Of a stretch of 64,000 nucleotides of DNA, positions 1 through 64,000 are shown piece after piece. Both the position numbers and the translations under genes were made by a program. The notes beneath the pieces were generated by a model. That model saw only the letters and a list, made by a program, of their open reading frames with translations. It was not told the origin of the DNA and made no database searches. Positions within the stretch are counted from its first letter, which is position 1, and each line of letters opens with the position of its first letter. The DNA comes from Botryllus schlosseri. Its lineage: Eukaryota. Where the stretch lies: assembly GCA_051294905.1 (NCBI GenBank), contig CM119383.1, forward strand, positions 20,832,001-20,896,000. The letters run 5' to 3'.

Positions 1-7
1 CGATATC

Positions 8-1172
8 TTGAAGGAATTCAAAGACTTGGCCATAAAGAAGATTGCGTCCCTACGTGGTAAGCATGGCACTGTACACCGGATATTAACTACTGGCGGTCCC
101 GTGCGTTCGCGTTGTCGCCCATTACAGCGGTATTTGAGACGCAAGGTAAAGGGATCGATTAGACGAGCTTTTAGCGTCCGGAGACATTGTCCGTTCGAAA
201 TCACCGTATGCTTCACCTATTACCATTGTTCCTAAAGGTGAGGACGACATTAACCTACGGTAATCGACGCAAATCCTAAACAATCAAACAATCTAGGATC
301 GCTTGCCAGTCCCCTTTTTACGTGACTTCACTAACAAATTGCAAGATTGATTTACAGAAAGCGAACCATTAGATTCCTCTCCATCTCCAGGACCAAGAGA
401 AGGCCGCGTTTATTTGCCCTGAAAGACTGTTTCAACCAACTACCATGCCGTTCGGATTGACGAATGCACGCAGCACTTTAAGCCGTTTTATCTCCGAGGT
501 TACATCCGAAATCGAACATATTTTCGTTTTTTTAGATGGCATTTTAATCGCGACCCGCACTGAACAGGAACATTTGGCGACGCTCAGAACACTGTTTTCG
601 AAGCTACGTGAGTTTGGTCTGGTTATTAACGTTGAAAAGTGCGAATTTGGTAAAGAGGAGATTGAAATCCTTGGACATTCAGTTTGTCTCGAGGGAATCC
701 GTCCCCTGCCTGCAAAGGTTGATGTGATAACAAATTACCCTCGCCCAGATAATGTTAAGCAACTACGATCCTTTCTTGGCCTTGTGTGTTACTATCATCG
801 ATTTGTGAAAGACTGCTCAACTATATTGAAGCCGCTTTACGATATTGCAAATCAATCATCCAACAAACGCAGACGTATTGTATGTAATGTCTGACTCTGC
901 ATTGTAAGCATTTGACCGCATCAAATCCGATCTCTCAGGTAATGCGTTACTTATCCATCCTATTCACGACTCGGACCTCTCTCTTGTCCTGGATGCAAGT
1001 GAAGTAGGAATGGGTGCGGTTTTGCAACAGCAACGCAATTGAATATGGTCACCTCTTGGGTTTTATTCGAAGACCCTTAATCGTACCCAACGAACGTATT
1101 TAGCATTCGATCGCCAGCTCGTGGGAGCGCATTCTGCTATTAAACATTTTCACGTTCAATTGAAGGGCAGAA
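8..1172 (+). pseudogene. Ty3/gypsy LTR-retrotransposon pol remnant (RT-RNase H), broken by stops and frameshifts
   Basis: ORF 445-894 has MPFGLTNA, a degenerate YxDD (FLDGILI), KCEF and LRSFLGLVCYYHRFV. Downstream frames give LVLDASEVGMGAVLQQ and PLGFYSKTLNRTQRTY, typical of gypsy RNase H. Confidence 0.9.
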
Positions 1173-1600
1173 AAAAGTGAAAGTCCGTGCCCCGCTTCCG
1201 GACTTCCGTCTCCGGCGTAATAAAGTTGATGTCAACGTACGTACGGGAACTCGGAAAATGGAGGCAACCCTCATTTTGCGGAATGGCTTATGCGCGTGGC
1301 GTAATCAGAGCTGACTACGAGACGGTTTACGGCCCTGGGCTGTCCGTAATCTTTCGGACCTGGCCGCTCAACCCTTTCCATGTAAACGTTGATGTGCCGC
1401 CGGGACTATTCCGCGTCTTTGACTCGTTTGAAGCCAGTCACCGCACGACCTTGTCCGCCCAGACGATTTCTTCGCTTATGCGCGGATTTCTTAACCCTTA
1501 CGAGGTGGGCGTATCATATTTGATATGGCATGTCTCCGACACCGATTTCTCCATGTTGACACGCCCTAGACATTGGGTTATACGTTTTTTGAAAAGCTGA
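1172..1600 (+). pseudogene. Family A paralog A0 (unknown beta-rich protein), 5'-truncated, frameshift near 1287
   Basis: Joining two frames gives KVDVNVRTGTRKMEATLILRNG/YARGVIRAD...NPFHVNVDVP, matching the A-family pattern R..A.LI...YARG.V..D...P(F/L)H.NV..P. Confidence 0.7.
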
Positions 1601-2875
1601 GACTTTTCCGATGTATTTGGTACCTTACTCAAAAATTTTGGTTTGTAAAAATAAACAAAAAATTGAAAATTAAATAAAATATGGTTATCACCTAAAACTT
1701 CCGGGTATTTTCCGAGTGGGAAATATTGTCGGAAAATCTGCCAGAACATCAGAAGTCAACATGTACGGTTTTCTGTGTAAATTTTCACCGTTTCAAACAT
1801 CAAAACGTTTTCTGGAAAGTTTGCTGAGGGGGATTTGTAAATTTTGGTCACACTTCAGTGATTTTCAAGATCTAGGTCAAGTTCAAGTGCAAATGCAGTC
1901 GGCATATGAGTCATACTATGCCTGCAAATGGTTGGATATGACAAAAGAAAGCATATCGCGTTGTTTTATGCCATAAACCGGACTGTAGGGGCCGATTGAG
2001 TCTTGATCATTAACTTGACCTTGATGACCACTCACTGACCACGCCCATTTGTAAATTTTATATGTATTTTCCATTTTTCGATATCTGACGAACCGCGCGG
2101 TTTACAACCACGGTTGACGGCTTGTTTGAAACCAGGCAACAGTGGCTACGCACTGAAGCATCACATTCCTCTCTCTGACGCCATCCTGAGGGTCAGACTT
2201 GAAAATTGAGAGAGAGAGAAATTTTTTTAGGGGAAAAGCTTGTTTATTTAAACTTATTACAAAACCTAAGACATGTCATGGGGTGTCGATCAAGGGTGGA
2301 ATCGATAGAGGGCTATACTCCGCCCACTTGTAAACCGGAACGGCCCAGATTGAAGACCTGGTGGGGTCACGGTGATAATTTGAAAATTGAAGGTCAATTC
2401 TGCAAAATATGGCCCCACCTCGTAAGGGTTAAAAACGCGCGTGGGGGGTTGAGGGATGGTAGCGCAATTGGTTTTCGCGCAACCTCGCGGTCGTTACCCG
2501 GTTCTACTTGCGTTCTAGCGCGTTTGTGTAATTCATGCTTTAGTTCAGTCAGTTTTTAGAAGTCAGGGTGGAGGAGTTTACGTTATTCGAGTTAAAGGCC
2601 AGTCTATATCTTGTATCTGTCGTTTTTACGTCGCGTAAGAGCGACTCGGGCTCAGTTTAGTCGGGTACCTGGTTCGAATCCGGGTGTCCCCTGTTTCAAG
2701 TCATTGGTTTATCGCGCTCTCCGGCCAGAAGTCAGATATTCGACCGGGGTTAACTTTGTGGAGTCGCTTGAGTCAAAATTAGTCCGCTCGCTCGTTTTCC
2801 TATTAGCATAGCTTATTGATATGAAGTTTCTAGTACCATACTTCATTTTCATCTTCGGTTTTTTCAGAAATAACG

Positions 2876-3500
2876 ATGGAGATTATTGCTAGTACAACAT
2901 ACGACTATAGTATCGACTTGACAATATACATTCGCAATAGAATGGTCTCAGCGAAATTGATTATGAAAGTAGTCTTTTACGCCCGTGGCGTAGTCGAACC
3001 CGATGCGAAAGCGAGAAAGATCGCACCCGACCGGCTGAGCTTTCTAGTCATGGCAAAATCGCCGTTTCATAGAAACGTGCGATTGCCGCTATCGTTGGCA
3101 CCGATGCCAAACGACTTTGATTCGCCACGGAGGAACAATATGATTCAGGAGCAAGGTCATGTATTTATCACCACCCATTTCAATGGCCGCTCCACAATTG
3201 CGGGCCTGATGATCAACGAGGACTTTAAAGCTGAACTGCTCGTCTTTTACGACGAAATGATGGCCCTGTCACCATCTGGACTGCTGCGCTCCGTGCCTTT
3301 GGTGGTCGCTCGCTCGCTCGCCGAACGACAACGTCGTGAGACCGACGGGCCGCAGCGGTCGCCGACCACGATTCTATGTGCCGAACCACGTTCCGCAGGC
3401 GCAACCGGCACCGCCCACTGGAGCAGTAGTCCGCAACCTCGTCGGCGCGGCGGGAAGGCCGAGACGTGTGATTCGGGCCCCGGTCCGAAAGGACCTTTGA
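2876..3500 (+). pseudogene. Family A paralog A1 (about 207 aa), one frameshift in the 3' part
   Basis: Homologous to ORFs at 18414 and 26541. An alternate frame near 3400-3500 restores the conserved end RPRRVIRAPVRKDL*. The 258-aa track ORF reads past it in the wrong frame. Confidence 0.8.
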
Positions 3501-3829
3501 TTTCATTTTGTGCCTGCCTTAAAGTTTCGTTTAACCGTGCTTATGAAGTATTGCCATTACGCCGAATTTTATGCATTGTTTTGCCTTTTTTAGTAATAGT
3601 AAGTTCATTTAATTGTTTTGTTTTGGCCACCTTTGCAAGTATCGTGTTTTAATGCCGACTGTGTCGTTGTTATTTTTTGTTGGCCCCTTGTGTCTAGTGT
3701 GTGTATTTTATTTCATTAATATCAGGTTTTATTGCAATCTTCAATGTTGTATCGCATTTCTTTTAACCTCAATGACTATTTTGCAGATCGTACTATCATG
3801 GCGTTAGTGTAAACGTTTTCTAAAATACT

Positions 3830-4170
3830 AGTTAACCACTGCAATGCGTCTTGAACAGAATTGGGCAGAAAGAGGTCGGTGTCAGCCTGTCGGAACAGTG
3901 CGACGGTGTCAAGCAGGGGGTGGAGTGAGGATGACTCTTCGTGTGAGAAGAAGTACTGTGTAACAGTACGTGAACTTTAGTGAGCATGGCGTTGTTCGAT
4001 CACGCCGTGCTTTCTGAAGCTATATTTACTGTTACATACTATCACAATACTAATATTAAATGGTTGTGTAGAAAGTGTTTTGCATACGAGGTCACGCTAC
4101 AGTGTCTTGCCCGTCTTGCATGTGCTTTTTTGAGTTGTACGTGCAAGGTTTGTCATAACACTGTCTCGTG
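3830..4170. repeat. Conserved A-B intergenic block (other copies about 19370-19800, 27510-27750, 28160-28560)
   Basis: Shared core such as gaagtactgtgtaacagtacgtgaactttagt...ttgttcgatcacgccgtgctttc is visible in all four copies. Confidence 0.85.
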
Positions 4171-4511
4171 ACAAGGGTTTCGTTGTCGAGGGACTAGCTG
4201 GTATGTGTCACTATGTAAACTTCAAAGAGCACAAACTTGTTACCCAAGTTCATGTTCCGTGAAGTGAACATAGTGAGCATAGTGTCTTCAAGCTTATATA
4301 TTACCACCCATCTTCTTTCTGTGAATAGCATTTGGACTTGCAGTTTTATTGTGCAATTCGTATCATGTATCGAATTTCTTTCGCGTTGTCAGGAAGTTGC
4401 GTTTTAATTTTTCTTTACGTTCTTTCATAATGACAGTCATGCTGCTGTGTGGAATCGTGCTTTCAGTAGTTACTTGTATTTGTCTAGAGATACTAAAGCT
4501 ATATCATTATA

Positions 4512-4949
4512 ATGACTAAATCGAACCCAAAGGCCAGCGACGGCTATTTCGTGCAGACTGTATATCAATTTGACGCGTCGCAACATCCTGACATTGTTCA
4601 GTTGGAGACGAAGACTTTACCGATTTCTGCTGATTCTGATCCTGGACCTGCTCCGGTTCCTGACCCAGAGGATCCGAATGCTTATCCACTGGCACCATGC
4701 GACCTGAACCACGAAGGTCGTAAAATGCTCGTAAGTGCTGAGCAATATATGGCTTGGTATGAAGAAAGGTTTCCTGGTCAACAGGAGAAGGTCCAGGATG
4801 AAGGTGATCTTTTCGATGGGTAGGTACAAATCAGTCCGGAATTTCCGACGGGTGGCAATGGAGGAAAGCCCCTCAAGGAGGTCAAACAGACGACGCAGAA
4901 AAAACAAGATGACGAAGCCGCGAAGTTAACGGCGTCTGCTGAACAATGA
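4512..4949 (+). pseudogene. Family B paralog B1 (145 codons, acidic/Pro-rich, unknown), internal TAG at 4821-4823
   Basis: Colinear with and the same length as intact B2 (19989-20426). Reading through the TAG gives ...TASAEQ*. Confidence 0.85.
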
Positions 4950-5305
4950 TTGCTACCTACAAAACTTGCAAATCTCTTTCGTCGAAATGAACTCAAACGT
5001 TACTTGTGCTTTCTGTTGCTTCGAATTCGTGTCGTTCGCTACGCATTTGTTTTAGGTATCGCATTATTTCTGACGTTGTAAAAACTAGTAAAGTCTAACT
5101 CGAACTATACTACATTTCATGACGTACTACATTTCATGACGTTGTCCGTGATATCTGTAACTTGCGTTCAAGTTAACATTACCTCTACAATCTGCCTATA
5201 TAATGTAGCTGTATCAACTCTCATCACTTTTTATTTCGATAGCGTTGTTTGGCAAAAAGTTAACACTCTATGATTTGTTTCGTAAAACAGCACAGTACCT
5301 TAAAA

Positions 5306-6570
5306 ATGTCCTATAGAACTCCGACGAAAAGCCCTTTCGGAAAGGAGAGGAGGAAGAATCCTGATTTTTCTGCCGATTGGTATCAGCATTTCCCGAAAGA
5401 TTTCCTCAGGCCTTACGGCCGCTCTGTCGTTCCGGAAGATGTATCCGACGAATCTGTCAACAGTAAATTGCAGACCTTTACCTGCGAATGGTTAACAAGG
5501 CCGGCAGTTGCAGCGTCCGAGTTTGCCGAAACGCTGCTTCGCAATCGCAACACCACGCCTGCTCTCGAGGATATCATGGATCCGAGAGCTTTCCAACAGT
5601 TTCACGCGCATCTGAATTCCGTTATCAACGAGGTCAATCCTCTCTGGATAAGTCCAGCAAATCCGGCTGGCGAGACGACTCTGACGAAAGAAGACGTGTC
5701 GGCGAGGTTCGAACGCCTTGAAAGTCTGATGATCCAGCAAAAGTCGTCGTTCCTGGATCGATGTATCGATGTCATGGCCGATTGCGGACACGCTATGTAT
5801 GTAACAGCGCTTCATCTCAAAATGACGTCGTTCTTGATGCGGAAAAAAGACGCATGGGCCCTCAAATTTAGATCGCATCCCGATCACGAGGACTTTAAAA
5901 AAATCCTAGCGCTCGGTCTTACGCTGAAATCGTCTTTACCGGATACATGATCAAAAAAGGATTCAATGCCGCGCCAATCGAGACACCGTCGGGAAGACGA
6001 ATTTCTGATTTCATGCTCGACCAACCGTCATCTTCGTCTGTGCTCGTGGGTGTGTCGCAATCACTTCCTACCCAAGTTCCTGCTCCGGTCCCGTTTCACG
6101 GAGCTCCGCCACCCTCCGTTTCGGTTCCACTTTCTGTTCAGGATCCGGCACCCTTCTATCCACCTTCACCTTCCCCACCCGTTCGCATTCGAGTCTCAAA
6201 CGCTCCCGGAATGGTTAGGGCCCCGTTCCCCGTTTCTGTGCAAGTCCTGAGTGGTTCTCGAATGGGTCCAGCTGCGGCACAGGTTTCCGGTCAATTTCCG
6301 AACGGTTCTCAACTACTTCGAAGTCCGACAGTAGTTTCAGCGGATCCTCTTCGTTTAGCGCATGCTCGTCCGATGATTCAAGTTCCGGTAGCGTTTCAAC
6401 CGGATAACGTAGCAGTTGGTGGAAATGTTGCTGGAGCTGCGTTGGAGGACGAAAATGTTCCATGCTCCAGTGGCAGCGTTCAAGGTCAGCTTACGTCCGT
6501 CGGTGTCAACAGGGAGAAGCGAAGCAACCATGACAAGACGGGAAACCCCGAGAAGAAGAAAAACGTGTAA
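5306..6570 (+). pseudogene. Family C paralog (unit I), 1-nt deletion in the A-run near 5900
   Basis: Track ORFs 5270-5950 and 5947-6570 together are colinear with intact C at 29675-30931 (tttaaaaaaatcc versus tttaaaaagaatcc). Confidence 0.88.
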
Positions 6571-6721
6571 CTCAAGAATGAGCTGACGTGTTCGATATTT
6601 CGTTTTGTCACACCTTAACTTTCATTTTGTTGTTCGTTTGTGATGCCTTCGTAAATTTCTTTCGTTTGTTGTTACAGATCATAAATTGTACAACTAGGTA
6701 TCACTCTAGGTGACATACGAT

Positions 6722-7900
6722 ATGAGCAAGCCAACGAAGACATCGTCAAGCCGTCTGCTGTTGTCTGAAAATAATGTTTCACTTGCGAATAGCATCGTTG
6801 CCGACCTGCGGAAGATATTTCCTGACATGCGTCTAGACCATTACTTATTGCGATTCAATATTCATCCCACCAATGCTAACCATCAAATGCTCATGATGGC
6901 TCTATACCGAGTAGGGCTGGGCACAATGATTCGAGTACTCGTATCTGAATCGAGTATTAATTTTAATGATTCGAGTCGAGTAGTAAAAGACGATTTTGTC
7001 GAGTACTGAAATTATGCGCTCCTCACCACTGAAAGTTGATTTATCAACGAAGAGTTTATCAACGATCAACGAGTTTATGCTAATTTCACTGTTGAAGCCT
7101 TAAAACATTGATTGGCCGTATCGTAGCATACGAAACATGAAGTACAAAGCTACAAACGTTACTGGAAATAGCACATTTCCGAAGTCATGATCATCCCACA
7201 ATATTGTCACCAAGTGCAATGAAATCGGTATGGTCGAAAAAAATAACAAAGTATCCTTAATATGATGGATAAAAGGCATTATATTCTTTGTGGTCGCTTA
7301 AAAGGTACAAATTTGAACTTTGACAAATATTATTCTGCTATGACGTCATAATGAGTGATACTCGATTACTCGACTCGACTCGAAGCATTTTACGTGATTC
7401 AGAATCGAATCACTCAGGTACTCGATTTTGCCCAGCCCTAATACCGAGAGATTACCCGCCATCAAGTTCTGGTTGCCATGATTACTCAAGCGTTACGACC
7501 TGCCGTACTATTGCCGCAGGATGCGTTGCGTGTCAACAGTAGTTCTCAAACGTTGCCGGCGTCACTACCGACTGATCTGAATGCTCCTCTACATCGAACT
7601 GCTTCTCCGGTGCTTCCAGTATCGTCGCAGCTTTCTGTACAAGTGCAGAGATCTCCTAAAGAGAATCGACGGTCGCTACTCCATGACCTGCTCAAGGCTC
7701 AAGAGCAGAATGATGCACCAACGGTTCCAGTTACGGCACGGAAACGTGTCAAAGTCGAGAAAGCTTGTCAAACGGAAAGAATTCCGCGACTCATCGATCT
7801 GCTTCCTATCAAATACGACAAGAAACTTTTTCCACCGGATTTAGTCCCGGAATCGCCACCGGTTTCCGTTCAAGTTGATACGAAATCTGTTCAAACGCTT
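6722..7900 (+). pseudogene. Family D paralog D1, interrupted by a MITE; 3' end uncertain
   Basis: Removing 6912-7448 gives ALYREITRHQVLVAMIT, matching D2 ALYREMTRHQVFVTMIT. Confidence 0.85.
6912..7440. mobile_element. hAT-type MITE, 529 bp
   Basis: TIR tagggctgggca / tgcccagcccta; exact 8-bp TSD ataccgag (6904-6911, 7441-7448). Confidence 0.92.
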
Positions 7901-9030
7901 GGTACAGTGGTGTCGGATAAAACAGAACCACTAAGAATAGCATTTGAGACACAAAGTGGGTCGTTGCCGTGTACATTAGGGTTGTTCAGATTTGGGCAAT
8001 TTTTTGGAAACTTGTTTTGCGTAATTCCAAATAATAGTTTAGTGCATAAAAACACCTCTAAAACCAATTTTGATCATTTTCATCGCGGTCTTCCTTGCGC
8101 GCAAAGCCCCCAAAGACCCACGAGTCAATTCTCCTTACTAGCGACGATTCACCATTGCTGGTTTGTAGCTTTTGTGAAGTTTGCGGTGGAAAACGGCAGA
8201 GTAGAGCTGGGAAATATCAGGTTGAATCATCTTTTTCACAATTGAACTTACCTACATTTCTATACATGCCAAATGTGTTTCACCTTCCCGTATTTGGTAC
8301 AGGTAGCCGGGTGGTAGGCCTATGTATGAACGAATACAGGCATATTCAGCCGGTTTTAACTCTGTAAATGTTAATCAAAGGCATATTGTATATGAATGTA
8401 ATTTCACCTTTATAGTAGCTCCAATTCACCTCATCCGCATCAGGTTTGCAGTATCTAATAAGTCTCCGAAAGTTGACACCCCCCCCCCCACCTCCGAACA
8501 CAAAAACTCAGGCCTGTCCTGTCCAAGACGTTTTCACGACGTTTTCACAGTAGCGAATACGGCCAGAATGCAAATCTCAAAAGCTCACGACACTAGGCTT
8601 TTTCTCAAATGATCATGATAGTTAAGTCTAAATAGGGGTCCTGATCCTCAACTACCAATGCATTCTGTCAGAAAACGTCCACGGTGTTCTTACGGAAACA
8701 GAAACAATAATCTCCATACATATTAGTCATTGTCGTCACCCACTATGGTATGTGCTTACAACTGAGTTAACATAAGAAAAAGAAATCTTGCACAGACTAT
8801 GTTTCTGAAACTTTTGATGAATTTATTGTTTCTGAAACTTTTGATGAATTTATTGTAAGGAAATTTGCATTATCAAACTTGAAAAGCAGAATAAGGCACA
8901 AATCCGGACATAGTAGGCCGACCATTTACGTGACTTGAGACAATTGTGAAATACAGTTATTATCATTGAAGAACATGTTGAGAATTAGGTAAGCACCAAA
9001 ACAAAAAGTGGATAACAACAGGCTCTAGTC

Positions 9031-10781
9031 TCATGCAGGCTTGTAGGATTTCAGTGTGGATTTATTGAAGTTGTGATACTTCTGACGGTGTAGCTCAACA
9101 ACTTGCAGCAGACTTTTCTTTTGGCGCTCATCATCTGTGATGATCGAAGCAAAGTCGGTGTTGAGTTTAACTCCTCGTTCAGCAGCGTCATCAAAGACTT
9201 TGACATTACTTACAAAATGGCTCATTTCATTGTATGATGAGGCCATTGTTCCACAGGCTGATTCAACCATTCTCCATAACACTCAAATTCGTTGAACAAA
9301 TGCCATGACTGAGGGCCCACTTAATCAGCCAAAGTGGTGTTATCCTATATAGTCCTTTCTGACGAGAGAATGGGTGGCCCACGTCGATAAGATTGCGGTT
9401 TTTCAACTTTCAGTAGGCGGCTTGCAATGCTTTTTCTGGTATCGCAACTTTCTTTTTCTGAGAACCAGGCATAAACCACAGTTTCTTTCACAATGTACCA
9501 TGGATGCTTCTTCAACTTATTGAGAGCAGATTCAGCAACATCTTTATCGGTAGTTGCGTAACCGCGTATCTCCTGAATGAACCGCAAGTCGTTTCCCGGC
9601 GCGTCACGCCCAATGCTGCAGTCCAGCCAAGCAGGAACATAGAAGAAGCTCAGAAACAAGTTCATGCGTTCCAGTTGAGTCGAGAAACTTTCCGAGTATT
9701 GCATCTGATCAGCCCACATGAACATATTCAGAGAATATAGAATAGTCCCCATCCACCTGGCATGATGAGTAGGACCCGGCTTCTGATGTGTTGCACGAAA
9801 TGCAGCACCTAAGACGGTTAAGGTGTTGATGACGCATAGCTTGTAGTCATCCCTTGAAAAAAATCTTTCTTGGCTAAGGCCTGTGCTAAATAAGCTTCAA
9901 CGGCCAACGCTCTTTGTTTGTAGCGCTCTGGGACATCCAAAATTCGAGGGGAAGCATTCCCATCTATTTTTGTCCAGCTTTTTTTGAAATTGTTGAATAA
10001 TGTGTTTTCAGGACCTGTGGTTTCAGGTCCAAAAATGCTTTTCCCCCAGACACTCTTTACCACCAACTCCAATACATGATGGCGATAAGCATGATACAAC
10101 ATTTTTCTACCTATGTGGTCTTCCAGTAACTTTGCAGCTCCTTTTTCCATCCACTATTGATTGATGTCGTGTCAAATGCCAACGCGGTAATGGAATTCTA
10201 CAAACTCCAAGTCGTTATCAAATCAAATGCAGTTTTTGCTTGGACCTCTCCTGTAGCATTGTCAATCTTTTGAATTCCAAGTAATTTTCCATTGGTATGC
10301 TGAGGATGAGAAGACAAAATAACAGCCAATGCTTCAGACTTTGTTCCATACCTGTCTTCTGTCAACTTTCCATCCCAGTGTACAGCCGCATGATTCGGTA
10401 GGTCTTGTTGAAATGAATCGTATATTTCATGCGAAATCTCAAGACGATTAGCTTCTCTACATCTATTTATAGTTGACCTGGATAGCACAAAGTCATTCAA
10501 GTCCCCACCGCATGCCTGTATGAAGGCACTTACTTATCAACATAGTTGCTACTTATCAACATAGTTGCTTCATTATCGGTCAATTTAAGACGATCCAGCG
10601 CAGCAGTAATCTCTTTGTCATCCAACAAGTTTCTTGTTGTTGTAGGGCATTCTTCTTTCAGATACAGCAAATACTGTAGAACTTGGCGTAGAGTAGGTAA
10701 CTTGGAGTGAATAATACACTCAGACGAATATCCAATCAAATAATGACCAGACTTCGATCTCGTTCTTGGTGGGTCCGACAC
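9031..10781 (-). pseudogene. Degenerate DDE transposase, hAT-superfamily-like (hATm type)
   Basis: Minus-strand ORF pieces show YLIG...KLPTLRQVL, VHWDGK, KLLGIQK, (C/Y)RHHVLELV, HHARWMGTILY and SYNEMSHFV. Element ends were not found. Subfamily assignment is from memory of these motifs. Confidence 0.65.
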
Positions 10782-11872
10782 AACCTTCTATGAAGAGCTA
10801 TGGTCGCAAAGTGGAACAGCAAACCAAGAACGACAAGAATTATACATACCTCTCCACCTACAAGTTCAAAGCAGTAGAAGAGACAAGCGAAGAAGAACAC
10901 CCAGTAGCGATAGAGAGAGGAGAGGTGTACGATCAGTGACGTGCGGTCCAATGAGGCAGGGGAGGCAGTGCCTCACCTGTCGTTAGAGTGAGTGAGTGAA
11001 ATTATGGAAACCCTCGATGATTATTGATATTTTTCGTCGATGTTCATAAATAACTAAATCTGAACATTTTTTCACCCAACATCATCAATTTGCCTCATTA
11101 TTATTCAAAATACAGCGCGAAAGGAGAGGTGAGGCACGGGTGAGGCGCGGGCGGGTCGTGCCTCACTTGGAACAATGCAGTTCATCATAAATACCTCGGA
11201 ATTCATAATAATTGGTATCAATCAAATGCTATCGTCGCACTGATTCCGAAAATATAAATATTAGCAGTGTCAGAGCACCAGAACCCCCCAAAAATCGTCA
11301 AAGAAGGTGACAGTCGGCTTTATTGCAGACAATGCCAACGCAGAAAAACAATGGCCAGAGGAGGCACAAACGAATCTAGCTCATGCACTATTGGCTAACA
11401 ATCGGACAATTGCATCAAAGTGAAACGCTCTATCGATTTCGGAATCCAACACTCTTGTAGGAATTGCATAGTAGCGACGACAAATATATATGTTATGTAT
11501 TTTCCATCCATAGATACGTTAAATTGTGGTATGTGATAGCTACTAGCATAGCCTATTGTCGTTTTTTGTGGCCTTTATGCTGTGTTCAAATTCAATAGCT
11601 GTATAACCTTAAATTGTGATATGTGATTGATGTACTTACATAGCCTGCGTTGTCGTTGTTTGTGTTCGTTTATAGTGTTTTCGACTGCAATAGTTATTTA
11701 CACCAGGTCGATTCTAATGACATCTCTATCCCTAATCATGAATATCACCCTGATTTGTCACAGGCTGGCTGATGTCTAATCATTTAGGTGTGATAATAGT
11801 GAGTGACATATTTAGTTTTGCTGATCAAATACAGAACCGCAGTGATTCAACGGCGCGCTTGGGGCTCCCGAA

Positions 11873-14851
11873 ATGGAAGAGGATTATATATCCAGGCTTC
11901 GGGATTTCTCAAAACTGGAGTTTCGCGCGAAAATAGAAGTGATCAGCAACGGAAGACCAACGCCGCAACTAAAAGGTTTGCTTCAAAATATGGGAAAGAA
12001 GAAAATGCGCACTTTTCAATCGGACTGGTATACCCGAAAAGAATGGCTGTGTGGCTGCGCTTTAAAAAATCGTCTTTACTGCTTTCCCTGCCTTTTGTTT
12101 TCAACTTCTATGTCTGGACTACCACGGGATATTGTGACTAGAAAAATTTGACACGAAGCCTCAGCAGACATGAGAGATCGATAACTCATATTCAAAGCAC
12201 GATTTCTGCAAAATATTTCGGAAATTCCAGGATCGATACGGCTTTGAACGAACAGCGGAGACTCGATATTAGCATCCACAATGCAAAAGTAACGGAAAAC
12301 CGAGATATTTTAAAAGACCTGATTAATGCAACCTGCTTGTTAGGTAAACAGGAGCTAGCATTTCGAGGAAACAATGAGAAGGCAAGCAGAGCTGTTACAT
12401 GCTTTTGCCGAGAAAGATGAAAGGTTGGCAAGACATTTGGAGACATCCAGTGTGTTTTCTGGCTTGTCAAATCGAACGCAGAACGATTTAATTGAGGCAG
12501 TCGGTGATGTAATTCGCAATGATATAAAAAGTGAGATTAATGCTGCCAAATTTGTCGCTGTAGAGGTAGACGAAACAACGGATGTCACAAATAAAGCACA
12601 GATTTCTGTTATTTTCCGCTATGTAGAAAAAGGGGGATTAGACTGTGTAGTCAAGGAGGCCTTTTTGGGATTTGATGACGTAAGTGAGGACAGACGAGCC
12701 TCTGCGGTAGCTTCGTATGTCTTGAGTGTATTGGAAAAATACAGCTGTGTCGAAAAGCTAGTAGCTCAGACATATGACGGGGCTGCTGTGATGGCATCAG
12801 AGCTTAATGGAGTGCAAACTAAAATTAAAGAAAAAGTACCAGGGGACATGTTCACACACTGCTATGCACAAGCTTAACCTTGTGCTCCAGCATTCAGCAA
12901 AATGTATGCCTGAGAGCAGAGCGTTTTTTAAAACACTTGAGGGACTAGGGCAGGGGCGCGGGCGACATACGACCCGCGGGCCGGATTCGGCCCGCGAAGG
13001 GATTTTGTCCGGCCCGCGGACAGTTTTCCATCTTACATCATAATGTGACCCGCAGCCCCAGTTTGCTGAGATTCCTTACTACTTGCTTACTACGTCAAAT
13101 TTTAGTGATCGTATGTTATTATATACGTGTATCCGCAGCGTGCGAGAGTGAAGCTTACGCGTAAGTTCGTCGAAGCGAGAAGACTTGCATTATCGGCATT
13201 TACGATGTACTCAACCCTAATATCGTCTGTGGTAATCATGGTGTTTGTCGACTACAATGATCATGATCATTTACACCAGGCTGATATATCTTATTTTTGA
13301 ATCCGTAACCGTCGACTTGTAGCACGTCACACTTCTAGGCTTTCGTAAGTCACCGCCCATGCCAGGGGTCGCTAACTAAAAACTGGTCATGGGCCTCATG
13401 AATTCAATATCGAGATTAATTAGGCCACATAGTTGAGAAACGACGCTATCTCGTAACCTACTCAAACCCTATTTAAATGATATCTTGGTAAATTTGGGGT
13501 ACCGGGCTAATCGAACGCCTTGAAATCTTAATTAGGCCTAAGGATTGCACCGTCTGTTCGTTGATCAGTTGGAAGCAGACATGACGGCGCCTGTATAACA
13601 ATGCTATTCTCAAATCCACAGTGTCTTCGTCATTATCGGCGAGAAATGGCTTTGAATTGACATTGCTGTCGTTAAAATACATTCATTAAATACGATTTAT
13701 TCCTTGTATACGCGGATAAATTGGCGAATAATGTATCGATTCAGCAATCCGGCCCGCCAAGTACCTAATTTTCCTATATCCGGCCCGCCGACTGGAGAAG
13801 TTGCCCGCCCCTGGACTAGGGTCATTTTTTAGCAAATCCTCGAAGCGCACCCTTTTATTGGATGAAGTTGTGAAACGGCGCTCACCATGAGCAGCGTCCA
13901 CAAGATGGAGTTCAAATTCCCGCCTGCTACAGACAACAAGCATGTACCAATCTGATCTGCGTGCCGTATTTCGCATCATTATTGAAAATCCTGACAATTG
14001 GGATAATGAAACTCAAATGATGGCCGCTGGATATTGTCGTTGGCTGACAAAAGCATCAACATGCTTTTTAATTATGGCATATGAAGACGTATTTTGTGAA
14101 ACCGATGCGCTTTTTAGAGTGTTGCAAAACAAGGTCATGGACATTGGCTATTGTTGTGCGCGAATCCAGGACACCATCGAAGCTGTTGAACGCATGAGAA
14201 GGGAGTTTAACATGATGTAACAGCGATTTGAACAGAAATGCAGTAGACTTGAAGTAACCGATAGCGGAAGAAATCAGTCGGTCAGAGATGAGAGAAAACG
14301 AATGTTCTACAGCATTTTGGATAACATCCTTGTTCAAACGAAAGCTAGGTTCGATCATTTTGGGGAGCTAGCTTTCCTCGGTTTGGTCGACTGTACAAAA
14401 TTTAATGAGATGTCACGACATTTTGATGACACCAAACTACAGAGCCTGTCAAAATATGCAAAGTTTTTTGACTTTGTTAGACTAAAGACTGACCTCATCG
14501 GACGGTACAGCTCGCAAACATTGAGGAATGAGTGAAAATCCAGGAGAGCTTCTGAGATTTTTAACCCAGAAAGATCTACTTCAGACGGTTCCAGAGGCCA
14601 TCAAGTTGCTCCAACTGGTGCTAACTGTGATAGCTACTACAGCGTCAGTGGAAAGGTCTTTCTCTGCGTTAAAAAGACTCAAGACATACAGTCGAAATAC
14701 GACCGATTCAGGGCGACTTTCATCTTTGGCCCTCATCTCAATTTAGGCGAAGAGACTTTTGAAACTGAAGGAGAACAAGGAGGACTTTTACAACGAAGTC
14801 ACAGAAATTTTTGTGGCAAAGGATAGGCGCATGGAATTTATTTACAAATAA
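11873..14851 (+). pseudogene. hAT transposase (TTF zinc finger / ZMYM1-like type), frameshifted and MITE-interrupted
   Basis: LYCFPCLLF, ELAFRG, VEVDETTD, QTYDGAAVM, HCYAHKLNL and TASVERSFSALKRLKTY (hAT dimerisation region). Confidence 0.88.
12951..13813. mobile_element. hAT-type MITE, 863 bp, inside the hAT transposase
   Basis: TIR caggggc(gc)gggc; TSD gactaggg (12943-12950, 13814-13821). Removal restores KTLEGLGSFFSKSSKRT. Confidence 0.9.
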
Positions 14852-16860
14852 TGTCCACAAACAGTGTCCGTTCCAATCCTTGAGACAATGTAATACCGAA
14901 ATTAAGTTCTTGAATAATATTTCTTGTGTTTCTTTTCATACTTTTCGTTGAGTAATCTGTAATAAATCGATTAAAACTGAATATTTCACGTGCGTGCGTG
15001 TTTGTGAGTGTGTGTGTGTGTGGGGGGGGGGGTCCGTGCCTCCCCAACCATGAACCTCACCGCACGTCACTGTGTACGATACACTTGAATCTATGGCTAA
15101 AGAGAAATCACCCGGTACTGATGGTCTTACTGTAGAATTCTACATCACCATGTGGAAAGCAATTGGCAGAAAACTTACACAGCTAGTAAATAATGCAATA
15201 CTACTAGGAAAAATGCCAAAAAGCTGGAAGTTAGCAAAAGTTATTTTGATCCATAAAGGGAAAGAAAAAAGGAAATTGGGGAGTTGGCGTCCCATCTCCC
15301 TACTCAACATTGACTATAAAATCATTGCAAAAATCCTGAACAAGAAACTGACCAATGAAATATCACCGCGATAAACCTATCGAAGGGTACATAATGACTA
15401 TCGATGCAAAAAAAGCATTTGACAAAGTGAACCACAGTATGCTAATCAAAATACTAGAAAAACTCCAAGTTACTCGCGAAACGCTAAACGCCATTAAAGA
15501 GATATATAACAACCCAATCGCAATAGTGGAAGTAAACGGACTAAAAGCAGCGGAAGTCACATGTCTAAGAGGCATTCGTCAAGGATGCCCTCTCAGCATG
15601 ACACTGTACGCCATAAGTGCTGATCCTCTAGCCAACAGGATAGATACAAACGAGAAAATCAAAGGAATAAGAATCGGAAGCATAACCCATAAACTGGACC
15701 AATTTGCTGATGACGTAACCCTATACATTAGCTCAACAGGCTCAATACATGAGATACTAGAGGAATACGACAAACTATATAAGGTGACGGGGCAGGAAAT
15801 AAACAGAGAAAAGACAGAAATCCTAGCACTGAACCTAAGATCACGATGTATCCTGCAAAGCTCGCCACATAGGCCTACGCACTTGCTTAGATCGAGTGCA
15901 AAAATCCTGGGCATACATCATGGAGAACAAGAAGAAGACTTCAACTATGGAAAAATAATACAAGGACTTCGAAAATCGGCTAACTTTATCAAATCCAAAA
16001 AAACTGTCATGGCTGGGGAAAATCACTGCCATAAAAGCTTTCATAATAACTAAAGTAACATATACTTATTCCAATAAGCAGTTGCGTAAAGAATATTTGA
16101 AGGAAATGGAAAAACTCTGATTCGATCTACTCTTTGAGCCCAGAGAAACTAGAGCAGAATAGCAGAAACACCCTGAAAAGACCAAGAAAAGAAGGGGGAA
16201 TCGGAATGCCAGACATTGACACGGCGGTGAATACGAGGAGAATCAAAAGGATGCAGGAACTATCCCAGCTCGACGAACCTAAAGAGATCTGGCACTCAGA
16301 GGCCGTATATAACCTCTCAACAAAGGTGAGAAGTAAAAATGCAAAGTTATACAAGAACAACTGTCCTCACAGACACAAACCAACGGAAAGCTTGGAAAAA
16401 GAAAGAGAAACATATACCTCGATATTGAGGGAAAACGAATATGCACACGAGCTTACCCAGTAAGAAGTATATGCGTTACTCCTCAGGCAGACAGCAACAC
16501 ATAAGGGAGAAGAAATGAAGAACTGGAAAAGGATATGGCTGTACGAGAACAACATCAAAGAACTCGTCAACAACAACCAGAGAGTCATATCCTACAGAAT
16601 TAATACCGAGAGTTATTTTACAGGATCAAGAAAAATGGCGGCTGGGTGGGAAAACACCAAAAACAAGAAGATAAAAAATAAATGCAAACTTTGCACGAAC
16701 GACGAAGAGACTCTACACCACTTATATGTAGAATGCGAAACTTACAAAAAAATATTTAATATCATCAGAAATGACCTGGAGGATGCACTCCAAACACACA
16801 TCGATGCCGAGCCTAAGAAGATAAAAACGAACGCGTACGACGGGCCACATGCCTCTACGA

Positions 16861-17404
16861 CAGGGCCGGCCAACCCGTGGCCCGCGGGCCACATGTGGCC
16901 CGCGAGAAGGTTTTGAGTGGCCCGCGAGGTAATTTCTGACATTAGTAATATTACCAATAATGGATTGCAAATTGTGAACACGCTTCGCGCAACATGTTGT
17001 CTCTCGATTTCTTGCTTTTAATATTGTTACCCCTTTCTGAAAATGAAAGAACGCCTAATGTATCAGATTGAGTCCAACTATATTCGCGATTACGAGACAA
17101 AGTGTCGTTCAACATATGCGACCTGGCGTTTCCGCTCGCAGAAAGACCGTCGACTATGAAACCTAGGCGCAAAATGATTGACGCATGTTGGTCGAAGTTT
17201 TCGATATCGATATGTCCATGCGCGGAATAGTCCATTCCTTGCAAACTGAGCCCAGCGATATACAGCAGGCCCGCAATATAGTCAAGTGACAATATTATTG
17301 ACCTATGAACTTAGAAAAATTTTCGCGCTTCGCGCGGCTAATGGCCCGCGCAATAGTTCGTCAATCAAATGTGGCCCTTTGGCTGAAAAGGTTGGCCACC
17401 CCTG
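16861..17404. mobile_element. hAT-type MITE, 544 bp, inside LINE ORF2
   Basis: Ends cagggccggccaac / gttggccacccctg; TSD ctctacga (16853-16860, 17405-17412). Confidence 0.88.
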
Positions 17405-17954
17405 CTCTACGATAATACCAGCATACATGGATCTCAAAACCGAAATATGGAGATGGAAAATATCCCTAGACATACAAAATGAGTATGCTGAAGAAATAGG
17501 AGCGCAAACCGAAATCATCCGAAAACGGATAAACGCAAACAGAGAAAGCCGAGCCCGTGAGCAAAAAAGAACGGAAGACACACGCGCGCGCGATTTGACG
17601 TAAACGTGTCTGTATATAAATGATATATGTGCGTAATATAGCCTACTTGTGGATAAGCTTACTTGAAGGAAAACTTGAACATTGCTAACTTGATGTATTC
17701 CATGAAATACTGTATACGTTGAACCCCACACTTATCATCATGCTTAACCATAAGATTAACATCTTAAAAGCTGATACAATTTATTTTTTGTGTGTGCACT
17801 TTGAAATAAAATCACTGAAAGTTAGATTGCAGGTCATGGCGAAGGTTACTGGTTCGAATCACGGTGTGACCTTGTTTTATGTGATCGGTGTTTAGCGTCG
17901 CTTGAGTCAGATATTCGGTTAGATTTAGCTTTGTAGAGTTGCTCGAGTCATAAC

Positions 17955-18165
17955 GCGCCAAGGGGTGGGGGGTGTAAGCGCGGTGCGTTTTCTCGCATCG
18001 CGCGGACGGTTTTTTCGCTTGTGCGCGGCTTTCATTGAAAACGCGCCAGCTGGGGGGGGGGTCGTAGCGCGGTGCGTTTTCGCGCATCGTGCGGACGGAT
18101 TTTTCGCTTGTGCGCGGCTTTCATTGAAAACGCGCCAGCAGGGTGGGGGGTGGTAGCGCAGCGTT
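17955..18165. repeat. Two to three copies of the about 90-bp GC-rich upstream repeat (same unit as 25.6-26.5 kb)
   Basis: gcgcggtgcgttttcgcgcatcgtgcggacggatttttcgcttgtgcgcggctttcattgaaaacgcgccagc unit. Confidence 0.85.
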
Positions 18166-18413
18166 GCGTGGGACCCTCTGGGACCTGCTCACGTTTCGGT
18201 GGTTAAGTTCAGTCAGTTTGTAGATGTCAGGGTGGATGAGTTTGCGTTATTACAGTCAAAGGCGACACCATATCTGTGTCAGCGTTTTTCAGGTCGCGTT
18301 AGAGCTACTCGGCCTTCATTTCTTCGAGTACCTTCTTCCAATCCGGGTTTTTCTCTTTCAATCATTGGTTCAGTAGCATATTCATTTTCATGTTTTTCGT
18401 TATTAGAAACAAA

Positions 18414-19031
18414 ATGGAGACCGTAATTAGAGCCTATGACAATAAAATCAATATCACAATATACCAAAACCGTCGAGTTACACTTGCAAACCTCATCATT
18501 AAACCAGGACTTTACGCGCGTTGGGTCGTGGAGGGCGACTCTAGAGTTACATGTAACGAAGATGGGAGATTAAAGTACAAAGTCCTACCGGGGTTTCCAT
18601 TCCATTCCAACGTCTCTTACCCGTCTACTTTGGACGTCTTGCAGGAAGACTTTCATTCTCCTCGACAATTCAAAGTTATCGAGTTTCAGGGCAACCTGTT
18701 CCTTGCCCCCCAGTGGCAAGGCCGTAAAACAGTAGCCGGCCTCATATTTTACGATGACTTTGAGGTCTTGGCCCATCTGTACTACGATAAGCAGGTGGAA
18801 ATCATACCATCTGGCCTCAAGCAGCCCGTCATTCTTAAAGTGGAAGAAAAACCGTTTGACAACGTCGTAAGGCCAGTCTTCCGTGCCGGTGGCCCTCCGG
18901 TCTATTGGAGGCCAAACCACGTGGCGGCGCAGCAGCAACCACCGCAGCAGCTTGCGGTTGTCCGTACGTTAGATGGAGTGGCAGCAAGGCCAAAAAGAAA
19001 TATTCGACCACCAGTCCGAATGGACTTGTAA
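18414..19031 (+). CDS. Family A paralog A2, 205 aa, unknown function
   Basis: Intact ORF, good ATG context, homologous to A1/A3, ends RPKRNIRPPVRMDL*. Confidence 0.8.
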   Translation: METVIRAYDNKINITIYQNRRVTLANLIIKPGLYARWVVEGDSRVTCNEDGRLKYKVLPGFPFHSNVSYPSTLDVLQEDFHSPRQFKVIEFQGNLFLAPQWQGRKTVAGLIFYDDFEVLAHLYYDKQVEIIPSGLKQPVILKVEEKPFDNVVRPVFRAGGPPVYWRPNHVAAQQQPPQQLAVVRTLDGVAARPKRNIRPPVRMDL

Positions 19032-19988
19032 TTTGACTCATTGTCGTTTCTTTAAGTTTCTTTGCTCTTGCTATTTGAAGTACCTTTGGACATTTAATTT
19101 TTTTTCATGCATTTTGCCATCTTTTTTATTTAAACTAAGTTAAATTAATTTATTTCTTTTGGGCCCATTTGCTACTATCATGTATTGCGTTATGTGTCGT
19201 TCTTATTTTGTTTTGCCCACTTGGTTCCAATATTTGTCTTGTTTTATTTTATTATTGTCAGGATTTTATCGCTTTTACCGCAATTTTAACCGCATTTCTC
19301 TTATTCGCTCTGTTTCTTTTTCAGATCGTATGCGTTAGTCTAAACGTGTTCTGAAACTAGGTGTTCTGAAACACTAGTTAACTACTGCAATGCGTCTACG
19401 ACAGAATGGGGCATAAAGACGTCGGTCTCAGCTTGTCGGTACAGTGCGAGGATGTCAAGCAGGGGTTGGAGTGAGGACGACTTTTCGTGAGAGAAGAAGT
19501 ACTGTGTAACAGTACGTGAACTTTAGTCAGCATTGCGTTGTTCGATCACGCCGTGCTTTCTAAAGCTTTATTTACTGTTACATACTCTCACAATACTATT
19601 ATAAAGTAGTTGTGCACGAAGTGTTTGTTCTTGCGAGGTCATGCTACAGTGTCTTGCCTGTCTTCCATGTGCTGTTCGAGTTGTACGTGCAAGGTTTGGC
19701 ATAACACTGTTTCGTGACATGGGTATCGTTGTCGCGAAACTGCCTGCTATGTGTCACTATGTCAACTTCAAAGTGCACGAGCTTGTCACACAAGTTCATG
19801 TTAATTGAAGTGAACATCGTGTTACAAAACATCGTAATAATCGTCGGACATAGTGCAATTAAGGATGCGCAAGTCTTGCTTAAAATTCTTTCTATGTTCT
19901 TACATGATGACACTCATGCTGTTGTGTGGAATCGTGCTTGCAATTGTTACTTGTAATTGTCTACAGATCCTAGACCTATATCAATATA

Positions 19989-20426
19989 ATGACTACGTCC
20001 AAGGCAAATGACGGAGAAGGGTATTTCGAGGAGACTGTATATCAATTTCACGCGTCGCAGCATCCTCACATTGTTCAGTTGGAGACGAAGACTTTACCGA
20101 TTTCTGCTGATTCTGATCCTGGACCCGAACCGGTTCCTGACCCTGAGGATCCAAATGCTTATCTACTTATTCCAGCCGACCTGAACGGCGAAGGTCGTAA
20201 AACGCTCATAACTCCTGAGCAATATGTGGCTTGGTATGAAGAAAGGTTTCCTGGTCAACAGGATAAGGTCCGGGATGAAGGTGCTCTTTCCGATGGGCCG
20301 GTACAAGTTTGTCCGGATTTTTCGCTCGGTGGCAATGAAGGAAAGCCTTTCGAGGAGGTCAAACAGACGACGCAGAAAAACAAAGATGCCGAAGTCCCAA
20401 ACTCAACGGCGTCTACTGAACAGTGA
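19989..20426 (+). CDS. Family B paralog B2, 145 aa, unknown function
   Basis: Intact ORF; core QHP.IVQLETKTLPISADSDPGP.PVPDPEDPNAY shared with B1 and B3. Confidence 0.8.
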   Translation: MTTSKANDGEGYFEETVYQFHASQHPHIVQLETKTLPISADSDPGPEPVPDPEDPNAYLLIPADLNGEGRKTLITPEQYVAWYEERFPGQQDKVRDEGALSDGPVQVCPDFSLGGNEGKPFEEVKQTTQKNKDAEVPNSTASTEQ

Positions 20427-20762
20427 TAGAGAATAAACAAAACTTGCAAATTTTTTTCGTCGGCATGAACTCAAACGTTACTTGTGCTTTCTGTTTCTTC
20501 GAATTCTTGTCGTTCGATACGCATTTGTCTTAGATGTCGCAGTATTTCTGGCGTTGTAATAATCAGTAAAGTATATCTTCAACTATACTATATTTCACGA
20601 AGTTGTCTGTGATATCTCCTAATTTGCGTTTACGGTAACATCATCCTCAATTTCTATGTAATCTAGCCGTATCAACTCTGATCACTTTTTATTTCGATAG
20701 CGTTGTTTTGCAAATGTTTAACAGTCGATGTTTTGTTTCTAAAACAGTACAGAAACTTAAAA

Positions 20763-21386
20763 ATGTCTCATAGAACTCCGACTAAAAGCCCTTTCGGAAA
20801 GGAGAGGAGGAAGAATCCTGATTTCTCCGTCGATTGGTATCAGCATTTTCCGAAAGATTACCTGAGGCCTTGCGGCCGGTCTGTCATTCCGGAGGACGTA
20901 TCCGACGAATCTATCAACAGTAAATTGCAGACCTTTAGCTGCGAATGGTTAACAAGGCCGGCAGTTGCAGTGTCCGAGTTTGCCGAAACGCTACTTCGAA
21001 ATCGCAACACCAAGCCTGCTATCGACGATATCATGGATCCGAGAGCTTTTCAACACTTCCACGCTCATCTGAATTCCGTCATCAACGAGGTCCGTCCTCT
21101 GTGGATAAGCCCGGCGAACCCGGCTGTCATTCGTAAAGGCATGAATGACACAACGCATGTGTCTCTTCAACACTCCGCACCGGCTACGGTTACTTCTCCT
21201 GTCCGGAATGCGGCTGAAACGGTTCCGGTTCCGATACTTGTTCGTTCTGATACAGAGACGATCGAGGATGCTATTCAAAGTGCTTCATACGACCAAGCCA
21301 ATGCGCAGCATGATATGGCTTCTCAAAATATGGTCCAGAAACCGAGCCAATTGCTGGAACTTTTGTTACAAAGACAAGAAAAATAG
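20763..21386 (+). CDS. Chimeric family C ORF (N-half like 29675 copy, C-half like 38005 copy)
   Basis: Near-identical to 29675-30038 up to about 21126, then matches the sequence from about 38648 (VIRKGMNDTTHVS...LLQRQEK*). Confidence 0.8.
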   Translation: MSHRTPTKSPFGKERRKNPDFSVDWYQHFPKDYLRPCGRSVIPEDVSDESINSKLQTFSCEWLTRPAVAVSEFAETLLRNRNTKPAIDDIMDPRAFQHFHAHLNSVINEVRPLWISPANPAVIRKGMNDTTHVSLQHSAPATVTSPVRNAAETVPVPILVRSDTETIEDAIQSASYDQANAQHDMASQNMVQKPSQLLELLLQRQEK

Positions 21387-21584
21387 GCACACGGAGTGAT
21401 AGCATGCAATGTCTTGCTTGTTTTACTTACTCTTGTTCGTCTTTTTGTCGTATGTTGTGTCTTTGTGTTGTTAGCGTATGCTTCTTCCTTGTTCTTCAAT
21501 AGTTCTTCGCTTATTTTCATTCCAATCTTTCAAGTAAATTGTTCGTTTTTAATAGATCGTTTGCAGTTTGGCCTTGTGATTCTT

Positions 21585-22200
21585 TGTCTGGATGCGTTGA
21601 AATCGAGTGCAGTGTTGAGAAGGTAGCAACGATATGTGAAACCTCACAGGCAGGGTAACGTCATATTATAGCTACCGTGCCCTAAAGTTCTGCATATAGT
21701 CTTACAGAGTTATCGCTGACACGGTTAGTAAGGTGATTTCAATACGAACAACTTGCAGGTCATATAGCTTCGTTTAAAAGCGATATGGTCTACGAAGTTA
21801 TACTTATTGATTCACATATCCGTTGTCGCAACGCCAAAAAGTTCTACGGAGCAGCTAATAACGCCGGGAGTGTACAAATCAGGTGTCACGAGAAGAACGT
21901 TGCTGACGTAGATAGTATCGACAATATGTGGAAAATTCAGCGCAGCATAGCTTAAATTACACCCATACGACGCCGAATTTTTCCATATTGAATCACGTAT
22001 TTGTCATTGTATGATCGTCGAGTTCAGGGCGACGAATAGCGATAGACCAGGACTCTAGGAGAAGCGTATCGTGTCATATGCGTAAACTGCACGATGCGAT
22101 CGACCTGAAAGTCTGCCATGGGATGTAGTTCGACGATTGGGTGCCACAAACAGTCATCCCATGCACCTCGTGCGGGCTGGGCGTGGTTGTGACGTCATAA
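21585..22200. repeat. Block T (candidate element 3'-terminal region); other copies about 23495-24075 and 39755-40391
   Basis: Three clearly homologous copies ending in stem catgggatg...catcccatg and gggctggg..gg.tgtgacgtcataa. Confidence 0.85.
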
Positions 22201-22299
22201 CAGTTAAGCACTTCTTACATGTTTCTATGTAGTGGCTTCCGTGTTATATCTACTTATTTATTTGCATAAGTATCTCTTTCTTGTATCATTACTACTAAT

Positions 22300-23112
22300 T
22301 AATTAACGTTTCTAGCACCCCCCACTTCTAGACGTCGTAGACACTTTATTTTGGTATCGTTAGAAAGGTCTCAGAAAACTCTCTTCGACGTATTTTTTGT
22401 CAAGTAGATTCGTCAAGTAGTTTTCGAGTAGTGGCTCTGTAAAGTAGTTTCAACGTAGTTTCAACCTCGTGAGTGCTCCCGACTTCATTTTTGTATCGTA
22501 CATTACTTATTGCAAGACCAATCTTCAGGCCAAGTATCAAGTAGATTCGTCAAGTAGTTTTCGAGTAGTGGCTTCGTAAAGTAGTTTCAACGTAGTTTCA
22601 ACGTCGTGAGTGCTATTGACTTCATTTTTGTATCGTTCATTACTTGTTGCAAGAGCAATCTTCAGTCCAAGTACCAAGTTATTTTGTCGAGTAACAAGCA
22701 TTTTATAGTACTTTTATTGTTTCGAAAGTGCTTTTAGCGATGTTCTGACGGCGCTACAGATGATTGCTTTCGGCATGAACTATCTATAGTAAAAATTTCA
22801 AGTAGATTGGTCCACGTCGGAAGAAGTTACGAAAGTCTTCGATTTTTCCCTGATATGTTTCCGCTATATGTATCCGGTTTTCATATCCGGATACGCTTTC
22901 AAACGAAAGCCCTATTCAATCTGCTTACGCTGAAAAAGATTTCATAGCTCTACGTGTTGTAGTTCTCCAGATATGCACGTTCAAGTAGTTTCAAAACTAC
23001 TTTTCAAGTACTACTTTTCAGCGGTTCATGCAAAATACTAGATATTTCGTCAGAAAATTCTATACAAGTCAAGAGTATTGCCCACGTTATTGTAGTTCAT
23101 TCACTTTAGCAC
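22300..23112. repeat. Block U (candidate 5'-terminal region) with internal about 135-bp AGTAG-rich repeats; second copy about 24170-24983
   Basis: tcaagtagttttcgagtagtggct..gtaaagtagtttcaacgtagtttcaac repeated within and between copies. Confidence 0.85.
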
Positions 23113-23115
23113 ATA

Positions 23116-23418
23116 TGTCTACTTTTAAATATTGTAATGTCGTGTTTGACTTACCACGAACTCCAGATGTACGCCAACGCGAATCAACTCTCGAAAACTG
23201 CCAACGACGAAATCGTGTCAAAAGAGTTTCACGAACGGTATGTACATCGTTTTCAATTCGATTCGCCACATTTCCTAGTCGTATTTATTTCAATATACAG
23301 GTTTTCACAACGCCTGCTGATGGCGGCGAACTTTGAAGCGGAGGGAAACAAAAAATACTCGTTCTCACGACGTCCGCTGATGGCGGCGAACTTCGACGCG
23401 GACACAAAAACAAAATAG
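23116..23418 (+). pseudogene. Family E paralog E2 (intron 23238-23300, frameshift near 23185)
   Basis: Homologous to 39315-39680 with the same 63-nt gtatgt...acag intron and the same terminal ...NFDADTKTK*. Confidence 0.65.
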
Positions 23419-25379
23419 TTTTTGCATATTTTCATCCTTTCCAATAACTTCTTCGTTTTTAATACATCGTTTTCATTGTGCCCTTGTTTCTCGTGATTCT
23501 TTGTCTGGATGCGTCGAATTAGACAGTAGTGTGGAGAAGGTAACAACGTTATCGGAAACTTAGTGGCAGGATAACGTCTTATTATAGCTATCGTGCCCTA
23601 AAGTTTTGCATATCGTGTTACAGATTTATAATTAGGGTTACAGTTACTAACATAATTTCAAACCAAGTATGCAGATGTCATATAGCTTCGTGCAAAAGCG
23701 ATATGGACGACGAAGTTATACGTATTGATTCACCAAAAAGTCCGAAGTTTGCGATTCAGGTGTGACGTGAACAGTATCGCCAATATGTGGAAAATTCAGC
23801 GCAGCATAGTTCAAATTACACCCATACGACGCCGAATTTTTCCATATTGAGACCCGCATTTCTCATGGGAAGTTCGTCGACTTCGGTGCGATCGATAAAA
23901 TTATACCAGGAGTAGCGTATCGTGTCTTAGTAGTAAACTACGCGATGCGATCGACCTGAAAGTCTGCCATGGGATGTAGTTCGACGATTGGGTGCCACAA
24001 ACAGACATCCCATGCACCTCGGGCGGGCTGGGCGCGGTTGTGACGTCATAATGGAGTAAAATCCGTTATTACATGTGACTATATGGTAACTACAGGGTTG
24101 GATCTACTTATACGAGTTTCATTAGACGTGTCTCTTTCTTGTAGCTATAATACTATTATAACTTTTCTGACACCCTATAGTTGCAGACATGCTAGACACT
24201 TCATTTTGGTGTCATTAGAAAGGTTGCAAAAAAATCTCCATCCGTTTTTTTTTTTCAAGTCTCTACTTCAAGTAGTTTTGGAGTAGTGGCTTTGTAAAGT
24301 AGTTTCAACGTAGTTTCAACATCGTGATAGCTACTGCCTTCATATTTGTATCGTACAATACTCGTTGCAAGAAAATTTTTCAGTCCAAGTATCAAGTAGA
24401 TTTGTCAAGTAGTTTTCGAGTAGTGGCTTTGTAAAGTAGTTTTGAGATATTTTCAACGCCGTGAGTGCTATCGAGTTGATTTTTGTATCGTTTAATACTC
24501 GTGGCAAGCTCAATCTTCAGTCCAAGTATCAAGTAATTTTGTCAAGTAACAAACATTTTATAGTTCTTTTAATATTTCGAAGTGCTTTCAGCGATGTTCT
24601 GATGGCGCTAGAGAGTTGATTTTTTCACGGATGATTGCTCTCGGCATGAACTATCTATAGTCAAAATTTCAAGTGGATTGGTCCACGTGGGAAGAAGTTA
24701 CGAAAGTCTTCGATGTTCCCAGGTATGTTTCCCGGATATGTATCCGGTTTTCATATCCGGATCCGCTTTCCAACGAAAGTCCTATTCAATGTGCTTACGC
24801 TGAAAAAGATTTCATAGCTCTAAGTTTCGTACTTCTCGAGATATGCACGTTCAAGTAGTTTCAAAACTACTTTTCAAGTACTACTTTTCAGCGGTTCATG
24901 CAAAATACTTCATATTTCGTCAAAAAATTCTATACAAGTCAAGAGTACTGCCCACGTTATTGTAGTTCATTCACTTTAGCACAGGATTTTATATATATTT
25001 ATTTTCATTAAAAAAACTACTTTTTGAAGTACTACTTTCCTGAGGTTCGGTGTAATCACTTAATTTTTGTCTAAGAGTGATCTACGGCCTCTCCTGAAGC
25101 CAGCGATGGCAAAAATTTCGGAATCGAAGATAAAAAATTGTCCGATTTTGTCGAATTTTTACTGAGTCCCACAACATTTTTTTTTATTTTTAAGCACATG
25201 TGCGCGTTCCCCTCTGTATTTGAAGATGCGCTGCAAAGGAATTTTTCAGATCCGACCACTATTACGATGTCTAGAGCCCGCTAAAGGTCCGATTTTGGCG
25301 CGCTTCAACCGGAGATATCTCGGCTCCGGTTGGTCCGAATTCGACAATTACTCCCGTCGTTTACCCGCCGTTTTCCCAA

Positions 25380-26470
25380 AAAAAATTATCAAATATTTTT
25401 TTCCCCCCCACACGAAGTTTGGAGTGTCTAGGACCAACTGGAGCCATTCTAGCCATGCGCGTGCGTTTGCGTTCGAGTCAGAATGAGTCAAAATTAGTCA
25501 ACTGAGCGCGCGCCTTTGCTTTCGAGTCAGAATGAGTCCCGCCGTTTACCCGCAAACATACGCATTACTCCCGCCGTTTTACCAAAAAAAAAAAATTATC
25601 AAATATTTTCCACCCCCACACGAAGTTTGGAGTGTCTAGGACCAACTGGAGCCATTCTAGCCATGCGCGTGCGTTTTCAATGAAAGCCGCGTCAGCTAGG
25701 TGGGGGGTGCTAGCGCGGTGCGTTTTCGCGCATCGTGCGGACGGATTTTTCGCTTGTGCGCGGCTTTCATTGAAAACGCGCCAGCATGGTGAGGGGTAGC
25801 AGCGCGGTGCGTTTTCTCGCATCCGCGATTGGTTGGTTTGTTCGGTTGTGCGCGGCTTTCATTGAAAACGCGCCAGCAGGGTGGGGGGTGGTAGCGCGGT
25901 GCGTTTTCGCGCATCGTGCGGACGGAATTTTCGCTTTTGCGCGGCTTTCAGAATGAGTCAAATGAGTGCGCGCGTTTGCTTTCGAGTCAGAATGAGTCAA
26001 AATGAGTCCAATGAGCGCGCGCCTTTGCTTTTGAGTCAGAATGAGTCCCGCCGTTTACCCGCAAACATAGGAATTACTCCCGCCGTTTACCCGCAAGGTC
26101 GAACGAAAAATTCAACTTTTCGAATTTTTTTTTTCGAAAAAAAATTTTTTTTTCTGAAAAAAAAATCAAATATTTTCCCCCCCACACGAAGTTTGGAGTG
26201 TGTAGGACCAACAGGAGCCATTCTAGTGATGCGCGTGCGTTTTCAATGAAAGCCGCGCCAGCTAGGTTGGGGGTGCTAGCGCGGTGCGTTTTCGCGCATC
26301 GTGCGGATGGATTTTTCGGTTGTGCGCGGCTTTCATTGAAAACGCGCCAGCTGGGTGGGGGGTGGTAGCGAGGTGCGTTTTCGCGCATCGTGCGGACGGA
26401 TTTTTCGGTTGTGCGCGGCTTTCATCGAATAAGCGCCAGCTGAGGGGAGGGGTCGTAGCGCTGCGTTGAA
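25380..26470. promoter_or_regulatory. Composite repeat array upstream of gene A3 containing TTTCGCGC (E2F-like) and TGAGTCA (AP-1-like) motifs
   Basis: About 90-bp GC-rich units. TTTCGCGC at 25724, 25905, 26290, 26379; TGAGTCA at 25484, 25954, 25993, 26032; AT-rich palindromes at 26115-26165. Regulatory role is inferred. Confidence 0.55.
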
Positions 26471-26540
26471 AATTGCAAAAAAAATTCTACCCGTTTACTA
26501 GCAAAATTCATGTTCACGTTCATTGTTTTTAGGCATTAAA

Positions 26541-27158
26541 ATGGAGGTGATATATGCTATGTACGATGAATGCATCGAAATTACTCTTTTCCGGCGTGAG
26601 CGAATGATCAAAGCGAGATTAATCATGAAGAATGGATACTTCGCTCGTGGCATTGTCATGAGCGACGTGGAAGTCGACAATACCGAGCCCGGCCGTCTCT
26701 TTCTCAGGATGAGACATGAAAATCCTTTACACAGAAATGTTATTGTCCCAACCAACTTACGTCCAATGGACAATGATTTCCACTCGCCTCGCAGTCGGTA
26801 CGTTGAAATCGTGCAAGGACATATCTTCATAAGTACTCACTTTAACGGCCGGTCAACTGTAGCCGCTCTTATGATAACAGAGGAATACAAAGCGCAGATG
26901 CTGGTGCTGTACGACGATCAGATGGTCATAACAGTGAATGGTATCGTCGAGTTGGTGAATTTGGTCGTCGATCGCTCGGCGAACGCTGATACCGTCATAC
27001 CGACGGACCGGAGCGGTCGACGACCAAATTTTGTTGCGACAGTTAATCGCACGCCCGCACTACCCGGACCGCCCATCGGACCGGTAATCCGGACTCTCGA
27101 GGGCGCGGCGGACAGGCCGAGGCGGGCCATCCGTGCCCCGGACCGATTGGATCTTTAA
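26541..27158 (+). CDS. Family A paralog A3, 205 aa, unknown function
   Basis: Intact ORF; ends RPRRAIRAPDRLDL*. Confidence 0.8.
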   Translation: MEVIYAMYDECIEITLFRRERMIKARLIMKNGYFARGIVMSDVEVDNTEPGRLFLRMRHENPLHRNVIVPTNLRPMDNDFHSPRSRYVEIVQGHIFISTHFNGRSTVAALMITEEYKAQMLVLYDDQMVITVNGIVELVNLVVDRSANADTVIPTDRSGRRPNFVATVNRTPALPGPPIGPVIRTLEGAADRPRRAIRAPDRLDL

Positions 27159-27866
27159 ATTATCAATTCATGTTGTAAACTTTCGTTTTAAATGCTTTAA
27201 AGTTCTTGTGACGACGATTTTTATGCCTTTTTATCTGCAATTTTAGTATCATCGACTTAAGTTAAGTTAATACAATTTTGTTTTGGTCACCTTTGCTGAT
27301 ATCATGTATTGCCTTATGTGTCGTCCTTATTTTTTGTTGGCCACTTGGTTCCTATATTTGTCTTGTTTTATGTTAATTTAAGTCCGATTTTATCGCTTTT
27401 ATCGCTTTTAACTGTCCATCGCAATATTCGTTTTTTAACTTTGAAACGCTTTATTTTTAATCGCTGTGTTTCATTTTCAGATCATATTATCATAGCGTTA
27501 CTGTTATGAAACACTAGATAACTACTGCAATGCGTTTACGACAGAATGGGGCAGAAAGAGGTCGGTCTCAGCCTGTCGGTACAGTGCGAGGGTGTCAAGC
27601 AGGGGTTGGAGTGAGGACGACTCTTCGTCAGAGAAGAAGTACTGTGTAACAGTACGTGAACTTTAGTCAGCATTGCGTTGTTCGATCACGCCGTGCTTTC
27701 TAAAGCTTTACTTACTGTTACATACTATCACAAAACTAATGTCAAATACTTGTGCGTTGTGCGCGGGTTTCACTGAAAACGCAATATGGGGGGGGGGAGC
27801 AGTCGTAGCGCGATTCGTTTCTGCAACGATACTTCATGTTCGTCTTCGTTTTTTTCAGAAATAAAC

Positions 27867-27910
27867 ATGGAAATTATCTGCAGTGCTTTCGATCGAAAAA
27901 TTCAGTTGTG
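27867..27910 (+). pseudogene. N-terminal stub of a further family A gene (MEIICSAFDRKIQL), body deleted
   Basis: Same ttttcag-aaata-ATGGA context as A1. Followed directly by a duplicate of the A3 3' flank (tgtcgtccttattttttgttggccacttgg). Confidence 0.55.
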
Positions 27911-28943
27911 TCGTCCTTATTTTTTGTTGGCCACTTGGTTCCGATATTTCTCTTCTTTTATGTTAATATTATTCCGATTTTATCGCTTTTACTGCTGTTA
28001 TCGCTATTACGTTTTTTCAACTGTGCTTTACATTAATCGCATGTTTCTTTTTCAGGTCTTATTATCATAGCGTTAGTGTAAACGTGTTCTCAAACACTAC
28101 TTAACCACTAATCGCTTGTTTCTTTTTCAGATCGTATTATCATAGCGTTAGGGTACACGTGTTCTGAAACACTAGTTAACCACTGATATGCGTCTTGAAC
28201 GGAATTGGACATAAAGATCATGGGGTGAAGTGAGGACGACGATGCGTGAGACAAGTACTGTGTAACAGTACGTATAATCTAGTTTACACGACGTTGTTCG
28301 ATCACGTCGTGCTTTCCGGATCTATATTTACTGTTTCATACTATCACAATACTAATATAAAGTAGTTGCGTACTAAGTGTTTGTGCTTGCAAGGTCATGC
28401 TACAGTGTCTTGCCTGTGTTGCATGTGCTTTCCTGAGTTTTACGTGCAAGGTTTGGCAAAATACTGCTTCGTGACATGTCTTTCGTTGTAGGGAAATTTG
28501 CTGGTGTGTGTCACTATGAACACTTCAAAGTGCATGCACCTGTTACTCAAGTTCATGTTCTGTGAAGTCAACATAGCGTTACAAAACATCGTAATAATGG
28601 TCGGACATAATCGAATTAAAGATGCTCAAGTTTTTGCGTAATACCGTGTAGTGGCGTTGTTACTGTTCTGCACATTTCATTCGCAAATCATGTAGATCAT
28701 TTACGTTTCATTTGTGCCTTTCAAGTTTATATATTACCATCCATCTTCTTTGCTTGAATAACATTTGGCCTTGCAGTTTTATTGTGCAAATCGTGTCATG
28801 CATCGAATTTGTTTCGCGTTTGTCAGGAACTTGCGTTTCAATTCTCTTTACGTTCGTTTTAATGACATTCATGTTGCTGTGTTGAATCGTGCTTTCAATT
28901 GCCAGTTGTATATGTTTACAGAAACTAAATCTATATCATTATA

Positions 28944-29342
28944 ATGACTAAATCGAACCCTACGGCCGGCGAAGGCTACTTCGAGCGGACTATAACTCGA
29001 ATTGACGACTTGCAACATCCTGAGATCGTTCAAACGGAAACGAAGATTTTACCGATTTCTGCTCATTCTGAACCTGGACCCGAACCGGTCCCTGATCCGG
29101 AGAATCCAGATGCTTATCTCCTGGTACCAGCCGACTTGAACGGGGAAGGTCGTGAAACGCTGATAAGTGCTGAGCAATATCTTGCTTGGTATCAAGATGG
29201 ATGTGGGTGGGATGGAGGTGGGTCGGCACAAGACACTCCGAAGGATGGCAATGGGGGAAACCTCTTCGAGGTGGTCAAACTGGCGAGGCCGAAAAATCAA
29301 GATGGCGAAGTCGTAAACTCAACGGCGTCTGCTGAACAGTGA
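28944..29342 (+). CDS. Family B paralog B3, 132 aa
   Basis: Intact ORF homologous to B1/B2, same terminal NSTASAEQ*. Confidence 0.8.
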   Translation: MTKSNPTAGEGYFERTITRIDDLQHPEIVQTETKILPISAHSEPGPEPVPDPENPDAYLLVPADLNGEGRETLISAEQYLAWYQDGCGWDGGGSAQDTPKDGNGGNLFEVVKLARPKNQDGEVVNSTASAEQ

Positions 29343-29674
29343 TTGATACCAAACAAAACTTGCAAATGTTTTTCGGCGGCATGAACTCGGACCTTACTTG
29401 TGCTATCTGTTTCTCGAATTCTTGTCGTTCGATACGCATTTCTCTTAGATGTCGCTGTATTTTGGCGTTTTAAAAATTAGTAAAGTACATCTTGAATTAC
29501 ACTACATTTCATGAAGTTGTCGTGATATTTCTTAATTTGCGTTTACGTTAACATCCTCCACAATTTGTACGTAATCTGGACGTATCAACTCCGATCACTT
29601 TTTATTTCGATAGCGTTGTTTCAAAGTGATTAACAGTCGATGTTTTGTTTCTAAAACAGTACAGAAACTTAAAA

Positions 29675-30931
29675 ATGTCTCATAGAACTCCGACTAAAAG
29701 CCCTTTCGGAAAGGAGAGGAGGAAGAATCCTGATTTCTCCGTCGATTGGTATCAGCATTTTCCGAAAGATTACCTGAGGCCTTACGGCCGGTCTGTCATT
29801 CCGGAGGACGTATCCGACGAATCTATCAACAGTAAATTGCAGACCTTTAGCTGCGAATGGTTAACAAGGCCGGCAGTTGCAGTGTCCGAGTTTGCCGAAA
29901 CGCTACTTCGAAATCGAAACACCAAGCCTGCTATCGAGGATATCATGGATCCGAGAGCTTTTCAACACTTCCACGCTCATCTCAATTCAGTCATCAACGA
30001 GGTGCGTCCTCTGTGGATAAGCCCAGCGAACCCGGCTGCCGAGGCGACTCTTACTAAAGAAGACGTGTCGGCAAGGTTTGAACGTCTCGAAAGTCTGATG
30101 ATGCAGCAAAAGTCGTCGTTCCTGGATCGGTATATTGATATCATGGCCGATTGCGGACACGCCATGTATGTGACCGCGCTTCATCTCAAGATGATATCGT
30201 TCTTGATGCGGAACAAAGACGCATGGGCCCTTAAATTTAGATCCCATCCCGATCACGAGAACTTTAAAAAGAATCCTAGCGCTCGCTCTTACGCTGAAAT
30301 GGTCTTTACCGGATATATGATCAAAAAAGGATTCAATGCCGCGCCCATCGAGACACCGGCCAGAAGAAGCATTTCCGATTTCATGCTGGACGAACCGTCT
30401 GTGCCCGTCACTTTGTCGCAATCACTTCCTACGCAAGGTACTGTGTCTGCCTCTGCTCCGGTTCCGTTTTCAGGACCTTCGCCGTCTTCCGTTTATGTAC
30501 CCGTTTCTGTTAATTATCCGGCACCTTTTTATCCACCTCCACCTTCCGTACCAGTTCGCATTGGAGTTTCGGGAATGGTTACTGCGCCTTCCCTTGTTTC
30601 TGCGCAAGTCCTAACAGGTGGTTCTCGAATGGCTGCAGGTGCGGCAGCGGTTTCTGGTCAAGAAATTCGAAGTCCGGCAGTGGTTTCAGCGGATCCTCTA
30701 CGATTGGCGCATGCTCGTCCGATGATTCGAGTTCCGGTTACGTTCCAATCGGATACCGCAGCAGTTAGAAATGTTGCTGGAGCGGCTGTTGAGGACGAAA
30801 ATGTTCCATGCTCTAGTGGCAGCGTTCAAAGTCAGCGTGCGTCTGCCGCTGTGAACAAGGAGAAACGAAGCATTACTGACAAGGCGGGAAAACCAAAGAA
30901 GAAAAAAAAGAAACGTGTAACTCAAGAATGA
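29675..30931 (+). CDS. Family C paralog C1, 418 aa (conserved about 210-aa domain, Pro/Ser/Val-rich linker, poly-Lys tail)
   Basis: Intact ORF; motif WYQHFPKD..R.YG...F.CEWL.RP..A.SEFAETL..N; ends KPKKKKKRVTQE. Confidence 0.85.
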   Translation: MSHRTPTKSPFGKERRKNPDFSVDWYQHFPKDYLRPYGRSVIPEDVSDESINSKLQTFSCEWLTRPAVAVSEFAETLLRNRNTKPAIEDIMDPRAFQHFHAHLNSVINEVRPLWISPANPAAEATLTKEDVSARFERLESLMMQQKSSFLDRYIDIMADCGHAMYVTALHLKMISFLMRNKDAWALKFRSHPDHENFKKNPSARSYAEMVFTGYMIKKGFNAAPIETPARRSISDFMLDEPSVPVTLSQSLPTQGTVSASAPVPFSGPSPSSVYVPVSVNYPAPFYPPPPSVPVRIGVSGMVTAPSLVSAQVLTGGSRMAAGAAAVSGQEIRSPAVVSADPLRLAHARPMIRVPVTFQSDTAAVRNVAGAAVEDENVPCSSGSVQSQRASAAVNKEKRSITDKAGKPKKKKKKRVTQE

Positions 30932-31081
30932 ACTGACGTGTTTCATATCTCGTGTTTTTGTGATTTGTCAAACTTTAACTTTCATTTTCTTGTTCGTTTG
31001 TTATGCTTTCGTAAATTTTATTCGTTTCTTGTTACAGATTATTAATCGTAGAACTAGCTGTGACTCTAACTGAAATACGAT

Positions 31082-31786
31082 ATGAGCAAGCAATCGAAGA
31101 CATCGTCAAGCCGACTGCTGTTGTCTCCAGATGATGTTTCACATGCGAATAGGATCGTCGCCGACCTGCGCAAGATATTTCCTGACATGCGTCTGGACCA
31201 TTACTTATTGCGATTCAATTGTCGTCCCACCAATGTTCACCATCCATTGCTCATGTTGGCTCTATACCGAGAGATGACCCGCCATCAGGTATTCGTTACC
31301 ATGATTACTGAATCGTTACGACCTGCGGTAATATTGCCGCAGGATGCGTTGCGTGCCAGCCGTAGTACTCAAACGTTAACGGCGTCACTACCGACTGATC
31401 TGAATGCTTTTCTGCATCGATCCGCTTCTCCGGAGCTTCCAGTATCTTCGCACTTTTCTGTACAACTGCAGACATCTCCTAAAGCGGAACGACGTTCGTC
31501 TCCTAATGACCTGCTCAAGGCTGAAGAGCACGATGATGTACCAACGGTTTCGGTTATGCCACGGAAACGTGTTAAAGTCGAGAGAAGTTGTCAAACGGAA
31601 AGTGATATCAGTGGGATGTCCCCGTGTGCATCGAGCGAATCGAGCGAGTCGGGCGCATCGGACGAACCGTCTCTGCCGTGTGCAATTGACGATTCCAGCA
31701 GTCAGTCAGCGGCTGTATGCGAACAGCAGAAGCGGTCCGCCACTAATGAAGCAGGAAATCAAAAGAAAAAAAGAAAAAGTCTTTGA
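31082..31786 (+). CDS. Family D paralog D2, 234 aa, basic C-terminus
   Basis: Intact ORF homologous to D1. Confidence 0.8.
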   Translation: MSKQSKTSSSRLLLSPDDVSHANRIVADLRKIFPDMRLDHYLLRFNCRPTNVHHPLLMLALYREMTRHQVFVTMITESLRPAVILPQDALRASRSTQTLTASLPTDLNAFLHRSASPELPVSSHFSVQLQTSPKAERRSSPNDLLKAEEHDDVPTVSVMPRKRVKVERSCQTESDISGMSPCASSESSESGASDEPSLPCAIDDSSSQSAAVCEQQKRSATNEAGNQKKKRKSL

Positions 31787-32137
31787 CCTGTGACATGTCA
31801 CATTTTAAAGTTGCGATGCATTGCTCGTCGATATTGTCATCTCTAACTTTCGTTTTATGTCATTATCGTGTGTTACGTTCGTTATTTCGTTCGCCTGGCT
31901 TGCCGCTTTCTGCTTTTTAATGTACCTTCGCTATGCTTTAGCTGATTTCATTTCTCTATTGTCGCACCCATTTATGTGTGTCATATCACCCGCAACGTTC
32001 GTTACTTAATGTATTCGTTCTAATGTATTCGTTCAGTACAGACTGATAACTGTAAATACACGTGTCTTTTGCGAGTACTAATAGTTTCACGCTCTTCTTT
32101 ATTTTCCAGAAAATACAATAGCAGTCTAATAGCTAAA

Positions 32138-33367
32138 ATGTCTTATAGAACTCCGACGAAGAGTCCTTTCGGAAAGGAAAGGAGGAAGAATCCTGATTTC
32201 TCCGTCGATTGGTATCAGCATTTCCCGAAAGATTACCTGAGGTCTTACGGTCGGTCTGTGATTCCGGAAGACGTATCCGACGAGTCTATCAACAGTAAAT
32301 TGCAGACCTTTAGTTGCGAATGGTTAACAAGGCCGGCAGTTGCAGTGTCCGAGTTTGCCGAAACTCTACTCCGAAATCGCAACACCACGCCTGCCTTCGA
32401 GGATCTCATGGATCCGAGAGCTTTCCAACAGTTTCACGCTCATCTGAATTCCGTCGTCAACGAGGTCGGTCCTCTGTGGGTAAGCCCAGCGAACCCGGCT
32501 AGCGAGGCGACTCTTACTAAAGAAGACGTGTCGGCGAGGTTCGAACGCCTTGAAAGTCTGATGATCCAGCAAAAGTCGTCGTTCCTGGATCGATATATCG
32601 ATGTTATGATCGATTGCGGACACGCCATGTATGTGAGTGCGCTTCATCTCAAAATGATGTCGTTTTTGATGCGGAACAAAGACGCATGGGCCCTCAAATT
32701 TAGATCCCATCCCGATCACGAGGACTTTAAAAAGAACCCGACCCCTCGCACTTACGCTGAAATTGTCTTTACTGGCTACATGATCAAGAAAGGCTTCAAT
32801 GCAGCTCCGATCGAGACCCCGGCTAGAAGACGCATTTCCGATTTCATGCTCGACGGTCCATCATCTTCGTCTGTGTCGGTGGGAGTCGTTCCAGATGTTC
32901 GATCTCCTGTTTCGGCTCAAGTTCCGCAAGCTCCCGTTCCGTCTCAAACACAGGCACCAGTCCGTGTGCATGAGCATGGTGTCGCCTATCCTGTCGTGCA
33001 GATACCTGTTCCTGTTCAGGTCACGCATCATTCACAATCCCCTCTTTCTTCCGTACAGTTGGCATCGGTTCCGGTTACTCGTCCTGCACAGAATGCTGCT
33101 TCAATGGTTCCGACACTGGATCGATCGGATACCGAGCCGTATGTACCTGCTACTCAAACCGTCAGGGAAGCTGCTCCTTTGTCGACTAATCAATCGGTCT
33201 CGTCAACATCTGTTCCAAGTGCTGCATCTGATGAGGAGAGCGTAGCATGTTCCAGTAGTAAAGTGAAAAGGAAGTCCGCATGTGTTCTCGAATCCAAGAA
33301 GCGAAGCAAAGTTGACAAGGCGGGAAAGCCAAAGAAGAAAAAGAAGAAACATCTCATTCTGGAGTGA
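32138..33367 (+). CDS. Family C paralog C2, 409 aa
   Basis: Intact ORF; N-domain very similar to C1, different low-complexity linker, ends KPKKKKKKHLILE. Confidence 0.85.
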   Translation: MSYRTPTKSPFGKERRKNPDFSVDWYQHFPKDYLRSYGRSVIPEDVSDESINSKLQTFSCEWLTRPAVAVSEFAETLLRNRNTTPAFEDLMDPRAFQQFHAHLNSVVNEVGPLWVSPANPASEATLTKEDVSARFERLESLMIQQKSSFLDRYIDVMIDCGHAMYVSALHLKMMSFLMRNKDAWALKFRSHPDHEDFKKNPTPRTYAEIVFTGYMIKKGFNAAPIETPARRRISDFMLDGPSSSSVSVGVVPDVRSPVSAQVPQAPVPSQTQAPVRVHEHGVAYPVVQIPVPVQVTHHSQSPLSSVQLASVPVTRPAQNAASMVPTLDRSDTEPYVPATQTVREAAPLSTNQSVSSTSVPSAASDEESVACSSSKVKRKSACVLESKKRSKVDKAGKPKKKKKKHLILE

Positions 33368-33380
33368 TATCGTACGCATA

Positions 33381-33778
33381 TCGTATTGTTGCAAATGTGG
33401 ACTCACTTTCGACCCGTAAATTTCCCTACCTTCCATACGCATGTCGTGTGTTACGTTTAGTAATTCTGTTAGGTTTATTACTGAAATGCTTCGTTGAACG
33501 CCTGTTTCTTTTTCGTTGTAGTAGTCGATTTAAAAAGCTTTTGCTTTATAACGTATTTTGTCTTTATGTAAATATTGCCTCGTATTGTTGCAAATGTGGA
33601 CTCACTTTCGACCCGTAAATTTCCCTACCTTCCATACGCATGTCGTGTGTTACGTTTAGTAATTCTGTTAGGTTTATTACTGAAATGCTTCGTTGAACGC
33701 CTGTTTCTTTTTCGTTGTAGTAGTCGATTTAAAAAGCTTTTGCTTTATAACGTATTTTGTCTTTATGTAAATATTGCT
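33381..33778. repeat. Apparently perfect 199-bp tandem duplication between C2 and RepHel
   Basis: tcgtattgttgcaaatgtggactcac starts at both 33381 and 33580. Confidence 0.9.
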
Positions 33779-33891
33779 TCGATTCGTTCTGTTCTTTTTC
33801 CAGTTGCTAGTTACAGTTACCTAATGTTACAAGTCATGTGATCTACTTGAAGGTTCATACCGAACACCACATCATATAGAGACATATCATA

Positions 33892-36800
33892 ATGTCTGGC
33901 AACACAATTATAATCGATTCGGAGGTGAGTTTCCATTTCTTTACTGTTTCTTTTGACAATGCAATGTTTGTGTCGTACAGGCCTCGTCTAGGCGTGATGC
34001 AGAAGTGGCCCGTTCCGCCGAGAGGATGGAGCGGTCTCGTATCTTAGCTCGTGCTTATTTCGGAGGCACGTTGCTACCGGAAGCCGATCAATCGTCTCCT
34101 GCAATGACATCTGCCGATAAAATACGTCGTTGGATCATCAGACATAGTTGGAAGGAGTGCGACGTGTGCGGTTCCGTTCTCCCTTGCATCATGACACCCG
34201 GAATCATGACTGACTGGACGCGTGCCGCCAGCACCGAGATGTCCTTGTCGTCGTTCTGGCTATCGTATCCCCAGGTTATCGGATTGGCCAGACGTTTTAC
34301 GTGGTCTAACGCGTTCCGATCACGATGTTTTGGCATTATATCGTCTGTCTGTTTTACGGTTCCTCGCCTCGTCAACAACACGGATATCGAGAGAAGAACG
34401 GTCCTGTGAGAGCTTGTCTCGTTTCCGAATCTGTACAAGACAGGTTGGAGGCAATCGACGATCCTGTCATACGAGATCGCGTGGACGCGGCATATCGCTA
34501 CCTCTTGCAATGCCCAGACAGCGCCTATGGGTTAATGGATTCTCATCATCGCGACGGAATTCTGCCGTCGCGTCTCTCGGTTGGAAGGCTATGTCGGGTA
34601 ACGCAATCATAGAGTCGTCAGAACAGGCTGATAATAGATGTCAGACATACTCTTTTCAGTTTCATTATGTGGAGACCGGTCTGTGGCCGCTCCTCTATCC
34701 TTTCAAGTGGCAATGCGAGTCTGTTGTCGAAGACGAAGGAGCTCGAAAGAGCGCCAAGCGAATGTACTGCCTCAAACTTACGTGTTCCGTTTTCGATTAC
34801 TGCGGGATGTTTTCCTTGCTGAGGTATCAATACGACAGGTGCGTAGGGACTTTTTTCCTCGTATTACACATCGATATGTTTCTATATGTTGCCAGATGGA
34901 TCTACAAGACGGTGACGGGCGCGTTAAACGATGCCGGTAGCTTTCATTGCTCGCCTGCACGCGCGCTAGACAGTAAGACGTTCAGTGCCACGTACTGGAA
35001 ATGGCAACTAAGTTATGTTTTGGACGCTGTCAAACAATATGGAATGCCGGATATCTTTATCACCATTTCGCCGTACGAATGGCAATTTCCGGACAACGAA
35101 ATACTTCTCGATCGTTTTGTGACTCTTGGACGTGGCCCGACTGGTCTCGCAGCTATCGAATCTATGCATCAAGCACATGTTCTCGAAGAAATCCTTCGCA
35201 AGTATGTTTCTGGAAAACAAAAGCACCGTTGGACCAGACACTTACTGCGCAACACCCGGACCGGTGCTAACAACGTTCACACCTACTTTTATAGGCAAGT
35301 ATCGTTTTTCCTAAAACTTGACGGCGTCATGTATATTCTTTTGCTTTTTTACGACAGATTCGAGTTTCAAAAGCGTGGAACACTGCACGCGCATTATATT
35401 GCCTGGTTGGAGGACGTTTCTTCTCTAAATATATCGGATCTATCTGCGGATCTGCCGCAAGAAGACAACGATTTTGCGGAGTTGGTATACACTGTGCAAA
35501 AGAGCAATAAACGAGTTGCTGGCATTGAAGTTCACGACGGCCCCTCGCAAGTAGAAACCGTTTCTGACGTTCCTACCCTTGTGTTGCACAGATCTCAGGC
35601 CGCGCACCGATTGAACTTACGTGTGTACTCTGAAACTCTGCTACGTACATTGCGGTGTGCCATGGACGTCCAGCTCAGCGACGGCAATAACATGCTAATG
35701 AAGTACGTCGCTGGCTATGTTTCGAAATTTCGAGAAACATCGGTTCCGCGAGACGTTCTCTTCAGCGATTTGGAGCCTAACACTATCGCCTATCGATATC
35801 TCAATCAATTATGTCCTGACGAGCCCGAAATGATACTGACTCTGGCCGACTTCAAAATGGCCTATACCTGTTCGGATACTAAAAGGTATCTGGTACCGAC
35901 GTTGGAACGTGCCCGTGAGGATAAGGTAGTTAAGGCATATATGTCTCGTCCGTTATTCGAAGAAAACATGACGATGTATGAATACCTACACCGGTACACG
36001 GTTACTGATGACCGTGGTCATCGACGCAGGTCGCAGAAAGATCTTCTGGTTGGATTCAAATTCCTCGATATGTTCACCGATGGCTATTTCTTTCAAGATG
36101 CAATCTTAAACACTCCCTTCAGGAACTTGGACCACTTGGAATTGAATGACTTTCAACGTTTGCCTCAAGACATTCGTCTGTTCTCGTTCGCTGTTCACAA
36201 CAGAGCATCGTTCTGGCAAGACAAAGACGCAGTCATACGACTTTGTAATGAACGTGGAAGCAAGAGATATTACACTGTTACATTTTGCGCTTATCTGGAC
36301 AGTCTCTTTGCCGTTTGGCGGCGTTATTTCCATATGGAAATTCCTCATTCTGCTCTCGACATTCAGGAATACAGCGACCAACCGAGTACGTGCTTGTCAC
36401 CACATCAGGCCGCGTTCGTCAACACGGTAGTGGAAAGATTGAGATGCTTCTCCGAGAGGGATGCCGAAGCCGTTGAAAATCAAGACGAAGAAGACGAATT
36501 CGATCGACCCTATTTTCTACTCTGCGGTGAGCACGGAACAGGTAAATCGTACTGTTTGTCGGAGATCATAAAAAAGGCCGTCCGATTGGCTTCCAAGATC
36601 CTTGTGGTTACGCCTACCGGTTTGTTAGCTACAACGTACAAAGCCTTGTTCGGAGACGACATAACGGCAGACACCGTGCACGCAGCGTTTCGGTTGGCTT
36701 CAGGCGTGGAAGGTCATCGAGCAAACGTTAACTGGAATATACGTCTCTTCGATCTTATTCTGATGGACGAGATCTCGATGGTTTCAGTAGTCCATGGAGA

Positions 36801-37627
36801 TCACATCTCATCGACACTTGCCTCTTTTGAGTCAACATTGCGTCGTCGTACTTTGTGGCGATCAACACCAACTTCAGCCGGTACCTGTCGATGGTTATAC
36901 CGGCAGCCTTTTCGATCACCGACAATTAATGGGACGTTGCAATGATACTCGTTTGCGCAGTCAATTTCGTACGAGAGATAACGAACTGTCGGACTTTCTG
37001 CGAATTTGTCGCTTAAGAACGCCGTCTGCGGCGGAAATACGTCAATTCGCATCCGGGATCGTTCTTTTAGACGACGATTCTCCATCTGACGAAGACTTGA
37101 TTCATGTGCATGATGAATACCCGGAACATGTTGTTCTTACATTTACCCGTCATTCGGCCAGGCGGTTCAATGAAGTCGTTCGCAATCACGTTTACAAGGG
37201 TGTTTTTCCTGTCAAAATGTGTCGTTATCCAACTGCTGATAGTCAGCTACGACCAGTTTATGAAGGCATGCCGATCATGTTGACGGAGAATCGAAACAAG
37301 AAGCGGTCATTCGTCAACGGTCAAATTGGTCGGATACACAGTGTCATCGCTAATACGATATTGGTAGAACTGCCCGATGATAGACTGATACGAGTGTATC
37401 CAATAACAAAGCCCGAAGGTGTTTATTTTCCTTTCATGTTGCGGCACGCCGGTACCATTCACAAGGCACAAGGTCAGACGTTGTCGTCCGCGATCCTCTG
37501 GTTTGATTCTAGCAACGTGAGCCCCGGTTGCGCGTATGTAGCCATGTCTCGTGTCAGATGCAAGGACGATCTTCGTTTCTTGACTACGCCGACGATACGT
37601 CACTTCAAACCTGCCGTGTCAAACTGA
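33892..37627 (+). pseudogene. Helitron-type Rep (HUH, Y2) / PIF1-family SF1 helicase; introns 33925-33980, 34839-34895, 35295-35357; about 4 frameshifts
   Basis: Rep motif 1 PDIFITISPYEW; motif 2 YFYR|FEFQKRGTLHAH after splicing; motif 3 KYVAGYVSK. Helicase: Walker A GEHGTGKS, Walker B LMDEISMV, CGDQHQLQPV, TIHKAQGQTL, AYVAMSRVR. N-terminal CxxC...CxC. Shifts near 34215, 34350, 34590, 36823. Confidence 0.92.
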
Positions 37628-38004
37628 CGACACGCGTTGACGACACTGTTGTTACCTTGTATTTTAGTGATCCGTTTATGTCACTTAAATCCTGGTTTGT
37701 CGATGTGGATGGCAGGATATCCATGTCGTATATTTTTTGGGCTATCATATCTTGTTGCTTGTTTCTTCTATATGTGTCCAGTGACTGCTTGCTCCAGTGC
37801 CTTTATCGACCTTTCATTTTTACTTATATTCCTCCCGTATTTCCTTCAAAAACATGTGCTAATATCTGTTTTATCTTTCGTTTCGTGTTATCAGTTAGAC
37901 TTGCGTACCATGCGATGACGTTTCATTGGAGTGACTTATTTGCAGTATCACACTTTCATAATCATTCACGATTTTATTTGCAGATACTCGTGCTTAACAT
38001 TACA

Positions 38005-38883
38005 ATGGCTAGCTTTGTGACTAAAATTGACGACGGTAAAGTTGCTGAAAATGAGGAACGTGGAGGCGTTGTTGAATGGTGTCAGCAATTTCCAAAAGAC
38101 TTCCTTCGGATGTATGGTCGATCGGTGCAACGGGAAGACATCACTGATGACAAGTTCGATGCAAAGCTTCATCACTTTAACTGTGAATGGCTGTCAAGGC
38201 CATCTGAAGCCATGTCTCAATTTATCCAAACTTTAGCCAGCAATCATGACTTCGGAAAACCGCTAAAGGAATTGCTCAACAATGCTTCATATAATACCTA
38301 CCAGGTACATCTTGGACACATACTAAGTCAGGTTCAGCCGCTGTGGGTTAGTCCGGCTAATCCCGAAAACGAAGTTACTCTAAGCCTTGCTGATGTTCAC
38401 GAACGGATGAACAACCTGGATCAAGTACTTGATTACGAGAATTCACCGTTTTTTTAACGGTACATCGAAGTTATGATCGAAGCCGGGAACGCATTATATC
38501 TGAACGGCATTCACCTTTTGGCACTGAGTTTCCTACTGCGAAACAAAAACAAGTGGGCAGGTAAGCTTAGGGCCCATATCGACAACGAAGAGTTTAAAGC
38601 AAATGCAACCACTGAAAACCTCGCAAGCAACCTGTATCGTGGATATGTCATTCGTAAAGGCATGAATGACACAACGCATGTGTCTCCTGAACACTCCGCA
38701 CCGGCTACGGCTGAAACCTTTCCGGTTCCGATACTGGTGCGTTCTGATACAGAGCCGATCGAAGATGCTATTCAAACTGCTTCATGCGACCAAGCCAATG
38801 CGCAGCATGATCCGGCTCTTCAAAATGCCGTCCAGACACCGAGCCAGTTGCTGGACCTTCTGTTAAAAAGACAAGAAAAATAG
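38005..38883 (+). pseudogene. Family C paralog C3 (divergent, shorter), single in-frame TAA at 38455-38457
   Basis: WCQQFPKDFLRMYG...FNCEWLSRPSEAMSQF. Track ORFs 37528-38457 and 38473-38883 share one frame. Confidence 0.85.
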
Positions 38884-39314
38884 GCACACGGAGTGATAGC
38901 ATACAATGTTATTGCTTGTCTTTCTTGTTTCGCGTACCATTGTTCGTCTTTTTGTAGTATGTTGTGGCTTTGTGGTAATACCGTTTGCTTTTTCCTTGTT
39001 CTTGCGTTGCATGTTCTGGCTTTCCTGTAATCTCGTATACGAAATCCCTTTACGAAAAACAACGAAGGTACGCTTATTTCCAGATAATCGTGCGTTTCCG
39101 TGCATTCGAGATTCCGTTCATTTCACCTAAATCCTGGTTTAACGATGTGGCCATAAGGATATCCCTGTCGTATATTCTTTGAGCTGTCATTTCTCGTTGC
39201 ATGTATATTCTTTATCGTAACCCTTGTCAGTACTTTTCGTGCTTTGAATGATACAAGTTTATCATTCGTTGTCGGTACTAATGGCGCTCATTTGATTTCC
39301 AGAAAAAACTAGAT

Positions 39315-39680
39315 ATGTCATTTAAATCCGAAGTCCTGTGGCACTCCCAGCCAATGGAACATCAACGCGAAATCTGCACCAACATTCCAGTCTCCAAAAC
39401 TAGGAACGAAAAAGTCGTATCACACGATCCTAACCAAAGGTATGTCACATATTTTTTTTTCGATTCGCTGTATTACCTACTCGTATTTATTTCAATTTAC
39501 AGGTTTTCACAACGTCATCTGATGGCGGCGAACTTCGAAGCGGAGGTAAACAAAAAATACTCCTTCTCACGACGTCCGCTGATGACGGCGAACTCCGTAG
39601 CGGAGGGAAACAAAAAATACTCGTTCTCACGACGTCCGCTGATGGCGGCGAACTTCGACGCGAACACAAAAACAAAATAG
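39315..39680 (+). CDS. Family E gene E1 (about 100 aa after removing intron 39440-39502) with in-frame 20-aa repeats
   Basis: Acceptor tttccag at 39302 then ATG; gtatgt...ttacag intron; 60-bp tandem repeats encoding KKYSFSRRPLMAANFEAEGN-like units; homolog at 23116. Confidence 0.6.
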   Translation: MSFKSEVLWHSQPMEHQREICTNIPVSKTRNEKVVSHDPNQRYVTYFFFDSLYYLLVFISIYRFSQRHLMAANFEAEVNKKYSFSRRPLMTANSVAEGNKKYSFSRRPLMAANFDANTKTK

Positions 39681-40527
39681 TTTATTGCATATTTTCATCC
39701 TTTCCAATAACTTATCCGTTTCTAATACATTGTTTTCATGGTGGCCTTGTCACTTGTGATTCTTTGTGATGATGCGTCGAGTGTAGTGTTGATAAGGTAA
39801 CAACGGTATGTTAAACTTTACCGGCAGGATAGCGTCTTATTATAGCTAACGTGCCCGAAAGTTTTGCGTATCGTCTCACATATTTATCATTTACACGGTT
39901 AGTAACGTGATTTCAATACGAACAACTTGCAGGTCATATAGCTTCGTGCAAAAGCGATACGGTCTACGAAGTCATACTCATTGATTCACTTGTGCGTTGA
40001 CAGAAGGCTAAATACTTCGACGGAGGAGCGGATAACGTGTGAAGTGTACAAATCAGGTGTGACGTGCTGACGTAGATAGTATCGACAATAGGGCAAAATT
40101 CAGCGCAGCATAGTTCAAAGTACACCCATACGACGCCGAATTTTTCCATTTTGAATCACGTATTTGTCATTGTATGATCGTCGACTTCAGCGCGATGAAT
40201 AGCGATAGACCAGGACTCTAGGAGAAGCGTATCGTGTCTTATGCGTATACTGAACGATGCGATCGACCTGAAAGTCTGCCATGGGATGTAGTTCGACGAT
40301 TGGGTGCCACAAACAGTCATCCCATGCACCTCGGGCGGGCTGGGAGCGGCTGTGACGTCATAATCGAGTAAAATCCGTTATCCCTGTGGTAACTTTTCTT
40401 ACCTACCCTCAGAACACTTGAATGTGACCTGGAGGATCGGCAAACTGATAGTCTGCCTGGAGGATATTTTACATTGAAACGGTATGAAGACATGAACAAA
40501 GAAGAAAATCCAATGGACTGCCTGGAG

Positions 40528-41782
40528 CAGGGGTTCTCAACTTTCCTTGCGTAGCGGGCCGCATTTTAACAGCAAAACGCGCGGCGGGCCGCAGAACATT
40601 ATTACCGTATATTTGTGGACTATACTATTACATTTAGGCTAATATAGCCTAGCATTCAGTTTGTATGCATTCTACAGCAGAATGGACAGCGTTCGTAAGC
40701 TTTCAGTTGCTTTTTCTGTGATATTGTGTCATCTTCCGACGGAATAAGTAAATCCCTTCATGAAGCGAGCATTGCATTTGTTCTCAAGTCGGTATGTGCA
40801 CCTTCAAACCCTTGCACCAGAGAACTGAACTCTCTGTTTCAATGCGTGAGCGAGCAAGTATAAAACTACGGTAACTTTTTCGTTACAGACGCCATTGTCA
40901 CTTTGGGCTCTCAGTGATATGAGAAGTCTCATGTCCGGGGTAATTTCTGAGCAAACCAATCAACCATTCTCCTTTCCTTCCATGGCTGGTGCCCTGCACC
41001 AATAGTTACAGAAGTCAGCTTTGTTAGGTTGATGTTGTTTGCTAGTCCCCTCTCCCCACGTTTGCCCAGCCAGCATTAAGTCTACAAATATATCCACTCT
41101 GATAGAATATCCCAATACAATTAGCGTTGCAATGTCCGTAGATTTTGTCCAATGCTCGGTTAAAGTAGTCTACGGGGCAACGTGTTTCAAAACATGCCAC
41201 GAAAGATTTTAACTGACATTGCTGTTACTCTTCTTGTCACGATTGAATCAGACAACTGCAGCTTCGAAATTTGTTAGGTGGAGTTGTCCTTGCTGCTAAA
41301 TTCCGGAAACAGCGGAGATTCGCACAGTATAGTAACGTTTTGTTGAAGAAACGCCTTTTCTAACAGATTTCATGGGTTTAGCTATATACCAAGCAATTTT
41401 GAACCATGCGTGTTTAACGTCTTCGGCAACCTCAACAATGCCTCAAAATATGGATTGCTTAGCCTGAGACCTAGCTAGCAACGCTTTTTTCTAAGATCAG
41501 GTGATATGTGTAACTTTTGGGATGGAGCTGTCCGAAGACCTATTCAGAACAATAAGAATCTAAACTCGACCATACATCAAGAAACCAGAAAACATTGAAG
41601 AATGAGAATAAATCAAACGAAACAGAGACGGAGCGATAAGAGAGCTTTTGTAGCTAAATTGATACCGTATGAAACAATACTGTACCGGTAATAATTGCAA
41701 TCATATTGAAAGATCTCGCGGGCCACAGAAAAAGCGTCTGCGGGCCGCATGCGGCCCGCGGGCCGCGGGTTGAGAACCCCTG
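40528..41782 (-). mobile_element. Internally deleted hAT (Buster/Charlie-like) element, 1255 bp
   Basis: TIR caggggttctcaac; TSD gcctggag (40520-40527, 41783-41790); decayed transposase-like sequence on the minus strand. Confidence 0.8.
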
Positions 41783-43200
41783 GCCTGGAGGATATTTTAC
41801 ATCAAAACGGTATAAGTACATTATGACATGGACAACGAAGGAAATCCAGATATACAATGGAAACTAGTTCAAATAAAAAAAAAAGTACCTATCATCACTA
41901 ACTAATAACAATTAAAGAACGAGTTACCTCCCATCGTACGTAGGCCGAGATGGGTATTGCATGGAACAGGAGACAAAGGAGAATTTTGGAACTTCGAACA
42001 GAAAGGCCTGCAATTACATCCCGCAGACAACGTAATGTGGACAAAAGATAATTCAGACCAGGGATCACCAACACGCGAGGTCATGTTCTGCGGCCCGCGG
42101 ACTGAATTGAAATTGCGGAAGAACGCTTAGTAATGCATTTGGAAATGCTGAAATTGATCTCAGTTTGAACATGTTGTTTTTTCAACATATTGTCGTTGTT
42201 GTTTCAAAGTAAGCTATTCCCCCGTGTCCAATACCAGTATTCCTCACTAGCTGATACGGCTTTCGCAATGGTAACAACATTCCATAGAGGAAGAATCTGC
42301 TGATATGAATGGGCATATATTGCCTTCCGTGGAATGGCTCATCACTGCCATTACCGATTCTTAGAAAACGACTTCGGGCTCCCCAGAAGACCAATCTTTA
42401 CGGGCTCCCCAGAAGACCAATCTTTACAAATAAGTAATTTAAATCCGTGAATTTTTCAGCAAAATCGGTGTTTAGCTAACCTCGTTATCGATGATGTAGT
42501 TCAGGGGTGGCCGATCTGCGGCACTAAATTCGATTGAGATGTTTTGGCGGCAGTCAATGTGCAAACTGAATTTACGAATTCACTCCCTAATCAATGAGAG
42601 GTCTGAAGTATTCTTGATATTTTCTTTGCGCTGCGCGCGGTTCAACCCCGAGTGGAACTTCGATTTTAATACAGTGTCGTGTCTGAGCCCCACAGTTTAT
42701 ATGCGAACATCAGAGGAAATGATGCGCCCCATAGAGAAATAACAATTTGCAATGGTTTTCTCCTCATCACGAAGGAGACTAGTTTCTGGAAGGTATGCGT
42801 TTTGGTTAACCAGTCATGCGTTTGGGTGAATATAACATTTCCATTATAGCGGCAACCCTGATGGGAGGTCAATAAATAAACAGTTGGTCCACGTTAAGAT
42901 GCAGCACAGAACTATGAAATTCTTCAAATTATCGAAGACACCCCCAGCATAAACTCTACCGGTTGATCTGATCACACGGGCTGAGAAAGGATAAATATTC
43001 GATAGTAACATGTAAAACTTTACTGTTAAATGAGAAACTACATTGATACTTATGACGAAATTCACTCATGAGGATGAAAAAATTCTCGCGCTTGGCGCGA
43101 CTAGAAAACGAACCCCCATGGCTATTCATAGCATGACAATGCACGATTTGCGTGCTCATAGTAAATTTTATACTCAATCCGGAGTTTACTGATGATGGAC

Positions 43201-43456
43201 AGAGAAAGAGAGAGAGAGATATGATATTCTTTGAGATGAGATGCTTTGACGACGGAGTTGCGATACGGCCATATGAGGTCATCTAGTCTGCGCCCCGTTT
43301 TTTTTCTCCTCCATGCTATCCGGGATTGCTGAGCGCCTAGCAGGACAGCTGCGGATACCAATTTTCGAGTCTTTGGTATGACCCGGCCGGGGATCGAACC
43401 CACGACCTACCGCTCGAGAAGCCGGACGCATAACCATTACACTATCTCGCTCGGTG
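43201..43456 (-). mobile_element. tRNA-derived SINE
   Basis: Minus strand has A box tagtgtaatgg and B box ggttcgatccc, then a non-tRNA body gggtcataccaaagactc...ctgctaggcgctcagca and a (TC)n tail. Confidence 0.8.
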
Positions 43457-44115
43457 GACAGTTTAACGTAGGTATTTAGCTTCCAGTCAACTAATTACGA
43501 CTATGCACTGGAATGCAGCTGTAGGCTACATAAGTAATTGAAATGCGACCACGAATAGCAAAAAGGTTGGCCACGAGCACGCCTGATTCAATTGCTGCCG
43601 TGTGGTTGTTGTCAGGTATCGTGCGCAGCTCATAGTTCAAGTGACTATCACGATATTTCAGGTATCGTGCGCAGCTCATAGTTCAAGTGACTATCACGAT
43701 ATTTTTTGTTGTATTTGTATTTCTTCAATAAAATAATATTTTTTTTGTGGTAACTGTGTGCGCCGCCTATGTTAGAGAGCACCGCGTTTTACCGACGTAG
43801 AAATATCAAGACTGCGTTGCCTATTTTGATCTCAATATTGAAGTCATGCGGCCCGCGACTAGTTGAGTTGACAACCCCTGCCTTGGAACTTTGCCCATGC
43901 ATTAACCCCGACCTTGGAACTTTGCACATGCATCAGGAATAAATCTACTTATGCGTTATGCCTTCCTTTTCCTGCTTCTTCATAGAACGAATAAACATCA
44001 TTATATACCCCCTCTATTGTCTCGTGTAGCGTATTCCAATTCTAATTTGAACCTAACCCTCACCGTTTGCCTCTTGTTCTACAGATGTTCATGTAATTGC
44101 GACCAGCCAGCTAGA

Positions 44116-44700
44116 ATGAGTAGTCCAAGAAAAGCCCCTTCGGAAAAGGAATCGAAGAAACTGCGGTAGATTAGTGCTAAAAATGTCTCTCAACACCACA
44201 TATACGTCCGACCAATTAGGCCGTAAGAGATTTCGTGACGACGTGATCACAGGAAGACTGCAGAATTTCAGCAGTACATGGCTGACCACTGACCAGGCCC
44301 AGCCCGGCAGTTTCCTAGTTTGCGGAAACTCTACTCCGTAATTTCGATGTATCAGCAGGTATGGCCAACCCAATGGATCCACGCGGGCAGGCTTGACAGG
44401 ACCATCTGGGATGCATGAACGAGGTGGCGCCGATATCGGTTAACCTAGTTAACCAATCGGACGAGGTATCCCTAGCGAACGAACGCCGGGGTAGTCAGCA
44501 GAATGGAACGTCTCGTCTCGAACAGAGGTAAAATGTCGATCGTTATCTATTCTTGTAATCTTACGAGAAAAGTATGGAGGTTGCAACGTTTCTTGTACAA
44601 AAACAAGTATATTTAGTCACTACGAATGCGCACAGATCCGGAACACGCTGACTTCAAGAGAATGGTGGAACGGGTACCGACTACGGTAACATGATTTGCA
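44116..44700 (+). pseudogene. Heavily decayed family C copy
   Basis: aaaagccccttcggaaaaggaa matches the C start. Recognisable remnants FAETLLRN, MDPR and LRMRTDPEHADFKR (compare FRSHPDHEDFKK). Acceptor ttctacag at 44084. Confidence 0.7.
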
Positions 44701-45586
44701 ACAAGGCTACCTGGCGAAGAAAGGTTATAATGTTAGCCCTCGCGTAGCACTCATCAGGCGATTCACTGGATAATTTTGGGCCATCGAGGCCGTCATGGTG
44801 GCACGAACATGGCTCAGCGGCTTTTGTCTGGGGTTCGAAGGTAGTTTGAATTGGGTGGAAATGCATCCCGTGAAAATGCATCCCGACTATCGATACCTGC
44901 ATAGGCAGCCGACCCGCGGCCGTTGCTTCCCCACAATGTCCCTTTGTCTATCTCCTCTTGCACACGGACCATCGTTTCAGAGACGACCCCTCCTTTCTTT
45001 CGTTGTTATTTAATCCATTCTTCCAACCCATTCTTCCATCCTAAAAGCCAGCCTAGACAGATGAGATTGTGTGCTTGAACAAGATCCCAAGGTAACCAGC
45101 AGGGTTCATTAGACCTTTCGAGTGCGGAGGATGGATCCAAGCGTGCACACCACAGTGCGATCCAGGTCAGCCTCAAAACCAGGCTACGCAAAACAATGAC
45201 TTGCGATCGCCTCTCGCAGTCGCAACAATACTAGGTCGATCTTGGTTGTGACGAACATGGCTGGCGCGAGGCGGCGAATGGAGATGCAATCGTGATGTTG
45301 TCAATTTCCAATCAATCATTCATCATGTTTTTGTTAAAATTTCTTTTGTAATCTAAAAGGATGATATTCTATATCTTAAAGAGGGCTACCATTTTTTTTA
45401 AAACTCGGCATCCAAACCAAACTTGGAAACGTCTGGAGCTGACTATTTGTCCACAGACTTACAAGTAGAACGGACGCTCCCCTCAGGATTTTTTTATGCG
45501 GCGTCTACCCTTGTGTAATCGTGTTCTCATGTTACGGAAATCGTATGTTTCGTGAGGCTACGAGAGCTCACTCCAACAAATGCTCC

Positions 45587-46760
45587 CAGTAGTTGCAGTT
45601 AAATGTAACGGCATTGCCCCAATGTTTAATGTACTACGAGAGCTGATACACGCCCGCAGTAGTTGCAGTTGAATGTAACGGCATTGCCCGTTATTCTAAC
45701 GTACTACGAGAGCTGACACACGCCCCTACTAGTGCCAGTTGAATGTAACGGCATTGCCCGTATGTTCAATGTACTACGAGAGCTGACACGAGCCTCCAGT
45801 AGTTGCAGTTGAATGTAACGGCGTCGCCCGCATGTTCAATGTACTACGAGGGCTGAAACGAGTCTCCAGTAGTTGCAGTTGCATGTAACGGCATCGCCCG
45901 TATGTTCAATGTACTACGAGGGCTGAAACGAGCCTCCAGAAGTTGCAGTTGAATGTAACGGCATCGCCCGTATGTTCAATGTACGAGGGCTGAAACGAGC
46001 CCTCAGTAGTTTCAGTTGAATGTAACGGCATCGCCCGTATGTTCAATGTACTACGAGGGCTGACACGAGCCGCCAGTAGTTGCAGTTGAATGTAACGGCG
46101 TCGCCCGCATGTTCAATGTACTACGAGGGCTGAAACGAGTCTCCAGTAGTTGCAGTTGCATGTAACGGCATCGCCCGTATGTTCAATGTACTACGAGGGC
46201 TGAAACGAGCCTCCAGAAGTTGCAGTTGAATGTAACGGCATCGCCCGTATGTTCAATGTACGAGGGCTGAAACGAGCCCTCAGTAGTTTCAGTTGAATGT
46301 AACGGCATCGCCCGTATGTTTAATGTACTACGAGGGCTGAAACGAGCCTCCAGTAGTTACAGTTGAATGTCACGGCATCGCCCGTATGTTAAATGTACTA
46401 CGAGGGCTGAAACGAGCCTCCAGTAATTGCAGTTGAATGTAACGGCATCGCCCGTATGTTCAATGTACTACGAGAGCTGACACGAGCCTCCAGTAGTTGC
46501 ATTTGAATGTGACGGCATTGCCCGTATGTTTATTGTACTACGAGAGCTGACACGATCCTCCAGTAGTTGCAGTTGGATGTAACGGCATTGCCCGTACTAC
46601 GAGAGGTGACACGAGCCTCAAGTAGTTGTGTTTTAGTGGGTCAGTGATGTATCTATCATGCTATGAGAGCTGGCACAAAGCCTCAAATAGTTTCAGTTGA
46701 ATGGTTACTGAACAATGTACTACGAGAGCTGGTATGAGCTTCAGGCAGTTGTAGTTGAAC
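45587..46760. repeat. 70-bp minisatellite, 15 good units plus degenerate tail, containing a duplicated 277-bp four-unit block
   Basis: Unit cagtagttgcagttgaatgtaacggcatcgcccgtatgttcaatgtactacgagggctgaaacgagcctc, starts spaced 70 or 67 bp. Confidence 0.95.
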
Positions 46761-47609
46761 CTTTCGATAGTCCCGATTGAGTTTTAGTTGAGTATTGACG
46801 CTGATAATAAAAGAATTTCAACTTATCTAGGCACGTCGGCATATCGATACAACAAGCTATGATCTAGGCGCGTCAGGTAAACCAGTAGGCTGACTGACTG
46901 CACAGCGCAGATGTAGCTTAGTTCAACAGTAATGTAAACGTCAATGTATCTCAGTGATACCAAGCCTTTGTCTTTCAAATCTGCAAATAGCCGTTGATAC
47001 CTTTTCTACAATTATACTGAACGAGCTTCATCCAATACCTTTCCTACACTTATATTGAACGAGCTTCATGAGCTCAGACGCAATACTACCGTCTCATACC
47101 ACGTTCTCGGATGAATGACAAATTTGAGATGGCTTACTCGCGTGACACGGCGTCATGGAGAGAAATGCTCTTGCCAGAAAAAATATGATCGCAGAATTTC
47201 TAAAATGAACATTTGAGCAACTAATGGATATATTGCGTCAAGTTAGGGATCGATTCAAGCCGAAAAATTAGTGTTGTATTTTTTAACGGGAATTCTAAAA
47301 GCGGAAGCAAAAATGAACAAACGGCAAGCCTAATCGTAGATATGAAATGAAATTAACAAAGATCCGGTCCGGTCCCTGAAATAGACACTTTAGGTCCTCG
47401 CCAAATACCGGTACACGTAGTTAGAATATTGCGATTATTTTCCGCAATATTTTCTCGATTGGAACTATCTTCATTGATATAACTCACCTGTAAAACCACG
47501 TCACATTCCTTAGAACTAATTTCAGCAAGATTTGAATGAGATACAGCGCAGAGAAAACCAGAATTCGTAACAGCGCAGAGAAAACCAGAATTCGTAACTT
47601 ATCAAAATT

Positions 47610-48055
47610 ACTGAGGCAAAAATTTACTACATGACTCTGACTCGCCTCGTTGCAACGTCAAGACGTACTTTTACCGGTACGAATTTCAATAACGAAGCAC
47701 TTTGCATGAGCATTACCTAACGTGGCTGAACGGCAGAAGTCGACGTAGCCAAATTCAGTGCGGATTTACCAGATTGCGACGCGGCGATTTGGGACGTTGT
47801 CTATAATACTCAAAGAAGTAGGCAGCCTGTCAAGGGTTTGGAAGTTAGAGACAGACCTAGTGTTTTCGAATCCATTGCAGATAGACCGGTCATGCATCTG
47901 ACCCCTTCGCAACGCGCCCATTCTGTAAATTTAACGCACCCACCAACGCACGTCCCTTACTAGAGGAGTTGTGTTGTTCTATAGATACACAATTGACTGA
48001 CGGCAAGGGCATGCGTCGCGTCGTACGTGTCTAAATTTCGCGAGTCTCTATTCCA
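47610..48055 (+). pseudogene. Second, divergent Helitron Rep remnant (motifs 2-3), helicase deleted
   Basis: NVKTYFYRYEFQ*RSTLHEHYLTWL...FSADLPDCD...VYNTQRS...LEVRDRPS...PLLEELCCSIDTQLTDGKGM...ASYVSKFRES aligns with the Rep at 35270-35750. Confidence 0.82.
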
Positions 48056-48356
48056 CGTTAGCTGCTGTTTTCCGACTTGGCGCAAAGCATTGCGTATACT
48101 TGCGCAATTTGTGTCCGGCAGAACCAGATATGAGTTCACTATGTATTAGGTGATGTCACGATGGCTTATATTTGGACGCGGGCGCTACAAAAAGAAAACC
48201 GGCGATGGCGTGAACTTTCAATGCCAATTTCCCAAAGATTTTGTGAGACCTTACGGTGCTGCAACTCACGTAGACGCGACCGACAACGATGCATGCATTG
48301 CTGATATCAGGCAAGTGAGCTGCGAGTGGGCCGTGAGACCAGACTACGCTCTAAGC

Positions 48357-50335
48357 CAGAGGTCTCAAACTCAAATGTACTCGCGGGCCAATTTCCTAGT
48401 TTTTGATGACGCCGCGAGCCGCAGCATAAATAGTAGGGATATTCAATGTATAATTTCCAAGTAGGCCTTATTTGACGGGAGCTTGACAGACAGGCATTCC
48501 ACAAACATCGTGAAAATGTAATACTATTGTACTATGCATGCTTGACACGGAACAAATCACATTTTCAAATACTTGAATAAAATTGGTTTTGTGTTAAAAT
48601 AATGAGTTATAGACATCATGCAAGAGGGTGGATCATGATTTGTGACATCGTATAACTGTCGGGTACTCGGGTTATAATATTGCTGCTAGGGGACCTTTGA
48701 CGTGCCACAATTTTATGTAGAATACTTTAAAAGCTACTGAAGATTAATCTGATATCAGAGCATTTGAGCGGTGTATCCTAATCCGGGATTTGATATAGTC
48801 GTGATAAGTAGGCTGTTGTTACTGTCATTGCCAAAGTCAAATTAAATCAGCGTTGGATTTTGCTTTCGATTATTATTGGAACATATCAATAACAACTTAA
48901 ATATAATTTTTGAGTAATAGCATTGTTTCTTAACCTTTCTAGCGATCGTACCCCTTGTGCTCCCAATAAGAATTCTCGTAGCTCCTGTCCATTTTCTACA
49001 CAATGTCTGATGGTAGGCTACCTATATTAAAATATGGTAGGCTACCTATATTAAAATCAAAAAGCCCATTCACATAGAATCGCGCGTAGGATGAAGAATA
49101 TCCCATTTGCATAAATTAGCGAATAAAATATTCCCACAGCATACCGGCCTAATTCCACAATGCATCTCGTACCACATGATGTGGTGCTTCGAGCCCCGAA
49201 GGGGTGTACTGACACTAGACCGAAGGGGTCTACTGGAATAGAAATGTCCAATCGCCGAAGAATTCATTGGTGTTACAGCTGTGGAGCGTACTGCTACTTT
49301 ACTCGCCACCGATAATAACATGTATAAAGAGAGCAAACAACACCTAGCATGTGACCAAATATATACGTCACGGGGGTCACAGAATGCCAATGGTTGCCAT
49401 ACTGACCTGATTAGAGAGCTATTTACTAGTGCGGAGCATGGACCGAAGCCGGATTGGATATCCAGCCAAATATTTTCAGTTTTGGCCGGACCGGATCGGA
49501 GCCGGATCAGTACTTTTCTGATACGGCCGGAGTACTATTTTAATAAGGCCAGAATCTCTATGGATAGGCATGACGTTTGTAACTAAATAACTACCAACCA
49601 ACAACAAACAAGTAACCGCCAAGCCAGTGCGAAAAGAAACGAGCCAGAACGAGAATTTTTAAATTCACTGAAACACGGTACCGTGTTGGGCCGGATTTCC
49701 GACAGGACTTTTTCATTTTGGGGCGGAGCCGGATCACTACTTTTTCCAGATACGGCCGGAGCCGGACAAGAGAATTGGCAAACCGGATCGGAGCCGGACC
49801 AGAGAATTTGTCGATCCGTTCCGCACTACTATATACTCTGAATGACGCAAGCTACGACCTTTTGATATATTACTATTCACCATGACAGTTTCATAGATTG
49901 TTGCGTCCATAGGATTACCAAGTCACCTTTGCGAGTCGCAAGTCCTTCTCTGATTTACCGTTTCACCCAACTCAACTGGAGTTATTTTTATTTAATCACC
50001 AAGTCAATCCGAAATCGAGTAATTGTACGAAAGGTCGAACCAAACCAAGTCATAATTTTTAGTCGCGAATCATCAACGGATCATGTTTTATCACCATGAA
50101 CTAGAAATGTTAAGTACTAGCAGTTCTTCTACCGCATGGTAGTTTTTAAAAGTGATGTGATAGTGAAGTTTGTTGATATTTCAGTGATTTTTATGGTAGT
50201 TTTAGGGTGAATTTTAAGTTCTTATTTCTAAAAAAGAAACATGGCACTTGAATATATTGTCGGATACTTGAAATTCTAAAATGCCGTCGCAGGTCGCACA
50301 AAATGTTCTTGCGGGCCGCGTGTTTGAGACCTCTG
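48357..50335. mobile_element. Non-autonomous hAT element, 1979 bp
   Basis: TIR cagaggtctcaaac; exact TSD ctctaagc (48349-48356, 50336-50343). Confidence 0.9.
49427..49828. mobile_element. hAT-type MITE nested in the previous element
   Basis: TIR tagtgcgga; TSD ctatttac/ctatatac (7 of 8); internal gccggatcggagccgga repeats. Confidence 0.75.
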
Positions 50336-51578
50336 CTCTAAGCGAGCTGGCAGAAACGTTATTCATGACCGTGCAGCCTTCGTCAGATTTGGCCATTCTC
50401 TCCAACCGCGGCTGAAGGCGAGGTTCGATCGAATCATGGACGCGCTGTCTGTGGCGACAAGATCGTTCTGGCACCGCAAGGATAATCCACAGTTCAAAGA
50501 AAAATGACCAGAGCTGAGGTGATCGCAGCGATGGAGATGGTGAGGTCCTACGTCGTTAAAGACGAAGAGGACGACCAAGATACCGACGCGGCTTTTCTGG
50601 AAGAATATACGCGAACCATGCTGGTTGTCACTGCGGGGTTAACGCAGCTGGGAGCGCAGATTCGCGTCATGAGCGTTTGCGTGTCGGATCTGGAGGGCCT
50701 GGCACACAAGTCTGTGTGTGCTCAACGAGCAGACAAAGGCGTTCAAGTCGAAGCCTACGTTTGCGATACGATCTATATCGATACAAAGACGCGTGGGAAA
50801 CCTGCTAATGAGAACGTCGAAGAAGGGGTCAGCGGAGGCCTCATGCGATTTGCTGAAGATGGGGATCCGACGGTTCTCCGCGACAGCCGTCACGCCGTTC
50901 CTCTTCGTCTCGCCGTTGTGCTCCCGAACCCGACGTCGATTCCTCTGACGATTCTGACGATGACTCTTCTGGACCTGATACCCGCATACCGTCGGGCAAC
51001 CGCGTGAGGGAATCGCACGTAGTGACTGTGCGTCGTGATCGCCGCCGTTCTCCTGCTCAGTCTTCCGCCGATTCGTGCGAACTGGGACCTTCGACTTCTT
51101 CCAAAAAAGGAAACGTAATTCGGACGTTGTCGCTAGGTCAATCAGGTCGAGGCCCACCTTCCTCTGCCGAATCTGATGACGCGACTTCGGGATCTGAACC
51201 TGGTCCACCCATGACCGTTAAGAAGCGTTCCAGGTAACGTTCTTCCACTGGGGCTGCGCCTTCGACCAGTCGTCAAAACGCGCATCAGGACGATGATGCG
51301 GTCGAAGACGATGTTGAAATCGACGTCCCGCCGCGAACAGGGTCTGGCAAAAAGGCGAAGCGTGCGAGGATGTGGCGCAAAACAGGGCTAGTTTCTGGCA
51401 AGATACAAAGGCGATTAGCGACCTGTGCAAACAGAAAGCTTGTCGCAGCAACTACACTTCGTCTCTGTGGGCTTATCTCGTTAGCCTGCTTCACGTTTGG
51501 AATGGTTCGCCGGGACTTCGAATTGGAACACCTCAACGACTTAAAACTGGTACGGATTCGGGGAGTCCGACTGTTTAA

Positions 51579-53141
51579 AGGGGCACTGCGCTCTAAATAT
51601 GATGTGGTCTCAAATTGAAGGGCAAAACGAAAAAAAAAATTTGGCCGCAGCCGTTTTCTTCAGAACGCCACCGTAATGGAGCTGCAATTTATTGAAATTT
51701 CCAGAAACGCACCCGGCTGCGGCTGTTGCGGCTCCGGGTAATTTCTTAACCCGTTACATGGCACGATGACTTCATCGTCGCACTTGCTGGACGCGATTAC
51801 GCAGGCACGCAGTGGACGAACTGTAGATAGTTGTCAGCCGATGTTATGAAGCAAATATGTCTTACACGCCAAGGTGGTGTAGATACGGCGTTCCGCGGAC
51901 GATATTCAGTCAGCAGATTTTTCTCTTAATTGGGCCTAGTGCAGTGGTTCCCAACCTTTTTCGACCGATCGCCCCCTTTTCAAGGTCAACACCGATCATC
52001 GCCCCCCAAATTTTGTGCACCGATAATTGGGCATGCAGACTGTAATCACCGGCGGGTTGACTAAAAAAAAAAAAAAAAAAGGTCATCTTTCTCCGCTCAG
52101 AGCTGAAAATAACGTTTTTTCTCTCCAAATTGCTAGGTGGATGACTAAAAAAAAATAAAAAAAAAAAGGTCAGCCGTTTTGACGCGTCAACGCCCCCTAT
52201 CGCCCCCTTCGCTATTTTCGCCCCCCATCGCCCCCTTTGTCCATTTTCGCCCCCCTATCGCCCCCTTCGTCATTTTCGCCTCCCTAGATCGCCAAATCGC
52301 CCACGTTGGGAACCACTGGCCTAGTGTATTCTATTTCTTGAGGGCAGGAATAGATCATGTCCTATTCTTATGTTATGTATAAAACATTACCATCACCAAT
52401 CAGTGTGCCCTCTGAACATTTCAAAATTCAGAGCTGTTCAGGTTGGAGAATCATAAGATGATGGCTTGGGGATTAGTAAGATTATAATATAATGAATAAT
52501 ATGTTTTAGGGTCAGCTGCGGAGTTGTGGGTTCAGGTTAGGTTTGCGTACCGTTGGATTTTGGTTAGGGATGATGAATTTTCCTACAGTAGCCTACCCGA
52601 ACCACCAATTTTGAATGTCATGAATTTTGTCATGTTCATGGTGAACCCTGACTGGTGGTATTCGTGTTGTGGATAAGAAATTACTGTTACCCTGAAAAAC
52701 GGCTACAGCATAAAGTGCTTCTCAACCTGTGTGACGGTTCGTACTTGTGCGAATGAAAAGAATTTCAACCAAATAGTCAACCAATGTTGAGTGAAAGAAA
52801 AACTATATTTCCGGAGTTGAGCTGGAAAGTTACCCCTTTTTTAGTCAACCGACCACGGAGTCTGAAAAATTTACTATTTTTTCAGGATTATATACTTGAT
52901 CCACTATTCTATTTCTGAAAATTTTGAATGAATGTCCTCCTTTCTCGAAGTCATCGTGCCATGTAACGGATTAAGAAATTACCCGGAGCCGCGGCAGCTG
53001 CAGCCGGATGCGTTTGTGGAAATTTCAATAAATTGCAGCTCCATTACGGTGGCGTCCTGAAGAAAACGGCTGCGGCCAGAATTTTTTTTTCGTTTTGCCC
53101 TTCAATTTGAGACCACATCATATTTAGAGCGCAGTGTCCCT
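51579..53141. mobile_element. Kolobok-like non-autonomous DNA element with about 200-bp TIRs
   Basis: ttaa|aggg...ccct|ttaa ends; 51579-51776 is the inverted copy of 52948-53141. Confidence 0.75.
51942..52318. mobile_element. hAT-type MITE, 377 bp, nested in the Kolobok-like element
   Basis: TIR cagtggttcccaac; TSD gcctagtg (51934-51941, 52319-52326). Confidence 0.92.
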
Positions 53142-53187
53142 TTAACTAAAACAAAGCATTGCAATTGTCGCAACCCTGTGTTGACGC

Positions 53188-53246
53188 CAAAGTGAAGAAA
53201 TTCGCCCAAGTGCGGGTAACCGACGGGAGTAACTATGACTCTCTTA
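53188..53246 (+). pseudogene. Short eukaryotic 28S rDNA fragment ending at the R2/I-PpoI target region
   Basis: caaagtgaagaaattc...aagtgcgggtaaccgacgggagtaactatgactctctta versus the conserved 28S ...gcgggtaaacggcgggagtaactatgactctcttaaggtagcc; homology stops at ctctctta. Confidence 0.8.
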
Positions 53247-54235
53247 CTTGGAGACCTGCGTAAGTCGGATCCTAGGGTCGGCAGCACCCTCCTGGTATCG
53301 TAGATATCAGGCAGTCCACATGCGGATGAGAACCCTACCATGGCGGCATAAGAACGGGAAATGCGGACAAGCCGGGAGCCGAGAGAGTTCCCAACTAGGG
53401 GCGGTATAAGAACGGGCAATGCGGACAACGGACGAGCTGGAAGCCGCGAGAGGTCCCAACTAAAGGGTCAGAAAAACCCTCCCGGTATCATGAGGTACTT
53501 GAGTAGTCCATGAGCGACATAAGAACGGACAAGGTGCAAGCTGGGATCCGGAGTGTTCCTTACCTTGGCGGTCCAAGAATGGGCAACTGACAAGTCCCCG
53601 GGATAATCCGAGAACCGTCTGCAAGACAGCGTAAGTAATACATTCATTACACGGTGGCAAGGTGAGCATATGTATATTTATCTATGTTCAATGCTAATCG
53701 GGAAAATTGGCGGCAACCATGTGTAACATTACCGAGCACCGCGGATTGTGTGGCGTCTTGGATTCTGTTGGGGCCTACGGGACGAATGGGGAGCAAATGA
53801 ACTGACAAGCAATGGGGAGAGAACCCCCAAAGGGGATACTAAAGAGGCAATCAGATGAAAGAACGGACAACGAACTTCAATTCGGAATTTCATTTCGCAG
53901 ATCCTATTAGATATATCAGTTATTCCTATATAATATCAGTTATTCCTACATAATATATCTAACATTTATCTGAACGATAAGAAGATAAGAAGTTCAGGAC
54001 AGTGGTCCGATCATCTGCTGACATTTCTGTCGGCATGAAACCACACTGCTTTTTACCGCATGACCAGGCTGAATTTTTTTACGAGGGCATCATCAATTTC
54101 TTAGTTGAACAGTTGGTTTGTGGTACAGAACTTGAAGATAGCTTTCAATACAACATCCATTGTAGTAAAATATTTATTCAACTCGAAGACTTTTCGGGTG
54201 CCTCTTTTCAAGAGTTAACGGCACACTGAAGAACG

Positions 54236-54347
54236 CACGAATTAGAACGCACTAATGGGAAATTTGTAAGTTATACAGAAACAAGTTATACAAAAAAAGA
54301 TTTTCTGTATAACTTACAAATTTCCCATTAGTGCGTTCTAATTCGTG
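54236..54347. repeat. Palindrome with 46-bp arms and 20-nt spacer (mini fold-back element)
   Basis: cacgaattagaacgcactaatgggaaatttgtaagttatacagaaa and its reverse complement at 54302-54347. Confidence 0.88.
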
Positions 54348-54389
54348 TTTGTTATTGTTTGGTTTCAAAATGCTTTGTTACTTGTATCG

Positions 54390-55297
54390 GGTTGCCAGTA
54401 AATTCGGCCCTCGGTAAATTCGGCCAGTGAATTCGGCCCTCGGTCACTTCGGCCATCGGTAAATTCGGCCCTCAGTAAATTCGGCCCCCGGTAAATTCGG
54501 CCAGGGCCAGGGTAACAATAACAGTTACAATAACATTACCTAACCTTAACCCTAACCTAACCCTAACCTAATCCTAACCTAACCCTGATCCTAACCTAAC
54601 CCTAATCATAACCCTAACCTAATCCTAACCTAACCCTAATCCTAACCTAACCCTAATCCTAACCTAACCCTAATCATAACCCTAACCTAATCCTAACCCT
54701 AACCTAACCCTAATCCTAACCCTAATCAGGATTAGGATTAGGGTTAGGTTAGGGTTAGGATTAGGTTAGGGTTATGATTAGGGTTAGGGTTAGGGTTAGG
54801 TTAGGATTAGGGTATATTATGTAATATTATTCACATTAATAGTTGGTATACTACAACTTTACACAAAATTCTCCGAGGGCCGAATTTACCGGTTGAATTC
54901 CGTCCTCAGTAAATTCGGCCCCGTAAATATCCGCGTTATCTCCCGTGACTGTGTGATATACGCATACCCTGACCTCCAAATCTCTCGAAAATAATAGAAT
55001 TATGTAATTCATTCACATTAATAGTTGGTAATACAAAATTCTCCGAGGGGCGAATTTACAGAGTAAATTCGGCCACCGGTAAATTCGGCCCCGTTAATAT
55101 CCGCGCTATCTCCCACGATTACGCGATCTACGCATACCCTGACATCCAAATCACTTAATAATAGTATAATTATGTAATTAATTCATGTTAACGGTTGGTA
55201 ATACATTTTAATACAATATTCTCGGAGGGCCGAATTCATCGAGGTCATGGCCGAATTCACTGGCCGAATTTACCGAGGGCCGAATTTACTGGCAACC
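54390..55297. mobile_element. Non-autonomous TIR element, 908 bp, GG termini and 8-bp TSD (superfamily uncertain; Merlin- or MULE-like)
   Basis: TIR ggttgccagtaaattcggccctcggtaaattcggccagtgaattcggcc; TSD ttgtatcg (54382-54389, 55298-55305); many aattcggcc subrepeats. Confidence 0.85.
54539..54812. repeat. Inverted telomere-like array: (CCCTAA/CCTAA)n then (TTAGGG/TTAGG)n
   Basis: Strand switch at cctaatc-ag-gattagg (about 54728). Confidence 0.92.
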
Positions 55298-56559
55298 TTG
55301 TATCGTACTCTTCAAGTTTGTTATTGTTGCCATCGTTACATTGCGGACTTCGTGGTATGTAATTTCTGATTGTTGCGTCATACTTCGCCTTTCTGGTTTT
55401 GCTTTTCATTCTGTTTAAATCCCTTCAGTGTGCCGTTAACTCTTGAAAAGAGGCACCCGAAAAGTCTTCGAGTTGAATAAATATTTTACTACAATGGATG
55501 TTGTATTGAAAGCTAATTTCTTAGTTGCCAATGTTCGGCTCTCTTGAGATAATCCATCATATCAATAATTCGTATACATGTGGTAAAGCCATGTCTTGAA
55601 ACTCAAGATATTTGCAATGTGCCAAACACTGAAGTAGGCTAATCCAATCCAGGCAATCGATCAAGTAATCCAGACAGTTTGTTGCATCATCAGTTGGAGC
55701 TGATGATCATTTTTCTTCGGGTAGTGGCACTTGGTAGCATGGCAGAATGATCAATAACTTGTAATATAGGTATAGAGGTCTAAATATTTTGAATTGTTTA
55801 CTGAGAAGCCATACAATAGCATAGGATGTTTAATATATATATTGTATGTAGCATGTTGCATGAATTCCTAACACATCAACGTACTGGCAGTCATTATCTC
55901 TTCAGGCTTAAAAATAGCGGTATCCTATATATATTGCAAACGATATCAATCATCAAAATACTGCAATGATTACCAACTACCACTATACAATAGAACTACA
56001 GCAGGCCATGCAGTGCTGCATTAAATATCACGTAGTCAATCAAGTAGTGCTAATAAAATCAGCATTATATAAGGCAACAATGAAGTGCACTGCTTTGTTT
56101 AGTCTTGATGTCAGGTTTTCCCAAAAGATACTTCCGATGTGTTCAGCGACATTGTTTTATGTCAGCACGACAGCAGAGCCCACAGTATATTCTGATCCTT
56201 GCGGGTCTCAGCTGCTTCAGTCATATCTTCCATCCAAAATCATGCTCCACAACAGACATATAGTACTACTTGAATTAACAAATACTCTTACCAGAATATA
56301 AACCAATCGCTCTACTTCAAATGCCAGAATTTAAGTACATACGATCAGAGTTGAGTACCGTAATACGACTACGTTACCGAGGGATTTCTGCGTAATTCTG
56401 ACGATGCCATTCGAAATGCTTTGTACAAGACTGACGTCTAGCATAGGTGAATCTCTGATGACTTCCACAACAAATTTCTGAAACGTTTACAACCAGAAAT
56501 CAACAGTACAGTATGCGATATTTAGCACTGAAGCAGGTGCGCGAGAAAGTAATTTGCTA

Positions 56560-56934
56560 ACCAATTTGTGGTTGCTATGCGTATCCAGTCACGTGATCGA
56601 AGTCCTGCAAATGGCTTATTCCAAGATAGCGAACGTGATCAGCTGGGTTAATGATAGTGTGATTGATTCTTACAGAAAATGGATTGATTTTCTGCGAATT
56701 GGAATTATTAAATAGAAGTTGGGTTTTACTGGGGTTGATGGAAAGTTGGTTACTTCTCATCCAATTACAGATCTTTGTCATTTCATTAGATGTCAATTCT
56801 TGCAAGGCCTGCAAGGAAGTTGAGGATGCCGAGAAACAGGCATCATCAGCGAATAGAACGGTTTTCAGAGAGGAGATCTTGCTAACATCATTGGCATATA
56901 TAAGAAATAATAAAGGCCCTAATGCAGACCCCTG
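56560..56934 (-). pseudogene. CR1/L2-clade LINE reverse transcriptase fragment
   Basis: Minus strand PQGSALGPLLFLIYANDV...VLFADDACF...WMRSNQLSINPSKTQ. Confidence 0.85.
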
Positions 56935-58619
56935 GGGCCTTTATTATTTCTTATATATATCAATGATGATAGCAAGGTCTCCTCTCCGAAAACCGTACTA
57001 TTCGCTGATTCGGCAATAAACCACTGGTATTTCGTGCATTGGGTGATGAAAGCCTATTTGTTAAGTCTCTATGCATTTGAACTCATTGAACAATTGTACC
57101 TCTGCGTGAGAGTCCATATTGATGCGTGGCGTAATTGCAATCCGCTATCGAAGATGGACGCTATCTTAAAAGTTTGTCAGGGCAATTGAAGTTGAATGAT
57201 TCATACAATTCTCCCTTTATCGATTCTAACAGAAATTATGTCTGGGAGAAGAGGTCAGGATCCGAATCAGGTTTTTTCGTTAGAAGCCTGATAACTATGC
57301 TGTAATATTCAGTGATTTATTTCACGCTTCGGGCAATCTATCATCACGGTTAAACGACATGAAGTCGATACTAAACTTCAAATTGCTCTTGCCGATATCG
57401 ACACGCTTTCATATTTTTGGCGCTGATGCGATGTGTTTATAAATTCGAGAGGGTTCGTAGCCAATGTTCCCTCTAATTTTTCACGAGTATGCGCAAACAC
57501 GCCAACTCACTGCGCAGGCCCTTAGACAACAGTGCGCAACCAGGCTCCCATAGGGTGATAAACCAAACTCCTGGGGGGCTTCGCCCCCCGACCCCCCTAC
57601 GGCTGTGCGCTTTCTGCCGCTACCTCTCATCTACGTTGGGTGTCCAGTTGGTGGGTGTATAGCAGTGATTCCCAACCGCGGCCCCCAGCTAGTCTTCTTG
57701 CGACCCCCAGAAAATATGAAGAAATCGAGTTATGACACAAAATAAAATATATATTTATAAAACACACTTGCTTGGCTTGGAATCTGAAGTTTTTGATTAG
57801 GATTGCAGGAAAGTCGTGAGTAGGCTGCTATCGTTACGTCACTAGGTAATAACAGGACCATAACTGCCGTACGGGGCATACAATTCGTGAATTAGCATAA
57901 ATTGTATTGTTTCAAAATTCATGCATCTTTTTCAAAATTTTCACTCCCAATATCTTGATTTTTGGGTACTCATCCCATAAAAAAAATGCGTAAGATTTAT
58001 AAAAATGGGCATTGGGAATATTGGCGTTGGCCATTACCGCGCCACGACGCACAAAGACGTATTAAGTTTTAGGACTTGTATCATGCGACTCCAAGAAGTG
58101 TGTCAGAACGACCGGCGGCGAGAAAACCTTCGCCTGACGAACAGGACTGCCCTTATGATGACCAAAAACTTCGTTTGCCTTGGCAATCTGAACCTCACGA
58201 GACAGGGAAAATTATATTCCAGTGAAGAGATACCAATTTGAAATCGTGTGCGTCTTTTAGTTTAGAAGCCTACGTTTGGGCGATTCTATATTTTTTGATA
58301 TAGCAGACAGGAGGTCACGAAATAACATGTTACTGAATCATACTAACGGGCCCTACAGTTTCCAAGACACCTCACTCATCTCTACCGGTTAATCTGATTA
58401 CGTCACTACACTGTAAAAATAATTCTTGTAAAATTGCTTGTAACGAGCTAATAAATGCTTGATACAAGCTCGATGGAGCTTGCAAATGCCAAATGCAAGC
58501 ATATAACAAGCTGTCATAGGTCGGTGCTTGTAATTGTGCTTGTAAATTGTTTATATTTTCTGCAAGAAGAATGAACAAAAATAGCAGTCTGTACTCACTC
58601 AAGATTCGTCACAGACACG

Positions 58620-59400
58620 ATAACACACCCCAGACACCATAACACACCACAGACATGCCCAGACACGATGTCCGAGTGTCAACACAGTTCGCACACGCCC
58701 CCCGACATGCCCCAGACATGTCCCAGACATGATGTGCGATCGAAAACGCAGTTCGAACTTACTCCAGACATGCCTAAGACATGATGTCTTACTATCAACG
58801 CATTTCGAACACACCCCAGACATGTCCCAGACATGATGTTCGAGTGTCAACAACAGTTCGAACACACCCCTGACATGCCCTAGACATGACCCAGAGAAGA
58901 TGCTCAAATGTAAAAACGCAGTCCAAACACATCCCAAACATGATGTTCGATAGACAACGCAGTCCGAACCTGTTTCAGATATGCATCAGTCATGATGTCC
59001 GAGTGTCAACGAAGCTCGAACACCGTCCCCCCCCCCCCATCCGTCGACATGCGCTGACATGTCCCAGACATGATGTTCGAGTGTCCACTGCGCTACAAAT
59101 ACCCCCTGACATGATGGGTGATTAACAACGTGGTCCGAACCTATCTCCAGACAAGCCTCAGACATGATATCCGAGTGTCAATACAGGCCGAACACACCCC
59201 AGACATGCCCTAAATGTGTCCCAGACATGATGCTTGTGAGTCATAACGCAGTCCGAACACATCCCTACCATGATGTTCGAAAGACAACGCAGTCCGAACT
59301 TACTCCAGTCACGCCTCAGACATGATGTCCAAGTGTTAACGCAGTTCGAACACACCCCTGACAAGGCCCTAAGATATGTGAGTTGAAACGTTGTTCAAAA
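58620..59400. repeat. Degenerate tandem repeat (about 13 units of 45-65 bp, core cagacatgatg...gttcgaacacacccc)
   Basis: The core motif recurs throughout the interval. Confidence 0.8.
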
Positions 59401-59923
59401 ACACCCAGACATCATATCCGGCAATAGGAAAATGCACAAGACACAAAATACGATGCGATTCCAATGTTGCTATTTTTCATTATCATCCTTTTGGTCATTA
59501 TATTTCAATATAAACTCCCAATTCACCCTGTTTGCACAAAATAAATCCGCCGGTTTTGGTTGAGCGGTTTATCAAAAAGGTGCGAGATCAATACGAGGAA
59601 GGATTTGGATTTCAAATAATCGCAATTAATAATTTTTATCTGATTCAAGAACAATGGATATCGATTTTAGATTAATTTTACGATCAATATATGTAGAAAT
59701 GATCTTGAAATGTCACATAACTTTACACTTCAACGTGTTATTGGGATCAGATGCCTACCTTTTATTGATTTGGACTTGGATTTTAATCTCGAATTCGTAA
59801 CAGGATTTGGATTTTACAATATTATATCGGTCATCTCGGCGCGAACGCGAATGGCGAAACCAGCCAGTTTTGTGGTGGTGCAGGTTTCTTACATTTTGGT
59901 TTCTTCGTTTATTGCAACTTAGG

Positions 59924-62321
59924 ATGAGTCTGTGGCTGTGTCCTACCGAATGCTGCGATGGGGTGGAGTCGTTTCCCAATAGAATATCCTTATTATCTCA
60001 CATGAGGCGGTTCCACCGAAACGAAAGTAACTTCTTGTGCAAAATTGACTGCTGCAACCGAGAGCTTGGTACGTACTAGCTAGAGTTACGAGGTACATGT
60101 TTATCAAATGCACAAAGAAGTACTAGAGAAGTCAAGAAAAACGACAGACAGCAATAGTCAACTTGAAGTGCCTGCTGCTGAGAATGCAGGAAATGATGAT
60201 GGACAATTGATGAATGAACGTCAGAGCGAGAGCGGTACTGATACGTCTTCGAAAGAAGTAGCAAAAAGAATTAAAAGTTTTGAAGACAGTTTCTTTTTAT
60301 TTACGTTGCGATGCCGGGAAGAATTCACTTTACCAAAGTCAACATTTCGGGATATAATGCTGAACGTTGTGGATGTACTAGATAAATATAAAATTGAGAT
60401 ATTTTCGCAAATTTCTGCAACTAGTACGAACCCCATTCCGCATGGCGCCATTAATAGCTCTCATTTGCTTTTGCCGGACGTAGTCGATATGATGAATGTT
60501 ACCCAGAGTGACTAGCGCTATTCCAAAATGTTAGATCGATACGGCTTGATCAGACCCATTACGCACCATTTTCAGGATGAATGTCAATGTCAGTATATCC
60601 CAATACTACAAACCTTGCAAGCATACATTTCTCACAGAGATGTCATACAAAGCATAGAAAAGAAAATGCTGATGCGTAAGGGTCCTGATGAATTCCTGTA
60701 TGATTATACTGATGGAAATATTTTTCTTAATGCATTTTTTCGTGGCCAAAGGGAATTGTTGAGGATTCATTTATATCTGGACGACCTGGAGTTGTGCAAT
60801 CCTTTGGGGTCTGCTCGTGGGAGTCATAAACTATGTGTTTTCTATTTTCAACTGGGGAATATTGAGAATAGGTTTTTGTCAAATATGCGTAGCATTCACC
60901 CTCTGGTTATAGTAAAATCTTCTGTTGTCAAAAAAATCGGTTACCATGCACTGTTGGAACCATTACTCACTGACTTAAAAACATTAGAAACTTCTGGTAT
61001 CGAAGTAACTTTATGGAATGGTTCCAAGAGACACTTTCGTGGTGGCTTGGTAACCGTAAGTGCGGACAACCTCGCAAGTCATGAGTTAGGCGGCTTTCGC
61101 CAATGCTTCAGCTCTGGTTACATATGTCGGTTTTGCACCTGTCAATATTCGGAGTTTCGTGAAATATCTAATGATCGTATGTTTAGCTTGCGAACATCAA
61201 CGAATCATAAAGCACATGTTCGAGAAGCACTGGCAACAAATGACGAAATATTTGGCGTGAAAAAAGATTGTGTTTTTGAAAGATTGCTCTCATTTGACAC
61301 TGTAAATGCGTTTCCGCCCGATGCAATGCACGACGTCTATGAGGGCGTATTAAAGGTGACATCAGACTGCATCCTCCTCAATTTGATCTACCAAATTGTG
61401 CCAAAGCAGCGCTTTGTAGAACGTGTAATGTCATTTCGATATGGAAGGCATGAGATTCGTAACAAGCCCAACTTTACTGGAAAAATGAACAGGCTGAGCG
61501 CGTCGCAAACTTGGTGCTTTTTCCGTCATCTTCCATTTTTTGTGGGTCCTGACATCCGTGAAGGGAATATGATCTGGGCCTGGTATTTGCTCCTATCAGA
61601 AATCTGTGATATTATATTTGCTGAAGTTACAAAGAGGGAAAATGCTCATGAACTGGTGTATCTTGTTACCGAATTCTTCGAGACTGTCAAAGAGACGGCA
61701 CCGAATATTTTAAAACCTAAATTCCATTTCCTTTTACACTACGGAATAATGATTTTAAGGTACGGCAATCTGAGGAATCTCTGGTGCATGAAATTTGAGA
61801 GCTACCATCAACGATTGAAGAAAATCGCTAAGGCGAATTCAAATTTTAAAAATATTTCCCTGTCAGTCGCATATAGGCTACAATATCGGAAGTGGTATGA
61901 ATTTTGTTCGTCTGATATTCTGCGTGACGATGTCCCAAGTGTTGATTCACGGTTATTGCGCTGGGATTCGATTCCAATAGAGTACAGAGAACTAATTCGA
62001 GTTCAACATGACGCAAGTGTCAACGTATTTCATGACGAGTCACACAAATATCAGGTTCAAGATATTTATGTGGTTGATAAAACTGCTGATGAACTAACAC
62101 CTTGTAGAATTGAATATATATTGTTTGTCAATGCCGAGTGCTTCTTTTGTACTAAATTGATAAAGTCTATTCAGTTTATCAAACACTTTCATAGTTACTC
62201 TGTTAAAGAAGAGGGCTTCCGTGTTTTTCGTCCTACAGACTTGATGTCTCATGAACCGCAGCAGATATATGTAATCAATGACATTAACTTGATAAGGTTA
62301 CGTCGAGGCGTATATAACTGA
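59924..62321 (+). pseudogene. EnSpm/CACTA-like transposase with N-terminal C2H2 fingers; shift at about 60080 and in-frame TAG at 60513
   Basis: LYLDDLELCNPLGS...HKL, DNLASH, CRFC, PPDAMHDVYEG, KPKFHFLLHY and WCMKFESYHQ motifs; 597-aa uninterrupted C-terminal ORF. Confidence 0.82.
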
Positions 62322-62829
62322 TCAATATTTGTGATTTGATGTATTTCAGGTTATTGAAATAGTCTTTCTTGCTATGGCTAACGGTCAAGAACAATTGAAG
62401 TTGAAGGTGACCAATGGTGACCGCTCAAAAGTGTTTAGAGTAAACTCTGTATTAGAAGTGAAAACTGCTGTATTACATAAATTTACCGAAAAGGTTGGCC
62501 ACGCCTGACCTACTGTTTGACGGCGTATAGCAGTGTTCCCAAATACATTCTTACACAATGTGTAAGTGACATTCACTATTACAAATTCAAATTACAAACC
62601 ACGCCATAGTATAATCAAGAATATGAACACAGACAGCTAAGTATAGCTTTCTAGTTCCGGCGTTAAAATGTAGTCGTGTTGCGCAACTTTATCTTACAGC
62701 CGAATACTTTGAGAATGGAGAAGTCAATCAATATTTAGATTTTTCGGGATCAGTGTGACAGTAACATTCGATTATTATCAATTATTTTAAAATTTATCTC
62801 CCCCTCCCAGTCGCCTTGTTTGTAGCTAG

Positions 62830-64000
62830 CGCTTCCTTTGGGAACCAGAATTTTGTCTCATAAGTGATATTTCAATTGCAGGAGATATGTGCAGTGGTCT
62901 GCGAAATTCAGAACAAGGCGTTGATGCTTCATCATTCATGAATGATCTGGAGCCCTCTACATCTATAACTGATACGCCATTGATGAATGCTGAAGAATGT
63001 ACTATAAAGCCTAAAAGATTATCTGACCACAAGTATGAGGTGTGCCTTCCTGCTTATCTGCACAACGAGGTGGAAAAACTTGAGTCAAAAAGCGACTTGA
63101 GGCCAAGATTAAGAAAAGCAATTGTGGACCATCTGTTCCACGATCTAACGAAACACTTTGGGTATGTATTGGCTGTTAAAGTGATCTATATTCTAGTGCA
63201 GCGTTTTTCAACGTGTGGGGTGGGTCACAAAGGGTATAATTTTGGGCCCTGCACACAATCCGGTCGGTTCTATTACTTCCTTATTCACAGACTAACGCTT
63301 TGTGACAACCATAGTCCTTTGTACTCACGATATACTGAATGAAAATACTGGAGATGACCCGATACCAATTTTGGTGCATTCAGCTTCTTGACTATGTAAC
63401 GTTCGTCCACTTTTCATTCAGACTTAACGTGCCACCGTATACAAGAATACTGGCATGTACAGCTCTAGTGCAAGAATATAAACTTCTGAGATCAAGCTTG
63501 GCAGAAGAAGATCATTATCTTCCTGCATGGGTGAATTTTGAAGCTTGAAGTATGGTAGTGCTACACTCTCTAAAATCCGTAACATTTTAGCACGCTTGGA
63601 AATCGAAACTCGATACCAAATTTTTTAACGAACGTCGGAAAGTAAAAAATCCAGACGATCCGGTTCTCATCGCAAATAGAAAAAGTATGGAAGACTTGGT
63701 CCACGGAGACGGCTTCATACTGAAGAATCCGACGCAAGCAGCCCTCGATGCAAGAAACCCCGAAGTTCTGGTCTTCCTGCTAACGAAGTAGGAAATTACT
63801 ATTTTCGTGGCTTGTCGGTCGGGAACCGCTGTTCATATATTAATTAAAAATTTCAGGTCGGAGAATCTTCGAACAATGAAGAAAGCTTGGCCGAACATAA
63901 GTCAATCATATTATCGGAATCAAGTTCATCTAACCCAGCCAAGGCAAAGCTTATGAAAGCAATGAAAGCCACTTTCAAAAGGCGTCGGTTAGATATAGAA
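62830..64000 (+). CDS. Spliced accessory ORF of the EnSpm-like element (partial)
   Basis: Exon-like pieces RKAIVDHLFHDL, ALVQEYKLL...YLPAW and AWKSKLDTKFFNERR separated by GT-AG segments. They resemble accessory ORFs of animal EnSpm elements. Confidence 0.5.

Follow-up and report, generated by a model that had tools for sequence, protein, structure and literature searches.

Lone splice acceptors precede the genes of a Helitron-like element in Botryllus schlosseri and suggest operon-like expression through the host spliced leader

The repeated genes in a 64,000-nucleotide stretch of the Botryllus schlosseri genome (GCA_051294905.1, CM119383.1, positions 20,832,001 to 20,896,000; hereafter the window) belong to a Helitron-like rolling-circle element, whose gene array occupies three cassette regions, and the lone splice acceptors in front of its ORFs are real. 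The array is probably expressed as an operon of the Ciona type, resolved by trans-splicing of the host spliced leader (SL). A sequence-only reading had spoken of a single cassette; alignments show that the region is instead made of three rearranged partial units, with the following features.

2280..2866, + strand: region upstream of A1, candidate promoter or outron, with one TTTSSCGC and one TGASTCA (motifs)
2866..2867, + strand: A1 acceptor AG, 8 nt before the ATG at 2876 (sequence)
2876..3652, + strand: ORF A1, tail frameshifted relative to A3 (ORF, alignment)
3785..3963, + strand: acceptor 3786, followed by an Arg-rich candidate ORF of 39 codons, 3844-3963 (further copies at 19324 and 27480/27530)
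4486..4949, + strand: B1 acceptor (4487/4489) and ORF B1, early stop at 4823 (sequence, alignment)
5289..6570, + strand: C-I acceptor (5290) and C-I, frameshift near 5900 (sequence, alignment)
6676..7779, + strand: D1 acceptor (6677) and D1, split by an insertion at 6911-7441 (sequence, alignment)
17826..18405, + strand: 89-bp GC-rich repeats and A2 upstream region, candidate promoter (repeats, motifs)
18405..19031, + strand: A2 acceptor (18406) and ORF A2 (sequence)
19965..20426, + strand: B2 acceptor (19966) and ORF B2 (sequence)
20746..21386, + strand: C-II acceptor (20747) and ORF with a C1-type start fused to a C3 tail (alignment)
21498..24983, + strand: duplicated tail unit, containing the repeated stem motif and an E-like copy behind acceptor 23109 (alignment)
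25300..26531, + strand: 89-bp repeat array upstream of A3 with four TTTSSCGC and four TGASTCA, candidate single promoter (motifs)
26531..27158, + strand: A3 acceptor (26532) and ORF A3 (sequence)
27857..28070, + strand: A-stub acceptor (27858) in a segment absent from the other copies (sequence, RNA joint)
28920..29342, + strand: B3 acceptor (28921) and ORF B3, host SL at the homologous position (RNA reads, diverged copy)
29658..30931, + strand: C1 acceptor (29659) and ORF C1 (sequence)
31036..31786, + strand: D2 acceptor (31037) and ORF D2 (sequence)
32108..33367, + strand: C2 acceptor (32109) and ORF C2 (sequence, contig end)
33802..37627, + strand: RepHel acceptor (AG, G at 33803) and gene with introns (profile, structure, alignment)
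33925-33980 and 34839-34895, + strand: predicted GT introns of RepHel (sequence)
35295-35357, + strand: GC-AG intron of RepHel (spliced in RNA)
37982..38883, + strand: C3 acceptor (37983) and C3, broken at 38457-38473 (sequence, contig ends)
39301..39680, + strand: E acceptor (39302) and E with intron 39440-39502 (intron spliced in RNA)
39931..39932, + strand: last acceptor-like AG, candidate 3' end of the E mRNA (RNA depth stops)
44083..44483, + strand: decayed C and acceptor 44084 (sequence, alignment)

The rearrangements include C-II, in which D, C2 and RepHel are deleted (20760-21126 aligns with 29672, and 21125-21496 with 38646-39003). The region upstream of A1 aligns with 18200-18370.

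RepHel joins an HUH Rep to a Pif1-type helicase, as in known Helitron-like elements, in a frame that is broken in the window copy near 34.4-34.6 kb and 36.8 kb. The Pfam match to Helitron_like_N (E 2e-6) lies just under the cut-off (28.6 bits vs 28.9), the helicase part matches AAA_19 and PIF1, the HxH and YxxxY columns are conserved, and the structure matches Helraiser (PDB 7LCC). The protein is short (about 1210 aa), and its helicase part matches microbial Pif1-like helicases (E 4e-29) better than it matches Helraiser (E 6.5e-17). No RepHel relatives were found in viral_contigs. A search for ends of the HLE1 type (5' TC, 3' hairpin plus CTRR, A-T site) or the HLE2 type (short TIRs, T-T site) found neither, and element ends were not clear in the contigs of relatives. 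The repeated stem motif folds no better than shuffled sequence (z 0.1-1.4) and was rejected as a demonstrated terminus. Rfam detected no SL RNA and no ribozyme family in the window, only weak repeat matches and a 28S fragment.

C and A appear to be under selection, B weakly so, and D not (dN/dS about 1). The 39-codon ORF shows no sign of selection (dN/dS 1.95 over 39 codons) and is a candidate ORF only. Protein A gave no Pfam match, no homologues and a blank Atlas result, and its model (pLDDT 36) was unusable. A tblastn search of A, B, D, E and the 39-codon ORF against 74 related loci returned no match. C follows RepHel in a Helitron-like family and contains a conserved all-alpha domain of about 220 aa, with a confident structure model; it has 571 representatives, and its cluster members are unnamed. 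C had no Pfam match, no Foldseek match to PDB or viral sets at E 0.001, only generic helical bundles in VIA (best Z 5.9) and no usable match in Atlas, a set of results that does not establish a new fold.

All 17 acceptor AGs that the sequence-only reading had listed are present, with the position for RepHel off by one (G at 33803, not 33802). B1 has a TAG at 4487 and a GAG at 4489. The ORF start lies 7-44 nt after the AG at 16 sites and 88 nt after it at RepHel, where two short upstream ATGs intervene, as they do at the decayed C. The pyrimidine tracts described before these AGs are uneven in quality, with 8-13 pyrimidines of 14 bases and only 8/14 at B3 and C-I. Further acceptor-like sites had been missed, at 3786, 19324, 27480, 28055 and 28130 (before the 39-codon ORF), 23109/24979 (E-like copies) and 21758/23674/39932. 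Because A (four times), B (three), C-I/C-II/C1 and D (twice) are copies, the 17 acceptors are not 17 independent facts; allowing for paralogy leaves about 9 independent sites.

Acceptor frequency was compared with 1000 dinucleotide shuffles of each spacer, using a rule that asked for a YAG within 50 or 90 nt, with a minimum of 9 or 10 pyrimidines in 14 bases and no other AG close by. The rule, which was fixed after the sites had been inspected, was passed in its four settings at 9, 14, 13 and 17 of the 17 sites vs 2.7, 4.6, 4.4 and 7.3 expected, the passing AG in several spacers differing from the listed one. For the 9 sites with non-aligning flanks the counts were 5, 8, 7 and 9 vs 1.5, 2.4, 2.3 and 3.9 expected (P = 0.008, 0.00014, 0.0014 and 0.00035). 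Acceptors are thus about three times more frequent than in shuffled spacers. Across the three cassette regions, 66 AGs on the + strand and 35 on the - strand pass the rule, so that sequence alone is only moderately specific.

It is highly improbable that most of these AGs are chance occurrences in T-rich spacers, or ordinary 5'-UTR intron ends, copied by duplication, with only B being trans-spliced. The abundance of passing AGs, the 3-7 of 17 sites expected by chance, several weak tracts and the lack of selection on D speak for such an origin. Against it stand the excess over shuffles in all four settings, contig ends that fall on predicted AGs, the absence of good donors, and conservation: an acceptor abuts the C start codon in 19/23 related loci, vs 11/404 control ORFs.

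The acceptors had been described as unpaired, and the spacers bear this out. The best donor matches at most 7 of 9 consensus positions in any of 15 spacers, and only 4-5 in the two short C-D spacers among them; the donors of the GT introns at 33925, 34839 and 39440 match 8/9. Weak donors are nonetheless compatible with the sequence, since a GC donor is used at 35295. None of the 7 RNA joints listed leads into an AG before an ATG; splicing was seen at two ordinary introns within genes. The E intron 39440-39502 is spliced in 8 reads of RNA run X18 and 3 of X12. In the A-stub segment, which has almost no depth, a joint at 27733-28718 occurs in X1 and in 2 X18 reads.

The adenovirus comparison drawn earlier would have a 5' leader exon of the element joined in cis to one acceptor or another, a mode also used for retroviral env, and this is very unlikely for this host. 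No donor above 7/9 lies upstream of any A in the window, the leader at the one junction read directly is the host SL, whose sequence is absent from the window, and, at low depth elsewhere, the rows listed contain no cis joint or other loose end at pre-ATG AGs, which leaves a shared leader of the adenovirus type unsupported here. Relatives provide what favors such a leader: they have acceptors at both the RepHel and the C starts, and strong donors 0.4-1.2 kb upstream of RepHel (11 sense vs 1 antisense in 12 regions), although 7/12 of these regions lack a strong donor. A cis leader may be the ancestral mode of the family.

Direct evidence for the SL came from X18, in which 47 reads carry a leader plus 9 nt joined exactly at the position of AG 28921, the B acceptor. 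The leader is identical to the 21 nt at the 3' end of the SL consensus 'Chordata 1'. The RNA-seq search suggested for the listed AGs thus recovered a chordate SL at a B-family acceptor, in one run and from one diverged copy, which is only about 88-95% like B3 and departs from the window at about 29385. Depth over C1 in X18 is zero beside about 46 over B, so the SL-bearing B copy may sit outside an operon. The RNA comparison covered 9/17 listed acceptors, from A3 to E. Trans-splicing is thereby supported for the B family, and for other AGs the evidence consists of contig ends on three acceptors (B3, C2 and C3).

These ends come from X1, a set of contigs presumed to be RNA that may hold DNA, contig 4 starting inside a predicted intron. 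Two of the 6 X1 contigs listed start exactly at an acceptor AG (contig 2 at 28920, B3; contig 6 at C3). Contig 1 starts at 26523, a position 10 nt short of the A3 junction, where the genome matches the leader tail at 8/10 positions, making this start ambiguous. The starts at B3, C3 and A3 are compatible with SL addition, at low depth and with no leader reads among the rows listed. Contig 3 stops at 32113, past the run of four A behind the C2 AG, and contig 5 at 37984, 1 nt past the C3 AG where the genomic A's end; each has 4 unaligned letters, from which we deduce poly(A) at both ends. Contig 2 crosses the C1 acceptor (B3-C1) and contig 3 the D2 acceptor (C1-D2), although a contig across two genes is not equivalent to one molecule.

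In X12, 59/59 reads in the region are sense. They pile up in 29202-29668 and are absent from 29669-30135 (C1 acceptor at 29659), and a second pile-up lies just before 39942, with none in the next bin. No depth was seen beyond 39943 in 4/4 runs, nor in 33872-34338, and the RepHel acceptor had no coverage. X14 and X12 yielded no leader reads, at depths mostly under 2; a loose end in X14 at 32321 (6 reads) was not the leader.

These data bear on whether genes, singly or in small groups, are driven by short promoters of their own in the spacers and undergo monocistronic SL trans-splicing with a short outron, no long polycistronic RNA being made. Tunicates add one SL to monocistronic genes as well as to operons, the distribution of outron lengths in Ciona has its peak at about 100 nt, which fits spacers of 106-436 nt, and B was read without C1 in X18. 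We nevertheless consider independent promoters unlikely. Upstream RNA reaches the next AG (the X12 pile-ups and the X1 contig ends), leaving no free promoter DNA in the spacer, X1 contigs cross two junctions, and promoter-like motifs are confined to the regions upstream of A. The motif TTTSSCGC occurs 6 times in 2.4 kb upstream of A vs 0 times in 6.3 kb of spacers; we take it to be an E2F site and TGASTCA an AP-1 site. No AATAAA was found within 40 nt of an internal acceptor in 9 internal spacers, and one lies at 20432, about 315 nt before its acceptor. Since the tunicate SL is also added to single genes and the SL reads derive from a diverged B copy, we infer, rather than observe, one promoter and one transcription unit for all genes.

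For the SL-resolved operon that we favor, transcription would have a single start, within the GC-rich repeats that precede A, and the host SL, seen on the B copy, would be trans-spliced onto the lone AG before each of the other ORFs as well. The T-rich spacer would serve both as 3' UTR for the gene before it and as the source of the branch point and pyrimidine tract, so that the upstream mRNA would end at the downstream AG, as suggested for B-C1, D2-C2, RepHel-C3 and E. The acceptor before C would predate the host, being present as well in distant relatives whose only genes are RepHel and C, and the SL machinery may have allowed genes to be gained or duplicated in the element (A, B, D, E and extra copies of C) without new promoters.

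The relatives may represent an undescribed Helitron-like lineage of marine animals with a fixed plan, RepHel then C, which the supplementary families of HELIANO may include. The coral Desmophyllum has a candidate pair of this kind, OS493_019947 and OS493_019926, which may belong to one element. Tentatively, and as a rather doubtful extension, C may have been reached in SL-less hosts by cis-splicing a 5' leader across the 3.6-kb RepHel frame in the manner of retroviral env, the tunicate element having then switched to the host SL and grown to an operon of 8-9 genes without intercistronic DNA. Anthozoans are not known to have an SL. If this reading is true, the splicing mode of a mobile element, cis or trans, changes with its host, which would offer a natural test of SL operon origin. 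The conserved acceptor at C allows cis- and trans-splicing of one junction to be compared across hosts, and C is a candidate for a further functional protein, beside RepHel, in a rolling-circle element.

The adenovirus major late unit and retroviral env place many or alternative acceptors shortly ahead of the start codons of genes that follow the replicase. The element resembles them in its acceptors at start codons downstream of a replicase, and differs in that the leader is a host SL supplied in trans, a cis model being possible only for the relatives. Like HLE1/HLE2 and Helraiser (7LCC), it joins an HUH Rep and a Pif1-like helicase in one protein, and like HLE1/HLE2 it has extra ORFs beside RepHel and tandem copies; unlike them, it has a short RepHel and a partner, C, without a Pfam domain, where theirs are captured domains (PMC11417382). 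The accessible part of that source makes no mention of trans-splicing of HLE1/HLE2 elements, and no paper describing an SL-resolved operon in a Helitron was found in the open-access literature. SL-resolved operons are known for host genes, and a Helitron-like instance would be new; if true, a eukaryotic transposon could carry many genes on one promoter. In the accessible part of the Ciona intestinalis study, SL-resolved operons without intercistronic DNA consist of host genes, mostly pairs, use a 16-nt SL and lack an AATAAA near the junction in 16/18 cases (PMC1488885). The array shares with them same-strand neighbors, an unpaired acceptor, SL on a downstream gene (seen for a diverged B copy), a suggested upstream 3' end at the acceptor AG, no nearby AATAAA and loosely co-expressed members. 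Unlike them, it belongs to a mobile element, strings together as many as 8-9 acceptors, has an SL of 24-25 nt and forms a putative operon.

The window is eukaryotic DNA. Between 2.3 and 44.5 kb, it contains a same-strand gene array in three copies, all partial and rearranged, with unrelated transposon debris between them. The open reading frames (ORFs) of this Helitron-like array are labelled A to E and RepHel, with digits for copies. Copy 1 breaks off within D1, and copy 2 lacks D-C2-RepHel, lost via a C1/C3 fusion. The fullest copy and the pieces between cassette copies are as follows:

25.3-40.4 kb, fullest copy, in the order 89-bp repeats, A3, 39-codon ORF, A-stub, B3, C1, D2, C2, RepHel, C3, E, tail
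445-894, decayed gypsy-type RT
9345-10150, transposase-like piece
11873-14220, hAT-like (DUF4371) piece
15093-16916, LINE RT

RepHel matches Helitron_like_N (just below the cut-off), AAA_19 and PIF1, and its reading frame is shifted in the window copy; A-E gave no Pfam matches. Between copies, dN/dS was 0.12 for C (two pairs), 0.59-0.83 for B, 1.0-1.3 for D and 1.95 for the 39-codon ORF, and A showed saturated synonymous sites (pS 0.75-0.81, pN 0.34-0.47). These values therefore indicate protein-like behaviour for C and A and weakly for B, with no such sign for D and the 39-codon ORF. RepHel is a single open frame in intact relatives, so its introns were probably gained in the window lineage; one of them (35295-35357, in-frame, 63 nt, GC-AG) appears spliced in contig set X1, which is presumably RNA. 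A motif with a stem of 9-10 bp, repeated three times (22110-22200, 23960-24050 and 40275-40360), lies at the tail-unit end; it is a candidate element end or origin, and its folding was not significant. Immediately after it are short stretches (40375-40400 and about 24165-24180) that we take to be antisense-28S-rRNA-like, possibly a target-site relic or SINE piece.

The sequence-only reading had pointed out lone acceptor AGs ahead of the cassette starts, and all 17 were found, 7-44 nt from the ORF start at 16 sites and 88 nt at RepHel. About ten further acceptor-like sites lie beyond that list. A simple acceptor rule, applied at four settings, was passed by 9, 14, 13 and 17 of the 17 sites, versus 2.7, 4.6, 4.4 and 7.3 expected from 1000 dinucleotide shuffles per spacer; among the nine sites whose flanks do not align, 5, 8, 7 and 9 passed (P 0.008 to 0.00014). 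Lone acceptors are commoner than chance. Because the rule was fixed only after the sites had been seen, some passing AGs differ from those first pointed out, and rule-passing AGs are common in the T-rich spacers (66 sense, 35 antisense), the excess is real but modest. That the acceptors are mostly chance is very unlikely.

RNA was mapped on 26400-40400, covering 9 of the 17 sites, from three raw runs (X18, X14, X12) and X1, that is, 4 of 24 listed runs. In X18, 47 reads stop at 28931; their loose end combines 21 foreign letters with a further 9, which places the junction exactly at the AG at 28921. The foreign letters equal the last 21 nt of the 'Chordata 1' spliced-leader (SL) consensus in Table 1 of PMC3795323, which fits a chordate. 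The search for an SL joined at these AGs was thus rewarded at the B family, where the host SL is joined to the acceptor; no leader reads occurred in X14 or X12. The B copy behind the X18 SL reads resembles B3 at mostly 88-95%, has an ATG immediately after the junction and diverges from the window sequence at about 29385; C1 had zero depth in X18. SL use is therefore demonstrated for the family, neither for the window copy nor for an operon. Separately, six X14 reads at 32321 link mid-C2 to foreign upstream sequence, representing a C fragment within another transcript.

The sequence-only reading had also invoked an adenovirus-type leader, and this part did not hold up alongside the host SL. A leader shared in cis is improbable: the 21 letters had no match anywhere in the window, even with 3 mismatches allowed, no spacer contained a donor fitting the consensus at more than 7 of its 9 positions, and none of the seven joints listed ended at a pre-ATG AG. 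Loose ends were considered as far as listed, 15 further ones being outside the list. Three internal GT donors score 8.

Transcript boundaries were examined in the six X1 contigs listed, 14 further pieces being outside the list. Contigs 2 and 6 start at the B3 and C3 AGs, respectively, where leader-carrying and unspliced paths would be expected to converge in an assembly graph. The C2 AG is followed by four genomic A, on the last of which (32113) contig 3 ends; the C3 AG is followed by one A (37984), on which contig 5 ends. Both contigs leave 4 letters unaligned. Contig 5 does not enter C3, because contig 6 shows genome-like C3 exon continuation there. The simplest reading of both ends is poly(A) at the acceptor, the identity of the unaligned letters being deduced. 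Contig 1 starts 10 nt ahead of the A3 junction, in a stretch whose genomic letters match the leader at 8 of 10 positions, and is ambiguous; contig 4 begins within a predicted intron. Contigs 2 and 3 span the B3-C1 and C1-D2 junctions, a contig not being a single molecule. All 59 mapped X12 reads were sense, with peaks in 29202-29668 and 39476-39942 and zero in the next bins. No run had depth past 39943, adjoining an acceptor-like AG at 39932, and 33872-34338 had none. The E intron was spliced (8 + 3 reads). The spacers are transcribed in sense, and the data suggest that upstream 3' ends coincide with downstream AGs; no AATAAA was found within 40 nt of internal acceptors.

The array is likely a single transcription unit, and we favour, with moderate confidence, an SL-resolved operon. 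A single promoter would lie upstream of A, within the GC-rich repeats. TTTSSCGC occurs 6 times in the 2.4 kb upstream of A, 0 times in 6.3 kb of spacers and once in a 17 kb control, and TGASTCA 6, 1 and 2 times, the counts upstream of A being non-independent owing to repeats; we take these to be E2F and AP-1 motifs. Separate promoters, with an SL on each gene, are unlikely but conceivable: according to passages in PMC7986045 and PMC4691747, the tunicate SL is also added to single genes, whose outrons measure close to 100 nt.

RepHel has 58 relatives, and C has 571 representatives at 50% clustering. A metagenome scan yielded 74 loci, of which 24 contain a C homologue, downstream on the same strand in 22. 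C was present in 19 of 26 loci reaching the RepHel end with at least 800 nt beyond; the other seven have best-segment identity to the query of 21-29%. With C start taken as the first in-frame ATG (four loci set by homology to group members; L022, with C upstream, excluded), a pyrimidine tract plus YAG immediately precedes it in 19 of 23 loci, compared with 11 of 404 other ORFs, some RepHel starts included. By flank-similarity group, 6 of 10 had the acceptor versus 0.12 expected from shuffles; as groups share descent, these counts express conservation, not a P value. L023, with a CAG 1 nt ahead of the ATG, failed the tract rule; in L049 the site lies at 39 nt, and L010 and L056 have no acceptor at C start. 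By sequence, the C-start acceptor is conserved across the family. All 13 RepHel starts examined had an acceptor by the loose rule no more than 51 nt away, and in five related loci it abutted the start (0 nt). Strong donors in 12 regions upstream of RepHel numbered 11 sense versus 1 antisense, with none in seven regions.

The C model predicts a confident all-helical domain (pLDDT 89.7, 94 sequences), with no clear structural match. Several relatives (L003/L005/L012/L021, L015, L049/L056) show head-to-tail permutation, like the window, suggesting tandem arrays or circles. L009 begins some 200 nt upstream of a strong donor and terminates in an A-run about 250 nt past C. At 47654-48410, a second, decayed RepHel fragment is followed by a C homologue nearer the coral type, a separate two-gene family member. 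Named relatives are the coral Desmophyllum and the ascidian Phallusia; in Desmophyllum, C-like OS493_019926 and RepHel OS493_019947, each listed with a 1,840,441-base contig, are a candidate pair of one element. Corals are not known to use SL. Hydrozoans have SL, according to part of PMC11067881, and passages in PMC3273482 gave no clear statement on corals.

The rest of the window contains these elements:

45495-46760, 70-bp minisatellite
54134-55520, nested inverted-repeat element with telomere-like internal repeats
58646-59368, 52-64-bp repeat
60108-63342, Plavaka-like transposase

From 53167-53264 onward, a 28S rRNA fragment breaks into non-rRNA sequence beside an inverted repeat arm, presumably an R2-type retroelement 5' junction.

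The array would work like the Ciona operons described in passages of PMC1488885, in which genes abut at the acceptor AG, lack AATAAA there and receive one SL. In a colonial ascidian, transcripts linked over a 227-nt gap need not be an operon, as part of PMC3691228 indicates. RepHel encodes the type of protein by which Helitrons are recognised in passages of PMC11417382, and the Helitron-like assignment is based on this protein. Passages of PMC11934779 and PMC13085455 treat other Helitron groups and contain nothing on the present lineage. No paper on a trans-spliced or polycistronic gene array of a Helitron or other transposon was found in listings of the open-access literature. Relative to these systems, the novelty lies in a Helitron-like array of several genes that bears operon marks, and in a family-wide acceptor at the start of its unnamed conserved partner gene, C.

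What the first reader, a model, noticed from the sequence alone, without database searches (positions are those of the whole stretch)
2876..27158. Family A: two-repeat beta protein with an invariant basic C-terminal motif, far more diverged than its neighbours
Seen: each A contains an ungapped 32-aa internal repeat, for example A1 SIDLTIYIRNRMVSAKLIMKVVFYARGVVEPD versus HVFITTHFNGRSTIAGLMINEDFKAELLVFYD. The same register holds in A2 and A3. A2 and A3 are both 205 aa. Three copies end RP(R/K)R.IR.P.R.DL*. A paralogs share well under half their residues by eye, while flanking B and C copies are highly similar. Five A loci exist (1172, 2876, 18414, 26541, 27867). Inference: an old tandem family that is swapped or diversifying, as expected for a host-interaction or structural protein. 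The tail resembles basic R.R..P.R tails of some gypsy integrases and may bind chromatin or act as an NLS.
Basis: partly seen in the sequence, partly recalled or inferred. Interest (0 to 1): 0.72.

Follow-up and report, generated by a model that had tools for sequence, protein, structure and literature searches.

The report
Orphan variable gene beside a Helitron
Family A is a real but orphan intronless gene family whose anciently diverged copies sit between much younger, recombining flanks in repeated gene units that include a rolling-circle (Helitron-like) transposase; its fold and function stay unknown and the claimed internal repeat is not statistically supported.

Summary
The family is real. 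There are two intact 205-aa genes (A2, A3), one copy with one frameshift (A1), one degenerate copy (A0) and a 14-codon stub. All three full copies end in the same basic C-terminal peptide.

- A copies share 39-48% of residues, and their synonymous sites are saturated (pS 0.75-0.83).
- Non-coding DNA just downstream is 75-97% identical between units.
- B copies have dS 0.07-0.42.
- Tree shapes differ between segments. A is therefore an old cassette inside recombining flanks.

The 32-aa internal repeat aligns in the stated register, but it is not significant (hhalign P=0.097; per-protein P=0.07-0.9).

A has no relative in Pfam, PDB, PHROGs, NCBIfam, a profile search of 1.84 billion protein representatives, or viral and metagenome contigs. 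AlphaFold failed (pLDDT 32).

The A-C-B-D units lie upstream of a Helitron-like Rep/helicase. A B-like ORF follows such a Rep/helicase in a coral and in a third, unidentified genome.

My best reading is a lineage-specific accessory gene of a composite Helitron-like unit. It would combine a type-specific beta-rich domain with a common docking or nuclear-import tail. The function is inferred, not shown. The likeness to gypsy integrase tails got no support.

The parts
1144..1600 (+). A0: degenerate copy of family A (pseudogene; reading frame broken at least once, no recognisable tail)
   Evidence: HMM of A1/A2/A3 only: E=1.2e-4, positions 33-86; a colinear weaker match to positions 10-35 in another frame; tblastn E 0.002-0.045
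2876..3500 (+). A1: full-length copy with one frameshift; both pieces were analysed apart
   Evidence: tail motif present in the C-terminal piece
18414..19031 (+). A2: intact 205-aa gene
26541..27158 (+). A3: intact 205-aa gene
27867..27908 (+). A stub: first 14 codons of an A1-like gene, then directly 3'-flank sequence (coding cassette deleted)
   Evidence: 2826-2886 matches 27817-27877 at 83.6%
26507..26540 (+). Conserved 5' block before each A start. A 15-nt motif TTCATKTTCRYSTTC lies at -34/-33, followed by a pyrimidine tract and AG about 10 nt before the ATG. It looks like a 3' splice site. The same block lies at 2842-2875, 18381-18413 and 27833-27866.
   Evidence: 5 matches in the window against 0.2 expected; the pattern was derived from these loci
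25675..26460 (+). 89-92-bp tandem repeats upstream of A3 (25675-25950 and 26241-26460); the same repeat lies upstream of A2 at 17952-18159
27550..27730 (+). Non-coding block between A and C, 93-97% identical between units (also 3860-4060 and 19410-19590). It contains a 7-nt perfect palindrome.
28944..29342 (+). C3, family C ORF (other copies 4512-4823 and 19989-20426); no known domain
29675..30931 (+). B3, family B ORF. Other copies: B1 5306-6570 (frame interrupted once), B2 20763-21386 (chimera of a B N-terminus and a B''-type C-terminus), B' 32138-33367, B'' about 38008-38883 (interrupted once).
31082..31786 (+). D3, family D ORF (partial copy D1 7478-8245). It shares its K-rich C-terminal ~40 aa with B.
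34222..37627 (+). Helitron-like Rep/helicase gene. The reading frame changes at least once; frameshift or short intron was not resolved.
   Evidence: Pfam Helitron_like_N 28.3 bits (curated cut-off 28.9), AAA_19, AAA_30. Relatives carry PF14214; the best is a Ciona intestinalis protein at 35% identity, E=1.6e-143. Frames counted.
39391..40381 (+). 3' region of unit 3, present twice after unit 2 (21498-22200 and 23189-24069)

Best explanation
Family A is a lineage-specific, intronless accessory gene carried in the 5' part of a repeated multi-gene unit about 14 kb long. The core of that unit is a Helitron-like rolling-circle Rep/helicase plus its companion ORF B.

Unit 3 reads: 89-bp repeats, A3, A stub, C, B, D, B', Rep/helicase, B'', 3' region. 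Unit 2 is a deletion derivative of the same unit. Unit 1 is a truncated copy.

Shown:
- A exists as very old sequence types. Synonymous sites are saturated.
- These types sit as cassettes between a short conserved 5' block and a conserved tail plus 3' flank.
- The flanks are young and have different histories, so they are exchanged or homogenised by recombination while the A domain is not.
- The protein as a whole is under constraint.

Inferred:
- The protein has a type-specific, beta-rich globular domain of about 145 aa.
- A proline/arginine-rich disordered linker follows it.
- An invariant 24-aa basic C-terminal peptide ends it.
- The common peptide docks every A type onto one shared partner (a nuclear import factor, or another protein of the unit).
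- The variable domain gives each type its own target, such as DNA or a host factor.

Whether A lies inside the mobile element's own ends is not shown.
For: - Family and tail.
- Age contrast: A pS 0.75-0.83 and pN 0.34-0.45, against B dS 0.07-0.42 with dN/dS 0.11-0.19. The A coding region is 42-67% identical at nucleotide level, against 75-97% in the next 600 nt of non-coding DNA.
- Incongruent relationships between segments.
- Different homology start points: within the tail for A1/A3, and in the last 10 codons for A1/A2.
- Cassette loss at the stub, between the conserved 5' block and the 3' flank.
- Linkage to the Helitron-like core: same strand and same order in three units.
- Unit 2 joins the A-C-B part to the B''-3' part that flanks the Rep/helicase in unit 3.
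- Rep/helicase domains.
- A B-like ORF lies directly after the Rep/helicase in Desmophyllum pertusum and in a Logan contig.
- Literature: Helitrons and Helentrons are known to carry extra ORFs, including RPA-like, OTU and hypothetical proteins (PMC4067079, PMC11417382, PMC6431247).
- Composition: the domain is near neutral, the tail has pI about 12 and 9-10 prolines, there are 0-1 cysteines and no signal peptide.
Against: - No element termini were found. Units 2 and 3 are adjacent, so tandem segmental duplication explains the copies as well as transposition does.
- The two related Rep/helicase-plus-B loci from other genomes have no A, C or D.
- A has no detectable relative anywhere, so nothing ties it to any Helitron outside this window.
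- Fold and binding roles are pure inference. The AlphaFold model is unusable (pLDDT 31.6).
- B and D use lysine-rich C-termini of the classical nuclear-import kind. A's different tail may therefore not be an import signal.
Confidence: 0.4

Rival explanations
1. A, C and D are ordinary host genes of a tandemly duplicated, fast-recombining cluster. A Helitron-like element (Rep/helicase plus B) merely inserted into or next to the cluster, or was domesticated there. A's old types are kept by balancing or diversifying selection, as in recognition or immune gene families.
For: - Units 2 and 3 are directly adjacent and no termini were found.
- A, C and D are absent from the Rep/helicase-plus-B loci of two other genomes.
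- B paralogs inside one unit evolved under purifying selection (B3 against B', dN/dS 0.12). That fits functional genes rather than dead transposon copies.
- Splice-acceptor-like sequences lie before every ORF.
Against: - B, the Helitron companion ORF, is interleaved with A, C and D in all three units in the same orientation.
- Unit 2 looks like an internal-deletion derivative that keeps both ends of unit 3.
- All the genes are intronless in their coding parts and have no homologs among annotated host proteins.
Confidence: 0.3
2. A is a single-stranded-DNA-binding accessory protein, the functional counterpart of the RPA-like proteins of plant, cnidarian and fish Helitrons. It would have a small beta-barrel domain, a disordered linker and a conserved C-terminal tip that recruits partners.
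For: - RPA-like ORFs are the classical Helitron accessory genes (PMC4067079, PMC6431247).
- The domain/linker/tip layout follows.
Against: - No Pfam OB or RPA family is hit, even at E up to 10.
- There is no PDB profile hit.
- The structure model is unusable.
- A domain that contacts DNA non-specifically is not expected to be the most variable part of the unit.
Confidence: 0.1
3. A is a small beta-sandwich (jelly-roll or nucleoplasmin-like) protein with an arginine-rich tail, that is, a capsid-like or histone-chaperone-like protein.
For: - Only strands are predicted for the domain.
- The tail is arginine-rich.
- The weakest of hints: the best PDB profile matches include a nucleoplasmin-like domain of histone deacetylase HDT2 at E=1.4.
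- It is the most variable gene next to a rolling-circle Rep.
Against: - E=1.4 is chance level.
- Foldseek with the poor model gives nothing.
- No acidic tracts are present.
- From general knowledge, a unit of about 14 kb is far beyond what a small single-jelly-roll shell holds.
Confidence: 0.05
4. A copies are decaying, functionless remnants, and the divergence is neutral drift.
For: Three of the five loci are damaged (A0, A1, stub).
Against: - Two 205-aa ORFs stay intact although synonymous sites are saturated.
- pN is about half of pS.
- 42 of 143 domain columns and 13 of 24 tail positions are invariant.
- Flanking non-coding DNA is far less diverged than A, so neutral decay since duplication cannot give the pattern.
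Confidence: 0.05

Closest known systems
Accessory ORFs of Helitrons and Helentrons (RPA-like, OTU protease, 'hypothetical proteins'; Thomas et al. 2014, PMC4067079; HELIANO survey, PMC11417382)
   Same: - It is a separate ORF on the same strand as a Rep/helicase.
- It is repeated together with the Rep/helicase.
- The lack of a known enzymatic domain is not unusual for this class.
   Different: - There is no sequence similarity to any of the described accessory domains.
- The gene lies about 7 kb upstream of the Rep/helicase in an unusually gene-rich unit.
- It occurs as very old types within young flanks.
- Its place inside the element's ends is unproven.
Mosaic 'immunity' or specificity regions of recombining mobile elements (general knowledge: strongly diverged module between homologous arms, as in lambdoid phage immunity regions)
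   Same: A short, deeply diverged module is bounded by conserved sequence on both sides. The flanks have different histories from the module.
   Different: This is an analogy of pattern only. The host is eukaryotic, no repressor-like or DNA-binding domain is recognisable, and only three units could be compared.
Basic C-terminal tails of LTR-retrotransposon integrases
   Same: It is a short arginine-rich, proline-containing C-terminal peptide.
   Different: No integrase, chromodomain or other retroelement domain is detected in A. No named hit came back from any search, so the likeness could not be tested beyond composition.
Bacterial SSB-type layout (general knowledge: folded domain, disordered linker, conserved C-terminal tip)
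   Same: It has three parts, with the tip as the best conserved stretch.
   Different: The tip is basic, not acidic. No OB-fold signal is present, and the folded domain is the variable part.

Membership tests
Helitron-like element (context of the unit) | Rep domain of the HUH type joined to a Pif1-like SF1 helicase in one gene | tested here: met
   Pfam Helitron_like_N at 28.3 bits (just under the 28.9 cut-off), AAA_19 and AAA_30. Homologs carry PF14214 plus helicase domains at E down to 1.6e-143.
Helitron-like element (context of the unit) | Defined termini with a 3' hairpin, and insertion without target duplication | tested here: inconclusive
   Homology between 3' regions ends near 40363-40381, but no clear terminal hairpin or 5' end could be assigned. 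Units 2 and 3 abut each other.
Helitron accessory gene (A as part of the element) | Lies between the element's termini and recurs in independent copies or in related elements | tested here: inconclusive
   A recurs in three linked units of one window. It is absent from the Rep/helicase-plus-B loci L001, L002 and L003.
RPA / OB-fold ssDNA-binding proteins | Match to OB or RPA profile families | tested here: not met
   No Pfam hit at E up to 10 and no PDB profile hit.
LTR-retrotransposon (gypsy) integrase | Integrase core (rve), zinc-binding or chromo domains next to the basic tail | tested here: not met
   No Pfam family for any A protein.
Internally duplicated beta proteins (two-repeat fold) | Statistically significant similarity between the two halves | tested here: inconclusive
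Per-protein P is 0.07, 0.91 and 0.11. One cross-paralog pair reaches p=0.001.
Nucleoplasmin-like / jelly-roll sandwich | Profile or fold match to a solved member | tested here: not met
   Best profile hit is E=1.4. Foldseek best is E=0.6 with a model of pLDDT 31.6.

The most novel reading that the evidence does not exclude
A is a previously unseen small beta-rich fold that serves as a type-specific recognition module of a rolling-circle element. Ancient cassettes would be kept apart by selection. Conserved arms (a splice-acceptor block at the 5' side, and the invariant tail and flank at the 3' side) would let them be exchanged between otherwise homogenised units. This would be a eukaryotic counterpart of the specificity or immunity regions of recombining mobile elements.
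Probability: 0.15. Interest if true: 0.7.

Novelty: new variant of a known kind. Interest (0 to 1): 0.45.

Why it matters
Accessory genes of animal Helitron-like elements are poorly known. The literature cited here describes capture of whole genes by Helitrons as exceptionally rare. Here a constrained orphan protein exists as deeply diverged types inside young, recombining flanks, next to a Rep/helicase and a companion ORF (B) that recurs in a coral and in a third, unidentified genome. This points to an unstudied multi-gene branch of rolling-circle elements or of genes derived from them. It also gives a concrete case for asking what keeps one module diverse while its surroundings are homogenised. 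If A is only a host gene neighbour, it remains an example of long-lived paralog types in a gene-converting cluster, which is of moderate interest.

Tried and rejected
- **Family libraries.** Pfam, PHROGs and NCBIfam scans of A, B, C and D found nothing.
- **Solved structures.** PDB sequence and profile searches found nothing below E=1.
- **Word-indexed protein search with A3.** Nothing.
- **Exhaustive profile search of 1.84 billion representatives.** It returned one hit, a 1577-aa repetitive protein matched on a short repeated stretch. I judge it spurious.
- **Exact look-ups of ten window proteins.** None is in the collection, so the source genome is not represented.
- **A profile against related loci and proteins.** Searched against all ORFs of the three related loci and against the Rep/helicase relatives; nothing.
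- **AlphaFold.** A gave pLDDT 31.6 and B gave 47.8. Foldseek on both gave nothing meaningful.
- **Window-wide RNA scans.** Rfam and tRNA scans found nothing.
- **Antisense ORFs inside A2 and A3.** They are not conserved.
- **Organism of the Logan runs.** A paper search for the run accessions found nothing, so the source organism stays unknown.
- **Failed script.** A first version of the repeat statistics timed out and was rerun.


Full report
**What is there**

The window is eukaryotic. It holds fragments of a gypsy-type RT (445-894), a LINE RT (15355-16053), a hAT-like DUF4371 protein (12374-12877) and a Plavaka-like transposase (60528-62321). It has no tRNA or Rfam hits. It also contains interstitial TTAGGG-type repeats.

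Family A consists of three full-length homologous ORFs on the + strand:
- A1 (2876-3500) has one frameshift. I handled its two pieces separately and never joined them.
- A2 (18414-19031) is intact at 205 aa.
- A3 (26541-27158) is intact at 205 aa.

Two further loci are damaged:
- A0 (1144-1600) is a degenerate copy. A profile built from the other three alone recognises it at E=1.2e-4 among the 1215 ORFs of the window and loci.
- The locus at 27867 keeps 14 codons of an A1-like gene and then passes directly into 3'-flank sequence.

**The protein**

- The first ~145 residues are the folded part. 42 of 143 columns are invariant among the three copies.
- A proline/arginine-rich stretch follows (pI about 12, 9-10 prolines).
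- The last 24 residues, V(V/I)R(T/N)L.G.A.RP(R/K)R.IR.P.R.DL, are the best conserved segment.
- There is no signal peptide and almost no cysteine.
- AlphaFold with the four available sequences gave pLDDT 31.6. That model predicts only strands, including hairpins at 10-29 and 95-112, but it cannot be trusted. Foldseek on it found nothing.

**The internal repeat**

Identities in that register are 8/32, 6/32 and 9/32 for A1, A2 and A3. It is among the best registers in A1 and A3, but it is not beyond chance:
- The probability that a shuffled sequence does as well is 0.07, 0.91 and 0.11.
- Profile-profile comparison of the two halves finds the same register with P=0.097.
- A column-shuffle test gives z of about 2.3.
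- One cross-paralog pair reaches p=0.001, but the self-comparisons do not.

With only four sequences it is not excluded either.

**Divergence contrast**

This is the strongest part of the finding.

| Segment | Measure |
|---|---|
| A copies | 39-48% amino-acid identity |
| A copies | pS 0.75-0.83 (saturated), pN 0.34-0.45 |
| B copies | dS 0.07-0.42, dN/dS 0.11-0.19 |
| C copies | dN/dS 0.55-0.80 |
| D copies | dN/dS about 1.2 |
| A coding region | 42-67% nucleotide identity per 60-nt window |
| Non-coding DNA after the stop | 75-97% nucleotide identity |
| ~200-bp block between A and C | 93-97% nucleotide identity |

The A domain is therefore much older than its surroundings. It has not merely evolved faster at the protein level.

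The relationships also disagree between segments:
- A1 and A3 are closest for A.
- Units 2 and 3 are closest for the 3' flank and for B (B2 against B3, 98%).
- C1 and C2 are closest for C.

Nucleotide homology resumes at different points: in the linker for A1/A3, and in the last ten codons for A1/A2. Together with the stub, where exactly the cassette is missing, this describes an old cassette between conserved arms in a recombining array.

**The 5' arm**

All four non-degenerate loci carry TTCATKTTCRYSTTC at -34/-33 from the ATG. A pyrimidine tract and AG follow about 10 nt before the ATG. C, B, B' and D also have a pyrimidine tract plus AG shortly before their ATG. No conserved AATAAA lies between A and C. 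This looks like a 3' splice site in front of each cistron. I could not test it.

**Context**

Self-comparison of the window shows three units:
- Unit 3 (about 25459-40381): 89-92-bp repeats, A3, stub, C3, B3, D3, B', a Helitron-like Rep/helicase (34222-37627), B'' and a 3' region.
- Unit 2 (17952 to about 25000): the same repeats, A2, C2, a B gene that joins a B N-terminus to a B''-type C-terminus, and the 3' region twice. It is an internal-deletion derivative that lacks D, B' and the Rep/helicase.
- Unit 1 (2536-7779): A1, C1, B1 and part of D, followed by unrelated transposons. A0 lies just upstream.

The Rep/helicase hits Helitron_like_N, AAA_19 and AAA_30. Its best relative is a Ciona intestinalis protein at 35% identity that carries PF14214. 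Its frame changes at least once, and I did not resolve whether by frameshift or by a short intron.

Family B has two relatives in 5.8 billion proteins: a Logan protein at 54% identity, and hypothetical protein OS493_019926 of the coral Desmophyllum pertusum at 23%. In the coral this gene lies directly after a Rep/helicase on the same strand. A Logan contig has the same two-gene layout. Rep/helicase plus B is therefore a conserved core. A, C and D are not found in those loci.

B is predicted helical, but the model is poor and has no fold match. B and D share a lysine-rich C-terminal module.

**No relatives of A**

All of the following were negative apart from one spurious repetitive hit:
- Pfam, PDB, PHROGs and NCBIfam
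- the word-indexed search
- the exhaustive profile search of 1.84 billion representatives
- the viral and metagenome contig scans

. The window's own proteins are not in the collection. The absence therefore partly reflects missing eukaryotic data.

**Interpretation**

I commit to this reading: A is a lineage-specific accessory gene of a composite Helitron-like unit. Its variable domain gives type-specific recognition, and its invariant tail docks all types to one partner or to the nuclear import machinery. My confidence is about 0.4.

The descriptive steps are shown: the family, the tail, the age contrast, the mosaic and the linkage to the Rep/helicase and B. The functional steps are inferred. 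Helitrons with extra ORFs are known (PMC4067079, PMC11417382, PMC6431247).

The main rival is a host gene cluster beside or around a Helitron-derived pair of genes. I could not find element ends, and units 2 and 3 are adjacent, so tandem duplication with unequal crossing-over fits as well as transposition does. Pure decay is disfavoured, because two ORFs remain intact despite saturated synonymous sites and pN is well below pS. The gypsy-integrase likeness of the tail got no support from any tool.

- Only one window and four sequences were available. The source organism is unknown.
- The bounds I gave to tools for the two pieces of A1 show where its frame changes.
- Consensus lines printed by the alignment tools were not used.

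Noticed in passing
window 2842-2875, 18381-18413, 26507-26540, 27833-27866; also before C, B, B' and D starts: Every ORF of the unit has a pyrimidine tract plus AG 8-45 nt before its ATG. The A loci add a fixed 15-nt motif at -34 with two branch-point-like TTCAT. This suggests a 5'-UTR intron or trans-splice acceptor before each cistron. No conserved AATAAA lies between A and C.
   Followed up: partly
window 3860-4060, 19410-19590, 27550-27730: A non-coding block between A and C is 93-97% identical between units, better conserved than any coding sequence of the unit. It contains a perfect palindrome GTACTGT-gta-ACAGTAC. A fourth, partly deleted copy lies after the stub (about 28100-28400).
   Followed up: partly
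window 17952-18159, 25675-25950, 26241-26460: G+C-rich tandem repeats of 89-92 bp lie directly upstream of A2 and A3. In unit 3 the whole ~500-bp upstream segment is duplicated (25459-25905 and 25968-26467).
   Followed up: partly
L001 6667-10552 (Desmophyllum pertusum MU827313.1); L002 2515-7370 (Logan SRR33157931): A B-like ORF directly follows a Helitron-type Rep/helicase on the same strand in two other genomes. Family B is therefore a conserved, undescribed second ORF of this Helitron-like clade. It has a helical N-domain and a long Ser/Lys-rich tail ending in a lysine run.
   Followed up: partly
window 20763-21386: B2 is a chimera. Its first ~140 codons are 98% identical to B3, and its C-terminus is of the B'' type (81% to 38646-39003). 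The middle of the B domain is missing. This is the junction that makes unit 2 a deletion derivative.
   Followed up: yes
window 30800-30931, 33250-33367 and 31660-31786: B, B' and D share their last ~40 residues (BLASTP E 1e-4 to 4e-5), ending in a lysine run that looks like a classical nuclear import signal. A's tail is of a different kind.
   Followed up: partly
window 54539-54813: Interstitial telomere-type repeats lie in head-to-head orientation (CCTAAC-type array followed by an AGGGTT-type array), flanked by other short tandem arrays.
   Followed up: no
window 45586-46596: A 70-bp satellite of about 14.5 copies with a 277-bp higher-order period, unrelated to the A units.
   Followed up: no
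window 33381-33781: Two 199-bp tandem copies at 99% identity lie between B' and the Rep/helicase gene.
   Followed up: no
window 60528-62321: An intact 597-aa ORF has a weak Plavaka (KDZ-type) transposase match (E=2.3e-5, below the curated cut-off). A further ORF lies upstream at 60108-60515.
   Followed up: no

What the first reader, a model, noticed from the sequence alone, without database searches (positions are those of the whole stretch)
24075..40391. Giant Helitron-type element carrying its own five-family gene cluster
Seen: a Rep/PIF1 gene sits inside a tightly packed, same-strand cluster (A, A-stub, B, C1, D, C2, RepHel, C3, E). Most accessory ORFs are intact, 100-420 aa. The order A-B-C-D recurs at 2.9-7.9 kb and A-B-C at 18.4-21.4 kb. 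Established: Helitrons capture host gene fragments, but these are usually random pieces. Inference: full-length, syntenic, repeatedly duplicated genes look like a dedicated accessory repertoire, closer to a Polinton- or virus-like element built on an HUH replicon. None of A-E is recognisable to me.
Basis: partly seen in the sequence, partly recalled or inferred. Interest (0 to 1): 0.92.

Follow-up and report, generated by a model that had tools for sequence, protein, structure and literature searches.

The report
Helitron-like transposon with conserved partner gene
The region is a decayed 16-kb copy of an unusual rolling-circle (Helitron-like) transposon whose replication gene always travels with one partner gene of unknown fold; this pairing seems undescribed, but the element is not virus-like and only part of its "gene cluster" is real.

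Summary
A Rep/Pif1-helicase gene lies in a same-strand ORF cluster at 24069-40381. The order A-B-C-D recurs at 2.5-8.2 kb and A-B-C at 18-22 kb.

The five families are unequal:
- C is real. It is under strong purifying selection (omega 0.12-0.21). It is an all-alpha protein with no Pfam, PDB or viral fold match, and the family has 418 clusters in public data. It lies directly beside RepHel in relatives: 13 of 15 informative metagenome loci, five further contigs and Ciona intestinalis.
- A is a real coding gene, present as anciently diverged alleles, with no homologues found.
- B is weakly constrained.
- D evolves neutrally.
- E is a 60-bp minisatellite read as an ORF.

The RepHel here is broken (about three frame changes), and so are C3 and several genes of copy 1.

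Three units lie head to tail (ends at 22200, 24069, 40381), one of them a 1.9-kb ends-only derivative.

No capsid, polymerase, integrase or packaging gene was found, and no relatives were found in viral contigs. The Polinton/virus-like reading is therefore not supported.

Best reading: a divergent Helitron-like lineage with a two-gene core (RepHel + C), here enlarged by lineage-specific ORFs. In some hosts its relatives live inside rDNA units.

The parts
24069..40381 (+). Main element copy (copy 3): X' 5' region, satellite, A, A-stub, B, C1, D, C2, RepHel, C3, E repeat, 3' tail
   Evidence: The homology break at the 3' end is shared with two other units. The 5' region is shared with the mini unit.
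24069..24983 (+). X': 5'-terminal region, including a 137-bp x2 repeat at 24268-24548
   Evidence: 84% identical to 22215-23113, the 5' part of the mini unit. It starts right after the preceding unit's 3' end.
25364..26467 (+). Internal satellite of 89-92-bp units upstream of A; also present at 17952-18166 in copy 2
26541..27158 (+). Gene A (205 aa), intact: an anciently diverged allele of a coding gene; no homologues found
   Evidence: 34-43% aa identity to the two other copies. Codon position 3 identity is 0.27-0.35 against 0.49-0.69 at positions 1 and 2. No hits in Pfam, PHROGs, PDB or the protein database. The structure model is unusable, pLDDT 37.
27867..28070 (+). A-stub: a truncated remnant sharing about 14 N-terminal residues with A, inside a local duplication
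28944..29342 (+). ORF B (132 aa), intact; weak constraint
   Evidence: omega 0.52-0.80; the bootstrap interval lies below 1 in 2 of 3 pairs. Codon-position signal is not significant. No Pfam, PHROG or PDB hit.
29675..30931 (+). Gene C1 (418 aa), intact: conserved all-alpha N-domain of about 235 aa, then a Pro/Ser-rich tail and a Lys-rich C-terminus
   Evidence: omega 0.12-0.21 in the N-domain. 418 family representatives. AF2 model pLDDT 85. No Pfam, PDB or BFVD match.
31082..31786 (+). ORF D (234 aa), open but evolving neutrally
   Evidence: omega 0.98-1.02 and no codon-position signal. No hits.
32138..33367 (+). Gene C2 (409 aa), intact: recent paralogue of C1, upstream of RepHel
   Evidence: 91% DNA identity to C1 over the N-domain; omega 0.12. 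C lies upstream of RepHel also in L005 and in Ciona L010.
33381..33781 (+). 199-bp x2 tandem duplication (99% identical) between C2 and RepHel
33981..37627 (+). RepHel gene (CxxC...CxC N-terminal region, HUH-Y2 Rep, Pif1-type SF1 helicase). Broken: at least 2, probably 3-4, reading-frame changes; no stops inside the aligned pieces; catalytic motifs still present
   Evidence: Pfam hits. 32-39% identity to 9 homologues, including Ciona XP_026695284. Frame count. The HxH, YxxxY and Walker A columns are invariant or nearly so in alignment A4, which includes the window copy. The A4 profile matches Pif1 helicases at 1e-28 and Helraiser at 9e-19.
38005..38883 (+). Gene C3: an anciently diverged C paralogue in the canonical position just downstream of RepHel. 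Broken: one internal stop
   Evidence: About 41% aa identity to C1/C2, with synonymous sites saturated. Same position as C in L001, L004, L011, L012 and 13 metagenome loci.
39315..39680 (+). 'E': an ORF that reads through a 60-bp minisatellite (39503-39662); not regarded as a gene
   Evidence: the same repeat occurs at 23301-23417
39676..40381 (+). 3'-terminal region (tail), with a 9-bp inverted repeat, a TGACGTCA palindrome and a possible terminal hairpin
   Evidence: 79-84% identical to 21498-22200 and 23414-24069. Homology stops at 40381. Folding is not significant overall.
22200..24069 (+). Mini unit (1.9 kb): X + E repeat + tail, i.e. both ends of the element with the interior deleted; abuts its neighbours head to tail
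17952..22200 (+). Copy 2: satellite, A (intact), B (intact), chimeric C (C1-type front, C3-type back), tail. A deletion derivative that lacks X, D, C2, RepHel and E
2536..8242 (+). Copy 1: A (one frameshift), B (shorter), C (one frameshift), D (one insertion of about 530 bp). No recognisable ends
44242..51575 (+). Older, heavily decayed remnants of the same kind of element (C, RepHel, C and RepHel fragments), same strand
51537..53264 (+). 28S rRNA gene fragment in two pieces, split by a 1.57-kb element with 199-bp terminal inverted repeats, directly after the last RepHel remnant

Best explanation
**What it is.** The region is a degenerate, autonomous-type copy of a divergent Helitron-like rolling-circle transposon. 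The conserved core of this lineage is two genes: RepHel (zinc-finger-like N-terminus, HUH-Y2 nuclease, Pif1-type helicase) and an adjacent companion gene C.

**How it most likely works (inferred by analogy with Helraiser).** Rep nicks at the element's ends and the helicase peels off one strand. The strand is circularised and re-inserted. Read-through, or insertion next to a resident end, yields the head-to-tail arrays seen here and in relatives.

**Role of C (inferred).** C is an all-alpha protein of unmatched fold with a disordered tail and a lysine-rich C-terminus. I take it to be a nuclear cofactor needed by this lineage, for example in handling or targeting the DNA intermediate. This rests only on its strict linkage to RepHel and its purifying selection.

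**The other ORFs.** In this genome the unit has roughly doubled in size. It gained an extra block: A (a real protein-coding gene present as anciently diverged alleles), B (weakly constrained), a duplicated C, and D (no detectable constraint). E is a minisatellite.

**State of this copy.** It can no longer supply RepHel as it stands.
For: **Shown:**
- RepHel domains and motifs.
- Only distant relatives exist; the best is 39% identical, from Ciona.
- C lies next to RepHel on the same strand in L001, L004, L005, L010, L011 and L012. It does so in 13 of 15 informative loci that were fetched by RepHel alone.
- C N-domain omega is 0.12-0.21.
- The C family has 418 representatives at E<=1e-3. The model is confident (pLDDT 85).
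- A has a coding signature.
- Three 3' ends are shared, two 5' regions are shared, and there is an ends-only mini unit.
- Relatives also show direct repeats with 7.9-8.6-kb periods.

**Inferred:** the transposition mechanism, the role of C, and that the 16.3 kb moved as one unit.
Against: - Termini rest on only 2-3 copies, all in one window. They match neither the canonical 5'-TC/CTRR-3' pattern nor terminal inverted repeats.
- The two 5' ends both abut a 3' end, so a local tandem duplication of tail+X would look the same.
- A, B and D were not found in any related locus, so their belonging to the mobile unit is shown only within this window.
- No functional clue for C came from sequence or fold.
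- RepHel is broken here.
Confidence: 0.7

Rival explanations
1. Composite or nested array. The 16.3 kb is not one transposition unit. An A-B-C1-D block (a separate non-autonomous family, or a captured or duplicated segment) sits in front of a canonical unit of about 8 kb (C2-RepHel-C3-tail). The repeats in the window arose by local duplication and unequal recombination rather than by transposition of the whole.
For: - Relatives have units of about 8 kb with only RepHel + C.
- A-B-C-D occurs without RepHel at 2.5-8.2 kb.
- Copy 2 is clearly a C1/C3 recombinant.
- All copies lie on one strand within 50 kb.
- A behaves as a swapped cassette.
Against: - No tail-like 3' end lies between D and C2.
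- Copy 2 joins A-B-C directly to the same tail as copy 3.
- X precedes A in copy 3, and the mini unit keeps only X and the tail, as expected if these are the ends of one unit.
Confidence: 0.2
2. One reading: a virus-like or Polinton-like element built on an HUH replicon, with A-E as a dedicated (possibly structural) gene repertoire.
For: - Compact same-strand ORFs.
- C and A are genuine conserved coding genes of unknown function.
- Head-to-tail junctions equal what a circular form would give.
- Relatives show unit-length periodicity.
Against: - No capsid, polymerase, integrase, protease or packaging ATPase signature in any ORF.
- The C fold has no match among viral predicted structures.
- No RepHel or C relative in 2.9 million IMG/VR contigs.
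- E is a repeat and D is neutral.
- Relatives carry only RepHel + C, inside chromosomes and rDNA units.
Confidence: 0.05
3. A-D are ordinary host genes in a segmentally duplicated region, into which a Helitron happened to insert.
For: - A, B and D have no link to RepHel outside this window.
- The region is a repeat-rich area with other transposons.
Against: - C is RepHel-linked across many organisms.
- Copies share the element's tail.
- None of the window's proteins that were looked up (A, B, C1, C2, D and the 597-aa ORF at 60528-62318) is in the protein collection. A has no homologue.
- Several copies are decayed, like transposon copies.
Confidence: 0.05

Closest known systems
Canonical Helitrons (HLE1; e.g. 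Helraiser/Helibat)
   Same: - One large protein with a zinc-finger-like N-terminus, an HUH nuclease with two tyrosines and a Pif1-family helicase. The A4 profile hits Helraiser 7LCC at 9e-19 and Pif1 helicases at 1e-28.
- No terminal inverted repeats.
- Non-autonomous derivatives keep only the ends.
- Head-to-tail arrangements.
   Different: - Pfam Helitron_like_N and PIF1 scores are marginal (28-45 and 27-38 bits).
- The ends are not 5'-TC/CTRR-3'.
- A second conserved gene (C) is strictly linked to RepHel, which is not a feature of HLE1 as described in PMC11417382.
Helentron / Helitron2 (HLE2)
   Same: RepHel-type transposase. Accessory ORFs at conserved positions are known in some subgroups (RPA, OTU and others; PMC11417382). 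Tandem-repeat-rich interiors.
   Different: No DUF6570 marker, no endonuclease domain, and no short terminal inverted repeats.
Plant Helitrons with an RPA-like accessory gene (e.g. the Mothra family, PMC4683698)
   Same: This is the precedent for a conserved accessory gene carried alongside RepHel, rather than random captured fragments.
   Different: That accessory gene is a recognisable ssDNA-binding RPA homologue of host origin. C has no detectable homologue outside this element family and has an unmatched all-alpha fold.
Telomere-targeting Helitrons of Paramecium, proposed as a third clade (PMC13085455)
   Same: A divergent RepHel lineage outside the usual HLE1/HLE2 picture. It carries minisatellites and has a strong preference for a repeated chromosomal compartment.
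   Different: A different compartment: telomeric repeats there, rDNA units for some relatives here. A companion gene like C is not reported in the passages read. Relationship to that clade was not tested.
Polintons/Mavericks
   Same: Only the superficial picture: a 15-20-kb mobile element with several same-strand ORFs.
   Different: None of the defining genes is present: protein-primed polymerase, retroviral-type integrase, jelly-roll capsids, protease, packaging ATPase. Replication here is of the HUH type.

Membership tests
Helitron-like elements (superfamily) | A single RepHel protein: HUH nuclease with a two-tyrosine motif, fused to a Pif1-family SF1 helicase | tested here: met
   Helitron_like_N plus AAA_19/AAA_30/PIF1 hits in the window copy and its homologues. 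The HxH and YxxxY columns are invariant and Walker A nearly so. Pif1 structures match at 1e-28 and Helraiser at 9e-19. The Pfam Rep score of the window copy (28.3) is just under the cut-off (28.9); its homologues pass.
Helitron-like elements (superfamily) | Insertion without target-site duplication, and non-autonomous copies that share both ends | tested here: inconclusive
   An ends-only mini unit exists. Only one junction with unrelated flank (40381) is in the window, so the target site and absence of duplication cannot be judged.
HLE1 (canonical Helitron) | 5'-TC start; 3' hairpin followed by CTRR; insertion between A and T | tested here: not met
   Units start near TACATGT and end near CCGTTAT. 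A possible 8-bp terminal hairpin is seen in 2 of 3 ends and is not significant on folding. This rests on 2-3 ends only.
HLE2 (Helentron/Helitron2) | Short terminal inverted repeats plus a 3' stem-loop; T-T insertion | tested here: not met
   The best 5'/3' inverted match scores no better than shuffled sequence.
HLE2 (Helentron/Helitron2) | DUF6570 domain upstream of Rep (marker proposed in PMC11417382); endonuclease domain in Helentrons | tested here: not met
   No such Pfam hit in the window ORFs or in full-length homologues P0002, P0006, P0011.
Polinton/Maverick | Protein-primed DNA polymerase B, retroviral-type integrase, major and minor jelly-roll capsid proteins, maturation protease, FtsK-type ATPase, terminal inverted repeats | tested here: not met
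   No Pfam or PHROG hit of these kinds in any ORF of 24-40 kb. No terminal inverted repeats. The fold of A could not be judged.
Eukaryotic ssDNA (CRESS-type) viruses | HUH Rep fused to a superfamily-3 helicase, plus a capsid gene, on a small circular genome | tested here: not met
   The helicase is SF1 Pif1-type. No capsid was detected. No relatives in IMG/VR.
RepHel + C lineage (defined here) | A C-family gene directly adjacent to RepHel on the same strand | tested here: met
   In the window, C2 lies upstream and C3 downstream of RepHel. The same adjacency holds in 13 of 15 informative metagenome loci and in L001, L004, L005, L010, L011 and L012.

The most novel reading that the evidence does not exclude
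RepHel + C marks a third, so far undescribed lineage of Helitron-like elements. Its features would be: a transposase only marginally recognised by the Helitron and PIF1 profiles; an obligatory second protein with a new all-alpha fold; non-canonical ends; head-to-tail arrays; and, in several hosts (two protist-like rDNA contigs and Ciona), residence inside or beside ribosomal DNA units. In this genome it would also have recruited a cassette gene (A), kept as anciently diverged alleles that are exchanged between otherwise similar copies.
Probability: 0.4. Interest if true: 0.75.

Novelty: new variant of a known kind. Interest (0 to 1): 0.6.

Why it matters
Helitron accessory genes are usually treated as occasional captures of host genes. 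Here one gene with no host counterpart and no known fold is almost always found beside a divergent RepHel, across many organisms. That points to a two-protein rolling-circle transposition system, not the single-protein model derived from Helraiser.

The finding also names a sizeable family (418 clusters) that has no annotation. It gives a concrete marker for finding such elements, which profile-based tools would score near or below threshold. The rDNA residence of some relatives, if general, would add a DNA-transposon counterpart to the rDNA-specific retrotransposons.

For annotating this genome, the practical result is simpler. The region is an old nest of decayed transposon copies, not a set of host genes or a provirus.

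Tried and rejected
- **Canonical Helitron ends and HLE2-type terminal inverted repeats:** not found.
- **Folding of the three 3' ends:** no significant structure overall.
- **Sequence searches of A, B, C1, D and RepHel against PDB:** nothing, except through the RepHel profile.
- **Pfam on all cluster ORFs and on 83 C-family members:** nothing for A-E.
- **PHROGs:** nothing.
- **Fold search of the confident C model against PDB and BFVD:** best E about 0.4-1.3, TM below 0.25, i.e. no match.
- **Word-based homologue search for A:** none.
- **AF2 model of A from three sequences:** pLDDT 37, so it was not used for fold search.
- **Exact look-up of the window's proteins, to identify the source genome:** not in the collection. 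The organism stays unknown.
- **Rfam and tRNA scans of the window:** only one 28S fragment and hairpin-type chance hits.
- **Profile searches for A, B, D and E in 57 related loci:** none, even at E<=10.
- **IMG/VR scans with C and RepHel:** none.
- **C-alignment scan of metagenome contigs:** The RepHel alignment was used instead.
- **A search for a third conserved gene in relatives by all-against-all ORF comparison:** dominated by alternative-frame and antisense ORFs of RepHel, so uninformative.
- **'Single multi-exon gene A-B-C-D':** rejected. C homologues are stand-alone proteins that start at the same methionine.

Full report

Yes.
- A: 2876-3649, 18414-19028, 26541-27155.
- B: 4512-4820, 19989-20423, 28944-29339.
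- C: 5306-6567, 20763-21383, 29675-30928 (C1), 32138-33364 (C2), 38005-38880 (C3).
- D: 6722-8242, 31082-31783.
- E: 23110-23415, 39315-39677.
- Rep/helicase gene: 33981-37624 (Helitron_like_N, AAA_19, AAA_30).

The 'A-stub' (27867-28067) shares only about 14 N-terminal residues with A.

The window as a whole is transposon-rich eukaryotic DNA: two reverse-transcriptase fragments, a DUF4371 hAT-like gene and a Plavaka-like transposase. Its organism could not be identified, because none of its proteins that were looked up is in the protein collection.

**2. Units and ends**

The DNA comparison shows three related copies.
- Copy 1 (2536-8242) is collinear with copy 3 from the 3' part of A to D.
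- Copy 2 (17952-22200) carries A, B and a chimeric C. Its front is C1-type (98.5% aa identity) and its back is C3-type, followed by the same 3' tail as copy 3. It is therefore a deletion derivative that lost D, C2 and RepHel by C1/C3 recombination.
- The tail (39676-40381) recurs at 21498-22200 and 23414-24069. An alignment of the three ends shows homology running to a shared end and then stopping at 40381.

At 22200 and 24069 the tail is followed at once by a second shared region, X (22215-23113 and 24069-24983, 84% identical). So 22200-24069 is a 1.9-kb unit made only of X, the E repeat and the tail. That is the typical look of a non-autonomous derivative that keeps both ends.

Copy 2, the mini unit and copy 3 lie head to tail without spacer.

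Caveats: there are only two 5' ends and both abut a 3' end, so a local duplication of tail+X cannot be excluded. The ends are neither 5'-TC/CTRR-3' nor inverted repeats. Folding of the 3' ends is not significant.

Farther right (44.2-51.6 kb) lie older fragments of C and RepHel on the same strand. The whole 2.5-51.6 kb stretch is therefore a one-orientation nest of this element type.

**3. The Rep/helicase gene**

Its relatives are few and distant. A word-based search of 5.8 billion proteins gave nine, the best 39% identical: Ciona intestinalis XP_026695284.

Full-length relatives are about 1150-1230 aa. They carry conserved CxxC...CxC cysteines, an invariant HxH, an invariant YxxxY and a Walker A motif. 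The window copy keeps these.

A profile of the family matches bacterial and human Pif1 helicases (1e-28 to 1e-21) and Helraiser (9e-19) among solved structures. Pfam scores for Helitron_like_N (28-45 bits, C-terminal half of the model only) and PIF1 (27-38 bits) are marginal. The HLE2 marker DUF6570 is absent. It is thus a Helitron-like RepHel by architecture, but a divergent one.

In the window the gene is broken. Chaining of translated matches to eight homologues shows at least two, and probably three or four, changes of reading frame, with no stop inside the matched pieces.

**4. Family C is the real discovery**

- *Selection.* Between copies the roughly 235-residue N-domain has omega 0.12-0.21, with bootstrap intervals far below 1. 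Third codon positions are much more diverged than first and second.
- *Family size.* An exhaustive profile search found 418 cluster representatives (E<=1e-3; 129 at <=1e-10), mostly 200-450 aa. None of 83 members has a Pfam family.
- *Fold.* With this alignment AlphaFold2 gives a confident all-alpha model (pLDDT 85, pTM 0.71). It has no significant match in the PDB or among predicted viral structures. The domain is followed by a Pro/Ser-rich tail and a lysine-rich C-terminus, which suggests a nuclear protein.
- *Linkage to RepHel.* C lies immediately next to RepHel on the same strand in unrelated sequences:
  - downstream in L001, L004, L011 and L012;
  - upstream in L005 and in Ciona intestinalis chromosome AP043574.1 (L010, XP_078487882);
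  - in 45 metagenome loci fetched with RepHel alone, 15 have a complete RepHel 3' end and at least 700 bp beyond it, and 13 of these carry C within -60 to +723 bp on the same strand.

The window has both arrangements at once: C2 upstream and C3 downstream of RepHel. C3 is an ancient paralogue (about 41% identity to C1/C2, synonymous sites saturated) and now carries one internal stop. RepHel + C is therefore a conserved two-gene core.

**5. The other families**

- *A* is a genuine coding gene. The three copies are only 34-43% identical in protein and random at third codon positions (0.27-0.35). They keep 0.49-0.69 identity at positions 1 and 2, and two of the three keep open frames (the copy-1 allele has one frameshift). 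Strikingly, the flanks of A are 80-90% identical between the same copies. A thus behaves as a cassette of anciently diverged alleles exchanged between otherwise similar elements. No homologue was found and the three-sequence model is unusable.
- *B* shows weak constraint (omega 0.5-0.8).
- *D* shows none (omega about 1, no codon-position signal).
- *E* is an ORF through a 60-bp minisatellite.
- Profiles of A, B, D and E find nothing in any of the 57 related loci. These ORFs are therefore specific to this genome's version of the element, if they belong to it at all.

**6. Virus-like?**

No. No ORF of the cluster matches a capsid, polymerase, integrase, protease or packaging ATPase family. Neither RepHel nor C has relatives in IMG/VR contigs. 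Relatives are chromosomal.

Relatives have units of about 8 kb with RepHel and C only. They also show unit-length direct repeats (L027, 7.9-kb period; L021/L022, 8.6 kb), which suggests head-to-tail arrays as in the window. At 16.3 kb the window copy is about twice that size. From general knowledge, it is not outside the range known for Helitrons.

**7. Side finding: ribosomal DNA**

- In L001 and L011 the RepHel-C pair lies inside a complete rDNA unit, convergent with and directly after the 28S gene. In L001 a second 28S 3' fragment lies on its other side.
- In Ciona (L010) the pair lies among three partial 28S copies.
- In the window the last RepHel remnant is followed by a 28S fragment (51537-51600 and 53167-53264).
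- The short metagenome loci show no rDNA, so the association is not universal.
- I found no paper describing rDNA-resident Helitron-like elements in the searchable library. Site-specific (telomeric) Helitrons have been described in Paramecium (PMC13085455).

**8. Verdict**

One family (C) is a dedicated companion of this Rep clade, and A is a real gene. But the 'five-family repertoire' shrinks to two or three genes, the copy is decayed, and nothing supports a virus- or Polinton-like nature. I file it as a new variant of a known kind: a Helitron-like element with a conserved second gene.

**Transparency**

- Early ORF tables and my working reasoning exposed roughly where reading frames of broken genes change. 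Those places are not repeated here.

Noticed in passing
L001:3932-16850; L011:11559-20151; L010:2295-18873; window 51537-53264: Relatives of the RepHel + C pair sit inside or beside ribosomal DNA. In two contigs they follow a complete 28S gene in convergent orientation. In Ciona intestinalis they lie among partial 28S copies. In the window a 28S fragment follows the last RepHel remnant. The short metagenome loci show no rDNA.
   Followed up: partly
window 51575-53145: A 1.57-kb element with 199-bp terminal inverted repeats (95% identical) splits the 28S rRNA fragment. It may be an rDNA-inserting DNA transposon or MITE.
   Followed up: no
window 2876-3400, 18414-19028, 26541-27155: Gene A is saturated at synonymous sites between copies whose flanking DNA is 80-90% identical. 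It looks like an exchanged cassette of ancient alleles. No explanation was tested.
   Followed up: partly
L027:431-1132 and 8377-9073; L021:253-1289 with L022:4722-5748: Related elements in metagenome contigs show direct repeats one unit length apart (7.9 and 8.6 kb). This implies tandem (or circular) arrangement there too.
   Followed up: partly
window 45558-46759: A satellite array with a period of about 70 bp (copies 82-89% identical), between the main element and the older remnants.
   Followed up: no
window 373-891, 11803-14823, 15054-16913, 60528-62321: Other transposon genes: an LTR-type reverse-transcriptase fragment, a DUF4371 hAT-like gene in pieces, a LINE reverse transcriptase, and an intact 597-aa Plavaka-like transposase ORF.
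   Followed up: partly
window 54231-54356, 54633-54813, 56845-57009: Long perfect or near-perfect palindromes that give sub-threshold 'microRNA' hits in Rfam. They are most likely MITE-like hairpins.
   Followed up: no
L010:14848-17307 and 18671-20725 (minus strand); L009:439-1053: Large ORFs between the partial 28S copies in Ciona, similar to an ORF upstream of a C gene in L009. They may be an rDNA-specific retrotransposon sharing the same compartment. Not scanned.
   Followed up: no

Follow-up and report, generated by a model that had tools for sequence, protein, structure and literature searches.

Has a gene of no known family travelled with a Helitron-type replication protein over long times, or were the two brought together once? 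This question is raised by the stretch from 44.1 to 51.5 kb of the window, the whole 64,000-nt piece of Botryllus schlosseri DNA that we analyzed. The earlier note on this DNA had proposed that the stretch is a much older relative of a main element at ~25–40 kb, in which copies of a gene here called C accompany a RepHel gene. Our best explanation, to which we assign a probability of roughly two in three, includes that 44.1–51.5 kb is a dead, rearranged copy and represents an older family within the main element's Helitron-like lineage. The lineage is best read as Helitron-like elements with a compact RepHel and a stably carried accessory gene C, and its conserved unit as RepHel plus at least one C; a fixed sandwich arrangement is not supported. 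By itself, the remnant is ordinary transposon decay, and its value lies in being a second family that shows the Rep–C link. The main element contains the following genes.

29675–30931, plus strand: C1, intact open reading frame
32138–33367, plus strand: C2, intact open reading frame
33891–37627, plus strand: RepHel, an HUH Rep with a compact Pif1/RecD-like helicase, start codon inferred
38005–38883, plus strand: C3, 377 nt past the helicase stop codon

RepHel contains several frame changes (introns and/or frameshifts) and C3 one in-frame stop (38455–38457). The older copy and its surroundings consist of these pieces.

44116–44764, plus strand: C44, the older relative's decayed member of family C, with frameshifts and stops, in several frames
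45586–46596, no strand assigned: tandem array of 14.5 copies of a 70-bp repeat, lying between C44 and the first Rep remnant
47618–48169, plus strand: first Rep remnant, corresponding to residues 343–552 of the main ORF (E 1.8e-15 against the ORF at 34210)
48171–48356, plus strand: 5′ part of C48, a divergent C gene (iE 2.6e-16)
48357–50335, no strand assigned: non-autonomous hAT-type insert of 1,979 nt with terminal inverted repeats (TIRs) and target duplication
50344–51371, plus strand: 3′ part of C48, with the remaining helical domain (frameshifted), then the tail
51372–51503, plus strand: second Rep remnant, corresponding to residues ~661–703 of the main ORF (50% identical, E 9e-11, 66% at the DNA level)
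51575–53145, no strand assigned: unrelated TIR element with 199-nt arms, just 3′ of the last detectable remnant piece

The decayed C gene noted earlier at 44116 is real. Its ATG lies at this position, immediately preceded by a splice-acceptor-like sequence, and its best piece (44289–44483) shares 46% identity with C2 (E 1e-8). In the C tree, C44 groups with C1/C2/C3 and the protein P0001 (support 100/99). Nothing homologous to the main element was detected in the 2.85-kb gap between C44 and the first Rep remnant, so these two could represent nested separate insertions. Within this gap, looser copies of the 70-bp repeat extend across 45495–46759, and its position suggests that the array was part of the old element.

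A Rep remnant had been placed at 47610–48055; the match stands with corrected bounds, and an HMM built from eight outside Reps also recognizes it (iE 1.1e-10). Of the three Rep motifs it keeps only a degenerate motif 2 (HUH) and a partial motif 3 (tyrosine), and the intron-like GC-AG insert of 63 nt seen in the main Rep is missing from it. The second Rep remnant, overlooked previously, is collinear with the first and lies 3′ of C48, which places C48 within the Rep remnant and moves the end of the whole feature from 51237 to about 51503. The tblastn scores were 57.4 and 45.1 bits for Rep and 48.9 and 48.5 bits for C, compared with maxima of 26.2 and 25.8 bits in 100 shuffles. Using the Rep HMM, no helicase was found at 40.4–64 kb, where one weak score appeared on the minus strand (iE 0.57). 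A sensitive DNA and six-frame comparison of 40.4–56 kb with 1–40.4 kb yielded neither remnants of genes A, B or D nor shared termini, and Rfam returned nothing relevant for the element ends.

The divergent C gene and the hAT splitting it are likewise both present as described; the proposed start at 48150 overlaps Rep-derived sequence. C48 instead begins abruptly at ~48171, fused directly to the point where Rep residue 552 ends, with approximately its first 10 codons missing. Read through the insert site it gives the peptide quoted in the earlier note, and the C profile gives it 87 bits when the breaks are filled with X. A Ser/Arg/Asp-rich stretch closing with basic residues is, judging from its composition, probably its tail. 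The insert has perfect TIRs of 14 nt (48357–48370 and 50322–50335) and an 8-bp target duplication (48349–48356 and 50336–50343), the short TIRs and duplication length of hAT elements. It contains no transposase gene (longest stop-free frame 154 aa) and, because it is non-autonomous, is assigned to the hAT superfamily by its ends.

Both the old Rep and the old upstream C diverged from the main element to a matched extent, with DNA identities of 62.5% for Rep and 62.7% for C44 compared with C2 (415/662), and synonymous sites are near saturation. In a Rep tree comprising sequences of this lineage only, the old and main Reps form a sister pair (support 100/98). The Rep and C trees agree for four pairs, separating the main and old pairs of the window from L001, a locus outside the window, and P0157/P0169; this congruence carries little weight, as a single genome supplied two of the pairs and another was paired by a shared contig size. 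Family C is under purifying selection, with dN/dS of 0.12–0.16 among C1a, C1c and C2 (C1b, whose rows were out of frame, was left out). Not all cargo belongs to a selected system, since genes B and D show values of 0.55–0.95.

A scan of GTDB with Rep only gave 12 pattern matches and one confirmed locus, L001. In this single confirmed locus (1/1), a full C gene follows 129 nt past the helicase stop (C-profile iE 4e-53), and the tail portion of a second C copy lies upstream of RepHel. Identity to the window is 24–27% for C and 30% for Rep. The two flanking C copies of L001 are 92% identical to each other, so flanking C pairs appear to arise anew in each lineage. The upstream repeat stops at a Rep that is scrambled and damaged at its N-terminus, and looks like a tandem neighbor. 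As the sole outside locus with flanks, and one found using Rep, L001 is silent on the share of C genes that lack a Rep. A Rep (P0157) and a C protein (P0169) have the same longest contig size (1,353,297 nt) and probably lie on one contig, whereas the six other Rep matches with a contig size on record share none with the 120 listed C matches, which cover part of the family. Among 260 proteins from the C search and eight Reps, both from length-limited searches, there was no C–Rep fusion. The proposal that the Rep–C linkage is old and not a one-off capture gains support from the tree positions, the ~63% DNA identity and the outside RepHel–C locus. Together, the remnant and its very distant relative in a separate public record suggest that a gene of no known family has long stood beside this transposase.

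The order of the pieces had been described as a mirror of C2-RepHel-C3, which does not hold, as the remnant has no helicase and its downstream C lies between two Rep pieces. Nor is C48 the counterpart of C3: a clade of the two was rejected (p-AU 0.0073, with C48 on a long branch). This result bears on the possibility of an ancestral cassette, fixed as C-RepHel-C and containing two specialized C paralogs, in which the old helicase was lost by one internal deletion joining Rep to C. The junction of Rep residue 552 with C48 is the expected product of such a deletion, and C flanks RepHel on both sides in the main element and in L001. However, Rep residues 661–703 stand 3′ of C48, within the supposedly deleted part, and the 92% identity of the C copies and tandem appearance of L001 speak against a fixed pair as well, making the cassette unlikely. 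The position of C48, a member of a different C lineage, inside a Rep gene would also suit a C that is a separate mobile unit or a non-autonomous passenger preferring these elements, adjacency then reflecting clustering and not co-inheritance. Clustering of distantly related Helitrons has been reported (PMC4067079), and no Rep adjoins the C copies at 5.3 and 20.8 kb. The 20.8-kb copy, a RepHel-less derivative (20.8–21.4 kb) carrying a C1/C3 hybrid, nevertheless derives from the main element by internal deletion, and within the window C has no other transposase attached to it. Against this passenger stand also the agreement of C44 and the old Rep in tree position and divergence and the same-strand helicase-to-C spacer of 129–377 nt in two very distant loci, L001 and the main element; we consider it quite unlikely.

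Independent captures of an ordinary host gene by Helitrons appear very improbable. Helitrons do capture genes, but full-length capture is described as exceptionally rare (PMC6431247), and here whole ORFs are under purifying selection between element copies. Moreover, the C clusters are only ~25–30% alike and often multicopy, and 92 C proteins gave no Pfam family at the curated cut-off (the 93rd protein of that set, P0007, is not a C member). A Rep accompanied by a protein with a basic tail is reminiscent of replicons with a two-gene layout of Rep and capsid protein, and the element could by analogy be an endogenous virus-like replicon with C as its coat or nucleocapsid protein. Capsids of the jelly-roll type are not all-helical, unlike the predicted model of C; further, the element resembles Helitrons in joining its Rep to an SF1 Pif1-like helicase, and intron-like inserts occur in the main Rep, so that this origin is scarcely credible.

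In the preferred explanation, a Helitron-like lineage with a stably carried C, active members would carry a compact RepHel and one or more C copies on the same strand. RepHel would presumably nick and unwind one strand, with transposition by rolling-circle copying, and C would be a stably inherited, selected element component and not a captured host fragment. The C-Rep-C appearance would arise repeatedly through tandem copying and duplication of C. The nearly complete, more distant C now lying between Rep residues 552 and 661 of the old copy may have arrived there by template switching or break repair, and the hAT-type element would have entered C48 later. As for function, we tentatively place first a nuclear helper without catalytic activity, which might use its helical domain to oligomerize and to bind the transposition intermediate or RepHel, by analogy with the RPA of plant Helitrons; an anti-silencing role ranks next and is doubtful.

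Family C comprises 292 clusters at 50% identity, many with tens to 177 members, as expected of a multicopy element. A word search with a single sequence found one homolog in 382 candidates, the wider family coming from an unindexed search. PHROGs gave no consistent family (three scattered single-member matches among 62), phage records gave no match to C, and the best values were E 0.05 in a PDB sequence search and 0.86 in the ESM Atlas, where nothing was obtained for the L001 protein. The confident structure prediction is entirely helical. Neither PDB nor BFVD gave a fold match at E ≤ 0.001, the best Z being 6.0 for generic helical hairpins, and for this model the fold searches show neither a new nor a different fold. 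The HELIANO survey describes Helitron accessory genes for RPA, OTU, endonuclease and 17 others as Pfam domains, so such a survey would overlook an accessory gene for which Pfam has no model. Full-text literature searches brought up no paper on the lineage or on gene C, and Repbase/Dfam, subscription journals or supplements may hold such a family. C is a large, selected family that has no name in the sources covered, and the RepHel to which it is linked gets low scores with standard Helitron profiles. Should the linkage prove general, many animal proteins labeled uncharacterized would be transposon genes, and C would be a marker for an overlooked lineage and part of a testable two-component rolling-circle system.

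Compared with known Helitron-like systems, the lineage shows mixed features. The main Rep, L001 and 8/8 homologs all contain the HUH protein motifs 1, 2 (with two His) and 3 (with two Tyr); the Helitron_like_N domain scores above its curated cut-off in 7/8 homologs and narrowly misses it in the window (28.3 vs 28.9 bits). An SF1 Pif1-like helicase lies C-terminal to Rep in the main element and L001, and the 44–51 kb remnant has none. This single RepHel order is shared with HLE1 (Helraiser, PDB 7lcc), to which Rep motifs 1 and 2 align and the helicase matches (E 3e-23). In contrast, the Rep domain matches Helraiser, its sole PDB match, poorly (E 0.53), and the helicase profile prefers compact Pif1-like/AAA entries of PDB such as 8bnv and 5fhd (E ~1e-31 to 1e-30), which we take to be bacterial proteins. 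RepHel of this lineage is about 1,180–1,240 aa long, compared with >1,500 aa quoted for Helitrons. The copies in the window did not define element ends of the HLE1 kind (5′ TC, 3′ hairpin with CTRR, insertion at AT) or subTIRs of the HLE2 kind.

The Rep motifs FITISP and H-x-H-x-x-x-W presumably resemble those of HLE2 (Helentron/Helitron2). As in HLE2, Rep has an N-terminal Cys-rich region, and internal tandem repeats and deletion derivatives occur (PMC4067079). The Cys-rich region occupies the position where HLE2 has DUF6570, a proposed HLE2 marker upstream of Rep (PMC11417382); DUF6570 gave no match in 12 sequences covering the eight homologs and L001, although HMMER filters hide weak matches. 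A further difference is the AP endonuclease of Helentrons, which is absent from proteins reaching the C-terminus, as these stop right after the helicase without an Exo_endo_phos match. A precedent for an accessory gene stably carried by Helitrons is the plant Helitron RPA (PHRPA) of the Mothra family, reported as carried for 145–300 My and kept in semi-autonomous derivatives that lost RepHel (PMC4683698). Unlike PHRPA, C has no RPA/OB-fold similarity or known family, and up to three copies occur per element.

It is conceivable, if somewhat unlikely, that the lineage forms a separate deep clade of rolling-circle transposons in marine animals, outside HLE1/HLE2, combining a compact helicase with an obligatory new-fold protein that coats or escorts the ssDNA intermediate or acts in anti-silencing and that co-evolved with RepHel across phyla. 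The Paramecium HLE clade, compared here by its description, differs in its 9–10 kb ORFs, its location at chromosome ends and the lack of captured genes in that account; it also has internal satellites and illustrates that Helitron-like clades beyond HLE1/HLE2 exist (PMC13085455).

The window holds eukaryotic DNA rich in transposons, including a Helitron-like main element whose C3 gene follows 377 nt after the helicase stop.

about 25.3–40.4 kb, + strand: main Helitron-like element, gene order A, B, C1, D, C2, RepHel (Rep plus helicase), C3, all on the same strand
2.5–8.2 kb and 17.8–25 kb: partial relatives of the main element
4512–4949, 19989–20426 and 28944–29342: copies of gene B
6716–7779 and 31082–31786: copies of gene D

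In the decayed old copy downstream, tblastn with the window's own proteins located a decayed C gene (C44; 44116–44764), a Rep piece (47618–48169) and a C piece (48174–48356). Profile searches found the same pieces, using a C profile of 62 sequences, one from the window, and a Rep profile of outside sequences only. These pieces are real: their best scores are 45–57 bits, whereas 100 shuffles never exceeded 26 bits. After this C piece the gene is interrupted by an insert (48357–50335), which has perfect TIRs of 14 nt and is flanked by an 8-bp duplication. A reading that skips the insert recovers the divergent-C peptide quoted in the earlier note, and the whole divergent gene (C48) scores 87 bits.

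The proposal that this copy mirrors C2-RepHel-C3 failed. Its order is C44, 2.85 kb, Rep(343–552), C48, Rep(661–703), the second Rep piece (51372–51503) corresponding to main Rep residues about 661–703, and no helicase was detected in it. C48 begins at the exact base where Rep homology ends, lacks ~10 N-terminal codons, runs directly into the second Rep piece without stop or UTR, and stands in place of ~110 Rep codons. C trees of 52 rows (40 of the first 60 matches plus five chosen) and a 24-row subset, from 180 usable domains, both united C1, C2, C3, C44 and the outside homologues P0001 and P0002 in one clade (support 100/99), and placed C48 on a long branch with P0003 or P0003/P0011. Constraining C48 with C3 or with C44 was rejected (p-AU 0.0073 each); C44 with C1/C2 was not (p-AU 0.056).

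The old Rep is sister to the main Rep (100/98), with 43% amino acid identity to it versus 35% to Ciona. DNA identity to the main element is 62.5% for the old Rep and 62.7% for C44. Synonymous differences are near saturation (pS 0.74–0.82) and non-synonymous differences lower (0.26–0.48); the old and main elements therefore evolved apart as distinct functional families, and the death of the old one came later.

Outside the window, one GTDB contig scan with a Rep alignment, C being absent from the query, yielded 12 pattern matches and one confirmed locus, L001:

JAAEPJ010000273.1 (5,634 nt): C tail 1–312, short tandem repeats, RepHel to 3941, full C 4071–4901

The record is filed in a bacterial MAG; because its named relatives are animal, we infer eukaryotic carry-over. 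Its C falls in a distant part of the family, 24–27% identical to the window C genes. The two L001 C copies have a common 457-nt repeat at 92%, which makes the upstream copy either a tandem neighbour or the product of a recent duplication. A Rep (P0157) and a C (P0169) with a same-sized source contig listed hint weakly at a second case; the other six Rep matches with a listed contig size had no counterpart among the C matches listed. Four Rep/C pairs show the same split in both trees. The earlier view of an ancient Rep-C linkage probably holds, on thin outside sampling: 1/1 loci examined, reached from the Rep side and not by a survey. At all three loci upstream C and Rep are separated by a tandem repeat (main, 33381–33781; old, 45586–46596; L001, 469–693), its units without sequence relation to one another. 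The main Rep carries a 63-nt in-frame GC-AG intron-like insert (35296–35358) directly before the HUH motif, missing in the old remnant and L001.

The main Rep carries all three rolling-circle motifs, as do L001 and eight homologues. The closest RepHel match is a Ciona intestinalis protein (38%). The main Rep matches the HLE1 Helitron Helraiser weakly (E 0.53), and in the helicase comparison five compact Pif1-like PDB sequences score above Helraiser; neither an endonuclease nor DUF6570, the proposed HLE2 marker, was detected in RepHel. RepHel would work like a Helitron protein and may fall within HLE1, HLE2 or neither.

An unindexed search (E≤0.001) among 1.84 billion gave 292 clusters of family C, and one profile fits 259 of the 260 retrieved proteins; Porites evermanni is the named source of two relatives among 120 matches listed. 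A ~200-aa domain whose N-terminal block is conserved (Y37, G38, C60, E61, W62, R65, P66, A69, S71, E72) precedes a variable low-complexity tail, often basic at its end (last 25 residues, mean 24% Lys/Arg in 153 proteins; at least 32% in 46). The predicted structure is entirely helical at high confidence (pLDDT 85.7), with no match in structure libraries. Among three of the window's C copies, dN/dS is 0.12–0.16. A splice-acceptor-like sequence shortly upstream of the ATG in all five C genes inspected (C1, C2, C3, C44, L001) suggests a spliced leader exon.

VANC of plant Mutator elements has an anti-silencing role, and a similar function for C is the main alternative, with which repeated duplication and fast tails are consistent; C could also be an unrecognised enzyme. 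We prefer C as a nuclear helper that would bind RepHel or the transposition intermediate, on the model of Helitron RPA (PMC4683698). While anatomy, relationships and selection are observed, the mechanism draws on Helitron biology (PMC11417382, PMC6431247 and PMC4067079): RepHel would nick and unwind, tandem copies and clusters would arise, and internal deletions would give non-autonomous copies, the Rep-less 17.8–25 kb derivative with its C1/C3 hybrid being one. Full-text literature searches, which took in PMC8788227, PMC13085455 and PMC11934779, showed no description of this lineage or gene; supplements, Repbase and Dfam lie outside that scope.

The 17.8–25 kb copy stands head-to-tail before the main element, with the hybrid at 20760–21496 and D, C2 and RepHel gone. 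Family A copies (2876–3500, 18414–19031, 26541–27158; 37–45% identical; weak trace 1219–1453) have saturated synonymous sites, no Pfam match and no counterpart in L001; A is, after C, the second orphan gene under selection in these elements. Genes B and D have dN/dS of 0.55–0.95 and therefore little if any constraint; in its 6.7–7.8 kb copy, D is broken at about 6910–7440.

The main element's 5′ repeat region carries, at 25348–25368 and 26074–26095 (weaker, 25524–25554 and 26033–26063), the reverse complement of a 21-nt LSU rRNA stretch of the Rfam eukaryotic consensus, which also matches 53212–53232. Near the right end, about 40375–40398, lies what we take to be a possible second 28S-like motif, without Rfam confirmation. 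A diverged 28S rRNA fragment (53165–53264; Rfam E 4e-4 to 5e-4, under the gathering score) breaks off close to where the R2 retrotransposon inserts and is possibly an R2-type 5′ end. A 601-aa ORF (60516–62321; adjacent ORFs at 60084 and 62830) weakly matches Plavaka transposase (E 2e-5) and marks a separate DNA transposon. The stretches 373–891, 9348–10533, 12359–12874, 15352–16913 and 40527–41783 hold fragments of a LINE, of an LTR-type reverse transcriptase and of probable hAT transposases, one of which has DUF4371, and a further hAT-type MITE; nested TIR elements at 54134–55520 enclose an inverted telomere-like repeat array (54539–54813).
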